Source: Chiloscyllium plagiosum | Lineage: Eukaryota | Assembly: GCF_004010195.1 (NCBI RefSeq) | Contig: NC_057719.1 | Coordinates: forward strand, 17,842,165-17,906,164 | DNA: 64,000 bases | Direction: 5' to 3' | Shown: piece by piece, positions 1-64,000 of the stretch | Position numbering within the stretch: position 1 is the stretch's first letter | How the letters are laid out: each line of letters opens with the position of its first letter | Made by a program: the position numbers and the translations under genes | Notes under the pieces: generated by a model | The model's database searches: none | The model's input: only the letters and a program-made list of their open reading frames with translations | What the model was told of the DNA's origin: nothing

Positions 1-934
1 ATATTTCTTCAGTATTCCCCTAAAAGACTTTGTTCCTGTCTTAATTCCTTCTGATGGCAAAGCAATCAAATATCCTTTGCATAAAACTTTTTTTCCAAGC
101 CACCTTCCTTGCTCTCTTTGTGACCAGTTTAAATTGATGACTCCTTGTTACGGAGGAAAGAGTCTAATATATATTGCCAGCTTTGGTATCACACCACTAA
201 CTTAATGTACAAATTTATATGGAACAACTTGATGGTCTGGAAAATGTTAGGAAACACAACACAGGTAAAATCATTGAGAAAGACCACAGAAAGAACCACC
301 TCACAGGAACACAGCAATGACCCTAAACTTTGGTTGATTGAAGCAGTCAGGTTGTTCATATCTGGCTTCACACCTCCATTGTTTTTTGGTGACTATGCGT
401 TAACTGAGCTGTTTAATGGAAAGCGAAATATATCATTAAAAAAAAACAACATGTTAATAACCCGTTGCTGCTCTGATGGACTCTTTCATTGTAGCCTGAT
501 GAAAAGAAAGCTTATCACTCAGTAGCTAGCCTGTGCCTCTTAATTACTGCAGCACTGACATTTTTATATACTGTGGCTCATAGCCCGCACAGCTGATAGC
601 CCTAATGTGCATGACCATGACAACTGTTCAGCTCAAAACAGAGTACCAAGGCTTGTTTTCTCAATTCATTTCTGGCTGGTTTCTCCCTTCATTCACACTG
701 CTGTTCAAAGGTAGGAGCGTTCTCCTGGATTCCCCAGTAGTGCAGGCATCTCTCTTAGCTGTCCTGTCTCAGCTGTGATGTCCCGGTATTGAATTGCACT
801 GGTGGACAAAAGGTTGGCAGCAGAGCACTTTGGAAGCAAGTAAGATCCAGTGCATTTCGAGAGCCACCTGCCACCTCAAACTGATCTGCCTTCCCACCGT
901 TATAGAACTTGGTGGTTTATTAAAGATCATTAAA

Positions 935-1240
935 AATGGTAGGATCAATGACCGGGGAGGGGGCAGGGGGCATAGGTTTAAGGTAAGAGGGAGAAGGTTT
1001 AGAGTAGATATGAGAAATACAACTTTTCACCTGCAGGGTGGTGGTAATCTGGAACTCGCGACCTATAATGACAAAAACCTTCATCATCTTTAAGAAGTAT
1101 TTAGATGTGCATTTGTGATGCCAGGCCATAGAGCTCTATGGATCAAGTCTGTGGAAAATGAGATTAGAATAATTAGGTGGTTGTTTTTGCCCGACACCGA
1201 CACAATAGGCAGAGGGTCTTTTTCTGTGCTGTAACTCTCT
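935..1240 (+). mobile_element. CR1 LINE 3' fragment (degraded)
   Basis: Translates to GRGHRFKVRGRRFRVDMR, the CR1 ORF2 C-terminal motif also seen at 22735-23304 and 51070-51771. Confidence 0.8.
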
Positions 1241-1254
1241 ATGGCGGATGACTC

Positions 1255-1726
1255 TGTGGCATGGCAGGTTGAGAAAGCAGCTACTAAGGCAAAGGCAAGA
1301 ATTTCATAAATGAGGTCACATCGTACAAAAGCAACAAAGTTACTGATGAACCTGTAAAAAGTACTGGTTTGGCTTCAGATGGAGTCTTTTGCCCGTTTCT
1401 GGACACCATGCGTTAGAAAAGATGTGAGGGTAGAAAAACGATTCATGAGAATGATTCCAGGATTGAGAGACTTCAGCTACATGTATAGATTGGAGAAACT
1501 GGGGGTGTTCTTCTCAGCTAATGAATGGGGTGCTCTAAATCATGAAGGTAGAGTAAATAGGGATGAACTGATCTTATTGCTGGGAGCATCAAGGACTAGA
1601 TGGTACCAATTTAGGGTGATTTGAAAAGAAGAAATGGTGACATGAGTGAAAACCTGTTTGGTTAGGATCTGCGGAGAGTGTGGTAGGTTCATTGTGGCTT
1701 TCAGAAGAGAATTGGGCAACTCCTGA
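1255..1726 (+). mobile_element. CR1 LINE ORF2 C-terminal fragment (degraded)
   Basis: ORF 1379-1624 FWTPCVRKDV..EKRFMRMIPGLRDFSYMYRLEKLG matches the CR1 QFWSP..RRFTRMLPGL..SYEERL motif. Confidence 0.85.
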
Positions 1727-2226
1727 NNNNNNNNNNNNNNNNNNNNNNNNNNNNNNNNNNNNNNNNNNNNNNNNNNNNNNNNNNNNNNNNNNNNNNNNNN
1801 NNNNNNNNNNNNNNNNNNNNNNNNNNNNNNNNNNNNNNNNNNNNNNNNNNNNNNNNNNNNNNNNNNNNNNNNNNNNNNNNNNNNNNNNNNNNNNNNNNNN
1901 NNNNNNNNNNNNNNNNNNNNNNNNNNNNNNNNNNNNNNNNNNNNNNNNNNNNNNNNNNNNNNNNNNNNNNNNNNNNNNNNNNNNNNNNNNNNNNNNNNNN
2001 NNNNNNNNNNNNNNNNNNNNNNNNNNNNNNNNNNNNNNNNNNNNNNNNNNNNNNNNNNNNNNNNNNNNNNNNNNNNNNNNNNNNNNNNNNNNNNNNNNNN
2101 NNNNNNNNNNNNNNNNNNNNNNNNNNNNNNNNNNNNNNNNNNNNNNNNNNNNNNNNNNNNNNNNNNNNNNNNNNNNNNNNNNNNNNNNNNNNNNNNNNNN
2201 NNNNNNNNNNNNNNNNNNNNNNNNNN
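1727..2226. other. Assembly gap (500 N)
   Basis: Run of N. Confidence 1.
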
Positions 2227-2914
2227 TGTTTTACTTCAACTTCTTTTTCCTTTTGTCATCCAGAGAACTCTACTTTTGAATGCCACGTCTTCCACCCTTA
2301 TGTGCCTGAGCTACCTTGCATGTTGAAAGTTGCTCATTTTCATTTTTCCTGCCCAGTCCATCAGTAATGGATTTCATCTCAAATCACTGAATTTAGTTCT
2401 TTTCCAATTAGATAGGAACACATATAGAAATTCCTGCTTCAACTGTCAGACTATCTCCGTGTTAGCCCACAATTTTATGTCCCAAGATTTGAATCAGGTT
2501 CCTCGCCTGATGATGACAAAAGTTATTACTTTAAGTACGGTAGCATCGGGCCAATGAGGGGCCATGGGAGGTTAGGGAGATGCACATGGATTTTATAAGA
2601 GTTCATGGAGTTTGGATAGAAGACTTTAGAAAGTATGGGTGAGCATGGATAGTGCCTAGGGAGGATTTGGGGTTGAGGGGCGTGAGAGCTGGGGATTTAG
2701 TTCATTTTTTACTCTTTGAAACCGAAGCCCCACAGTCATTGAAGCTTTCCGTCCAGCCCACCACAGGAAGTGCAGGTTCCTCTGCATTTCCAGGCTTGCC
2801 TCTTCCAAATCCCACCACACATTGGCCCAACAATGGGAAATGCAGGCAACTATCTTTAAATTCATGGAGCCAGGATTTCTACCATCCCTGCACACCAGAC
2901 ATGGCGAGCTTGGG

Positions 2915-3070
2915 AAGGGCATTTAATGGAGAAAGTGAGGACTGCAGATGCTGGAGATCAGAGCTGAAGAAGGGCTCATGCCCGAAACGTCGATTCTCCT
3001 GCTCCTTGGATGCTGCCTGACCTGCTGCGCTTTTCCAGCAACACATGTTCAGCACAAGGGCATTTAATGG
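2915..3070 (+). mobile_element. Short Penelope-like (family A) fold-back insertion with 15-bp TSD
   Basis: TSD aagggcatttaatgg at 2915-2929 and 3056-3070; the insert is an inverted element 3' end (ggagaaagtgaggactgcagatgctggag) joined to the hammerhead-bearing segment. Confidence 0.8.
2964..2993 (+). ncRNA. Minimal hammerhead ribozyme motif (family A), core intact
   Basis: CTGAAGA-A-GGGC-TCAT-GCCC-GAA-ACGT-C; the 5' strand of stem I was lost at the fold-back junction. Confidence 0.7.
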
Positions 3071-3394
3071 GGTGAGATAGTGGCATATCTGTTTCCTGCC
3101 ATTACCTCTCCCTCCACCTTACACCGCCTCTCCATAAACTCCCAGCTCTAAGCACCTTCCCCCCCGCCCTCAATCTCATAAATCTTGCTTCTTGGTTCTC
3201 CATGATTCTGGGACTCTGGAGTGCTTGATGGTGCTGTTGGGGTCAATCCCTATCTTACCAACTGTCACAAAGCAACATTTCTGCCCCCAGGCTCCTAATT
3301 CCAGCTCATGGCCTACTGGTGGCCTTGCCAATGCCAGATTGGCATTAAATCAAGTGGGTCTTGTCTGGAAGGGCAGTCTGGGATGTGTTGTTGG

Positions 3395-3900
3395 CTCTCC
3401 AGTTGGCTAGATAACTGAATTGTAATGGAAAGTCATGCCAACAGCGTGTGTTCATTTCCCACATGGAGGTTACCGTGAAGGATCCTCCTTTTCAACCTCT
3501 TCCCTCGTCTGAGCCCTGGTGATCCTCAGGTTAAACAACCACATCCTCAGTGATTAGCACTACTGCCTCGCAGCACCAGGGTCCCAGGTTCGATTCTGGC
3601 CTCGGGCGACTGTCTGTGTGGAGTTTGCACGTTCTCCCAGTGTCTGCGTGGGTTTCCTCCGGGTGCTCCAGTTTCCTCCCACAGTCCAAAGATGTGCAGG
3701 CCAGGTGAATTGGCCATGCTAAATTGTTAGGTGCATTAGTAAGAGGAAAATGGGACTAGGTGGGTTACTCTTTGGAGAGTTGGTGTTGACTTGTTGGGCC
3801 GAAGGGCCTGCTTCCACACTGTAGGGAATCTAATCTAATCTAATCTCTTTATAATGAGAGAGCAGCCCTATGGTCTAGTAGGACTATAGCAACTTTACAG
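3395..3900 (+). mobile_element. Old tRNA-derived SINE (unnamed), interrupted by an HE1 SINE
   Basis: Colinear with the copy at 36740-37190 (gccaacagcgtgtgttcatttccca...ggtgatcctcaggtta...gagagagcagccctatggtct...actttac). Confidence 0.5.
3548..3846 (+). mobile_element. HE1-type V-SINE
   Basis: tRNA-like head with B box ggttcgattc, V domain gtggagtttgcacgttctccc..gtgtctgcgtgggtttcctccgggtgctcc, CR1-derived tail gggccgaagggcctg and (taatc)n end. Confidence 0.9.
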
Positions 3901-4654
3901 AAATTATTGACTGATATTTCATTTAAAAGATACTTAAGCTATCAACATCCAGCTCTAATTTTCTATCCTGAACTTACTTGGCAATGAATGTACAAAAAAA
4001 CAGTAATTTCTCAGAATTGGTTGGAGCAAACGTTTCTATGCCCCGTGAAGCTAATAGTGGGAATGTGTAGTGTCTTGTGGCAATTAGCAATTCAAGAAGT
4101 GTCCCTTCCTGACCATAGTGAGCCCTCCCTTTTTCATAACAGCAAAGTCTAAGCCATCAGTTTCTATTGAAGGTACAGCAACATGGTAAGCCCTCACAGC
4201 CATCAATACACTCTCAGTGAGATGCTTATTTTGCTTTCCTTTGTCACGTTCATGGTTTCTTTTGTTATTTTGCATAATTTTCCTTTCTCTTTCGTCAGGG
4301 GACTCTATAAAACTAGTCACAGACAGTACTGGAAGTTGACCCTTGATCTGTAGAATGCAGATCTCCCAGACCAATGACCAACAGAGATTCCCAGAAACAT
4401 AAGAGGCAGCTTTGGTTCTGTTCCACAGCTGTAAGGTTTGACCGCAAGTTATCAGCGCCTTTCCTGATTTGGGACACTGTGATAAATCTGTGTTTTAAAA
4501 CAATACTTTGATTCCTAAAAATAAGACCATGGCATTTGACCCGATTTTTTTTTTTCTTTCACTCGTAGGTTGGCCAATCTCCTTCTTGGAAAGGCCACAA
4601 ATGAATATGAATATATTCCAGATTGAGATTGAAACCTCACTGGCTTGCTTTTGG

Positions 4655-5108
4655 TTTGGACACGCCAGACAAAGAATTTATAGAAAAAGTTTCCAGTGTG
4701 ATGTAAGTAAAATTATATATTGAAAAAGACCCGACTGTTTGTCAAGTCTCTCGTCTTTTAGAATGACCATGTGGCACAGACAGCCTCACAGGGAGTTAAC
4801 ACCTTCAATACCTTATCTGGGCCGAAATGACACCAATTGTTAAAGTGCACTTGAGAATGTAACTTTTAAAAACAGTTTTGCGATTTATGTATGAAAGAAC
4901 TGATACCAATATGGTCATTCTAAAAGATGAGAGACTTAACAAACAATCGGGTCTTTTTCAATATACAATTTCAATTACATCACACCGGAAACTTTTGCTG
5001 TAAATTCAGTGTCTGGCAATCTTATTCTCCACAATCACCTGATGAAGGAGCAGCGCTCTGAAAGCTAATGCTTCCAAATAAATCTGTTGGACTATAACCT
5101 GGTGTTGT
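4655..5108 (+). mobile_element. Penelope-like (family B) 3' fragment with 5' inverted duplication
   Basis: 4659-4772 is the reverse complement of ~4911-5018; ends in a hammerhead motif and the ctgttggactataacctggtgttgt tail shared with the copies at 37291 and 58630. Confidence 0.75.
5036..5070 (+). ncRNA. Minimal hammerhead ribozyme motif (family B)
   Basis: cac-CTGATGA-A-GGAGC-AGC-GCTCT-GAA-AGCT-A-atg; one stem I mismatch relative to the 58734 copy. Confidence 0.65.
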
Positions 5109-5124
5109 ATAATCAAAATCATAG

Positions 5125-6150
5125 ACAGCATCCTTTTCACTTGTGATCACAGTAACTCTTCTTCATAATTTTTTGGATCTCTCTGTAACCTTTGCCATGA
5201 TTGACCACTTCATACTTGTCCAGTGTCTCCACTCAATCTGACTGCACTCGCTCCATTCTATTTTTATCTATCCGGCTATAGTCAGAGAAACTCCTGCAAT
5301 AGTTTCTATACCTGCTTGTGTACCATTACTTCTAGAGTCTCTCAGTTTGCTTCATCTGAATATTAGAAAGACCGAAAACATTGTCTTCTGTCCATGCTGC
5401 AAATGTTATTCTTTAGCTACTGACAACATCCCCCTCCCTCATCACTCTCTGCAGTTGAGTTAGATTGTTCATAATCGCAGCATCCTTTAAGAGCCAGAGC
5501 TGAGGTCCTGACCTCTCTCTACCAAGATTACCTACTTTCAGCTCTAGAACTCTACTCATCTCTGCTCCTGTTTCAGTCTAACTGCTGTTGAAACACTCAA
5601 CTTTGCGGTTACCCCCCCCCCCCGCCTCCTCCGATTCCAATACTCTCCTGCTCAACTGCTTATCTTTCATCATAAATACACTTGAGCTCATCCCCATACC
5701 TCTCCTGCACACTGACTCTTTACAACTCTCAATCATCCATTGCTTCTCCATCTCCTGACCTGCTTTGGTACTTGGCATGGCAACAACTAAAAGTATAACT
5801 TCACATTCTAGGATTCAATCTCTCATGATATTTCTATAATCTACTCTAGTCCAAATATTCTCGCAGATCTTTGCATTTCTTCATTCCAGCTTCCCATGAA
5901 TACCCATTTTCATTGTTTTATCATTGGTAGCCATGCATAGAACTGTATAGCCCACAATTTGGGAGTTTCCTGCCTAAATTTCTTTACCTTTATCACACTC
6001 TCCCTCTGGCTTTAACATATTCTTTAAAATTTATCCCAGTCACTAAACTCTGGTTATGTGTCCTGATACCCTTGACATCGAACATTCTTGTGAAGTACCC
6101 TGGGGCAATTTGCTACAGATAAGGTACTATTTAATTTGTGGTTGTTACTG
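5125..6150 (+). mobile_element. L2 LINE fragment (highly degraded)
   Basis: C/T-rich L2-like RT and C-terminal relics, plus an L2-type tail ttgtgaagtaccctgggg...aggtactatttaatttgtggttgttactgctg. Confidence 0.55.
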
Positions 6151-6174
6151 CTGATGTTATCCAAGGATCATAGA

Positions 6175-6300
6175 TAATCACTGGTTATGATGGTATGCAG
6201 GGATGGTGACCATCATTGCTGGTGGCACACAGGAATGGTGACCATCACAGATGATGGTACACAGGAATTGTAGCCATCACTAGTGGTGCTATACAAAGAT
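6175..6300. repeat. Short tandem array, ~32-bp unit, ~4 copies
   Basis: ggaatggtgaccatcacagatgatggtacaca-like units; ggtgac recurs at 6205 and 6237. Confidence 0.7.
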
Positions 6301-6589
6301 AATGTTCATTGGTTTAGCTACACATCAATTTCCTGACCATCTCTCATTCATGTTTGGATAATATTAGATTGCACAATAACCTATGATGTTAGAGAAGCCA
6401 GTGGCACTTATAAGAGGAAAAGGTGTATCATGAATTTGACAGGTACCATGTTGAGAGGAAGATAGGGGAAACATGTAGAGATACGATTCAAGTTTCAGTT
6501 GGCAGTTAGCAACATCTTTCAGCCTGACAATGTACAACACTGATTCAACAAATGGTAGTTAACTCCTCATTTGAACTCTGAACATAAGG

Positions 6590-6940
6590 GAAAAGAAAGA
6601 CTTGTGTCAATTTTGAGTTTTTCAATATATCTCCCAATCAAGGAAATCTTTTTGAAATGTAATGACTAATGTCATGTAGAAAGCACAGCAGCTAATACAT
6701 GTGGACCAATCTCCTCCAGATGGCAATGCTATACTGACCAGGTAATCTCTCGTTTTCCATTTGGTGATTTGGTTTAATGGTAAATGTTGACCTGGAGACT
6801 GAGGAAAATTCTTTTGGTCTTCTTCAAAATAATGTAATGGAATCTTTTTCATTCACCAGAGCAGAGAGACAAGGCCTTGGTTTATCTGATGTCTTATCTG
6901 AAAGATGGCAACTCAAACTCAGTACTGTTTTAGAGTAGAA
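6590..6940 (-). mobile_element. SacSINE1-like DeuSINE (degraded)
   Basis: Reverse complement of the Deu-domain SINE body (cttcttcaaaataatg..atggaatcttt..tcttatctgaaagatggca) and tail aaagaaagacttg. Confidence 0.65.
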
Positions 6941-7809
6941 GACCATCTTACCAATCCCTTTAGTTGAGTGATTCAGGTTTTACATAATGTGGGCCTTATT
7001 GTTAGTGCTGAACCATAAGTTCCTCAGCAGAAACTGATATCTACAGGAAAATCTACTGGCAATGTTGGTTTGGTCCGGGTCTCCTTCTCTCCCTTGCTTG
7101 ATGACATCCCAAATGGCACTTCCAATACCTGACTTATCCCTCCACCACCTTCTTCATCACTAAATAAAGTAACACTGGTAGAAGCCTAAGAGAAAGATGG
7201 AAGCTGAAGTATTGGAGAAGTTCACAGTGAGCAGGGCTGGGGTTCAGCGCTGAGTATGGAACCTAAATTTCCACCACGAAAGGTTCAAAAGGATTATTAC
7301 AATCACCTTGACTTCATTCAATATGAATAAAAAGCAGTTTAAATAATCAATCCCTTTCTGTACATATTCTCAACATTTTGAAGTATTTTGATGATAAAAC
7401 GTCCGTGCCTCAGGGTAATTGTCAGTTGCATGTAGAATGTGTAAGAGCATCCTGTTAGGCCTGAACTCAACTATGGCATAAAATTCTAAACATACATAAA
7501 TGCACGCGCATTTGAATATATTATGCATCAAATAAACTATGTTAGTTCAGAAAGGCACAATCTATCTCATTAGCTTCTTCTTGCAGATAGTTATATTAGT
7601 AACAGATCAATCTTAAATGAATGTCTACCAAGTTGGATGATTCATTATTTATTATCTGGATCCTTTTAACCCAAGGTGTGAAATAAAATGAAACACTCGG
7701 CTCCTAAAATTAAATGCAGACTCCTAGGTATTTCCAAAGCAAAATGTTAACAACAGCCAACATTACACAATGGTGTTGGTGTTGGCAAAGTGCAGGTAAC
7801 TACCTTGCC

Positions 7810-8222
7810 TGATCCATAGGGTTGTAATTTGAAGTTTCCCTACATGGACCTCAGCACAAACTCTCAACTAACATTCCAATGCAAGACAAAGGATGTTTCT
7901 GCACTATCAGAAGTTCTACCCTTCAGATTACATGTTAAACCTAGGAACTTTCCACCCTCTCCAGTGCACACAAACTAACCTGATGCACTTTTCTACAAAA
8001 ACAGCAGGTAAGTTCTTCTAGTTATTTTCTTTCACCTCAAATCAACAGATTAACTAGCTCAACCAAAAACAGATTATTTCAAAGCTGTTTGCAAGACCCG
8101 GTTATATAAAGATTGGCTGCTGCATTTCCGACATGTGTCGATTCAATAATGTACCATTTGCTACAAACATCATTTGCATCACCCATAGGGTGTGAAGGGT
8201 ACACATGCAGTAATTCTTTCTT
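7810..8222 (+). mobile_element. SacSINE1-like DeuSINE (degraded)
   Basis: tgcactatcagaag...atgttaaacc...aaaacagattat...attggctgctgcatttcc...tctttctt, colinear with the other copies in the window. Confidence 0.6.
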
Positions 8223-8339
8223 AAGGGTGTATAACGTCTAAATTTCTCCTTCACCCTGGATGGTTTCAAGTGCATCAGGCAATTGGCAGAAAATTGTCTC
8301 AATAAAGCTATTAGCCAGCATGCAAAGATGAAAAAGTCA

Positions 8340-10445
8340 TCCACCTGTACACATGTTACAAATGAGATTGGAAAAATAATGGTAGGTATTTTCAGACAGA
8401 GAGAATAATTACTACTGCGTGCTGAACAGAATGTAATTTGGGGAGATAGATCGATCTGGATTACATAAACTGGAAAACTGGAAAAATCAGATTGCTAGCT
8501 TGATGATGGTGGTTTGGATGAAGAGTCCTTAAGAGACTGTTTCTAAGTGCAGCACATTCTGGAACCAATCAGTGAGAAGACTATATTAGGTTTGATGTTG
8601 TGTACTGAGGCAGAATTAAGGAATGAACTCTGAGTAAAGGCATCTCTAGGCAGCAGTGACGACAATATAATTGGATTTACATTTTGAATGGGAGAAGAGC
8701 AGGTGTTAGACTAGTGTTTTAAACATAAATAAGGGCAATTGTGAAGACATGGAAGTTGAGCTAGCTGAAGTGACCTGAAGTACTGGGCTAGAGAACAAAT
8801 CAGTAGCAAAGCAATTTAGGGACACATTTATTTCAGAATGCTCAGAATAAGTATATTCCTACAGGAAAGAGAAAAAATATTCAAGAGAGGGCCGACTATA
8901 CAAAGGAGTGAAGGAAAGTATCAACTTTGAGGACCAAGCATATAATTGTGTGAAGGTGAGTAGCGAGTTAGAGTATAAAGAATAGCAGAGAATGTCGCAA
9001 AGATGAATCAAGAGGAAGAATTTAGAGTATAAGAAAACAAAAACCTAGTTGGAGATGTCAAAATATATAAACAAAATTTCTCCAGGTAATTAAAAAAGAA
9101 AAGTGAAGCAAGTGAGTCTAGGTTTTCTAGAGGGTGAGAATGGGAGGATGTGATGAATAAGTGTTTGAGTTCTGTTTCCACTATAGCGGATACAAAAAAA
9201 CATCCTAATAATAGCTGTACATCAGAAGCTGGAAGTAAGGAAGGAACTTGATGAAATTACAATAATGAGAGAAAAAGTACTAAGAGAAAAGGTTGTGGGA
9301 TGATAGCTCAGGTCCCAATGGAATTCAACTAAGATCTCAATAGCCACTACTTATAAAGTGGTAGATGATTTGGTGATAATTTTCCAAAATTTGCTAGATT
9401 CTGGAAGTGTACTATCTGACTGGAAAGTATTAAATGTAACCACACTATGCAAGAAGGAAGTGAGGCAGAAAACAGGAAAGTATGGACCAGCTAGCTGAGG
9501 ACTTGTGTGGGGAAGGTGTTAGTTTTGATCATTAAGCAGGTTATTGCTGGGCGGTTAGAAAGAACTGAGCTAATCAGGAAAAATCAACATGGTTTTGTGG
9601 AAGGCAAATATATTGAACCAATTTATTGGAGTTCTTTGGAGGAATAACATAAGCTGTTAATATGGAAAAGCCCGTTGATGGATTGTACTTGAATTTCCAG
9701 AAGGCATTTGACAAGGAGCCACATATAAAGCCATGTGCAAAGTAAAAGTGCATGGTGTAGGGGTAACACACTCACATGGATAGAAGTTTAGCTGGCTGGC
9801 TGGTAGAGAACAAAAACTGTGCACAAATTACTCTTTTTCTGTCTGGCAGGATAGAACAGAATCCCTGCAGTGTGGAAACAGGTCCTTCGGCCCAAGCCCA
9901 CACCAACCCTCTGAAGAGTAACCTACCCAGACCCATTCCCCTACCCTATTAGTATACATTTTATCCCTGACTAATGCACCTAACCTACACATCCCTGAAC
10001 ACTACAGGCAATTTCGCATGGCCAATTCACCCAACCTGCACATCTTTGGATTGTGGGAGGAGACCGGAGTACCCAGAGAAAGCCCACACAGACATGAGGA
10101 GAACGTGCAAACTCCACACAGACAGTTGCCCGAGGCTGGAATCAAACCAGGGTCCCTGGTGCTGTAAGGCAGCAGTGCTAACCACTGAGCCACCAAGCCA
10201 CCCAAATGAAAGTGGAGTCCCATAAGGTTTGTGCTGGGATCTCAACCTTTCCAATTTATACTATTCACTTAGAAGAGGGAGGGAAGAGGGCTAAATTTGC
10301 AGACGATACAAAGATTGATAGGAAAGCATATCATGTAGAAGATATAACAAAGTTGCAGACTAATGTAGATAAGTTGAATCGATGGGCAAAACTCTGGCAG
10401 ATGGATTACAATGTGGAAAAATGTGAAGTTGTTCACTTTTATTGA
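8340..10445 (+). mobile_element. Old CR1 LINE ORF2 fragment (endonuclease to RT), interrupted by HE1 SINE
   Basis: Relics of QHGF..EFFGGIT, LYLNFQKAFDK and KFADDTKI..WAKLWQMDYNVEKCEVVHF (ORF 10206-10445). Confidence 0.85.
9856..10203 (-). mobile_element. HE1-type V-SINE, near full length
   Basis: Reverse complement begins gggtggcttggtggctcagtggttagcactgctgcc and contains the V domain and CR1-derived tail. Confidence 0.9.
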
Positions 10446-10949
10446 CTGCTGGGAGTAAGAGGGATAGATTTTGTCTTAGAACATTGCAAGTTGTGTTTTT
10501 ATTGAGCTGTCATAAATGTATAGTACCTTGCTGAGATCTGTACAACAATACAACATTCCCTTTGAGGAATGGGGAACCTGTTCTTTAAAAAGATACATAC
10601 AATGGTTACATCAGTACATTACCTTTAAGCATTAAGACAATACTTTGGTGGCCGTTCAGCACAATAGTCCTAGTCCTATACGTAATCACAACTTGGCTGT
10701 GCAAGTTCATTTTGCAATGTGCCATCTGTTGGTGTGGGTGGACACTTATCAAGAATCAGAGACACATGGCTGTTGTCTTATATGGTGTTTTCAGTGTCTC
10801 AGTCATTATCTTGTGTGATGGATGGTTCATCATGTACAACCTGGATGTATTATTTGTTCTATTTTATGATTTGACCATTGTTTGTGTCGATGTCTGTTGA
10901 CCTGTACTAGACATCCCATGTAAGGGAAGATGACAGCCAATTGGGATTA

Positions 10950-11285
10950 TTGCTGGACTATTAATCTAAAGATTAATATTCTGGGGTAACATTCTGGGGA
11001 CCAGGATTCAAATACTGCCATGGCAAATAGTGGCATTTGAAGTGAATAAAAATCTGGAATTAAGAGTCTAATGGTGATCATGAATCCATTGTTGGAAAAA
11101 TTCATCTGGTTTACCAATATTCTTTGGGGGGGATCAAAGAGGCATTCTTATCTGGTCTGGCCTACATGTGACTCCAGCCCCACCGCAATGTGGTTGACTC
11201 TTAACTTCTCTCTGGGCAATTAGGGATGGGCAATAAATGCTGGCCTAACCAATGATGCTCCCATCCCATAAATGAATATAAAAAA
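10950..11285 (+). mobile_element. tRNA-derived shark SINE (unnamed) with gggcaataaatgctggcc tail
   Basis: B-box-like ggattcaaatac; a colinear reverse copy lies at 28190-28700; A-rich end. Confidence 0.7.
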
Positions 11286-11442
11286 TGCAACATATTTTCA
11301 TAAGACATAGTCATGGATTTAGTAAAGGGAGGTCATGCCTGACAAACCTGTTGGAATTTTTTGAAGAGGTAACAAGTAGGTTAGACCAGGGAAACCCAGT
11401 GGGTGTGGTCTATCTAGACTTTCAAAAGGCCTTTGATAAGGT

Positions 11443-11776
11443 NNNNNNNNNNNNNNNNNNNNNNNNNNNNNNNNNNNNNNNNNNNNNNNNNNNNNNNNNN
11501 NNNNNNNNNNNNNNNNNNNNNNNNNNNNNNNNNNNNNNNNNNNNNNNNNNNNNNNNNNNNNNNNNNNNNNNNNNNNNNNNNNNNNNNNNNNNNNNNNNNN
11601 NNNNNNNNNNNNNNNNNNNNNNNNNNNNNNNNNNNNNNNNNNNNNNNNNNNNNNNNNNNNNNNNNNNNNNNNNNNNNNNNNNNNNNNNNNNNNNNNNNNN
11701 NNNNNNNNNNNNNNNNNNNNNNNNNNNNNNNNNNNNNNNNNNNNNNNNNNNNNNNNNNNNNNNNNNNNNNNNNNNN
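11443..11776. other. Assembly gap (334 N)
   Basis: Run of N. Confidence 1.
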
Positions 11777-11930
11777 GAGTGTAAAACTCACTGAGCTCGG
11801 GGAGTGAGTGTAAAACACACTGAGCTGGGGGAGTGAGTATAAAACTCAGTGAGCTCAGGGAGTGAGTGTAAAACTCACTGAGCTCGGGGAGTGAGTGTAA
11901 AACCCACTGAGCTTGGGGAGTGAGTGTAAT
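11777..11930. repeat. Minisatellite, 29-bp unit, ~5 copies
   Basis: gagtgtaaaactcactgagctcggggagt repeated, abutting the gap. Confidence 0.9.
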
Positions 11931-12549
11931 GACAGGTCTAACATATGAGGAATGGCTGAGGATACTGGGATTGTATTCGTTGGAGTTTAGAAGATTAAGG
12001 GGAGACTTAATAGAGGCGTACAAAATAATACATGGCTTGGAAAAGGTGGATGCTAGGAAATTGTTTCAGTTAAACGAGGAGACTAGGACCCGTGGACACA
12101 GCTTTAGAATTAGAGGGGGTCATTTCAGAACAGAAATGCGGAGATATTTCTTCAGCCAGAGAGTGGTGGGCCTGTGGTATTCATTGCCACGGAGTGCAGT
12201 GGAAGCCGGGATGCTAAATGTCTTCAAGGCCGAGATTGATAGATTCTTGTTGTCTCGAGGAATTAAGGGCTACGGGGAGAACGCTGGTAAGTGGAGCTGA
12301 AATGCGCATCAGCCATGATTGAATGGCGGAGTGGACTTGATGGGCCGAATGGCCTTACTTCCACTCCTATGTCTTATGGTCTTATTGTCTTATGGAGACA
12401 TACATAGTATTGTTTTAAAGTAAAAGCTATTGCACTTATTTCCTAATAAAATTAGGAATGGTTTGCATTGGCTTGTGTTCATAGTGATGTGACTGTTCCG
12501 GTGCTATGGCACACTTGGAGAAATTCATTCATAACTTTCTGGTTGGAGT

Positions 12550-12952
12550 TGTCTAACTCGTGGAGGAACTAGACAACAGTGTGCTACCAGCTGCTTGGTC
12601 CCCACATCACCATGGCAAGTGGTGATCCTGGCTGAAACTGTAGCCAAACCCAAAACATGGCGATGCAAATCTTAGGTTGTTGTCGTCAAGGTCAGTCAAG
12701 TCTTGTTAATGAGCATGATGGGGCTGTGGATGGATGGTAGGGATAGGGTAGGGCTGTTACCATGGGGCTACTACCATGGGAGTGGTCATCCTGAGGGACA
12801 CCTCCATGAGCCACAGAGTTCCTGATCAGGCTAGACTGCAAGAAGATTCAAGAAGACAGTTCACCCCAACTCTACAGGGCAAATCAGAGTGGGGGGGCAA
12901 TAAATGGTGGCTCTGTCAGTTACAACTACATCCCAATGGAAGAAAAAAAAAC
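12550..12952 (+). mobile_element. Degraded LINE 3' fragment (CR1/L2-group family 2)
   Basis: Ends ggggcaataaatggtggc...catcccaatggaagaaaaaaaaa, the same tail as the SINE at 10950-11285. Confidence 0.4.
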
Positions 12953-13299
12953 ACCCTTACAAAATGGAGTCGAAAGACTGCAAAAGGTCACCCAGCATCC
13001 TGCCAGTGTTGTAAAGGGTTGACCAGCTGGTAAAATACAACCAGCAATGAAAGGAGGGAGCCCTTATTTACACTTAAGTGAGAGTACCATTCTCCACTCA
13101 GCCTCCTTCCCAATTTTTCACTCCCACCCCCTCACCAATTCTAATTGCCTCTTTCTGGCTATGTAAGATTCAGCCCAATGAGTGGTTCAATGTTCAAGAT
13201 GACAGGGTGACTTGTGATGAGCTCTCTCCAGCAGATCTTATTCTCACATTTCTTACAATCATTCTGCACTTTTAAATCACAACTATAAGTCTGTAAAAA

Positions 13300-13475
13300 G
13301 TACTCGTATACCATCTTTGCAGCTGTAACTTCTATTCCTTTCTCTGTTCGATCACCCTCTGGTCTTTGTGGCTTTGTGTTTTATGTTCTGCTGTATTGCA
13401 TATAAAACAAAACTTTTAATTGTACTTAGGTACATGTGATAATAATAATAAATCAAAGCAAATAAAAATCAAAAT
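13300..13475 (+). mobile_element. Rex1-type LINE 3' tail
   Basis: aaaacaaaacttttaattgtacttaggtacatgtgataataataataaatc matches the Rex1 tails at 46440-46500 (+) and 42141-42225 (-). Confidence 0.6.
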
Positions 13476-13499
13476 ACTGACATGATAAAAGCTCATATG

Positions 13500-15590
13500 C
13501 ATGCACAACAAAATGAGATGGGGCTGGTTTGATACCATATCAGACCTGCCAGAAAAGCTACAGGCTCTGAATATGACAGTCTAGATGTGAATTTTCACAG
13601 GGCTTTATCCAGAGCTCGGTGTCCGTCCATTCCAGTATGGAAGTGGTGGCTACACCCATCAGCACGTTTGTAGAATTAACCATGATGGCCTGTGTCTGCG
13701 GTCTAATGTCTCACTATCTATTTCAATACAGTCAGCAAACGCTCAATGTCTGTGTGTCACACCGCAAGCTCACTCCATTGTCATCACTGTTGCAGATACC
13801 AGTCCTCAAAGGGACTTGCAGCATTTCCAGCTGTCCACCCTGGGCTGTGAGAAGTGACAGTGATGCCCAGGAGCTCCAACCTGCTGTTTTGCCTCAGGAT
13901 CCCTGTATGCGTCCTCCCACCACTGCCACTCTGCCTGTTGTTTGCTTTTCTGTTGTCAGTCAGCCAGCCCAGACTGCTGCCTTTCATGCTGTGATGGCAT
14001 AGTCAAATTCCACAGCCAGAGCTGCTGTGAGTCATTCTGCAAGGCTACCCACATACTCCTCTACTAAAAGTCAGTAGCCTTACACCAGCCATTCTGCAGT
14101 TCACAGAGTAGCAGTTCAGGAGTCAGGCAAAGGGACTTATAAGACAAGCACAAAGAGAGTGAAGAGAGGTGAATAGTCAGTGTTTGTATACAATATAGCC
14201 AAAATTTCTTTTAAAAACATAGTGTGCAGTGTTTATTTTGCAATGGCTTTTATTTATATATTGTGGTTATTATGATCCTGTGATGTTCATTGAGGGAGAA
14301 ATTGGGAGTGAGGCCTCTGGTATTGCAGCATGAATAGGTATAAAGCAATACAGGTAGAAAGGTGCTGTTTAAGTTGCCCCTCATGATGGTGAGATGTACC
14401 AGCATGAATCCTAAGTCCTGCTCTGGGTACCGCATGGCTCATTGGAGTGTTCCAGGCAGTGAGAGCTGTACCTCAACATACCCTAACTCATTTGTTCCAT
14501 CACATTTTGTGCGACAGAGTGGTTTCTATTCTATTGCCATTCTTTGGCAGTGAGTGAAGTACAGATGGCTCAGTAGCCTATCACAGATTGAGGACGCTGC
14601 GAGTGTTTCCATGATTTGGGCGTTGGCTGAAATAATTCCCTGAATGGATGCTGAGGTAGTGGTATCCCTTTCAGTAGATGTACGCTTCAGAATTGACAAG
14701 CAGTACTCACATAGGAATACAGATGCTGTCAATGGCTTTCTGCATCATGGTGAAGCCTGCAAACTTTGCAAAGTTTTGTGTTCACTCTACCTACTGTTCT
14801 TTGGCAAGACAAAAGGAAAGATAGCCAGCTCAATCAGAATGGAGAGTATGAGTGATCTTCCTTGTGCAATAACAGATGTCAGGTACCAAGATATTGAAAA
14901 TACAGCTAGTTCCAGCCTAAAAGCTTATGGTCACTCTCACAATCACTTGTAACACTATCCTCACCCTGATTTGAGGTTGCAGTATAGTTGCAGAAGTTGG
15001 CAAGTGTAAGTGAGGGCATTGTTACTGAATCACAAGCATCTCACACATTGTTCCTCATTGAGGTGTCAATAGGAGTACTGCTCCCGCAACACTCTAGACA
15101 GACACAACCTCCTGCATTTCTCCTTCTCCTCCACCCTCCTGCTTCCAGCAGCTTGCCCCGTTCTGTACTGCCCTTTCTCTTGCTCGCTGTCATTGCTGTA
15201 CTCCAAGGAACACGTGTACTATTGCGCCCAATGTTTGCGATCAATTGTTTTGCTCAGATGCTTACTTTAGCAATTCGAACTGACTTCAGAAAGTGCCAAA
15301 CACTTTAACAGTCATTACCAACAGTAGAGATTAATCAGAAAGCACTCTTGGAGAAGTTGGTGGCCCCATTAAAAAATGCCAGTGTGGGATTCTTTCCTGT
15401 TTCTGGTTGTGTGCTGAGCTGTGTACGACAAAGAGAATGTCAGCTGGAGTGCTCAGCTTCACTATGGCATCAGCTCAGTCTTACCTGCTGATTTGGTGGT
15501 GTCTACTACCTAATTTTGAACTTCTAAAATCACTTGGAGTTCCCACAAAATGGCTGCTGAACTTTGCATTTTATGCAAATGTAATTTAAT
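13500..15590 (-). mobile_element. Probable extent of the Harbinger DNA transposon relic
   Basis: Sequence surrounding the transposase fossil; terminal inverted repeats not identified and boundaries approximate. Confidence 0.4.
14300..15085 (-). pseudogene. Harbinger/PIF (HARBI1-like) DDE transposase fossil
   Basis: Minus-strand manual translation gives HLNEEQCVRCL*F... and FAKFAGFTMMQKAIDSICIP..NSEAYIY*KGYHYLSIH, matching the Harbinger motifs AGFPxVxGAIDCTH and NRKGxHSLNVQ; many stops and frameshifts. Confidence 0.65.
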
Positions 15591-16844
15591 GCCTTCAGGG
15601 GAGGTGATGGCCCAGTGACATTATTATTAGAGTGTAATCTAGAATGAATTACTTAAAAGAAAATATTTACTCAGGCAAACAATTGAAGATACCCCAACTG
15701 TGCATCACATTCAACCCCTCTTTCCTCCCCCCCTTCCTCAAGTGAGCTCATCAGTTAGCGCTTTATATTTCATAAGACTCATGATGCAATTGGCTGCAAC
15801 TAGTGCACTGTCCTGCCTGTGGTAGTGCCGTCAGAAGACTTGTGTATTGCACCAGGAACTGTTACCGCCCTGTTGGTCCTGGCTTCACCCGAGGAGAGTC
15901 ACAAAAGACCAGGCAGTCCCAGTGACTCCCTCAGCCTATTCCAGGCCAAGTTGTCAGACTAAGTGGGAGACTGTAAGGAGCAGCACAATCGTTGGGAGGA
16001 ACACGATAAGTGAGTGGAAAACAGCACAGTTCCATTCGAATTAAAAAAAAAGAAACACTGCAATGTTGTGACAAGATGCTGAAAGGAAAGTGAGAGAGTC
16101 TTCAGTAGAGTTCGCAAACATTACGAAGTGATTATTAAAGATACACCTCAAGATGCTGCAAGCAGAAGCAGTTGAAGATTGCCACCGGTCTAGTATTTTA
16201 AGAGTTTGGTCTCCAGCGACTGCGTACTTCCATCATGTGGTGGAAATAAGAGCAGTGAAAATTTTTAGCACTGTTTTGCTGGATCATTAAATTAGTCAGG
16301 GATTAAAATCACTCCAAGATCGCTGCAGGGTTGTGTGTTGTTAATCAACTTAGGGCTACCTCAGCAATGACTTCAGCGGTATGAGTTTATTTGAAAAATA
16401 ATAACTGTTGCTTGCAATTAATTATAAATAATTTAATCATTTAATTAAAAAATAATTTAAGAGAAAAAACCTAACAGCTGCAGTTTTTTAATGAAAATAT
16501 ATCAAAGGGATTACTGTAAAATAATTATGAATTATTCAGATCCATAGTCCAAAGGATCTGAGTGATATTTTTCTAAAGATGCATAATCTTGAACAATATG
16601 ATTGTACAATTGGAAAAATCTATTTAAATAATAATATTGTATTTTTTTAATACTTCTGTGAGCTATTGTGATCATATTGTCTATGCTGATTGAGTTATTA
16701 ATGGTTTAATGAGAACTGCACCAATCACCTCATCGATGATGATCTGTTTTCTTCTGGAAGGTTGTTCAAGATTATTATGTGTACAAATGTGAAGAATTAT
16801 ATTGTTATATAACGTGAAGAATTAGAGTGTATATACTTCTAATC

Positions 16845-17390
16845 ACTTACGGGGAAAGGCTGAACAGTCTACCTCATTCCTGATGAAGGGCTCTTGCCCA
16901 GAATATCGATTCTCCTGCTCCTCAGATGCTGCCTGATCTGCTGTGCTTTTCCAGCACCACAATCTTGACTGAGATCTCCAGCATCTGCAGTCCTCACTTT
17001 CTCCTACCTCATGCTGCCATCAGAGTGTAGAAAAGTAAGAGGTGAGTTGTTTGGAATTGTTTGAAGCTTACAAGATCCTGAGGGGACTTGACAAGTTGTG
17101 TGGGGTAAGGATGTTTTCACTGGCAGGGAGAACCTAGAACTAGGATTCATAGTTTAACTAGAAATGGTCATCCATTTAAGACAGAGATAAATCAAACATT
17201 TTTTCTCTTGAAAGGGTTGCAAATCTTTCGAACTATTCCTCAAAAGGTGGAGGTAGTCTTTAAATTCTTCATATGCAAAAGGGTGAAAGATCATCGAGGA
17301 TAGGGCACAAATGTGTAGTCGTGGTTGATATCAGATCAGCTATGATCTTACTGAATGGTGGAGAAGGCTTAAAGCACCAAATGGCTGACA
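16845..17390 (+). mobile_element. CR1 LINE 3' fragment (old) carrying a family A insertion
   Basis: cttacggggaaaggctgaacag...tacaagatcctgaggggacttgaca...gatcagctatgatcttactgaatggtggag. Confidence 0.75.
16869..17012 (+). mobile_element. Short Penelope-like family A insertion with 9-bp TSD; hammerhead core mutated
   Basis: TSD ctacctcat at 16869-16877 and 17004-17012; ttc-CTGATGA-A-GGGC-TCTT-GCCC followed by a damaged GAAA. Confidence 0.8.
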
Positions 17391-17397
17391 ATGTTTG

Positions 17398-17770
17398 GAG
17401 AGTCATTGAGGCACAGAGCCATATAGCACAGAAACAGACCCTTTGGTTCAACTCATTTATGCTGAACAGGTATCCCAAACTGAACTAGTACCATTTGCCT
17501 CCATTTGGCCCATTTCCCTTTAAACCTTTCCTGTTCATAGAGCTGTCCAAATGGTCTTCAAAATGTGATATTTGTACCTGCCTTTACCACTTCCTCTGAC
17601 GGCTCATTCCATGTACACATGAACGTCTATGTGAAAAAAAATGCCCCTTAGATCCCTTTTAAATCTTTCCCCTCTCACCTTAAACTGATGCCATCTGGTT
17701 TTGGACGCCCCTACCCTGGGAAAATAGCCTTGGCTGTTCACCTTATCCATACCCCTCATGATTTTGTAAT
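17398..17770 (-). mobile_element. CR1 LINE 3' end
   Basis: Closely similar to the CR1 3' end at 22671-23010 (same orientation). Confidence 0.85.
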
Positions 17771-18520
17771 GCATATATTCATATGTATGGCGGGGAATCA
17801 GTGGGATGGAAAGTGGTCACATGCTACACAAAAGTCTCCTTCCACTTGGTTTATTTTCTGACTTATCCACCCTTCCAACGTTTCCTCTTTCATGTATTTA
17901 TGTAGGTTTCCCTCAAGTCAGTGCTTGAAGTGAATATCATAAGTAATCTAAGGAAAAACTAAATGAGCATGCTATATATATTGTTAAAATGAGACAAGAA
18001 GTTAAAACTGTTCTTGTTTTGCATTCATCAGAACTAGGATGCAAGAAGCAGACTTGGGAAAAAAAAGAGACGTCGTTATATCTAACATGAAAAGGGGTGC
18101 TGACTGGCTATAGATACAGCAAGAACAGTAAATCGACAATCTTAGCTCTTCAGATTGGGCAGTTAGATTCTAATTGTGTGTGCCCTGTGGATGCAGGGGA
18201 GATTGGTTTTTAACATGACCCCATTTTGAAAGAGGTGCAGAATACAGGATCCTAAGTGTTATTATATGTGTTACTTCGAACATGTGAGAATATATTCTGC
18301 TGTTCTTGCGGCTGATAGTCTTACATCAGTTTTCTCTCTGAGCACAGTCTGGATTATTTAATAAATAGTTTCCAATGGAGGATTCACATCCAATGGAAAT
18401 AATTTTCTGAGGCTTGCAGGGACAGGCTGTTTAAGCACAAGTGGCATGTTGGCCCCTGTAAAAATGTTTAATTAAACATGTTTATTTTGAACTGCCAGTC
18501 TTTGGGATTTATGGCCTATG

Positions 18521-18660
18521 TAGAATCATAGAACCCTTACAGTATGGAAGCAGACCATTTGGCCCATCAAGTCCACACCGACCCTCCGAAGAACATCCCA
18601 CATTCTATCCTTGTATTTCCTGTGTCTAATCCACCTAACCTGAACACCTTTGGACTTTGT
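18521..18660 (-). mobile_element. HE1-type SINE 3' fragment
   Basis: tagaacccttacagtatggaagcagaccatttggccc...cctaacctgaacacctttggact matches the copies at 9856 and 49483. Confidence 0.75.
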
Positions 18661-19355
18661 ACTTAACATTACACCAGAATTGAAACTCAATTGTCACATT
18701 ACTCAATTGTGTGATTTTGGTTTGATGCAGCTTTTTCCTTATCTTTTAACGTCAATTTGGTATCCTATTACCAGTGTCTTCATTCTCTCCTCATGTCCAA
18801 GTTGCCTTACCTGTAACTGAATATCACGTGATTCCACTGTTTCATGACCTGGTTTCTCTTGCACTTCCCTCAATCCAAATGCTGTGCCAGTACTTCAATC
18901 ATATTGGTCTTCTTAGCTCTGTCAAGCAATATTATCTCCAGTTTATCCCCAACTCAATCAGAGTTTGAAAGAATTCTTAAGACTGTCAGGGACAACTTTG
19001 CCACCTGCAGGGAATCCTTTGTCGCTTCTACTGCCGTGTCATAAATGCAGTACAGAACACAATGTTTTCCTTTTCCTGTATGATTGTATGATTTACTAAT
19101 GCCACATCCAAATACTCATTGCTGCTTCAAAGTTGATTTTGGACAAGCCCCCAAAGTTTGTTATATCCTTTGGGATAGTGTGCTGGAAACCAAGCCCCCT
19201 TATTCCCAGAGTCTTCTGAAAAGGTAAAAGACCTTATTAACCTATGCAAAATCCCTAAGTTTAACTGCTTTTGTTTTGACACAGGTAAAAACAATATAGA
19301 AAACACAGACCAGGTACATAACAAGAGTTACAATCTATTAAAAATAAATATTAAG

Positions 19356-22186
19356 GATGCGAATCTTATCAGATCGAGTGGATCAGTTGAAGAGACAGAT
19401 AGAAATGATGAGGAATTTGCAACAGCAACAGTATATGATGGATAGCAGTTATAGAAAGGGGGGAAAGTCTCAGATACAGTCACAGAGATGGGTTAACTTC
19501 AGGAAGGATAAGAGAGGTCGGCACCTAGGGCAGGAGTTTTTTGTGGATATACCCAATTCAAACAGCTATGCTGTTTTGGAAAACGTAGGGGGTGATGGAT
19601 TCTCAGGGGAACATAGCACGAACAGCCAAGTTTCTGGTCTTGAGACTGGCTCTAATGCAATGAGGGGTAAATCGGCTTCCAAGAGATCAATTGTGTTAAG
19701 GGATTCTGTAGTCAGAGGTACAGACAGACGTTTCTAAGTGGCCAGCAGAGAAAAAGCAGAATGGTGTGTTGTTTCCCTGGTGCCAGGATCAAGGATGTCT
19801 CAGAGAGGGTGCAGAATGTTCTCACGGGGGAGAGGGGCCAGCAAGAGGTATTGTCCACATTGGAATCAATGACATTGGAAGGGAAAAGGTTGAGATTCTG
19901 AAGGGAGATTACAGAGAGTTAGGCAGAAATTTTAAAAGGAGGTCCTCAAGGGTAGTAATATCTGGATTACTCCCAGTGCTACGAGCTAGTGAGGGCAGGA
20001 ATAGGAGGATAGAGCAGATGAATGCATGGCTGAGGAGCTGGGGTATGGGAGAAGGATTCACACCAGGGAGATAGTGAGGAAGGAGATCAATCTGAGACTG
20101 GTACAGTTGAGAACAGAATTGAATCAAACAGTCAGGGCAGTCAGGGACAAGGTAGGACTAATAAATTAAACTGCATTTATTTCAATGCAAGGGGCCTAAC
20201 AGGGGAGGCAGATGAACTCAGGGCATGGTTAGGCACATGGGACTGGGATATCATAGCAATTACGGAAACATGGCTCAGGGATGGGCAGGACTGGCAGCTT
20301 AATGTTCCAGGAACGATAGAAAGGGAGGCAAGAGAGGAGGGGGATAGGGATAGCATTACAGCTGTGCCGAGAGAGGATATTCCTGGAAATACATCCAGGG
20401 AAGTTATTTGGGTGGAACTGAGAAATAAGAAAGGGATGATCACCTTATTGGGATTGTATTATAGACCCCCTAACAGTCAGAGGGAAATTGAGAAACAAAC
20501 TTGTAAGGATATCTCAGCTATCTAAGAATAATAGGGTAGTGATGGTAGGGTATTTTAACTTTCCAAACATCGACTGGGACTGCCATAGTGTTAAGGGTTT
20601 AGATGGAGAGGAATTTCATAAGTGCGTACAAGGCAATTTTCTGACTCAGTATGTGGATGTACCTACTAGAGAAGGTGCAAAACTTGACTTACTCTTGGGA
20701 AATAAGGCAGGGCAGGTGACTGAGGTGTCAGTGGGGGAGCACTTTGGGGCCAACAACCATAATTCTATTCGTTTTAAAATCGTGATGGAAAAAGACAGAC
20801 CAGGTCTAAAAGTTGAAGTTCTAAATTAGAGAAAGGCTAATTTTGACGGCATTAGGCAAGAACTTTTGAAAGCTGATTGCGGGCAGATGTTCACAGGTAA
20901 AGGGATGGCTGGAAAATGGGACGCCTTCAGAAATGAGATAACAAGAATCCAGAGAAAGTATATTCCTGTCAGGGTGAAAGGGAAGGCTGGTAGGTATAGG
21001 GAATGCTCGATGACTAAAGAAATTGAGGGTTTGGTTAAGGAAAAGAAGGAAGCATATGTCAGGTATAGACAGGATAGATCGAGTGAATCCTTAGAAGAGT
21101 ATAAAGGAAGTAGGAGTATGCTTAAGAGGGAAATCATGAGGGCAACAAGGGGACATGAGATAGCATTGGCAAGTAGAATTAAGGAGAATCCAAAGGGGTT
21201 TTACAAATATATTAAGGAAAAAAAGGGTAACTAGGGAGAGAATAGGGCCCCTCAAAGATCAACAAGGCGGCCTTTGTGTGGAGCCGCAGAAAATGGGGGA
21301 CATACTAAACGAATATTTTGCATCAGTATTTACTGTGGAAAAGGATATGGAAGATATAGAATGTAGGGAAATCGATGGTGACATCTTGCAAAATGTCCAT
21401 ATCACAGAGGAGGAAGTGTTAGATGTCTTGAAAAGGGTAAAGGTGGATAAATCCCCAGGACCTGATCAGGTGTACTCTTGAACTCTGTGGGAAGCTAGAG
21501 AAGTGATTGCTGGGCCTCTTGCTGAGATATTTGTATCATCGATAGTCACAGGTGAGNNNNNNNNNNNNNNNNNNNNNNNNNNNNNNNNNNNNNNNNNNNN
21601 NNNNNNNNNNNNNNNNNNNNNNNNNNNNNNNNNNNNNNNNNNNNNNNNNNNNNNNNNNNNNNNNNNNNNNACAAGGTTCCCCATGGGAGACTGATTAGCA
21701 AGGTTAGATCTCATGGAATAAAGGGAGAAGTAGCCATTTGGATGCAGAATGGGCTCAAAGGTAGAAGACAGAGGGTGGTGATGGAGGATTGTTTTTCAGA
21801 CTGGAGGCCTGTGACCGGTGGAGTGCCACAAGGATCGGTGCTGGGCCCTCTACTTTTGTCATTTACATAAATGATTTGGATGTGAGCATAAGAAGTACAG
21901 TTAGTAAGTTTGCAGATGACACCAAAATTGGAGGTGTAGTGGACAGCGAAGAGGGTTACCTCAGATTACACCAGGATCTGGACCAGATGGGCCAATGGTT
22001 TGAGAAGTGGCAGATGGAGTTTAATTCTGATAAATTCAAGGTGCTGCATTTTGGGAAAGCAAATCTTAGCAGAACTTATACACTTAGTGGTAAGGTCCTA
22101 GGTAGTATTGCTGAACAAAGAGACCTTGGAGTGCAGGTTCATACCTCCTAGAAAGTGGAGTCGCAGGTAGATAAGATAGTGAAGAA
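19356..22186 (+). mobile_element. Near-full-length CR1 LINE, 5' part (ORF1 esterase plus ORF2 endonuclease/RT), broken
   Basis: ORF1 IVLRDSVVRGTDRRF..VHIGINDIG (SGNH esterase); ORF2 endonuclease YFNFPNIDWD..LDLLL..NHN; RT IYINDLD..KFADDTK; frameshifts and stops. Confidence 0.95.
21557..21670. other. Assembly gap (114 N)
   Basis: Run of N. Confidence 1.
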
Positions 22187-22670
22187 AGTCCTTCCATCAG
22201 CCAAAAAACTATGTGATTGATTCTTAGGTAGGTGAACAGCTCGTGGGTATCAACAAGATAGCCAAAAGCCTTTGGACATCCAGAACACAAGGTTTTACCT
22301 TTTTATCTGCAATTAAAGTTTGGGAAATGCCAATTTATTTTCCCTCACCTGTAGCTGCAAGCCATCACATTCAACTAATTAGTCAGAGAATTTATAATTT
22401 CTGTCCAAGTCATTCTGTGCCTCCTGCAAGTGAATGGAAAGCACCTGAAAAGAGAGAAAAGTCAATGAACAGCAAGTGCTGACAAGCAAAAGGACCGTCA
22501 CAGTTAATCTCAGCACCATTGAACAGCCATTCCAGATTTTCTTTTCAACCAAGACAATATTCTTTTTGTCTGTCTCTATATTTATTGGGGTGGTTTAGTA
22601 AAGAGATTAAAATTTTAATCTATAGAGTTAGATGCTGACAGTTCATAATTGTTTACCTGTCCCTTGAATA

Positions 22671-23294
22671 TAGAGTCATTGAGTCAGAGATGTACAGCCA
22701 ACCTGTCCATGCTGACCAGATATCCCAACCCAATCTAGTCCCACCTGCCAGCACCCGGCCCATATCCCTCCAAACCCTTCCTATTCATATACCCATCCAA
22801 ATGCCTCTTAAATGTTGCAATTGTACCAGTCTCCACCACATTCTCTGGCAGCTCATTCCATACACGTACCACCCTCTGCGTGAAAAAGTTGCCCATTAGG
22901 TCTCTTTTATATCTTTCCCCTCTCACCCTAAACCTATGCCCTCTAGTTCTGGACTCCCCGATCCCAGGGAAAAGACTTTGCCTATTTATTCTATCCATGC
23001 CCCTCATAATTTTGTAGACCTCTACAAGGTCACCCCTCAGCCTCCAACGCTCCAGGGAAAACAGCCCCAGCCTGTTCAGCCTCTCCCTATAGCTCAAATC
23101 CTCCAACCCTGGCAACATCCTTGTAAATCTTTTCTGAACCCTTTCAAGTTTCACAACATCATCATTCCGATAGGAAGAAGACCAGAATTGCACGCAATAT
23201 TCCAACAGTGGCCTAACCAATGTCCTGTACAGCTGCAACATGACCTCCCAACTCCTGTACTCAATACTCTGACCAATAAAGGAAAGCATACCAA
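22671..23294 (-). mobile_element. CR1 LINE 3' end; inverted continuation of the 19356-22186 element
   Basis: ORF 22735-23304 GMLSFIGQSIEYRSWEVMLQLYRTLVRPLLEYCVQFWS..RTRGHRFRVRG; starts where the + fragment stops. Confidence 0.9.
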
Positions 23295-23334
23295 TTGGCC
23301 TCAATCCTCAGACCAACCAGCTACATGTTGCCAG

Positions 23335-24177
23335 CTGCATCACAGTTCTTGCAAGATATTTTGTAAATGACATTAGTTTTGCTTGTTGTCTGTTTAGGGT
23401 CTTTCAACAAGCTGCATTAGAACATCATTTCAATGAGCCACCACACACTGCAGCACAGAGGAACAATGAAGAGTAGAGGAAAATCACCTATACAGCGTAT
23501 TCAAAAAGAATGGGTACCCAATGAACACAGTCTGCAGATTTCTCAGCAACAAACCCAAACAAGCAGACAAAACATGTCCAGAAACCATAGCCACTCTCCC
23601 CTACATCAAAGACATCTGGAAATGACTGCCAGACTACTCAGACCTGTTGGTGTTATGGTAGCCCACAAATCCAGCAACACACCAAAACAGCAGCTAATGA
23701 ACCTGAAAGACCCTGTACAGACAGCAAGCAAAACTAATGTCATTTACAAAATACCTTGCAAGAACTGTAACGAACTCTACATTGGACAAACAGGCAGAAA
23801 ACTAGCTACTAGGATGCATGAACATCAACTAGTTACAAAAAGACCCTTACATACAGATGAGGAAGGACACCACTTCGACTAGGACACCACATCCATCCGA
23901 GGACAAGCCAAACAGAGACATGTGTGAGTATTCCTAGAAGTATGGCATTCCGACCAGAACTCTATCAACAAACACATTGACTTGGATCCCATTTACTGCC
24001 TCCTGAGAAAAAGAGCAGAAAATGATATCACCAACCCAAGGAAACCTAAACACATAAATAACAAGTGGGCCATACCACTAGTGCTTCATCCGGAGGCTCA
24101 CAGATGATGTCACCTAGAATGGTGATGAAACATCTGAAAATGAACCTTCCAACTGAGCAAACAAACCTACATCCAGA
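23335..24177 (+). mobile_element. Penelope-like retroelement 3' portion with GIY-YIG endonuclease and 5' inverted duplication
   Basis: NVIYKIPCKNCNELYIGQTGRKLATRMHEHQ (GIY-YIG) followed by ..NSINKHIDLDPIY; 23341-23406 is the reverse complement of ~23704-23769. Confidence 0.92.
24098..24137 (+). ncRNA. Minimal hammerhead ribozyme motif in Penelope 3' region (family D, decayed)
   Basis: tca-CAGATGA-T-GTCACC-TAGAAT-GGTGAT-GAA-ACAT-C-tga; stem I tca/tga; three point changes from canonical. Confidence 0.6.
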
Positions 24178-24179
24178 GT

Positions 24180-24297
24180 AAAATACTATAGATGCTGGGC
24201 ATCAGAAAATGTTAGAAATGCTCAGCAGGTCTGGCAGCATCTATGGGGAGAGGAATGGAGTTTACATTGCTAGTTGTTAAAATCTTTTGTCAGAGAA
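24180..24297 (-). mobile_element. Old short repeat related to the PLE family A 3' end (family E)
   Basis: gatgctgg...gaaatgctcagcaggtctggcagcatctatggggagag; related copies at 30695, 45685 and 59870. Confidence 0.55.
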
Positions 24298-24944
24298 GAA
24301 ATAAGTTAGTTGAAGACAAACATCCATATTTGTGAATGCATGTATTGTAAATGCAATGTAAACAACTAATCGTATGTGCTAGGAAAGCACATAACAAGTA
24401 GTTCTGGAGAGAGATGGTTCTATGTTAAGCTTTACCTTGTAAATAGTTAAGATATTATTTCATAAAAGGTGGAAATACTAACAGCCTGGCATCTGGCAAT
24501 CTCTATTGATCCTGACCAAGGACACAAATTTCCCTCAGATTCAATATGATAACAAAGTAAGAAGAATGTAACAGGTCTTTTTGTGAAGATGGTGGAGTCC
24601 CTGCTGAATAGTCGATTTGGAAATTGCAGTCTCAGACTGTTACTTTCACGTATACACTGTCTTTATGGTAGATAAAAAGCCAAGGCTCTGTGAGCAGGTT
24701 GAAGGATTAGAAAATGGATGACAAAAATGGAGTCTTGGGGTAAAAGTGTGTCACTTGTTTATTTGGAACCATCCTACTGGGAGCTCTTAGACGTGAATAA
24801 TAGATTCAAGAATTAGACGATCTTATGTCTGAAAATCTTAACTGAATCTTCACTGTTGTGCTACTAAACAGCCTCAAGCATCATTAGGTTCAATCCGAGG
24901 AAGAACATTTTCAGTGAGCCCACTATCTATTTGGGAAATGGAAT

Positions 24945-27110
24945 TAGGAGATAGGAACAGGAGGAGACCATTTGGGTAATTGTGCCTGCTCTGCCATTTA
25001 ATAGCTGATCTAATTGTGGCCTTAACTTCAAATGCTTGTCCATGCCCTATAATCCTGGATTTCCTTTCAAATGCATGTCTAACTCAGCCTTGAATATATT
25101 CAATTAGCTGGCCTCCACCATTCTCTGAGGATCAGAAATCCAAAATGAATGACTAACTGAAAGAATAAATTCATTCTCTCTCTGTCTTAGATGGCAGATC
25201 CCTTATGTTTAAATAGTGCCTTCTCGTTAGAGATTCCACTGTGAGGAAAGTATGCCAACACTGTCTACCCTGTTAAATCCCCTCAGAATCATACTCATTT
25301 TGATAAGTTTATCTCTCATTTTTATAAATTTAAGTAAGTATAGACTCAACCTGCTAAACCTTTCCTTATAAGACAATACCTTCAACCCTGTCGTCAGCCT
25401 AGTTAAACTTCTCTGAACTGTTTCCAATGCAAGTATAGCAAGTAATCATGAAGACAAATGGAATTCTGGTCTTTATTGGGCGGGATTAGAGTTAAGTCTT
25501 GTTATAACTGTACAGGGCATTGGTGAGATTGCAAGTGTGTGCAGTTTTGGTCTCTGAATTTAACTGGAGGGAGTTTAAAAGAGGTTTACTAGGCTGGTTC
25601 CTGGGATGAAGGGGCTGCTTTATCGAGAATGGCTAAGTAGGTTAGGCCTTTAGAAATGAGACTTTAGAAGAATTAAGGGTGATCTTATTGAAATACACAT
25701 GATTCTGAAGGGGCTTGACAGGGTTGTTGTGGAGAGGATGTTTGCAATGGTGGGGGAAGCTCGAACTAGGAACATAGTTACAGAACAAAAGGACACTCAT
25801 TTAAAACGGAAAACGCAAACAATTCTTCTCTCAGAGGGTCATAAATGGAATTCTCTGTCCGAGACAATTGTAGACATTGGGGGAATCACTGGAATTATTT
25901 CAAAAAGGGGGTTGGTAGAATGTTGAATGATCAGGAAGCTGCAGGCTACAATGAGCTGATATGAAAAAGGATTTGAAGTCTGCTTCAGATCAGCCATGGC
26001 CTTGTTGAATGTTGTGGCAAGCCTGAGGGGCTAAATGACTTACTCTTGTTCCTATTTTTTATGTTGCTAAGTCTTATGCAATTAAGGAAAAGGACCAAAA
26101 CTATCCAGAATGCTCGAGGTGTGGTTACACCAGTGACACCAGTATAAGTGAAGCAATACTTCATTAATTTTAGTATATACGCCTTTACAATTGAGGCCAA
26201 TATTATATTTACCTCCCAAATCACTTGTTGTGTCAATATGGAAAGTTATTATGATCATGCAAAAGCACACCCTTTGAAGATGCTGTGATTCAATCTTGCG
26301 CCTTTGCAATAATATTCTGCTCTTTGATTTTTAAATGCCAAAGTGGACAACCTCCCATTTTCTTACATTATACTTCATCTGCCAGACATTTGCTGATTCT
26401 CTTAACCTAGCTACATCGCTTTGAGAGTGGTCATATGCTCCCATCAGCTTGCATTCACCCTGAGATTTGTAATGTTAGCAAATTTGATGACAATAGCTTG
26501 TGCCTTTGCCCACCCCATCAACACAAATCATGATTGGTTGAGGCCCCATAATTGATCCTGATCATATTTCACTTCAGTTTGCCAAGTTGAGAGTGACTAA
26601 TTTACCCTGGACCCTCTGTTTCTTGTTGGTTAGCCAATCCTCCATCTGTGTTTATCTATCAACCTCAGCACCATGAGCTTTTATCTTGTGTAGTAACTAG
26701 TTATGTGACAACTTATTGAAAGTCTTTTGAAAATCCAAATATATGACGTTGATCAGTTTCCCCTTTAATTGATCCTGAATCAAATTTTTCAAACATGATT
26801 TCCTGTTCATAAAACCATGCTGACACAAGTTCAACCTTGCCTGCCTGTTGTATGATTGTTATTGAATGTCCTACTGCTCCCTTCTCAAAAAACGAGTTCT
26901 AGCATTTTCCCAGTGGCAGAAGTTAAATTAACTGTCTTGTAGTTTTCTGATTTGCTGTCTCCCATTGATCCTTGAATAGTAGCATTACACTTGTGGTTTT
27001 CCAGTCTGCTGGGACCTTTCCTGAATCTGGCAAACTTTGGTGGTGACAACCAATATGTCCACTATCTCTGCAGTCACTTATCTTGTAGTGGGCTGCATCT
27101 GGTTGGTGTT
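24945..27110 (-). mobile_element. Old CR1 LINE fragment, interrupted by an opposite-strand CR1 piece
   Basis: ORF 25227-25427 ETVQRSLTRL..LSYKERFSRLSLY; RT relics at 26080-27100 continue the same reading order. Confidence 0.8.
25440..26075 (+). mobile_element. CR1 LINE 3' fragment nested in the older CR1
   Basis: ORF 25699-25926 MILKGLDRVVVERMF..GEARTR; CR1 3' UTR gatcagccatg. Confidence 0.8.
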
Positions 27111-28189
27111 AAAGACGGAGATTACAGAATGACATGGAGGCAATTATCTGGGAGGTTGTGTAACAATTCACAAAAAAATCCCTTTCCTCTGCCAACTCAT
27201 TTTGGGCAGGATGCATTACATCTGCAGCCTTGTAGCTTGATTAGGGCAAGTTTTAACTTTGGGCAGCTCTGTTGCTGTCTAACATGTTTCACATATCTGG
27301 AGATTGGATTTAAATATGCTTTACTACTGCTGTGGTACAACATTGGTGGTATGAAGTCAGGCAGTTCCACATAAATATGTGGCGACGGGCTCAATTAATA
27401 ATAGCCAACGGCAAACTATTTATAATTGTGGCTAAACCCGTAAGTCATTCAATGTTCCATTACATTTCTGTTTGTATGTACTGAAAGATCATTGTTACTA
27501 CAGCGTTAAAAATCTCCAAATAAAGCTTGCGTATCCCAGCATTTTCTGAGGTCAACTTGTTGATTGAGTTTTGTGAACAATTTGAGGCAAATGCCAACTC
27601 TTAATTTCATATCTGGTTCATAATGAGCAAAGCTGGAATGGTTTCCTGGACAGTGCAGTTTTTGTATCTGAAGATCATGTACAACTTGAAGTAAACATGA
27701 AATTATTAAGAGCCAATTGCCTTGTCCTTATGAGCTGGAAGAAATACATAAAAATGCAATTAAGATAGCCCAACAGGGCATGATCAGAGATTGATGACTA
27801 TTTAACTAAAAGGACCAATTTCTCTTAATCTGTGAGGTACAATCCATTGATGTCACAGCTGTGTAATTATAATTTTATATATTTTCTATAAAGTTTGCAA
27901 TATTTAAACTTAACAGGGAATGTCTCTCTGAAATCTCGAAGTTTACCACACTAGTTTTAAGTATGAGAGTAAGATGATTGTCAGGGCCTATAGTTTTTAT
28001 TTTCTGTTTCCAGAGTGCTTGGCACTTATTAATGTCATACAGAGTCAATTAAATTGATGTTTATTGGGTTGTCACCTAACTTAAATCATCCAAATGGGAG
28101 CACAGTTTATAAAAGTGCAATTTAAGGAGGGTTGATACTGAAATTTTTCATGGTCAAGCAATTAGAGGTAAAGGCAATTTCTGCTTGAT

Positions 28190-28700
28190 TTTTTCATGGG
28201 ATATGGGCATTACTGGTTGGACCAGCATTTACTGCCCATCCCTAATTGCCCAGAGGACAGTTAAGAATCAATCACATTGCAGAGTATCTGGAGTCACATG
28301 TAGTTCAGACCAGATTAGGATGACAGTTTCCTTTTTTAAAGGACATGAGTGAACCACACAGGATTTTCTTGACTATTAGCAACAGTTTCACAATCATTAT
28401 TACACCCCTAATTCCAGAATTTTATTGAATTCAAATTCCACCACCTGCCATAGCAGGATTTGCAGTTGGGTAGCGAGAATATCACAGCAGGTCAAGCTGC
28501 TTCAGGATTCCTGAAGAAGGGCTCATGCCCGAAACATCGATTCTCCTGCTCCTTGGATGCTGCCTGACCTGCTGCGCTTTTCCAGCAACACATTTTCAGC
28601 TCTGATCTTCAGCATCTGGAGTCCTCACTTTCTCTTAGCGAGAATATCACTTGGGTCTCTGGAGTAATAGTCCAGTGGTAATGCCACTGGATCATCACTT
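28190..28700 (-). mobile_element. tRNA-derived shark SINE (same family as 10950-11285) carrying a family A insertion
   Basis: ccagcatttactgcccatccctaattgccc..ctggagtcacatgtag..ttaattccaga-like..gaattcaaattccacca. Confidence 0.75.
28471..28650 (+). mobile_element. Short Penelope-like family A insertion with 15-bp TSD and hammerhead motif
   Basis: TSD tagcgagaatatcac at 28471-28485 and 28636-28650; ttc-CTGAAGA-A-GGGC-TCAT-GCCC-GAA-ACAT-C-ga at 28508-28540. Confidence 0.85.
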
Positions 28701-29159
28701 TCAAACATTTTCTGAAACCTCTCAGTCTGTCTTTGTTCCAACTGAATAATCTGGCTGAAGTCGTCAGTAGGTCAAATCTGTGGGTCAATTGTAATTCATC
28801 ACATATGGCAAAGGGATGGACCTTAAGTTCAAACTGGAGTTTTTAAGCACAAGATGAGTAGCTGTTTGCACTTGCCATTTTTGGAGAAGTCCTGAAATGC
28901 CTGCCTTGTGGCCATTCACTCATCTGCTTGTCATTCAATGTATACGTTTGGCCTCGGCCACATTTTGCTCCATGGTACCAGTCATGGATCTGAGTTGGGG
29001 TTTGTGGGACCAGCAACTCCACAGACCTGAGAACATCATTTAGGCTGGCACTGAAGCACTCTAATGTTGCAAAAAATTTGGATAATGCTTTTTTCAAAGA
29101 TTGAAGGATGATTCTCAGTGCTCCTGAGCAATATTCATCCACCAATGCAACATTACAAA

Positions 29160-29345
29160 CAAAAACAGCAGAGTTGGTCATTGCCACCTTACTGCTTGTG
29201 AGACCTTGCTATGTGTAAACTGTCTGTTATGAAATATTACTCAATTACTTCACTTCGTAAGAATTTTATTCACTGTAAAATGTGTGAATGTCTTGAGTTT
29301 TGGAAGCTGCTAAATAAATGCAATTTTTCTTGTTCTTTCTTTCAA
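29160..29345 (+). mobile_element. SacSINE1-like SINE 3' fragment
   Basis: ggtcattgccac..tgtgagaccttgctatgtgtaaactg..gctaaataaatgcaa..tctttctttc. Confidence 0.55.
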
Positions 29346-30694
29346 ATTTCCTATTGCCTTCTAAAAAGTGAAGGGAGATAATGCACTGGGTTGTGCACGA
29401 ACAGGGTGAACAGGTCAGCTGATAATGAAAAGAGTTTTATTCATTCATATAATGGGCAGGTAATCACTGCAGTTTGCATAGAACGAGAACTCACTTATGA
29501 GAACATTCTGAAACACTGTCCCCAGGTGAAAACAAACACAAGTCATATTGTATCCCTACAGAAGTCAGGGAGACAAAACAGCCCCTTTGTCGAAAGAAAA
29601 GTTGTAGGACCAACATTTAAACTGAACACTTAATCCTCACCTGGAGTCTTCCACCTTCCAAAATCAATAGGGAGAAAGCTTCTGCTCATCGTTGTGGATT
29701 GGACAGGAAATCAGATTTGAGATATAAAATAGCTTTGATCGAGGCCTCTCAGTCATGTTGTTGCTTTTACACTTTTGACTGGTGACAGTGTCCAGCAGCA
29801 CAATAGAGATTTTCACAATAGTGATATCAGGTCCCTCCTTTACACTTTGTCCACTTTTGTACAGTGCTTATCAAACAATTTGCCTGTCACTTTATTTAAG
29901 AAAACCATGATGCATGCACTATTAAAGTCAGACTTGGACTAATCTGTCACACCTACATAGCGTTAAACTAAAAATGGTGAGCGTGAGAGTCTTCATATCT
30001 TATACAAATTGATGAGTCATTATGAAAGCACAGCATGTCAATTTGCATGTACAAATTTCTTAATAACTTTTCGCTTTCAAAAAAACTTCAAACTGATCCC
30101 ACATCCGTTTTCATCACTGCTGTCCAACATTGTGCACTTTAATGAAAAATCGGATTTCTTTTTACTTCAGAAATACTGGGAAAAAACTAACAACAGCATT
30201 TCTGGATTTACCTAAGGGTTAATCCCTGCTAAGTATACAGGGTTTCATTTTATTCTTAATAAATGCAGTAGTATACACTGTGAAGAAGGTGGGCTGGACC
30301 CAGAGGACCCTCTATGAATCTCGTGCCACACTTCTCTCTCTGTCCTACTGAGAACCCCCATGCAGTTGTAATTATCTTTCTCATTCAACCTTTGAAACAA
30401 TTGAGTTTACAAACCATCCCATGGGTCCAGACACAAGGTGATTTTTTTCTTATACAAATTGGAAACAATATGCTGCTCAAAAAATAAAGAACATTTTTGT
30501 TGTGCGCTAAGATGCCAAAATCGACATTTAGGAGATTTCCATCTGATTTTGCCATACAGTATTATTCTTTTTTCCTTTAAGCTCCCTTGCCCTCTCTCTC
30601 AAACCTGTCAATTTTGTTCTCTATCCCAGCACTGGCCACATCCTTTCTCAGCCTCTCTACTTGCTCCCAAATTATTAAATCTCTATCTTTTTCC

Positions 30695-30800
30695 AGTTCT
30701 GATGTAGTCATTAGTTTGCAACATTAATTCTGTCTGTCTCTCTCTCTTTCTCTTCATTGATGCTGGCTGACTGGCAGAGTATTCCAGCATTTTCTGTTCC
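30695..30800 (+). mobile_element. Family E short repeat (degraded)
   Basis: gttctgatgtagtcat...gatgctggctgactggcagagtattccagcattttctg. Confidence 0.5.
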
Positions 30801-30816
30801 ATTACTCCCATTAGAC

Positions 30817-30957
30817 TCCCCAGAAGGGGAAAGTGAGGACTGCAGATGCTGGAGACCAGAGTTGAAAAATTTGGTGCTGGAAAAACACAGCAGGCCAGGC
30901 AGCATCCGAGGATGCTGTGTTTTTCCAGCACCACATTTTTCATCCCCAGAAGGGGAA
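30817..30957. mobile_element. Family A fold-back mini-insertion with 15-bp TSD (no hammerhead)
   Basis: TSD tccccagaaggggaa at 30817-30831 and 30943-30957; internal inverted arms ggtgctggaaaaacacagca / tgctgtgtttttccagcacc. Confidence 0.85.
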
Positions 30958-31949
30958 CCAACCTCTCCACGTCTCCCCTGTTCTGGCATTGCCTTCATGA
31001 ATTTCTATTCTATGTCTCTGTGCCAAGGAAAAAATGTTGAAATGCCTGATCAAAAACGTTCACTAGCTTCAGAAATCAATGGGCATACACTCCAAAGTCC
31101 TATTGCCTTTACTGTTCTCATTGTCTTTCTGTTTATTGTACAATAGCTTGTCTTATTTGCCTTTCCTAAATTCATTGACCTCTCACATTTCCTAGTTCCT
31201 TGCTCATCTGGCCAATTTAGTGATACCTTGCTACACAAATCAACCACTTGGCCAAGCTCTACATCTTCTGCAACATTTTCCATCATAAACCCCCGAATTT
31301 AAGTCTAAGGGTAGATATTGAGGTCTGTTGTCGTGGGTTGGGAGGTTAGTAGAGTGTCACAATTGGCCTGCTCACCCCCCACCCACCCATCCTGATCTCT
31401 TGCCCATTCTACGAGGGAATTGATTGAGGCCTATTGAGACCTCTAAGTGGTCAGCTAAAGCATTATTAAAGCCAGCTAAGTTCCATTTCCAGCCTAACCT
31501 ACCACTCTAGACAGAGCTAAGGAAGTCTACACAAAGTGGGTAGCTTTGGAGCTTTTACTGGGTAAGCCGGTGTTGAAAAGGTTTAAGGGGGCTAACCACA
31601 TCCTTTGGTCATCCTCTTTCATCCATCTGTAGCACACATGCCACAAGATCAAACCTCCCTTTAACCTAAGCTCTCAAACCTTGAATCAAACCCTCTCAAA
31701 ACTGTGACCATACCTTAAGTGTGGCATCCATTAACTCCTCCTCTTCGTAGAATGACTGTAGCACCAGCAATGACTGTCACTCAAACCTGACACTACAGGG
31801 ACAACAAAAGCTGTTCAGCAATCAGATTGGCCTTCCGCTATCTAACTTGGGACTTCCTCTCTACATTGAGGAGGGAATGATTGTCCTGTTGAACATTAAA
31901 CACCAGTGGGAGAGTCAGTATCAGAGGAGATGCATTCCCTGACAACTCT

Positions 31950-32037
31950 TAGACAATAGACAATAGAAAATATGTGCAGGAGTAGGCCATTCTGCCCTTC
32001 GAGCCTGCACCACCATTCATTATGATCATGGTTGATG
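31950..32037 (-). mobile_element. CR1 3' tail fragment
   Basis: (tagacaa)n tail and gcaggagtaggccattctgcccttcgagcctgc. Confidence 0.7.
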
Positions 32038-32149
32038 GAGGGATGTCAAACCCAGCTATCCACAAACGTCTGGCCCTGAAACATTGGTGCATAACATGGA
32101 CCACAAGGGATTCATTACAGAACCCTACAGAAACACATTGAAAACAGCA

Positions 32150-32760
32150 CTCCAGTCACAAAAAAACCCACCCTTTGTGAAATTACTGTTTGCCTCCAGC
32201 CATTGATCCAATTTCAGATCAAACCTACCACTTTGCCTTAGATCCCATCAGTTTTTATTTTTTTTAGACTGCCATTAGGGACTTACTTAAAAGCTTTGCT
32301 CTAATTCACGTATAATCCACTACAGAAACTGTGTTACTTTCATTGACCCTCCTTGTTCCACTGATTTTTTTTTTGCAGTGGGTAACATGTCGTTCCTTTA
32401 ACAAATCCATGCTGAAAGTCCTTGATTGATCAATGCCTTTCCGATTGACCATTGATGCTGTCACTCTGAATATTTTCCAACAATTTCCCAACATCAGTGA
32501 GGCTAACTCGTCTGCAATTACTTGCTATATTGCTTAGCCCCTTTTTAAATAGTGGTACAATGTTGCCAGTCCCCCTGTCCTCCTGCACCATATCTGTCAC
32601 CAGAGAGGATTGGAAAATTACAGTCAGTGCCTACTCTTCATACTTCTTTGAGCTGTCTAGGTTAGATTTAATCTGGTGACAGCCAGTGATTTATCCACTT
32701 TCAATGATGCTAAACACCTTCATCATTCCACCCTCACTATGTTTTTCCCATCAAATAGTT
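32150..32760 (-). mobile_element. Old CR1 RT fragment
   Basis: Minus-strand relics of RT motifs (QHGFVK, VVDY..FSKAF). Confidence 0.65.
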
Positions 32761-33332
32761 CACATTCCTGCACTGTCACTGGGTCAAATGCATAGTAAAT
32801 GCTAATGAAATATCGACTTTATTTCAGCTCTTCATTGTCCAGTCACTTTCATTCTTACCTCCCATTTGCTAAGGACCATCAGCCTTGGTAAACTGGTGAG
32901 ACTAGTGTCAGAGATCAACAATGAAAAGGGATGGATTATTGATGATGGGATCGCTTTATGATGGAACCAAATCAGTATTGAAAAGTGTGATGTAGCTTCT
33001 CACAAACTCCAGTTAGTCCAAATTGCGCATCCATCGGATAACTGTGGGAATCTCAGGCAACTGGGGGGGGGGCTGCTGGAGGCCTACATCAACCTTACCC
33101 CTTCCTTGTGGAGTCTCCACTTTCTACTGCTGCAAGGTGATAGTGTGGTCCTCATCTGCTCCTCTTACAGCTCTAGTCATTTGCTATGCAGTCACGACAT
33201 GGATGACCTCGACCATATCAACCATTCTGAGGAATGGGTAGACATCTCACATAACAGGTGAACAGCGTTGGAGTGTAATCTTTTTTGATTGACATATACT
33301 GCAAGTTCATCTGTGGACAATGTTTAGCCTCC

Positions 33333-33890
33333 TAGAGGAAGGATGTTGTGAAACTTGAAAGGGTTCAGAAAAGATTTACAAGGATGTTGCCAGGGTTGGA
33401 GGATTTGAGCTAGAATGAGAGGTTGAATCGGCTGGGGCTGCTTTCCCTGGACCATCGGAGGTCATCTTTATAGAAGTTTATAAAATTGGGAGGTGCAGAG
33501 AAGGGGTAAATAGACAAGGTCTTTTCCCTGGATTGGGGGAGTCCAGAACTAGAGGGCATAGGTTTAGGGTGAGAGGGGAAAGATTTAAAAGGGAGCTAAG
33601 GGGCAACTTTTCCATGCAGAGGGTGGTGTGTGTTTGGAGTGAGCTGCCAGAGTCGAGAGTGTAGTGCTGGAAAAGCACAGCAGGTCAGGCAGCATCTGAG
33701 GAGCAGGAGAATCGATGTTTCGGGCATAAACCCTTTATTAGGAATCAGCTGCCAGATGAAGTGGTGGAGGCTGGTACAATTACAACATCTAAAACGCATC
33801 TGGATGGGTAGATGGATAGGAAACGTTTGCATATCGGCCAAGTGTTGACAAATGGGACTAGAGTAATTTAGGATATTTGGTTGACATGGA
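33333..33890 (+). mobile_element. CR1 LINE 3' fragment
   Basis: aggatgttgtgaaacttgaaagggttcagaaaagatttacaaggatgttgcc; same subfamily as 22671-23294. Confidence 0.9.
33642..33756 (-). mobile_element. Family A insertion inside CR1, 10-bp TSD, hammerhead core mutated
   Basis: TSD agctgccaga at 33642-33651 and 33747-33756; minus strand ttc-CTAATAA-A-GGGT-TTAT-GCCC-GAA-ACAT-C. Confidence 0.8.
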
Positions 33891-34319
33891 AACAGACCCT
33901 TTGGTACAACTCCTCCATTTTGTATGTACGTCTCTATGACTCTGTGTGTGTGACGGCCATGACTACAAGTATCTGTGAGAAGCCAACAATTGTGACAAAT
34001 TCGCAGGACTCTTTGTTCTGATTGGCCTCATCAGGTGCAAAGTGGAGGTAAGTGAGAACCATGGCAAATATGGAATCAATCACACGGGAGATAATCTTTG
34101 GCAATAATGATTGCAAAATCCCATAGGTCCTCAGAAGGAGCTGATGGAAAAATTCAGGAATGTGATGAGGGAGACAATAGAGTAGTGGTAATATCACTTG
34201 CTACTATAATAATCCAAAAATACAGATACAGCCCTGAGGACTTGTGTTCAATTCCCACAAAATGGAATTTGAAATAATAAATCCTTGTAGATGATAGACA
34301 GGCTTTTCGGGATTCAAAA

Positions 34320-35610
34320 GGTGAGTTAGTCACCACAGGACTCCTGACCTCTGACCCGCTCTTGTAGCCAAAATACTTATATGACTAGTCCAATTCAGTT
34401 TCTAGTCAATGTTAACAATATGAATAACAGAATTCAGTGATGGTATTGCCATTGAATGTCAAGGGTTGATACTTAGATTCACTCTCGTCGGACATGTTCA
34501 TTGACTGGCACAAATTTTACCTGTCACTGGTTATTTCACACCTGGATATTATCTAATTGTTGCTGCATTTGGACATGGACTGCTTCAGTGTCCGAGTCGT
34601 CATGAATAGTGCTGAACATTTTATCGATGGTTGCACACGTATCTACTTCCAACCCAAGAAAGGAGGGAAGGTCATTGATGAAGCAGCTGAAGATGGTTGG
34701 CCTGGGAACTCTTGCAGAGATGTCCTGGAGCTGAGATGACTGACCTTCCAACAACCACAATCATTTTCCTTCCATCCCTCCAACTGGTAGAGAATTTTCT
34801 TTCTATTCCCACTGACTCTGGGAGGACACTTGCAAGGGCACCTTGGTGCCACATTTGGTCAAAAGCAGGCTTGATGTCAGAGGCTGTCACTCTCACTTTA
34901 GCTCATTTCAGTTTTCGCTCATTTATTTATGTTTGCACAGAGGATTAAATGAGGACAGGAGTGAGTTGGCCCTGGTGGGACCGAAACTGGGCATCAGTGA
35001 ACAGGTTATTGCTGAGCAGGCACTGCTTGATAGTACTGTTGATGACACCTTCCAACACTTTACTATGATTGAGAGTAGACTGATGGAGAGTAATTGACCA
35101 GGTGCTTTTGTTTACAGGACATACCTGGGCAATTTCCCATGTTGTTGGTAGATGCTAGAGTTGTAACTGTACTGGAAAAGCTTGGTGAAAGGATTACTTT
35201 ACCGATGATCAAGAGTAAGTGGATGGGACGGCAATTGGCCGGATTGGATTTGTCCTGCTCTTCATGTACCAGAATTATTTGGATAATTTTGCACATTGTC
35301 AGATAGATGCCAGTATTGTAGCTGTACTGGAACAGCTTGGTGAGAGTTGCAGCAAGTTCTGGAGCAGACATCTTCTGGACTATCGCTGAAATGTTATCAG
35401 GCCTTATCTTTGCCTTATCCTTTGTGCTAAGGTGCTGGCCTCCCCATCATTGAGAATGAGGATATTTATGGATTTTACTCTTCCGGTGAGGTGTTTTGAT
35501 GCCCTCTACCATTCATGAGTAAATGTGATAGGTCTGCAGAGCCAATTTACGACGTACAGTCATCTAGTCCTGAGCTGTAGCTTGACCAGGTTGTTATATT
35601 TTATTGTGGC
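34320..35610 (-). mobile_element. LINE RT fragment (CR1/L2-group family 2)
   Basis: APELAATLTKLFQYSYNTGIY..DKSNPANCRPIHLL; DIKPAFDQMWHQG; PTIFSCFINDLPS. Confidence 0.85.
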
Positions 35611-35799
35611 TGGCACATCCTTCTATATTTTGCATAGAAATTGGGTTCTCCACAGCTTGACAGCAGTAGTCGAGTGATGGGCTGTTCTGCAGAATGTGTA
35701 GAAATACAACATGGCTGCTGCGGATCGCCCAGAGTGCCTCATGGATGACAAGTAGGAACAGATCAATAAGAAGCAAATCTATTCAAACGTCTATACCAC

Positions 35800-35920
35800 T
35801 TATTCCTCAGTATTGTATTGCGTTTGTTAGTATGGGCTATGTACTCTAGAATGGAACTGGAACCCACAATCTTCTGACTCAGAACAGAGAATGCCACCAC
35901 TGACCCAGGGCTGGCACCAA
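35800..35920 (-). mobile_element. SacSINE1-like SINE tRNA head fragment
   Basis: ctggaacccacaatcttctgactcaga..gccaccactga is the reverse complement of a tRNA-like A/B box head. Confidence 0.5.
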
Positions 35921-36739
35921 TTATTACAATTATAATACTGTCATTGGAATATCATCGTATCTGTCAGACATACATCTTCAGTTGCCAGAGTAGCTCATTG
36001 TAATGGAGAACGAGGAAAATGAATGCTATTGACTGGAAGGTGAATGTGTTGATGATCACTAAGAGACTCAGAAATTATGGCTGACATAGCGAGAATGACT
36101 GGTTCAGATTCTTGTGTTTAGTGATGAAGTGAAAACCTGGATGATTGCGACAAGGTGAAATTTTAATTTAAAGATAAGACTTGATTGGCTTCCCCATCAA
36201 GTACACTAGAACAGGCTGGGTTTTGCTAGAGAACAAATCTCATACAATTCACTCTTCTGACAGTAGAAAGACACTTCATTGAAATAGTTGCTGGAGCACT
36301 CACATCGAAAGTCACAGCAGGACATCGCATTGTTGCTTGGACTTTTGGGCGTTGCTATAACAACCCCTTTTGTTTCAGGTGGAACATATTTTACAGATGA
36401 ACCATGTGAATATCCTGGCTTGACAGCATTGCAACATCTTATGGTACATTCATAGAATGGGAAAATATCTCGCAAATGCGCTTATCTTATAACCAGCATT
36501 ATTAAAAAAACCAACTCCACACAGAGGCTTGTTGCAACTTGCTGAGTGAAAGTTGGTTGCTGCATTTCCATGTTACAACAATAACTAATATTTTGAAAAC
36601 AATAAATTGGCTACCAACTACTGCGCGATGGCCTGAACTTTTTAATACTGCTATAGGAATGCAACCCCTTCTTTTACTTTAAATAATTTGGATTTAAAAG
36701 AATCACAACGATTGTTTTATGCACTACCATAACCACAAC

Positions 36740-37190
36740 GGATCAGTTAGCTCAGTTGATGAGAGGAGACAAAAAAATAAATCTGCAAATGCTGGAACCC
36801 AAGGCAGATAGGCAGGAGGCTGGAAGAACACAGCAAGCCATGCAGCATCAGGATGTGGAGAAGTCATCGTTTCAGGTGTCACCCTTCCAAGAAGAGTTAT
36901 ACCTGAAATGTCAACTTCTCCACCTCCTGATGCTGTCTGGCTTGCTGTGCTCTTCCAGCCTCCTGCTTGTCTACCAGTTGATGAGATGGTGAGAATAGAG
37001 CCAGCTATGTGGGTTCATTTCCCATTCCGTATGTGATAATTCACAGAGACTGTTCCTCCTCATTTTGCCACATTCTTGCAAAATGGTGCCCCTCAAGTTA
37101 TGTAATCAGATGTCTTTGTGTGACATGGAGAGAGATTACAATGGTCTTTTGTGAACTAAGACTAATTAGCTTTACCTACCTCAACCAAAT
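36740..37190 (+). mobile_element. Old tRNA-derived SINE (as at 3395-3900) carrying a fold-back insertion
   Basis: A-box ttagctcagttg, B-box-like gggttcatttccc; body colinear with the 3395 copy. Confidence 0.55.
36753..36986. mobile_element. PLE-related fold-back insertion with 12-bp TSD
   Basis: TSD cagttgatgaga at 36753-36764 and 36975-36986; ~85-bp inverted arms (gcaggaggctggaagaacacagcaagcca / tggcttgctgtgctcttccagcctcctgc). Confidence 0.85.
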
Positions 37191-37290
37191 TACTTGTGAC
37201 TACACTGTGGATTGGTCACCTATAGACAAAGCAATGTTGTGCTTGGATGTGTGTAACATTTTCTGTTCCCTCCTGCTTTGAGCCTGAACT

Positions 37291-37910
37291 GGGTTAAAAA
37301 TCCCACAACACCAGGTTATAGTCCAACAGGTTTATTTGAAATTATTAGCTTTCAGAGCACTGCTCCATCATCAGGCAGCTGTTGGACTACAACCTGGTGT
37401 TGAGGGATTTTTAACTTTCGTGAGTGTGGTGCTGGAAAAAGCACAGCAGGTCAGATAGCTTCCGAGGAGCAGGAGAATTGACATTTTGGGCAAAAGCCCT
37501 TCGTCAGGAATGAGGCTGGGAGCCTCAGGGGTGGAGAGATAAATGAGAGGGGAGTGAGGCTGGGTGGGGCAAGGTATTTGAGAGTGCGATAGGTAGATAG
37601 AGGTGGGAGTAAAGGTGATAGTTCGGATGGGAGGGTGGAGTGGATAGGTGGGAAGGAAGATGGACAGGTAGGACAGACCATGAGGGTGGTGCCGAGTTGG
37701 AAGGTTGGAACTGGGATAAGGTGGCGGGAGGGGTAATGAGGAAACTGTGTGGTTGGAGGGTCCAGAGGCTGAAGAGGAGGCATTCTTCCTCCAGGTATGG
37801 GGTGGCTAGGGAGTGGCAATAGAGGTGTCCAGGACCTGTATGGAGTTGATTTTTAACTTTGCCCCCACATCAGGATGTGGAGTGTCCGTTTTGGACTGGG
37901 GTGGACAAAG
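37291..37910 (-). mobile_element. Family B fold-back element containing a nested family A Penelope 3' fragment
   Basis: Family B hammerhead on the minus strand at ~37343-37378; nested insert 37419-37847 flanked by the 13-bp TSD gatttttaacttt (37406-37418, 37848-37860), with a second decayed hammerhead at ~37476-37510. Confidence 0.8.
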
Positions 37911-38199
37911 GGCAAAATATATTGTCTCAACATACACAGTCCCCAGGGCAGTGTGTCTGACTTCACTAGCTATCCCTGTGTTGAGATAGGAATTAGAAAC
38001 TTACCCCATTGCATAGCTTGTTGGAGTTCTATGACAACAGTTTCACTTTAACACTAATTCCCATGCAGTTCAGAGAAAATTATTGATTGGGAGCAGTGGC
38101 TACCGGGACAGTGTCACACTGGATTCCAAACCTCTTGAGTCGCTGCCCACCTTTTCTGTCATGTCTGGCAAAAATCTCCTATTTTTGAGTGGCACACAC

Positions 38200-38942
38200 C
38201 AAATGTTCTACAGTTAGTGGGACCCTGAGTCAAGCTATTCAAGTCCAGCGATAACACATTTGATAAAGTGCAAAATTGCCTAAATATGCTCTGTACACAC
38301 AAGCAAAGAAATCCAACCCACCATTTACCCTTATTCATCAGCAACCTCATGGAAGAGGATATCGGCAGTGCCATCAATGGTACTTGCCCAGGCATAACTC
38401 GCTCACGGACGGTCAGTTTGGGTTCTGCCAAGGCCACACAGCTCCTGATCTCATTACAGGCTTGGTCTAAAACTGGACAGAAGAGCTGAGTTCCAAGGAT
38501 ATGACTACTGGAGCTCCTCAGCATGGTGTCCTGCAGCCAGTCATCTCCAGCTGCTCACCAATGGCTTTGTCTCCGTCATGGAGGTCAGAAGTGGGGATTT
38601 TCACTCATGATGCAAAATATTCAGCATCATTTGTGACATCTCGGATACTGAAGTCACCTGTTTCTATGTGAAGCTAGACCTGGGCAACATCTAGGCTTGA
38701 CCTGATAAATAGCAAGTCACATTCATACATACAAGGGCCAGGCAATGACCATCTCCATCGAAAGTGCACCTCTCCTTTGACCTTCAATGGAAGTATCACT
38801 GAATAACATCCTGGGGGGTTACAATTGCATAGAAACTCAGCTGACTCACAATATTAATTTGATAGCTACAAGGACAGGTCAAAGGATAGGAAATCTGCAA
38901 TATTAACTTATCTTCTGCCTCCACAATGTTTGTCCACCATTG
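38200..38942 (+). mobile_element. LINE RT fragment (CR1/L2-group family 2)
   Basis: HNSLTDGQFGFCQGHTAPDLITGLV; similar to the 34320-35610 fragment. Confidence 0.75.
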
Positions 38943-38944
38943 AC

Positions 38945-40068
38945 TAGTAAGGTGGGGGGGTGGGGGACCCCAGCGAGATAGTGACGAAAGATTTCAATCT
39001 GAAACTGGTACATTTGAGAACAATGGCAAGTCAAACAGTCAGGGCAGGCAGGGACAAGGTCGGACTGATAAATTAAACTGCATTTATTTCAATGCAAGGG
39101 GCCTAACAGGGAAGGCAGATGAACTCAGAGCATGGTTAGGAACATGGGATTGGGATATTATAGCAATTACAGAAACGTGGCTCAGGCTTGGACAGAACTG
39201 GCAGCTTAATGTTCTAGGATACAAATGCTACAGGAAGGACAGAAAGGGAGGCAAGAGAGGAGGGGGAGTGGCATTTTTGATACGGGATAGCATTACAGCT
39301 GTACTGAGAGGGGATATTCCCGGAAATACATCCAGAGAAGTTATTTGGGTAGAACTGAGAAATAAGAAAGGGATGATCACCTTTTTGGGATTGTATTATA
39401 GACCCCCCTAATAGTCAGAGGGAAATTGAGGAACAAATTTGTAAGGAGATCTCAGTTATCTGTAAGAATAATAGGGTGGTTACAGTAGGGGATTTTAACT
39501 TTCCAAACATAGACTGGGACTGCCATAGTGTTAAGGGTTTAGATGGGGAGGAATTTGTTAAGTGTGTACAAGAAAGTTTTCTGATTCAGTATGTGGATGT
39601 ATCTACTAGAGAAGGTGCAAAACTTGACCTACTCTTGGGAAATAAGGCGGGTGACTGAGGTGTCAGTGGGGGAGCACTTTGGAGCCAGTGACCATAATTC
39701 TATTAGTTTTAAAATAGTGATGGAAAAGGACAGATCAGATCTAAAAGTTGAAGTTCTAAATTGGAGAAAGGCTAATTTTGACGGTATTAGGCAAGAACTT
39801 TCAAAAGCTGATTGGGGGCAGATGTTCACAGGTAAAGGGACGGCTGGAAAGGGAAGCCTTCAGAAATTAGATAGCGAGAGTCTAGAGAAAGTATATTCCT
39901 GTTTGGATGAAAGGAAAGGCTGGTAGGTATTGAGAATGCTGGATGACTAAAGAAATTGAGGGTTTGGTGAAGAAAGAGAAGGAAGCAAATGTCAGGAACA
40001 GACAGGATAGATCGAGTGAATCCTTAGAAGAGGATAATGGCAGTAGGAGTATACTTAAGAGAGAAATC
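38945..40068 (+). mobile_element. CR1 LINE ORF2 endonuclease fragment (same subfamily as 20070-21135)
   Basis: CIYFNARGL..ITETW..GDFNFPNIDWD..SDHN; closely similar to 20140-21135. Confidence 0.92.
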
Positions 40069-43000
40069 TCTTAATTGTGACCCCTCGTAATTGAGTCCCC
40101 CACTCTGGGAAAAAGCTTCTTGTTATCCACCCTGTTTATACCTTTCAATGGTGTTGTGGACCTCAATCAGGTCTCCCTCTCAACCTTTGTATCTCTAATG
40201 AACATAATCCTAATCTATTCAACCTCTCTTCATAGCTAGCACCCTTCATATCAGGCAACATCCTAGTGAACCTCCTCTGTACCCTCTCCAAAGCATCCAC
40301 ATCATTTTGGTAATGTGGTGACCAGAACTGTATGCTGTATTCCAAATGTGGCTGAACCAAAGTCTTATACAGTTGTAAGATGACCTGCCAACTCTTGCAC
40401 TCAATACCCCATCCAATGAAGGAAAGCATACCGTATGCCTTCTTGACCACTCTATTGACCTGCATTGCCACCTTCAGGGAACAATGGATCTGAACACCCA
40501 GATCACTCTGTACATTAAGTAAATGGAAAAGTCCTGGGGAAAATTATAGTTTGCTCTTGAATTGGACTTTCCAAAATGCATTACTTCACATCTGCCCACA
40601 TTGAACTCCATCTGCCATTTCTCTGCCCAACTCTCTAATCTCTCTATTCTGCTGTATTCTCTGACAGTCCCCTTAACTATCTGCTACTCCACCAATCTTA
40701 GTGTCATCGACAAACTTGCTAATCAGGCAACCCACACCTTCCTCCGAATCATTTATGTATATCACAAAGAACAGTGCTCCCATCACAGATCCCTGTCGAA
40801 CACCACTGGTCACAGGTCTCCATTTTGAGAAACTCCCTTCCACTCTTACTTTGTGTCCTGTTGCCCAGTCAGTTCTTTATCCATCTAGCTAGTACAACCT
40901 AAACCCCATGCGACTTCATCTGCTCCATCAGTCTATCATGGGGAACCTTATCAAATGCCTTACTGAAGTCAATGTAAATGACATTCACAGGCCCTCCCTC
41001 AATGACCTTTGTAACTTCCTCAAAGAATTCTATTAAGTTGGTAAGACATGACCTTCCCTGCAGAAATTCATGTTGCCTATCACTGATAGGCCCATTTTCT
41101 TCCAAATGGGAATAGATTCTATCCTTTAGTATCTTCTCTAGGAGCTTCCCTACCACTGTCATCCAACTCACCGGTCTATAATTACCTGGATTATCACTGC
41201 TACTCTTCTTAAAAAAGGGGACAACATTAGCAATTCTCCAGTCCTCCAAAACTTCACCCGTGTTCAAGGATACTGCAAAGATTTCTGTTAAGGCCCCAGT
41301 TATTTCCTCTCTCATTTCCTTCAGTAATCTGGGATCGATTCCATCCAGATCTGGGGACTTGTGCACCTTAATGCCTTTTAGGATACCAAAGACTTCCTCC
41401 CTCCTTATACTGACTTGACCTAGAGTAATCAAACATCTATCCCCCACCTCAACATCTGTCATGTCCCTCTCCTTGGTGAATACCGATGCAAAGTACTTAT
41501 TAAGAATTTCACCCATTTTCTCTGATCCACACATAACTTTCTTCCTTTGTCCTTGAGTGGGTTAACCTTTTCTCTAGTTACCCTCTTGCTCCTTATAATA
41601 TGATTAAAAGTCTTTGGGATTTTCTTTAAATCTGTTTGCTAAAGATATTTCATGATCCCTTTTAGCCCTCTTTATTCCTCATTTCAGGTCGGTCGTATAT
41701 TCCTGATATTCTTCCAAAGATTAATTTGTCTTCAGATGCCAAGACCTTATGTATGCTTCCTTTTCCCTCTTAGCTAGTCTCACAATTTCACCAGTCATCC
41801 ATGCTTCCCTAATGTTGCCATTTCTAACCCTCATTTTCACATGGATATATCTTTCCCGCAACCTAATCAACCTCTCTTTAAAAGCCTCCCACAAATCAAA
41901 TGTGGATTTACCTTCAAAACTACATTCCCCAACTCCTGCCGAATTTTGGTATAGCTGGCCTTCCCCAAGTTTAGCACTCTTCCTTTCGGAACACTCTCTT
42001 CTTTGTCCATGAGTATTCTAAAACGTAAGGAATTATGATCACTATTCCCAAAGTAATCCCCTACTGAAACTTCAACCACTTGGCTGGGCTTATTCCCCAA
42101 CACCAGGTCAAGTATTACCCCTTCCTGAGTTGGATTATTTGAATTGAAATGAATTGAATTGAATTGAATTTATTGTCACGTGTACCGAGGCACAGTGAAA
42201 AGTTTCGTCTTGTGAGCAATACAGGCAGATCAGATTGTGAAGTAGCATAGAAAGTAAATAAGAGGTAAACAGCCACAAAAGGAAAAACACAGGTACAGGT
42301 GAATGTTAAGAGTTTGTGAGTCTATTCAGTATTCTCACAAGTCATGTAGAAACTGTTACAAAACCAGCTGGTGTGTGTGTTCAGGCTTCTGTACCTTCTG
42401 CCCGATGGTAGAGGTTTTTGGAAAAACATTGCCAGGGAGGGATGGATCTTTGAGAATGCTGGTGGCCTTTCCTTGACAGTGGGCCTGGAAGATGGATTCT
42501 ATAGATGGGAGGCTGGCCTTTGTGATTGTCCAAGCCGAGTTAGTCATTCTCTGTAACCATCTCCGATCATGAATAGTACAGTTGCCATACCAGGTAGTGA
42601 TACATCCAGACAGAATGCTCTCGATGGCGCACCTATAAATGTTGGCAAGGATATTTGTTGTCATGCTAATTTCCACAGCTGCCTGAGGAAGAAGAGACAT
42701 TGTTGGGCCTTTGTAACCAGTGCGTCCACATGAAGAGTCCAAGAAAGCTTGTTGTGGATGACCACTCCCAGGAGCTTGACACTCTCCACTCGTTCCACCT
42801 CTGTGCTGGAAATGTTAAGGGGGTTATGAGTAACATCCCGCCGAAAGTCAATAATGAGTTCCTTGGTATGCTGGCATTGAGAGCTAGGTTGTTCTCAGTG
42901 CACCATTTTCCAGGTCTTCCACCTCCCATCTTGTAGTCTGTTTTGTTGCCATCTGAGATTCGACCGACTATGGTGGTGCCATCAACGAACTCGTAAATGG

Positions 43001-44880
43001 CAATAGTCTGGTATTTGGCGACACACTCCTGGATCTACACTGAGTACATAGGGGTCTGAGTAGGCACCCCTGGGGGGTGGGGGGTGGTGGCAGGGGGATG
43101 GCTCCAGGGATGAGTGTTAGTGAGGATGAAATATTGTCCCCAATCTTCACTGATTATGGCCTGTGAGTCAAGAAACTGATGATCCAGTTGCAGAAAGTGG
43201 GGCATAGTCCAAGATCACTAAGTTTAGTAATCAGTCTCGAGGGGATAATAGTGTTGAAGACTGAACTGCAGTCAATGAGTAGGATTCTTACATAGCTGTT
43301 CTTGGTGTCAAGATGTTCTAGGGAGGAGTGAAAGGCAAGTGATATGGCATCTGACATGCATCTGTTGGTCCGATAGGCAAATTGGAGTGGATCAAGAGTA
43401 GTGGGGAGGCTGGAGTTAATTAATGCCATGACCAGCCTTTCAAAGGACTTCATGACCACCGAAGTTAGGGTCACTGGGCGGTAGTCATTGAGCCATGCTG
43501 CATGAGCCTACATACATTTACATACTGCTCTAGAAAACCCTCCTGGATGCTCCTTACAAATTCTGCTCCATCTAGACCTCTAATACTATGTGAATCCCAG
43601 TCAATGTTGGGAATGTGAAAATCCCCTATCACCACCAGCCTGTTGCTCCTACATCTTTCCATAATCCATTTACATATTTGTACCTCTATTTCTTGTGAGC
43701 TGTTGGGAGGCCTGTAATACAGCCCCAACATTGTTACCGCACCCTTTCTATTTCTGAGCACTGCCCATATTGCCTCACTGCTCGGGTCCTCCATTGTACC
43801 CTCCTTCAGCACAGCTGTGATATCTTCTCTGACCAGTAATGCAACTCTTCCACTCCTTTTACCTCCCTCACTATCCCACCTGAAGCATCGATATCCTGGG
43901 ATATTTAGTTGTCAATCATGCCATACCCTCAACCAAGTCTCAGTAATAGCAATAACATTGTATCCCCAGGTACTAATCCAAGCCCGACGTTCATCAGCCT
44001 TACCTACTACACTTCTTGCATTAAAACGAAATGCACCTCAGACCACCTGTTCCTTTGTGTTCATCATTTGTTCCCTGCCTACTCTTCCCCTTAGTCATGC
44101 TGACTTCATCATCTAGTTCCTTAAAAGGCTTTAGTTGCTACCTCCTTACTGTCCACACATCTCATTTGGTTCCCCCCTGCCATATTAGTTTAAACTCTCC
44201 CCAATAGCATTTGCAAAAGTAACCCCAAGGACATTGGTTCCATCTGGCCCAGGTGTAGACCATCTAGTTTGTAATTGCCTCACCTCACCCAGAACCGGTC
44301 GCAATGTCCAAAAAATCTAAACCTTTCCTCCTGCACTCTCTCAAGTCATGCATTCATCCTGCCTATTCTTTCATTCCTCCTCTGACTAGCATGTGGCACT
44401 GGTAGCAATCTTGAGATTACTACCTCTGAGGTCCTACTTTTTAACTTGGCTCCTAACTCCCTAATTTCTGTTTGTAGTACCTCATCCCGTTTTTTACCTA
44501 TATCATTGGTGCCTATATGCACCATGGCATTTGGCTGTTCACCCTTCCCCTTCAGAATGTTCTGTAGCCGATCCGAGACATCCCTGACTCGTGCAGCTGG
44601 GAGGCAACATACCATTCGGGAATTCAGTTTTTGACCATAAAACTACCTATTCCCCCTACAATTGAATCCCCTATGACTATAGCCTTTCTGTACAGCAGAG
44701 CCAGCCATGGATGCCATAAGCTTGGCTACTGCTGCCTTCCCTTGGTGAGCCATCCCCCCTGCCTAAATATATCAGTTCACTCACCTTCCCTGAGTGCAAT
44801 TTGACCGCTCCCACTCAGCTCCTCGCTCTCACTGCTGCACCTGAAAATGGAGGCTGCTGACACTCGAGTTAAGTCCTTTT
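40069..44880 (-). mobile_element. Near-full-length CR1 LINE (3'-truncated) interrupted by Rex1
   Basis: ORF1 esterase CCLPAARVRDVS..VHIGTNDIG (44346-44615); endonuclease LGLYYRPP..GDFHIPNIDW; RT 40899-41534 [33 protein letters not shown]. Confidence 0.95.
42141..43515 (-). mobile_element. Rex1/Babar-type LINE 3' portion
   Basis: [60 protein letters not shown]; (caatt)n tail. Confidence 0.9.
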
Positions 44881-45684
44881 AAGAGGGAAACAGCTGTACT
44901 CACTGTTCAACAGAGGGGTCCTTCCACTACCTGAGATTGCCACAGTTCTCCCAGGACCAGATTGCTTTATGGACATTACAACCTCCATAAACTGCAGTGC
45001 TGTTATGTGCACCTATTCAGTATAACTGCATTAAACTACTCATACAAACATTGTAAGATAGTTACATAATTGCTATAATTCACACATCTCTACCAATATA
45101 AAGTGAACAGTATATCTACAGTGAATGGCATTGTAGACCTACCAATAGGAATTACTGAAGGCATTCCATATATTCTCAGCAAACTACTCCAGCCGATTAA
45201 TATATGCTTCTTTTTAACATCATTACATTGCACAATGTCACATTTATAAACTAATCATTGCCCAGTAAACATACGCTTTATCGTTCAGGAGAACTATAAT
45301 AAATTAATCAATAATTTAAGCTATGCTGTACAACAGTTATAAGATTGGCATTAAAACCAGTTAAATTTCACAGGACAATTTCTGTAAACTATGTACAAAA
45401 AACACTAAAAAGTATCAGTATTTTTAGCTGCCTTAATAATCTTACATCATGCATAGCATGACCATTAAAATTTAGTTAAACCAGTTGAAATTGCATGGTA
45501 CCACTGCTCTGCTGCAACACTATACAATTACTACAACCCACTTGGTACATCTTTGTGAACTACTTTATGACTGTTCGGTTTTTCAATTCAAATAAAATAA
45601 TTCTCACACTGCAAATGGAGTAGTCTGTAGCGTATAACTACCAAAACCCTTCGAAACCCACAACTGAAACTACACAGCCAAACT

Positions 45685-45772
45685 AAGGGAACGTCATCAA
45701 CCTGAAATATTGACTCTGTTTCTCTCTTTACAAATGCAGTTTGATCTGCTGCGTATTTCCAGCATTTTCTCC
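45685..45772 (+). mobile_element. Family E short repeat (degraded)
   Basis: gtcatcaacctgaaatattgactctgtttctctc..gatctgctgcgtatttccagcattttct. Confidence 0.55.
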
Positions 45773-45954
45773 CCTTACTATAACAATTGTAAACTGCACT
45801 CTCAGACAGACATTCTAAAACAATGCAGCATACACTCTGCACTGCAGCCATAATTAATTATTTATTTATTATAAACTGTGTAAATGACACAGTAATCATT
45901 TCAGCTATTAGAGAATCACACTATAACTGCAACAACACCTCTTTTTCCTCAGGT

Positions 45955-46500
45955 GGCTCAGGAACTCAGCACACACATAAGGACCCACCTATGCAGTTGA
46001 ACCATAGAAAGCATTCTATCTGGGTGCATAACGGCCTGATATGGCAATGGCTTTGCCTCGGACAGTAAGAAACTACAGAAATTGTGTGCACAGCCCAGAC
46101 CATCATGGTAGTCAACCTTCCATCCTTGGACTCCATTTACACGTCCCATTGCCACGGAAAGGCTGCCAACATCATCAAAGACCCCTCCCAACCCGGTAAT
46201 GCTCTCCTACAACTTCTTCTGTCAGGCAGATGATAGAGAAGCTTGAACTTATGCACCAACAGGTTCAAGAACAGCTTCTTCCCTGTTGTTATTAGACTGA
46301 AGAGACTGTCAAACTTCAAATAACGTTGATCATGCTTTGCGTACCTCCTGTGCTGTAGTAACCTGTATGTGCCACTCCTTTATGAACACCCTATGGTCTG
46401 TATATCCTTATTTGCTATGGTCTACCTGTTCTGCTCGCAAAACAAAGCTTTTCATTGAACTTCGGTACAAGTGACTACAATAGATCAAATCAAAATCAAT
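45955..46500 (+). mobile_element. Rex1-type LINE 3' fragment
   Basis: catagaaagcattctatctgggtgcataacggcctgatatggcaa..aggctgccaacatcatcaaagacccctccca; reverse match to 42141-42650. Confidence 0.85.
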
Positions 46501-47924
46501 GAATTACAGAATACAATTACTGCAGCTACAGTTTGTGTAACACAGTACATCCATTATAAAAGGTATTAAATATCCTGTTACATTGCACAGCACAACACAA
46601 GCCTGATAAACTACACAATTTAGGCACTAGAAATTTATTGTGAACGAGACTTAATTGTTAAAATCTACTCAATACGGCCAGTATAAACTATTCTGTATAA
46701 TTACTAAACTTATAAAGTACAACATCCATAAATTTCTCAATTGAACCCTGAAAATTCATAGTACTTGATAAGAAAGTGCCCAAAAATAACCACTCGAAGC
46801 TATTCTGTCCAACTTCTATAAACATCTCAACTCCTATAAACTGCACAATGCAACCACTATAAACTGAGTAGTGCCCCTATAAACTTCACAGTGTAACCCC
46901 TATAAATTGTTTAACATGGCTATATTAAGTGCACACAACTGCAGTAAAATGCACAATACAAATATTTAAGATGATTCAGTATAAAATCCACTATACAACC
47001 ACTATAAACTAAATATAAAAACCCATTATAAATTGCATAACTCAACCATTATAATGTGCACGGTACATTTATGACAACCTAATATTACAACTACTGAATG
47101 GAACAGTTGTAAAATACATCATAGAAAACTTATAAACTTGTTCATACTCTACTATAACCTGAAAGGTAGACATGTGTATAATGATTATACACAGTAATTA
47201 CTTGGGGTAACCCAGTCAGTACAGTGACTATAAACTGCGCAGTACATGTTTGTTAAACCACTGTTACAAGTTGAAGTCTGTTGAGCTACCAAGTTAGGTT
47301 TGGCTGCTCAGAGAAGTGATCTTGTTTCCGTCCTATTGAGGATTGGCTCTCATTCCCATGCATCTTCTTGTGTGGGAATGGGAACCAGGACTGTAACAAT
47401 GATCTTTGATTGTATTCTATAGGGGCTACTCCTTCAGCTTCTCTGGAAAATGGGTTGAGTTGACAGAAGGCAATGGGATGTTTTATGATGCATAAGTGGC
47501 TCTATTCCACAGCAAGCAAATAAATACACAGCGCTCTGACTATAATGCTTCGCTTGTCTCAAACTAAATAACTATATGCTAGCCCAGCTCAGCCCACCAT
47601 ACACAAGGTAAAGGATGAAGTTTCTCCTCTCAGTGATTTACTGATGGTTCTCTACGTAACACAGAAGGAAGCCATTCAACCCATTGTGCTTCAGCTGGCT
47701 CTTGTCAAAACCATCCAATCAGACCCCCTCCAACCAGTCTTACAACACCAAGTTAGCTGGCATTTTCCTGAAAAACTAGATATCTGTGAATGTGCTCCTC
47801 CATTACCATGGAGCATTACCATAGCTCTCCATAGTAAACAGACTAAACAGCCAATGCACTACAGGTTGCTTTTGTTCTGAAATCATTGCAGAAAAAAATT
47901 GAAAATGGCTCTTAAATTGAAAGC

Positions 47925-49270
47925 ACGGAAACCATTCATCGTTGGCAATCACTCACTAATGAGTATGGTCGTTTGCCAAGGGAAATTCCGTGTTACTGGT
48001 CTTGATTCTGTGGTCCTTGTGTTGAACTCAATTCCAGAGCCACATTTCCGACCACACATTTGGCAGGTGTTTCAGGGAGGTGGAATTGGTCTTTGGCCTT
48101 GAAATCACTGGCATTTCATTTGACAGTTCCTTTTCTATACACACACTTGCCTCTGGGTGTTCTCAAAGACTATCCTTTCATATGAGAGTTTTCTCCACAC
48201 CAGTTTCTTCTAAACAAGGGTCTCCCATGCATCGATATCTATGTTCTATTTCTTGAGGGATGCCTCCAAGGAGTCTTTAAAACAATTCCTTTGTCTTCCT
48301 CTCTTTTGAGAGCTTTCCTTGAGCTGGGTCAAGATGATTTGTTTTGGTAGTAGGAACTCAGGCATCCAAAACACATGGCCGGCCTAGCAAAATTGATTTC
48401 GGATGATTGTAGTCCCACTGCTGGTGCAGTTAGTTGCTTCAAGGAGGCTGATGTTGGTATACTTGTCCTCCCAGATGATGCAGAGATTCAATCTCAAGCA
48501 GCATTGATGGTACTTCTCGGGGCTGAGGTGGCATCTATACACTGTCCAAGTTTGAGCCATATAGAAGATTCTGAAGGATGACTGCATTACACTCAAGGAT
48601 CTTGGTATCAGTATAGATGTCATGGTCATTGAAAACTCTCATCCTTAGGTGTCTGAAAGTGGTGCTTGCCAACTGAATGTGGAGTTGGATCGCGGCAAAG
48701 TCAGCCTTAGATGGGAGGGGGCTTTCCAGGTAAGAGATATTTTTCACTTTTGGAAGGATTTATTCATTTATCTTAATGGAGGGAAGTGTCAGAGCCTGCC
48801 TTAAATGGGTTGATAAAGGACTTGAGTCTTCTTGAGACTGAGGTTGACATTAATTTTTAAGTATGCTTCCATAAAGCCATTATGCGAGGCCTGGAGATTC
48901 TCTTCCGAGAGACTGGAGGTGACATTGGCATCCACATAAAGAAGTTCCACCAGCAAGGTCAGTGTTGTTTTCTTCTTGGATTTCAACTGGTTGAGGTTGA
49001 AAAGTTTATTGTTTATCCTATAGATAATCTACACACTATTGGGAAGCTTGTATGTTTTGGAGGTGAAGAATGGTGGCGATGTAGATGGTGAAAAAGGAGG
49101 GGGGAGCTATGACACATTCTTACTTGACCCCTGTCTTGACCTCAAAGGATTCTGTCAAATTACCATTAATGAGGAATCTCGTCGCCATCTTGTTGTGGAG
49201 AAGATAGAGGATGTTAATAAATTTCTCAGGTGGATGAGCTTTAATAAGGTATTTTAATGCACTTCACCTG
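47925..49270 (-). mobile_element. RTE-clade LINE RT fragment
   Basis: gtcaagacaggggtcaag (VKTGVK), LVELLYVDA..SEENLQ..LSLKKTQVLYQP, ASTTFRHLRMRVF..DTKIL. Confidence 0.85.
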
Positions 49271-49482
49271 AAACAATTTCTGTATTGCTGGAACCTGAAT
49301 CTCTGGGAGTTCTTGTTTTGCTTTTTATTGTCTCTGACTGAGCCTGACACTTTGGGTTCAAGTCTCACTCTGTGGGTCAAAGACTTTTTTGATGAAAAAT
49401 TTATTCAGAAAATTAAACATTTTATCTTGGTGAAGTTTGAGTCATCCAGCTGACAAAGGCTTGGCACAACAGAATGAGCATT

Positions 49483-49760
49483 TTAGAATCCCTACAGTAT
49501 GGAAGCAGGTCATTTGGCCCATCAAGTCCAAACTGAGCTTCTGAAGTGCATCCCACCCAAACCCATCCCCCACCTATCCCTGTAACCCTATATTTCCCAT
49601 GGCTAATACACTTTATCTGCACATCTTTGGATTGTGGGAAGAAACTAGAGCACCTGGGGGAAACCCATGCAGATACGGGGAAAAATAGACAAACTCCACA
49701 CAGAATTGAACCCAGGTGCTGTGAGGCAGCAGTGCTAACCACTGAGCCACCATGCTGTCC
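49483..49760 (-). mobile_element. HE1-type V-SINE
   Basis: Reverse complement has gcatggtggctcagtggttagcactgctgcctcacagcacc, the V domain and the tail. Confidence 0.88.
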
Positions 49761-50337
49761 ATTTACCAGTAAATCTAAATTTAAAGTGAGAAACAGACTT
49801 AAAAAAAAACGTAAAACTACTTCCAGGTTAAATAGGGATACAGATAAATTTTGAAAAAAAAAATCACTGAAGCCTTATGGCTTTTGGTACATGTCAATTC
49901 AAAAGATTGAGCTAAATCTTTGGAGCATCTTTGGTGGCGTGCAAATGAGTGCTAGTGGATATGCCTAATCATGATTAAAATCACCCTGATGGTGATTTGT
50001 GGGTGCGCCCTGCTCCCTAATGACTGCATCATCGGGGAAAGTAGCAGGATAACCCTGTTGCTATGATGCATTGATGCTGTCCTGCCTTAGGGAGAAACTC
50101 CCAGAGATGGGTTATCATGGCATTCGGATGTACTGCCACAAAGTGGGCATTAAGGCATGTAAAGCCTCAAACCAGGGAAACATATTGCCAACACTAAAAT
50201 TGTCTTGGCATCAAATGAGGCCCCTGGAGTCTACCAGGAATTTGGCAACATCACAAAGGGAACTTCTCACTGGGAGCACAGCAGATCATATGTGGCTTAA
50301 ATAACTGGCAGCATCATGGAACACAATTCCATGGAAC

Positions 50338-51845
50338 AGAAGGGACCTGAAGAAAGGGATTAGGAGAGCTAAGAGAGGGCATGAAAAATCTTTGGCGGGT
50401 AGGATCAAGGATAACCCAAAGGCATTTTATGCGTATGTGAGAAACATGAGAATGACGAGAACGAGGGTAGGTCCGATCAAGGATAGTAGTGGGAGACTGT
50501 GTATTGAGTCGGAAGAGATAGGAGAGGTCTTGAATGAGTACTTTTCTTCAGTATTTACGAACGAGAGGGACCGTATTGTTGAAGAGGAGAGTGTGAAATG
50601 GACTGGTAAGAGGAGATACTGGTTAGGAAGGAAGATGTGTTGGACATTTTGAACAACTCGAGGATAGACAAGTTCCCCGGGCCTGACGGGATATATCCTA
50701 GGATTATGTGGGAAGCAAGAGAGGAAATTGCAGTACCGTTGGCAATGATCTTTTCATCTTCACTCTCAACAGGGGTGGTACCAGGGGACTGGAGAGTGGC
50801 GAATGTTGTGCCCCTGTTCAAAAAAGGGAATAGGGATAACCCCGGGAATTACAAGCCAGTTAGTCTTACTTCGGTGGTAGGCAAAGTAATGGAAAGGGTA
50901 CTGAGGGATAGGATTTATGAGTATCTGGAAAGACACTGCTTGATTAGGGACAGCCAGCACGGATTTGTGAAGGGGAGGTCTTGCCTTACAAGTCTTATTG
51001 AATTCTTCGAGGAAGTGACCAAGCATGTGGATGAGGGTAGAGCAGTGCAGGGTAGAGTAATTTTTATTAATGACTTGGATGAGGGAGTCGAAGGGTGGGT
51101 CAATAAATTTGCAGATGATACGAAGATNNNNNNNNNNNNNNNNNNNNNNNNNNNNNNNNNNNNNNNNNNNNNNNNNNNNNNNNNNNNNNNNNNNNNNNNN
51201 NNNNNNNNNNNNNNNNNNNNNNNNNNNNNNNNNNNNNNNNNNNNNNNNNNNNNNNNNNNNNNNNNNNNNNNNNNNNNNNNNNNNNNNNNNNNNNNNNNNN
51301 NNNNNNNNNNNNNNNNNNNNNNNNNNNNNNNNNNNNTTGGTGTACTGTGTGCAGTTCTGGTCGCCTCACTTTAGGAGAGATGTGGAAGCTTTGGAGAGGG
51401 TGCAGAGAAGATTTACCAGGATGGTGGCTGGAATGGAGAGGGAGTCGTACGAGGATAGGTTGAGAGTTCTCGGCCTTTTCTCGTTGGAACGGCGAAGGAT
51501 GAGGGGTGACTTGATAGAGGTTTATAAGATGATCAGAGGAATAGATAGAGTAGACAGTCAGAAACGTTTTCCCCGGGTACAACAGAGTGTTACAAGGGGA
51601 CATAAATTTAAGGTGAAGGGTGGAAGGTATAGGGGAGATGTCAGGGGTGGGTTCTTTACCCAGAGAGTGGTGGGGGCATGGAATGCGCTGCCTGTGGGAG
51701 TGGTAGAGTCAGAATCTTTGGTGACCTTTAAGCAGCAATTAGATAGGTACATGGATGGGTGCTTAAGCTAGGACAAATGTTCGGCACAACATCGTGGGCC
51801 GAAGGGTCTGTTCTGTGCTGTATTGTTCTATGTTCTATGTTCTAA
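50338..51845 (+). mobile_element. Young CR1 LINE 3' portion with internal RT deletion and a gap
   Basis: ORF 50637-51374 PGDWRVANVVPLFKKG..NYKPVSLTSVVGK; ORF 51070-51771 is the C-terminus; (tatgttc)n tail. Confidence 0.95.
51128..51336. other. Assembly gap (209 N)
   Basis: Run of N. Confidence 1.
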
Positions 51846-52519
51846 TTCAGATAGGAGACCAGGAGCAGCTACAGACGCTAATCTGGAGGTACTAACTCTC
51901 AACCCTGAGACCCCTTCCTCAGTACGGAGGAGGAAGGCTGGCCATTGGGAACACATTCATTTTGCAGAGTGTCCAGATTCTCCTCTTCTGCAGAGGTGCT
52001 CTTCACTCCAGGTCACACTACCATCTGGACATGGCTATGGTTTCTCCTCTAAGGCTACTAGCATCCTTCATCTGATAGTATCCTTAATGGGGCAGAGAAG
52101 GGGGAGACAGTGACTGTGGAGACTGCCAGTGACGGTATTTGCTTCAGAGTGCACACTGAAAATGTAAGGATCCAAGCTCAAGGATTCAATGCCCATGATA
52201 AAATTTACCCCACTGTGTTTTCTAAAGAAGCACAAATGTTTGTGGAAACATTGGTTGAACTGGGTTAATTTGTGTTCCACAGGCTTGCAGTAACAGGACT
52301 GCAGTAAATAATGCAATGCAATCAGCAGGAACATTAAAACTGTTCTGGCTGCTGGATAAAAGTCTGATAATTTGGCAACAGTACACAGGACACGCAAAGT
52401 CAATGCGATCTAAAGCTGGGTGCCAATGATGTATGAGTGAATTCAGCATGAAGATGAGTATTAGGAGTGACCCGAGATAGCCTTTCCTGACATTAAAAGT
52501 AATGTTTGTAAGATAGCAC

Positions 52520-53940
52520 ATTGCACCCTGTATAAACCCAATAATATGCCCTCTATAAATGCTCCAATACACCTTCTATAAACCAGATATTACAACCTCC
52601 ACAAAACTTCCATTACACCCTCAATAATCCATAGTGTACTCTGTAATAAATGCTACAGTCTCCCTTTATAAATCCCACATTACACCCTTTATAAATGCCA
52701 TGTTAAACTCTGTATTGCCCACATTAACCATCTATTAACTGTGCATTATTCTGCCTGTAACCCCTACAGTAACCCTCTTGAAATCCCACATTATACTCTT
52801 TATTAACCCTACAGTACACTCTATAAAACCCACATTAAACAGCCTCTACAATACCCAAATTACACCCTCTGTAAACCCACATCACACCCTCAAAACCCGA
52901 CATTGCACCCTATATAAACCCCATATTACACACTGTAAACACATTATAAACTCTCAACACATCCAAAAACCCCACATTGCACCCTCTATAAACCCCACAT
53001 CACACCTTCGAAAATCCTGACATTATGTCCTCTATAAACCCTAAATTAGAAACTCCAGAAATGCCTGCAGAACATCCTCTATAAACCCTTCATTATACCC
53101 ATGATAAACTCTACACTATAACCTCCATAAATTCTACACTGCACTCTCTATAAACCCCATGTCACACCCTCCATAAACCACACATTACATCCTCTCTAAA
53201 TCCTACAGATTACCATGAATAAATCTCAGATTAGACCCTTCATTAACCCCACATTACAACCTGTATAAACTTCTTGTTACACTCTGCAAAGCCCACATCT
53301 CACCATCAACCTAACAGTACACCCTATACAAACCCAACAGTACACCTTCTACAAACACTGCAGTACACCATGTATAAACCAAACAGTATACCCTCTATGA
53401 ACTATACATTATACCTTCTATAAACCCTATAGTATACCCTCACTAAACCCCATATTACACCTCCTATTAACCCTAATTTACACACTCTATAGACCATGAA
53501 GTACATACTCTATAACCCTGAAGTACACCCTCTCTTTATGCCACATTACAACCCTGCAGTACGCCTATTTACACTACATTATAACCCTACAGTACCTTCT
53601 CTATAAACTCCTCATTGCACTCTTTATAAAGCTGACATTACATCTTCTATACACCAGTACACGCTGTACAAACTCTGCAGTACATGCTGTATAAACCCTA
53701 CAGTACTCCCTCTATAAAGCCGCATTTTACCCTCCATAAATGTTCCATTACACCCTCTAAATACTCTACAGTACCCAGTCTGTAAGCCCTACAGTACACC
53801 TGTTTAATCTACACAGTACACAGAATAAACCCCAATGTAGAAATTCCATGAATTCAACAGTAAACCTTGTTTAAACTATTTTGTACAGCATCTATAAACA
53901 TATACAAGCGTCAGAATACAAATACCATAAACAGGACAGT
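52520..53940. repeat. Degenerate 23-bp minisatellite (acaccctctataaaccccacatt), roughly 60 units
   Basis: Consecutive 23-mers, e.g. gcaccctctataaaccccacatc / acaccttcgaaaatcctgacatt / atgtcctctataaaccctaaatt. Confidence 0.9.
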
Positions 53941-54769
53941 GGCATCACTAACAGTTGCCAGGTCGATCCAGAATAAACATCCCCATCTGAGCAGAATAGC
54001 TTGCATTTCATAATCTGTTCTTTATAACCGCTAAAAGCTGAACTGTATAAGCACAATGACCACACATTTCTATCCTACAAAATACACAGTTCAATGATGA
54101 TAGTCATCACCTTGCAAACTTTAAAATCCAAACTTTAATGGAAGATGCTCAAAATCTGGCAGAGTCCACTGCTCAGTGTTAGTATTACCTCGCTGAAGGG
54201 CAAAGCATTTATTTAGGGCCTGCTCAAAGTAGCTCACGAAGGAGTTCTGAACAATGGACTGAAAACCAGCCAATGACAATGACTGTCCCCCTTGAACACA
54301 GTTGATGTTGGTGGGTGTGATGAACTTTGACCTGGGAATAGTGCAGTAAAAGAATTTTTTGACTGAATTTGTGGAATCGTTTTCTTTTAATAATGTTCGA
54401 TAAAGACTTCAAAGAGTCCAAATCAGTTATAAGGGAAGCACCTGAAATTCTTGAGTAATAACAAATCTCCTTACATGTGACAATTGAGCTGGAAACGGTA
54501 CTGACAAGAAGAAAGCTAGTCTATGAAAAAGGTGTGTAGCCAGACATAGTGAAGATAGACAAAGAATTTGACTGCGAAGATAAGAGAGGTCCAGAACAGG
54601 AGAGAACAGAGAAGATGGAGCAGTGTGTATGTAAGGTAGCTAATCAGGACAGAAAGTTGAAGACATTGTAAGAGCTGAGAATTGTGAATTGGACAATTTT
54701 GCTGCTGCTGCTTCAGTTCTATCAGAGTAGACCAGGTTGTTTAACAGGCTATATTAAAGGGTCTAGATA

Positions 54770-54925
54770 ACATAAACGTATGAATTAGGAACAAGAATAA
54801 GCTATTTGTCACCTTGAGCTTGCCCCACCATTCATTAGGATCATGCGTGATTTGATTGCGGTTTCAACTCCACACTCCTATCTACCCCAATAACCATTTG
54901 CTCCCTTGTTACAAATTTTCCAATA
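54770..54925 (-). mobile_element. CR1 3' tail fragment
   Basis: gaattaggaacaagaataagctatt..ccaccattcattaggatcatg; similar to 24945-25060. Confidence 0.65.
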
Positions 54926-55539
54926 AAGGAATCTCTGGGGAATTTGAATCATAAAGACTGTTATAAACCTAACTTAGGAAATTCTTCAGGAGCATGCCCT
55001 TCCAACGGTGACCATCGCCAGGAACTTCTGATAGAACAGAGCTGGCACTGATCATGACCTGAGAACCAAAGTAATTAAGTGGGGAAATTAAATTGCCGCA
55101 AACGAGTTCAAGGACTTTGAAACTGCACGTGGTGCCACATGTTCGTAGGAAGTGCTACAGGTTATAACGGTTGTATGAGGCATCTTTGTTGTAGTGATGT
55201 GAGATTTTCTTTTTTGTTTCTTGCATCATTTGGCTATCAAATCATGTTTAAATCTGGTATATGTTAGAGTATAAGTTACAAAACATGAAGTCTTGCTGGT
55301 AATTTCTTGATTTGAATGTAATTTGGCACACTTGATCATGTTATTCATGATTCCCCACTACACTCCCATGCTAACAATGTTCCTTTCTTGCTTGCAACCT
55401 GCCTGGAAGAAGTTATTTTTCAAGTAATATCTATGAGGAAGGAAAGAGGGAGCCACCTCAGTTAATCTTCCATCATAAGTGGTAGAGGAATCTGATAGAT
55501 AGTAGAGCACAGTTACAAATATGCTCATAGTCCAAGCAT

Positions 55540-56180
55540 TATAAATTGGATACCAGTACCACTAAAATTATATTGTAGGACAAGTATAGACTGAACAGTG
55601 TTGCTGCTCAATGCTACTTAAGACAATGCAGTACAAGTCTAAGTTACAGCCCACAAATGGTCACAACATTACGGAATGGCTGCAAAATACAACAATAATA
55701 TGCTACAACAAGCAGGATAATTTGTTAAATTTAGGTAATACAGTTACTACAAATATGCAGTTGAATCAGTATAAACTATATATGTATAATGTATAAATAG
55801 TCTTTGTACAATAAACCTGTACAGTATAGTGCAGTTAATGAAAACTCTTCAGTACAATTACGATAGCCTGTGCAGTATAGCGATTAAGAGTAGCCATTAT
55901 GAGCAGGTTGCTCCAAATTATACACTACATAATGCACCTAATATTAACAATTCAATGGAACCAGTATAAAACTTCAAAGTATGACTAAATTCTGCAGTTG
56001 AACTGTTAAACATGGCACATTAGATCTACAAAGAACTGCACAATCAAACTGTTATGACCTGCACAGTATGCCTACTATAAACTGCACAGTGCATCACTGT
56101 AAATTGAACAGTACACTTCTTCTAAAGTAATGCAATACAAACAGCACAAATTGCACAGAACAACTACAATGAACCACATA
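55540..56180. repeat. Highly degenerate ~23-bp minisatellite (same type as 44970-47270)
   Basis: ctataaactgcacagtgcatca / ctgtaaattgaacagtacactt units. Confidence 0.6.
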
Positions 56181-57719
56181 GTGGAAAAGCCTAACCCAAA
56201 CTAATGGGATGACAGCTTACTCTAGTTGCGGGAGTCCAAAAGAAATAAACTTTGGCAGCCTGTGTCCAGTTGCAGCTTGGTGCTGGTCTAGAACATAAAT
56301 CTGTTCTTAATTAGGCACAAATTACAGAGATGTTGGCCTTGAGAATGCATGAGCGTGAAAACTGAAACAGCATAATGTTGCAATAGGAAGTTTATTTCTA
56401 AAGTTGGAATTAAATTATGCGTTAATGTCGAGCAGGCACAATTTTACTTGGTGCCTGGCCGACAATTTTTCTAACCGCGGGTGGTGGGAGGCGGGTAAAA
56501 GAGGCTTTAGTACTGACATTTCATGCTGAATATGTTCCATTTGCCAGAATAAACCAAAAAGTTTCAGTAAAGTGTTTCAAAAGTTGCAATATTAGAAGTG
56601 TAAACATCTTTGTGTGATAATAGTAACAGCACGATGGACTATCCCCTGTGTGTTCTCCTCGGTATATCTTACATTATAAAAATTGTTTTGGAGTTGATGC
56701 CTGCTAAATACTGGACTTGCCCATCAGGCTTGTCCTGTATCTCCTCATAAGAAGCTGGCACAAGCACGAGGGATTTAAAAATCAAAGGATAGGCGCATAG
56801 ATGTGGAGAAAGATGTGTAGGAGGAAGTTCATATGGAGCAAAACTGCCAACAAGGACCAGCGAATAACCTCCTTATTCAAAAGCACAATGTAATAGATAT
56901 ATTTATGCATCAGTCCCATTAATACATGACTGAAATAACTGCACAGAGGCTGGTATCCTATCACTAAGTCACCCTTTATTTACATGTGTACCATATACCG
57001 GCTGTGGCCAGCCAGCTCGGATTCAGTCCTCTGAACTGAAGATTCTAACCTCTTGGTAATTTTTTTTATTTTATTAAACAATACAGTTTACAAAACAATT
57101 AACATTAACAACTGTATACAGAGAAACAACAATTTACAAGGGAGAGGAGAGGCAAAGCCAGGCTCCAAATCCTAATGTTCAACCAGTTTGCAGGGAAATG
57201 AGGACAAACCTCAAATCCCACTTTCAGTCATCACAAAACAGTAACAAATACAGACAAGACAGTCCAATTTGATTATAAGAAAGTGCATAGATTGCAGCAC
57301 CGCACCCCCAAGCAATCCCTCCCACCTTCTGGCCACTCTAAGACAGCCCGCCCTGACACACCTTCCGGCTCTCGGTCCGCACCGACGCCCCTTCCGGCTC
57401 TGTCTGCCCTGTGCCACTTCCAGCTCCTGGTCCACACCGCGCCATTTCTGGCCACCTCTAGGACAGCCTGTCCTGCTTCCTCAAGGCCCCCCCCCCCGCC
57501 GAACGACAGTGATCAGGCCAGCCGACCAACCTACCTTCCGGCTTCCCTAACCACCTTCCGGCCACCTCGAGGACAGCCTGCCCCGGTACCTGCCTGGGGT
57601 GACAGCGCTGAAGGCGGCCTACCCGCCTTCAGGCTCTCAGTCTGCCCCCGTGTACTATCTGGCTCTGACCCACCCTGACGCACCATCCGGCTTGTGGACT
57701 ACCCTGACACCTTCTGACC

Positions 57720-57998
57720 ACCTCTAGGACTCCATCAACAAACACATCGACCTGGACCCAATATACCAACCACTACAGCAGACAGCTGAAACTGACAACC
57801 GGAAGCGGCAGGGACAGACCACTATAAACACCGGAGGAAACATCAATGAAGCACTTCGCAGGAGGCTCCCAAGCACTGATGATGTCGCCTAGCCAGGGGA
57901 CGAAACGTTTGCAACAAAAACTTCCAGCTCGGTGAACAGAACCACAACAACGAGCACCCGAGCTACAAATCTTCGCACAAACTTTGAACCTCTAGGAC
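57720..57998 (+). mobile_element. Penelope-like 3' end (family C) with 11-bp TSD
   Basis: TSD acctctaggac at 57720-57730 and 57988-57998; encodes SINKHIDLDPIYQPL, homologous to the Penelope C-terminus at ~23960. Confidence 0.88.
57873..57912 (+). ncRNA. Minimal hammerhead ribozyme motif (family C), core intact
   Basis: gca-CTGATGA-T-GTCGCCT-AGCC-AGGGGAC-GAA-ACGT-T-tgc; stem I gca/tgc, stem II 6 of 7 pairs. Confidence 0.8.
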
Positions 57999-58618
57999 AG
58001 CCAGTCCCAATTACCCCTTCTTGGGACGACAGCGCTGAGAACAGCCTACCCACCTTCCAGCTCTCAGGGTGATTTGCATCAAGGTGGCCTACCCACTCTC
58101 GCTTTCGGGACAGCCGACCCACCTTCTGGTGCACAGGATGGCCTACCCACCCTCTGGCTCTTGAGGTGATAGCTTTCCGGATGACCCACAAGCCTCCCAG
58201 CTCACAGTAAGGCCTGCCAGACCCAGGGACACACAAGACAGTGCAGGAGATAAACCCAACAAGACAGAGTCCACTCCACAGAATGCATTCCCAAGAACGG
58301 AGTCCACTCCAGTAAGCAGAATGCATTGTTTGAGATAGAGGCCACTCTGATATGCAGAGTCCATTTCTGAAGGCAGCAAATACACACCCCTAGCACACAC
58401 ACAGGTGTTCAGTCTCCATAGAGACCTGGTTTATCCACAGAGAACCAGGCCCACAGTACATTGTGAAGGTACAATTAACTCACAGGAGTTTGGCCCATTC
58501 CTGAACTCCAGGACACAACAAAAGCTCACCTCCCAGCACACACAGATGATTAGTCTTTACAGAGGCATCATCCACCAACAAGGGCCAGACCTACTCTCAG
58601 AAAAAGCTCAAAGTTGCA

Positions 58619-58830
58619 TTTTTTCACAAGCTTGGAGATGCTGGTGGTGGATTGGGGTGTACAAAGTTAAAAATCACACAGCACCAAGTTATACTCCGAA
58701 CAGGTTTAATTGGAAGCAACTGTACTCCACAGCCACCTGATGAAGGAGCAGTGCTCTGAAAGCTAGTGCTTCCATTTAAACCTGTTGGACTATATACAGG
58801 TGTTGTGTGATTTTTAACTTTTCTCACAAG
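58619..58830 (+). mobile_element. Family B fold-back mini-insertion with ~12-bp TSD
   Basis: ttttttcacaag (58619-58630) and ttttctcacaag (58819-58830); inverted arms aaagttaaaaatcacaca / tgtgtgatttttaacttt. Confidence 0.8.
58734..58768 (+). ncRNA. Minimal hammerhead ribozyme motif (family B), near intact
   Basis: cac-CTGATGA-A-GGAGC-AGT-GCTCT-GAA-AGCT-A-gtg; stem I cac/gtg. Confidence 0.75.
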
Positions 58831-59237
58831 GGCTCACTCCAAACACCAAAAAAGTGAAAGCTTATACAAAAAAACCCAAAGATAACTAGAATGTAAGGGC
58901 TGAGCCCTACCACTAAGTCAGCATCATCCACTTTTCAAACTGAAAGAGAGAAGAGTAACACATAGGCTGTAACCAGCCAATAAAACAACAGTTCCCTAAT
59001 GAGAACAGAATTATACCTGAAACACATTGACTGGGTAGATCAGGCAGTTTAGAAATCAGTCCTCAATAAAGAAGGAATACCAGTTAACAAACTGGCTAGA
59101 TAATACAGTCAGTTCAGGCATCAGATTCCCCTTGCCCCAAAGAAAGCAGAAACCAACAGTAGCAATAACACACTGACTGTGCCCTAGCTAGCACAGAGTC
59201 AGTCCCCTAGACTGAAGGGATTCTAAAACTCAGTTAT

Positions 59238-59532
59238 ATTTTTTTCAATTTATCCCCACACTACTGCCAAAGTGGTAGTGTTTATATTTTCTCCAGCGCC
59301 CATGGTGTGTGTGTGTTCGCGCAGGTGTATAAATCTTTATTCTTTTTCCACCACCAGGAAGAAAGGAAACACCCAAATGGCCAGTGACAAAAAAGTGAAG
59401 GGGAGGGCAGGGATTAAATCAAAATAGAGTTTGAGGGGGAAATAATACAATCCACTCCCTGCGGTGCCCATCTTTCCCTGAAAATCTCAAGGGTATTGCT
59501 GAACACCGCGTGCTCCTTCTCCGGGGACACGG
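59238..59532 (-). mobile_element. Tx1-like L1-clade LINE 3' end
   Basis: Minus strand VSPEKEHAVFSNTLEIFRERWAPQGVDCIISPSNSILI*, then 3' UTR and an A-rich tail. Confidence 0.65.
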
Positions 59533-59869
59533 ATCTAATCTCCTAATTATATTAGTTAGCCAGGGCTTTCCTGACTTTTCCCAGGTTAATAACCCCAATC
59601 AATGACCTAGGTGTTAATGATGTCAACCTGATTCCTATCACTACAATGATGCTACGATGAATACAAAATTAAACATAAATGACAACTATTTTCAAGTTGT
59701 GATAATCAATAATTTACCCCTCTCTGTTATATCTCACCTTTCCATTTCTGTGTCTCCTCACTGCCATTACTTGTTTTGGTAAACAAATTGTCAAGGCCTT
59801 AATGGCTTTGATATGTCAATAAAGATCCCATCTCAGTGTCCTGTGGTGCAAACAAACTTAGCCTTTATA

Positions 59870-59980
59870 GTTTCTCAGCTCTGGTCATTGACATGAAATA
59901 CTAGCTTCAGTTCTCTCTCCACAGATACTGCCTAATCTGTTGAGTTTCTCCAGCATTCATTGCTCTTGTTTCAGGTTTTA
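59870..59980 (+). mobile_element. Family E short repeat (degraded)
   Basis: ggtcattgacatgaaat..tctctctccacagatactgcctaatctgttgagtttctccagcatt. Confidence 0.55.
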
Positions 59981-62419
59981 GTTGCTTTCTCATTTTTGGT
60001 TGCTTCTCAGGTAGCTAATGCAAAAATATAAAGATTGTTTGTTTGCACAATGGAGTTCAGCAAATATATCTGATGACTTCTTTCCATATTTGAAAGGAAG
60101 ATATTATATCCTTCTATTACAAAGTGTTGCTCTGCTATCTGGGCAGGACGTTTAAATATTTCTCTCTAAATAGGCTTATTTCTTCTACTTATCCTTCACA
60201 CCTCAGTCCATCATGACAACTCATGTATTTCTAAATTCAATTGACATTAAAGTGGTCGATATTCCTTTGAATTCTGTGTTAAATATATTGTTCCATACAT
60301 TGTTCCTTTTTCCTTGTACTGTTTCCTGACCTCAAGGCTGAAACTCTTACCTTGCCACTTCTTCCTTCCTTTTCACAGTGGAGAATTTTTAAAGACTTTT
60401 TTTTAGTTGCTTGGTCGCTACCACTCAATTTAACTTTTATTCTTCTACCAACCTTGTCAACATTTGTGCATCTGCAGTGCATAAGCCTAGCTCTTTCAGT
60501 TATGTTTCTCAACAATTTAAAAAAAAAAGCTATTTTCTTGTAAGCTATGTGCCTAGTTAATATCATTTGACTTGTACAGAGGTGAACCTGCCCTGTTGAT
60601 GTTGGTGACTTATTTGCTCATTCCCTGATCCTACCAGCATCCCCCACCTGGAGACAGGATGAATTTTTCACTGCTGCAGGTTGCCCTACTCAGAAGGTTA
60701 TGAAAGCAATGGTAAAACTCAGCTCAAGAAAGGGTCAAGTCTCAGTCATGACCGCTGTTCAGATTGATCAACTTGCATTGAGGGAATGGTAGATCTGAGG
60801 CCATGTTTTTAAACTAATTATCATGATCATCAGCTGCATCTTGTAATAGCAAAGCAGATCCATAGAGTTTGTCTAAAAGGTTTTGTACAAATCCCATGTC
60901 TAGAACTATAGCAGTCTTAAATGATGGAGGGTGTATGTGTGGGGGGGGGAGGTGAGTGGGAATCACATTAAGTGCAATCTAATTACTTCGATGTTTATTA
61001 GAACTAGGGCACCATCAAAATTTTATTTAAATTAATCAGGTTTTGAATTAAGATATTAAATTCAAATTAATCATGTAAAAATGTAAATGAACCTTGACGA
61101 ATTTCCAGCTGTGAGTTCAGTCTGTTTCTTCAGAGTCACTTTCAGAAATGTCTGAGGGAGGAGGGGGGGAGGGCTGGGTCTAAAACTCCTGGAAGTGTTA
61201 TTGCAATTAAAAGATATTCAGCAGGACAGATGTAAAGAATGTGTTATAATTAAAAAAAGATCACAGTGGAAGTATCACAGATTTGCATGATTGGCTCATT
61301 GTGAGGCATCATTGATTACTGGGTGCACCAGCTAAGATTAAAACCTTTCTCTTAACCCTTTGAGGACCATAGCATGGTTTCAGTACTGACAGGGAAAAAA
61401 AAACTGCCCAAAAAGGCTGTCAGAACAAGTACGCACATCCAAAATAATTAGCTCTGACTCTAAGTTTTGGAAAAGCTCTGTTTTTCCATCCAGAATGCGT
61501 TTCAACTTCTTAATGGCTGTTTTGGATGGTTAAGAAGCCGTGTAGGCACTGTGTCAGCCAACATGTAAGCCTTCATCTTGCAATATTTTAGCAACATTTT
61601 ATCAATTAGAGACTAGATTCGCAACTCACCATGTTTTCTGAACCCATGAGATCTCTAGTGACATTGTACAATTGAGATCGAAAAGCATGCTTCCTCTGAA
61701 TAGGAATGTTTGGGAGAGTTTATGTCAGGGAATTCAGTTGCCAAGTTAAAGTCGATTTTCAACCCATTATGAATTGAGCATGAGCAGTGCACCACTTATT
61801 GTTACTACCACCTACCACTTTTGTGGGGTCCTTGGACTGGACTGTACAGTTACCTTCCAGAAACAGGCCAAGAACCTAGTTAGGCAAAGAAATATTCATG
61901 TCCCAGTGGCCAACCTGTGTGCTAGTCTTGGAAGAACCACAAGAGAAAATGTTTTGAAGGTAATTTTTGTGAGAAATGTAGAACATTCTTGCATTCCTTG
62001 GCCCAACAGAGACGACCTCTCTTAAAACCGCCATGCTAGTTGCTGCCTAAAAATCATCTTCTCCATTAATCTGTATCAGCTGGTGGAGTTACTGTATTTT
62101 CTATTTCTTCCAATTGAGAAGCTATTCCAAAACCATATGGAACTCTCCAACGGATTGTAAATGAGATGCATGATTCAGAGCTCACACTTCTTCCATTGAA
62201 CCTCAGGGGAGTCACTCCATCCATCTGCTGCCCAATGCAAGTGATTACCTGAAAGTCTAACCTAACATTTTGAACTTATACTTGTGTTCCCAATAGCAAT
62301 GCCCATGTCTACAAGGTGAGAACCATCGCCAGGAGAGATACACAGGTTGCTACTTTTTGCCAGAATAGAATAATTTATAGATTACACACAAATATTCAAT
62401 ATAAGATGTCTGATAAAAG

Positions 62420-62770
62420 TAATCACTTTAATAAAGCACTCGTATTTCTATACGAGTGTCCTGGCGTCGTCACTGCTGTAAGGCAGGAAGTGTGGCCTAT
62501 TCTACATTCAGCAAGATTCCACTAAGTAGTAATATGGTAAAGACAAATTTAGTGGTTGAGTGATTCACCAGGGCAGCGGGAAGAATTTCCATTTTGATCT
62601 TACCAATATTTTATGTCTATGTGAGATGGCAAAAGCAGCCCAGGTTTAATGGCACCACCCCCCTACAGTGCCGCAACTAGATTTGGTACTCCAGTCTTGG
62701 GAGTGAATTTTGACCCTGCAACGTTCTAACTCAGAGATGGAAATGCTAACAGCAAAGGCCTAGCTGAAAA
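62420..62770 (-). mobile_element. SacSINE1-like DeuSINE (degraded)
   Basis: gtcactgctgtaaggcaggaa..cagcaagattccac..ggtttaatg..ttctaactcagagatggaaatgcta. Confidence 0.6.
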
Positions 62771-64000
62771 CCCTTGAAGGGACGTTTGCTTTCTCCTGAC
62801 TTTCCGCAAGAAAGGGTTGACTACAAAATTCACTGGAATGTTATCGGAAAAATGTTTCTCTGCTATTCTGGTATTTGAACCAAGGTATTAAATTGTTTAT
62901 TATAAAGGAATCAACAAGCTTCTGTTAAAAACTAAACAGTAATTGGATATGAGCAGGATAAGCTCTTCTTCCATAATGGGGCACAATGTCATTCACAGGC
63001 AATATTGCCTGATGTTGGTCCAAACAGTTGAAATGACTGCTACACTGAAAGGAAGTAAATATACATGGAAACTCATATTTATACAAAAAGGTGAACAGAT
63101 CAAATCTTGTTATTTACAAACTGTTGCGACAAACTCCATTATAGTCAACAAAGGAACTCACACTGGATAAGCAGTACAACTCGTCAACCTTGTTAGTTTG
63201 CTGTACTGAGAATGTGTGACTATTGCTTCATATCACAGAGTCAGTTTGTCCTGGGGGTGTGACCAGACTAAGGCCCTCGCTATTTATAAACACCTAAGAG
63301 TTTTCCACGTGCATGATTTTACAGCTACAAAGATATTGTGCAAAGTAACCCGAGGGTTTGCGACAGTGACTGAGACAAATTGACAAATACAGTTAATCGT
63401 AACCTTTCAGCCATTTTGGAAAACACTGCAAAGAGACAATTGCTGAGCACCAATTGTCTGTGTTCCAGTGTTCATCAGCAGAAGGCTCAAACTCACTGAT
63501 GTAAATTGAACATGGATTGCCTGCAATTTCTATCAGGCCAGAAGGTGAAGTCAGGGTTCCTTGTCATTTTTGAGAAGTAGACAAATTTCAGGGAAATCAC
63601 TTAAAGCAGAAAGTTTACTCAAACCCATATCCTTGCAAGATTTTAAAAAGTGCATTTTTTAAACCAAGCTGAATGCCTTGGGTGGTGTTTAAGAAACATT
63701 CACAGGTGACCATCTCTCCTGTCTCTTTTGATTCACACTGCTGGCCAGTTAGCAATTTCATTAACACCCCAGTTGAAAAGGTTCTTCTTTAAAATAAAAA
63801 AGCACACAGTTGCTTCCAAATTGGGCTTGATCCCTTTCTGGTCTGTAGCTGTAGGGTGTTTTATGCAGTGGGAAGGAGAAATAAACAATCTTGTTAAAAT
63901 ACCTCAACATAATGCCAGGGCAGCAGAGACAACACCACTGGTGACACATGACAATCAGCTGGAAATACCAGAAGCAAACCATCCATTGACATTCAATGTT

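Follow-up and report, generated by a model that had tools for sequence, protein, structure and literature searches.

A 64,000-nt window of the Chiloscyllium plagiosum genome (the whole stretch of DNA analysed) holds ten sites resembling minimal hammerhead ribozymes (min-HHRs). Which elements carry these motifs, and what part might cleavage play in the way the elements are copied? We conclude that the motifs are minimal hammerheads of a known kind, located in the terminal repeats (pseudo-LTRs, pLTRs) of Penelope-like elements (PLEs). Since min-HHRs in metazoan PLE pLTRs were described in 2014 by Cervera and De la Pena (PMC4209133), the catch itself is not surprising. Our best explanation, to which we assign a probability of about 0.8, is that type I minimal hammerheads reside in the pLTRs of Neptune-type (family A, likely also B) and Poseidon-type (families C and D) PLEs, that the copies are mostly truncated and likely derive from uncut RNA, and that cleavage would be a slow, protein-assisted, two-copy reaction in a few source elements.

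The features of the window are as follows.

2928..2968, minus strand: inverted arm (tail of the same element), head-to-head with the 2964 stub
2964..3053, plus strand: pLTR stub of family A (Neptune) with its core from 2964 and a cut predicted after 2991; 5' strand of helix I missing
4667..4770, minus strand: inverted arm of the family B copy 4770..5108
4770..5108, plus strand: copy of family B whose 5' truncation lies 268 nt upstream of the core; C3 at 5039, cut predicted after 5067
16872..17005, plus strand: family A stub with tail, beginning some 7 nt upstream of the core and carrying a mutated GAA box
23342-23407: short inverted arm beside the family D fragment
23410..24171, plus strand: 3' fragment of family D (Poseidon-type); its ORF end is broken and includes GIY-YIG (frame 23421-23879)
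24098-24137, plus strand: family D pLTR motif with mutated core, within 23410..24171
28507..28634, plus strand: family A stub with tail; starts exactly at A(-3), passes the strict descriptor
30822..30941, no strand assigned: two 3' stubs of family A joined head-to-head, both lacking the ribozyme
33648..33748, minus strand: decayed family A stub; C3 at 33741, begins about 6 nt before the core
36886..36959, plus strand: old A/E-type relic, absent from the earlier reading; inverted arm at 36819-36876
37294..37418, minus strand: family B stub; C3 at 37374, begins 5 nt before the core, inverted arm at 37379-37418
37439..37842, minus strand: copy of family A that includes the C terminus of the Neptune endonuclease (37681-37830), 3' UTR and a decayed motif, C3 at 37507
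57729..57987, plus strand: copy of family C (Poseidon-type) comprising the end of the ORF, a motif at 57873-57912 (cut predicted after 57909) and a tail
58632..58718, minus strand: inverted arm of the 58737 stub
58725..58821, plus strand: stub of family B; its motif (58734-58768) is the one that is fully intact, and the cut is predicted after 58765

All ten sites listed by an earlier sequence-only reading of this DNA are present, and all are members of repeat families. The full architecture that it saw recurring is found at two of them, 58737 (core, 5-bp helix II, AGCT palindrome, 3-bp helix I) and 57876 (core, six of seven helix II pairs, ACGT, 3-bp helix I); the other eight are broken or decayed. 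In the family C motif, the extra base after A9 belongs to an ATG at 57882. The coordinates given earlier for families B, C and D mark the start of stem I, with C3 three nucleotides later (5039, 58737, 57876 and 24101). The site at 2964 has the family A core and palindrome, but not the reported 'ttc': where the 5' strand of helix I should be, there is an inverted segment of the same element, and the stub, 97.8% identical to a young copy, begins at C3. Likewise, 28511 is a family A member, yet instead of ACGT it carries ACAT, a CpG-type change by which the palindrome is lost. The first helix I pair is broken at 5039 and 37374, and at 24101 the core is mutated to CAGATGA, with ACAT besides. Decay of 16880, 33741 and 37507 was recognized correctly; the latter two, given as ~33730 and ~37490, lie on the minus strand, which had gone unstated. 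Beyond these ten, the window has one more relic that covers the core, as well as additional 3' stubs.

The sequence-only reading had proposed a descriptor scan. Our strict descriptor matched two sites in the window (28511 and 58737) against none in 100 dinucleotide shuffles, and 56 sites in 956,136 bases of sampled DNA against none in 5 shuffles. In an enlarged sample, it matched 76 motifs in 1.35 Mb and none on reversed DNA. This corresponds to an estimated ~190,000 well-formed motifs per genome, accompanied by ~860,000 relics, and so bears out the expectation of a very large ribozyme-motif load. PLE relics, mostly decaying 5'-truncated stubs, dominate over intact motifs. By itself, the CTGANGA string turns up 60 times in the window, as would be expected if these were chance matches to a loose descriptor, but given the empty shuffles and reversed DNA, together with 54,188 and 14,889 exact family matches against a control of 0, the probability of that explanation is negligible. 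An extra base follows A9 in 54 of the first 56 strict matches, and 53 of the 76 have a palindrome at 15.1-16.1 in place of helix III; 16 of the 19 non-palindromic cases among the first 56 read ACAT, ATGT or ATAT, consistent with CpG-type decay. Rfam, also proposed there, gave no hammerhead in the window: no hammerhead model matched at E up to 5, and the only hits were five unrelated weak ones.

Conservation was assessed on the majority sequences of five families. Six of the seven CUGANGA positions, G10.1-C11.1, GAAA and U16.1 are invariant, compared with 0 of 30 positions downstream and 0 of 4 upstream; thus, as anticipated, the consensi keep the core better than the flanks. H17 is never G. 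The stems do covary between families, in helix II and in helix I, whose pairs change on both sides from family to family, but not between copies. The palindrome also behaves as described, varying between ACGT and AGCT while staying self-complementary. The fifth family, E, includes a subfamily with a U3-A8 core swap: among the first 100 of its 1,640 exact matches, tallied by eye, 86 have U3-A8, 9 C3-G8 and 5 no pair. This swap is a single evolutionary event.

The proposed Penelope-like origin is borne out. Within the window, the D motif is immediately preceded by a GIY-YIG frame; elsewhere, reverse transcriptase (RT) plus GIY-YIG frames of 749 and 754 aa immediately precede family A motifs, and in the sampled DNA GIY-YIG frames lie upstream of all five families, which places the motif in the 3' pLTR. 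Longer copies extend into PLE ORFs, and there are two 3' ends ~35-45 nt apart (the tail). In family A, RT is followed by GIY-YIG, with a CX4CXXC linker and a CXXC inside GIY-YIG; such a linker (CX2-5CXXC in Neptune elements) is diagnostic according to Craig et al. 2021 (PMC8557442). On these features, family A is assigned to the Neptune type. Top copies of the Neptune families share 95-99% protein identity, and the family A endonuclease end at 37681-37830 was found by tblastn (44%, E 2.6e-4). The closest named proteins come from Chiloscyllium punctatum (83%) and Rhincodon typus (70%), in support of an elasmobranch source. Family B is likely Neptune-type too, judging from its endonuclease end, the one part found (neither RT nor linker was seen), which is 40% identical to family A and has no match to family D. 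In family D, RVT_1 and GIY-YIG occupy separate frames, with no linker motif in two of two, and family C is Poseidon-type by similarity of its endonuclease. C and D share an ORF end and a 3' motif and, on this evidence, are related Poseidon-type PLEs; the four families noted earlier are all PLEs and a fifth joins them, but these two are relatives. Their motif overlaps an ATG and the reading frame, so coding may add constraint. As in the clades of Craig et al., two cysteines lie between GIY and YIG, the linker zinc finger is confined to A, and strong 5' truncation, inverted 5' copies and a tail are seen; the full partial-tandem element was not recovered. None of 30 long copies fetched (0/14 and 0/16, the 16 being mostly N gaps) was a full-length element with a 5' pLTR, and the start site is therefore not visible on an intact element. 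An 825-aa and most ~900-aa "open frames" were rejected as full-length elements because of N gaps.

The points at which copies begin give a further clue. In families A and B, 5' ends pile up about 9-fold at the motif's 5' edge, with 107 at -12..+1 (2,006 nt at risk), compared with 23 at -60..-13 (4,046 nt) and 3 at the predicted cut (865 nt); C and D have 1 per 506 nt at risk and no pile. The ends spread over about -12..+8 and do not fall on a single base. Genome-wide, one subfamily has 31,178 cores, of which 91% keep eight more bases downstream and 30% upstream. Among 18,483 copies reaching A(-3), 5,033 have a foreign base before it, which is G in 68 of the first 100; an extra G is the mark of capped full-length L1 insertions (PMC11702581). 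Among RNA reads, 85 depart from the reference at A(-3) and 36 at -2. RNA molecule ends showed no pile at -3 or at the cut in one informative run, a polyA single-cell library unsuited to this purpose. A suspected C/D pile at -120..-180, weak in DNA and lacking a step in RNA depth, was dropped. Because A/B ends pile at the motif edge, in many cases preceded by an extra G, but do not accumulate at the cut, the copies likely come from capped, uncut RNA; stubs beginning at the motif's first letters were likely copied from the 5' terminus of element RNA that had not been cut.

Could the pile-up instead reflect DNA-level events, namely an endonuclease cut or microhomology joining at the ATT before the core, or fold-back of cDNA on its own helix I? 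PAc, a Poseidon element from Anolis (Frangieh et al. 2024, PMC11167929), has an endonuclease with a preference for 5'-ATT-3' close to where ORF and pLTR meet. Moreover, head-to-head pairs are enriched: 150 of 326 A+B copies lie in head-to-head junctions, and 47 of the 73 longer arms end at -12..+1. Some extra-G cases are templated by the inverted arm (3 of 11 in a weak local test of 28 rows, G 11 vs A 7). However, a second ATT at +30..32 has no pile, B and E pile up with no ATT at that place, C and D have helix I and no pile, and 68 G in 100 exceeds even a generous 45% templating guess (P 3e-6). We consider a DNA-level origin fairly unlikely.

At the cut site, A+B copies show no pile-up of 5' ends. 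In one A subfamily (28,558 intact copies), a foreign purine precedes the cut in 267 copies, compared with 159 and 332 at neighbouring positions, and perfect hairpins are centred on the cut at 3 loci versus 7 at a control palindrome, short-read assemblies being prone to lose such hairpins. The lack of a footprint fits a motif that is retained for a structural or promoter role (as protein-binding site, initiator or start-codon context) and does not cut in vivo. So do the weak activity that min-HHRs show in vitro, the failure of 8 of 9 Xenopus dimers to cleave, the insensitivity of PAc insertion to core mutants and the ATG overlap in C/D. On the other hand, every catalytic position being kept across five families, H17 never being G in the majority sequences, and the 3-8 pair swapped as a pair are what catalysis requires, and they make this explanation improbable.

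Like the footprint and the RNA reads, fold energies give no indication of cleavage: in none of 6 copies was a double hammerhead predicted to be the dimer of lowest energy. Same-strand neighbours within 600 nt, capable of forming dimers, are not enriched (4 pairs vs 6.2 expected). An apparent same-strand excess (20 vs 7.4) was an artefact of 12 duplicated rows among 393 and disappeared after their removal. Since the majority of copies have decayed and stand alone or in head-to-head pairs, they cannot be working dimers in place. This scarcity of neighbours, a window with no motif-bearing tandem array, motifs missing the canonical helix III and longer copies running into PLE ORFs all speak against self-propagating non-autonomous retrozymes, whose tandem repeats give circular RNAs. 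That idea draws on the very many ~100-140 nt units and on non-LTR retrozymes reported in one chondrichthyan and derived from pLTRs; we consider it very improbable. As described in two reports (PMC7229834; bioRxiv 10.64898/2026.07.22.740005), such retrozymes likewise have type I hammerheads, very high copy number (126,247 hammerheads in axolotl) and a relation to pLTRs, but their units of some hundred bases are repeated in tandem, and in axolotl the motifs are canonical, whereas the shark motifs are dispersed, minimal and head-to-head.

Under the preferred reading, of minimal hammerheads copied from uncut PLE RNA, Neptune transcription would start at or near A(-3), so that the motif would fill the first ~32 nt of the capped RNA. 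Reverse transcription would begin 80-130 nt downstream and run off the RNA 5' end, leaving short stubs often joined two by two, head-to-head. The ribozyme would likely cut only slowly, folding from two copies with the help of protein, in the RNA of the few source elements. Cleavage would serve to strip off the capped leader or to part tandem units, as a processing or shut-off step not needed for making a copy. More tentatively, at somewhat below even odds, the shark Neptune hammerhead could be the first structure of the capped RNA from helix I base one, with tens of thousands of run-off stubs recording the cap as an extra G, and the ribozyme could act as a self-decapping switch taking RNA out of translation or copying.

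PAc offers an experimental parallel: its ribozyme cuts only with protein, and uncut RNA is the main template (PMC11167929). As in PAc, the ORF starts at the beginning of stem II in C and D, two 3' ends lie ~35-45 nt apart, and no RNA ends are seen at the cut. However, activity was measured for PAc, cleavage of the shark motifs being a prediction, and the 5' pile-up occurs here in Neptune-type families, not in C/D. The architecture equals the min-HHR consensus of PMC4209133: core, one extra base before G10.1, G10.1-C11.1, palindrome at 15.2-16.2 and short helix I, with several families per genome, mostly single truncated copies, and a U3-A8 variant reported there in Schistosoma. Helices in A and B are shorter (helix II 4-5 bp), and ~190,000 strict motifs compare with ~4,000 in coelacanth and ~9,000 in Xenopus, the descriptors being different. 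Sharks do not appear in the text of that paper or in the parts of its supplement consulted. We found no report on shark PLE hammerheads or 5' ends at the motif; Repbase/Dfam or supplements may list the families.

The relics missed by Rfam number close to a million, or roughly one in every 4 kb, which matters for shark ribozyme and repeat annotation. The genome also supplies young, near-identical Neptune families, long open RT-endonuclease frames and a natural U3-A8 core variant, as well as predictions for the role of PLE hammerheads in vivo: a start at A(-3) and a cut 31 nt later. If the tentative view of a capped, self-decapping leader is true, the genome would have a hammerhead load among the largest and densest yet counted, along with a fossil map of the site where the element's transcription starts.

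The ten hammerhead sites proposed for the window from sequence alone are all present in it, and all belong to repeat families. The full architecture attributed to them, however, survives only at 58737 and 57876, the other eight sites being damaged (signed positions relative to the motif count C3 of the CUGANGA box as +1). A strict descriptor that required the core, at least 4 bp of helix II, GAA-A..U-H and at least 2 bp of helix I returned 2 sites in the window versus 0 in 100 shuffles, and 56 matches in 50 pre-chosen 20-kb blocks versus 0 in 5 shuffles. Rfam models run on the window detected none of these hammerheads.

Motif sites and other repeats in the window
58737: family B; core, helix II, palindrome and helix I all retained
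57876: family C; the same elements retained, one helix II mismatch
2964, 5039, 37374: first helix I pair gone
28511: palindrome lost
24101: core lost
16880, 33741, 37507: several positions lost in each
24215-24294 (minus) and 45697-45756: old relics of family E, a fifth family found in sampled DNA
37294-37918: B stub, A copy and second B tail fragment abutting end to end
19348-22151, 38944-39926, 40899-41561, 50305-51771, 22735-23307: broken LINE fragments whose matches are GDSL-like, AP endonuclease and RT; by eye, presumably CR1-like
42356-43507 (minus): broken RT fragment (RVT_1) of another LINE type
52744-53800 and 46828-46906: degenerate tandem repeats with a 22-23 nt unit; the longer array has ~37 copies
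11777-11929: 29-nt tandem repeat, 5.3 copies, adjoining an N gap

The stacking at 37294-37918 looks as if one element had inserted at or into another; a sampled stretch of the genome (L057) shows similar nesting.

We assign the motifs to hammerheads of Penelope-like elements (PLEs) with a probability of about 0.95. The origin suggested by the sequence-only reading is borne out by the flanking coding frames: the D motif in the window follows a GIY-YIG frame (23421-23879, Pfam E 9.5e-5), and the A motif at 37507 follows a Neptune endonuclease end. The longest sampled copies of A, B, C, D and E all extend upstream into GIY-YIG-type frames. Two family A copies carry RT plus GIY-YIG frames of 749 aa (L217, motif ~180 nt past the stop) and 754 aa (L218, motif downstream). 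Family A frames contain the CX4CXXC linker, a mark of Neptune/Nematis (PMC8557442); it was absent from both family D frames checked (n=2). Family B is placed near Neptune solely on its endonuclease end, 40% identical to that of A. Among the 120 matches listed of 2,614, the nearest named proteins come from carpet sharks and rays. In C and D, an extra base after A9 makes an ATG that opens a frame, as in PAc, the Anolis Poseidon element, whose frame likewise starts at the motif (PMC11167929). No copy with a 5' pseudo-LTR (pLTR, the PLE terminal repeat) was seen among the long copies fetched (0/14 and 0/16). Family A frames in two further copies (L214, L216) hold perfect internal tandem repeats, likely assembly artefacts. 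By eye, C and D also show GGAGG 5' of helix I that could pair with CTTCC 8 nt past it (57865-57925, 24085-24152), a possible distal helix I that also overlaps the coding frames.

The five family majority sequences agree in the catalytic boxes, at G10.1-C11.1 and at U16.1, and at none of 30 downstream columns. The core is therefore conserved better than its flanks at family level, one of the points on which the sequence-only reading had staked itself. Helix I varies (A, TTC/GAT or GAA; B, CAC/GTG; C, GCA/TGC; D, TCA/TGA; E, AGTT/AACT) and the palindrome is ACGT or AGCT. In one E subfamily, C3-G8 is swapped for U3-A8; by eye, the first 100 of 1,640 matches comprised 86 U3-A8, 9 C3-G8, 3 U3-G8 and 2 C3-A8. 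This is a single event in a single lineage, and it repeats a Schistosoma variant (PMC4209133); in PAc, a double mutant of the 3-8 pair restores cleavage (PMC11167929). Within A, catalytic sites deviate from the majority at 5.8% of positions versus 9.5% in flanks, and within B at 6.3 versus 7.7% (not significant), rates biased by subfamily structure and by the way copies were picked. The catalytic fold has been under selection in source lineages; the within-family rates show decay of inserted copies.

The very large motif load anticipated for this genome (3.56 Gb) is confirmed. Exact 30- and 35-letter patterns gave 54,188 (A) and 14,889 (B) matches genome-wide (control 0). In 70 blocks, covering 1,346,833 non-N bases of chromosome-sized contigs only, the strict descriptor matched 76 times, a density of 56 per Mb (bootstrap 43-71). 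Core-covering homologues numbered 337, or 250 per Mb (221-281), versus 0 in the reversed control. Extrapolated to ~3.4 Gb, these densities amount to roughly 190,000 and 860,000 per genome. Published counts, obtained with different descriptors, are ~4,000 minimal hammerheads in coelacanth and ~9,000 in Xenopus (PMC4209133), and 126,247 type I motifs in axolotl (bioRxiv 10.64898/2026.07.22.740005). The shark motifs add members to a known kind; literature searches, which covered the supplement of the minimal-hammerhead survey in part, returned no report of shark PLE hammerheads or of copies starting at the motif.

On its own, a minimal hammerhead is unable to close helix III, and its proposed working form is a dimer (PMC4209133). 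Among 255 core-containing copies (12 duplicated rows of 393 removed), same-strand neighbours within 600 nt showed no excess (4 pairs versus 6.2 expected), whereas opposite-strand neighbours numbered 34 pairs versus 6.3. Head-to-head junctions, in which two copies of opposite orientation are joined, hold 150 of 326 A and B copies; RNA transcribed across one of these junctions would be expected to fold into a long hairpin and no double hammerhead. Predicted energies put the double-hammerhead fold at least 5 kcal/mol above the best dimer in 6/6 copies, in agreement with the weak, protein-assisted cleavage in print (PMC4209133, PMC11167929). Real if weak catalysis is probable.

In the Neptune-type families, the 5' ends of copies pile up at the motif: A and B have 0.053 ends per nt at -12..+1, compared with 0.0057 over -60..-13 and 0.0035 around the predicted cut (after H17, 31 nt past A(-3)). 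C and D have 1 end per 506 nt at -12..+1. Since unrecognised upstream sequence may contribute to the pile-up in older copies, one young subfamily was counted genome-wide. Of its 31,178 cores, 28,338 retain 8 more bases downstream; upstream, 4 bases are retained in 18,483, 8 in 9,206 and 12 in at least 6,155. Helix I begins with A(-3), which in A and E has a pyrimidine on either side, a context that we take to resemble an initiator. A foreign base directly precedes A(-3) in 5,033 of the 18,483 copies (by eye, G 68, A 18 and T 14 in the first 100), and in L1 an extra G marks cap copying (PMC11702581). Against this reading, 5' ends scatter across some 20 nt, inverted arms can provide the extra G (3/11 local cases), and in the local set of 28 rows G leads A weakly (11 versus 7). 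At the cut itself, one subfamily showed no excess of junctions (267 versus 159 and 332 at adjacent positions) or of hairpin loci (3 versus 7 at control).

RNA reads from a polyA single-cell library (X19; 1,255 reads, many copies, both strands) exit the A reference mainly at -3 and -2, reflecting genomic junctions, not RNA ends. A family C copy with 303 reads shows no step at the motif; unlike family A, it has a 3- to 5-fold strand bias over the endonuclease end and motif (L134:6680-7150), which may be true element transcription.

Run-off at a start site is the reading we narrowly favour. A pLTR promoter, as demonstrated in Drosophila Penelope (PMC2377424), would place the start of Neptune RNA at helix I. 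Priming of reverse transcription would be internal, 80-130 nt downstream; copies have two 3' ends, and an internal start has likewise been invoked for PAc (PMC11167929). The copying would then run off the capped end to leave stubs; priming on both strands of the target, both of which PAc extends (PMC11167929), would account for the frequent occurrence of two stubs at one site. Cleavage by the ribozyme, assisted by protein and a partner copy, would be slow and would remove the capped leader or split tandem units.
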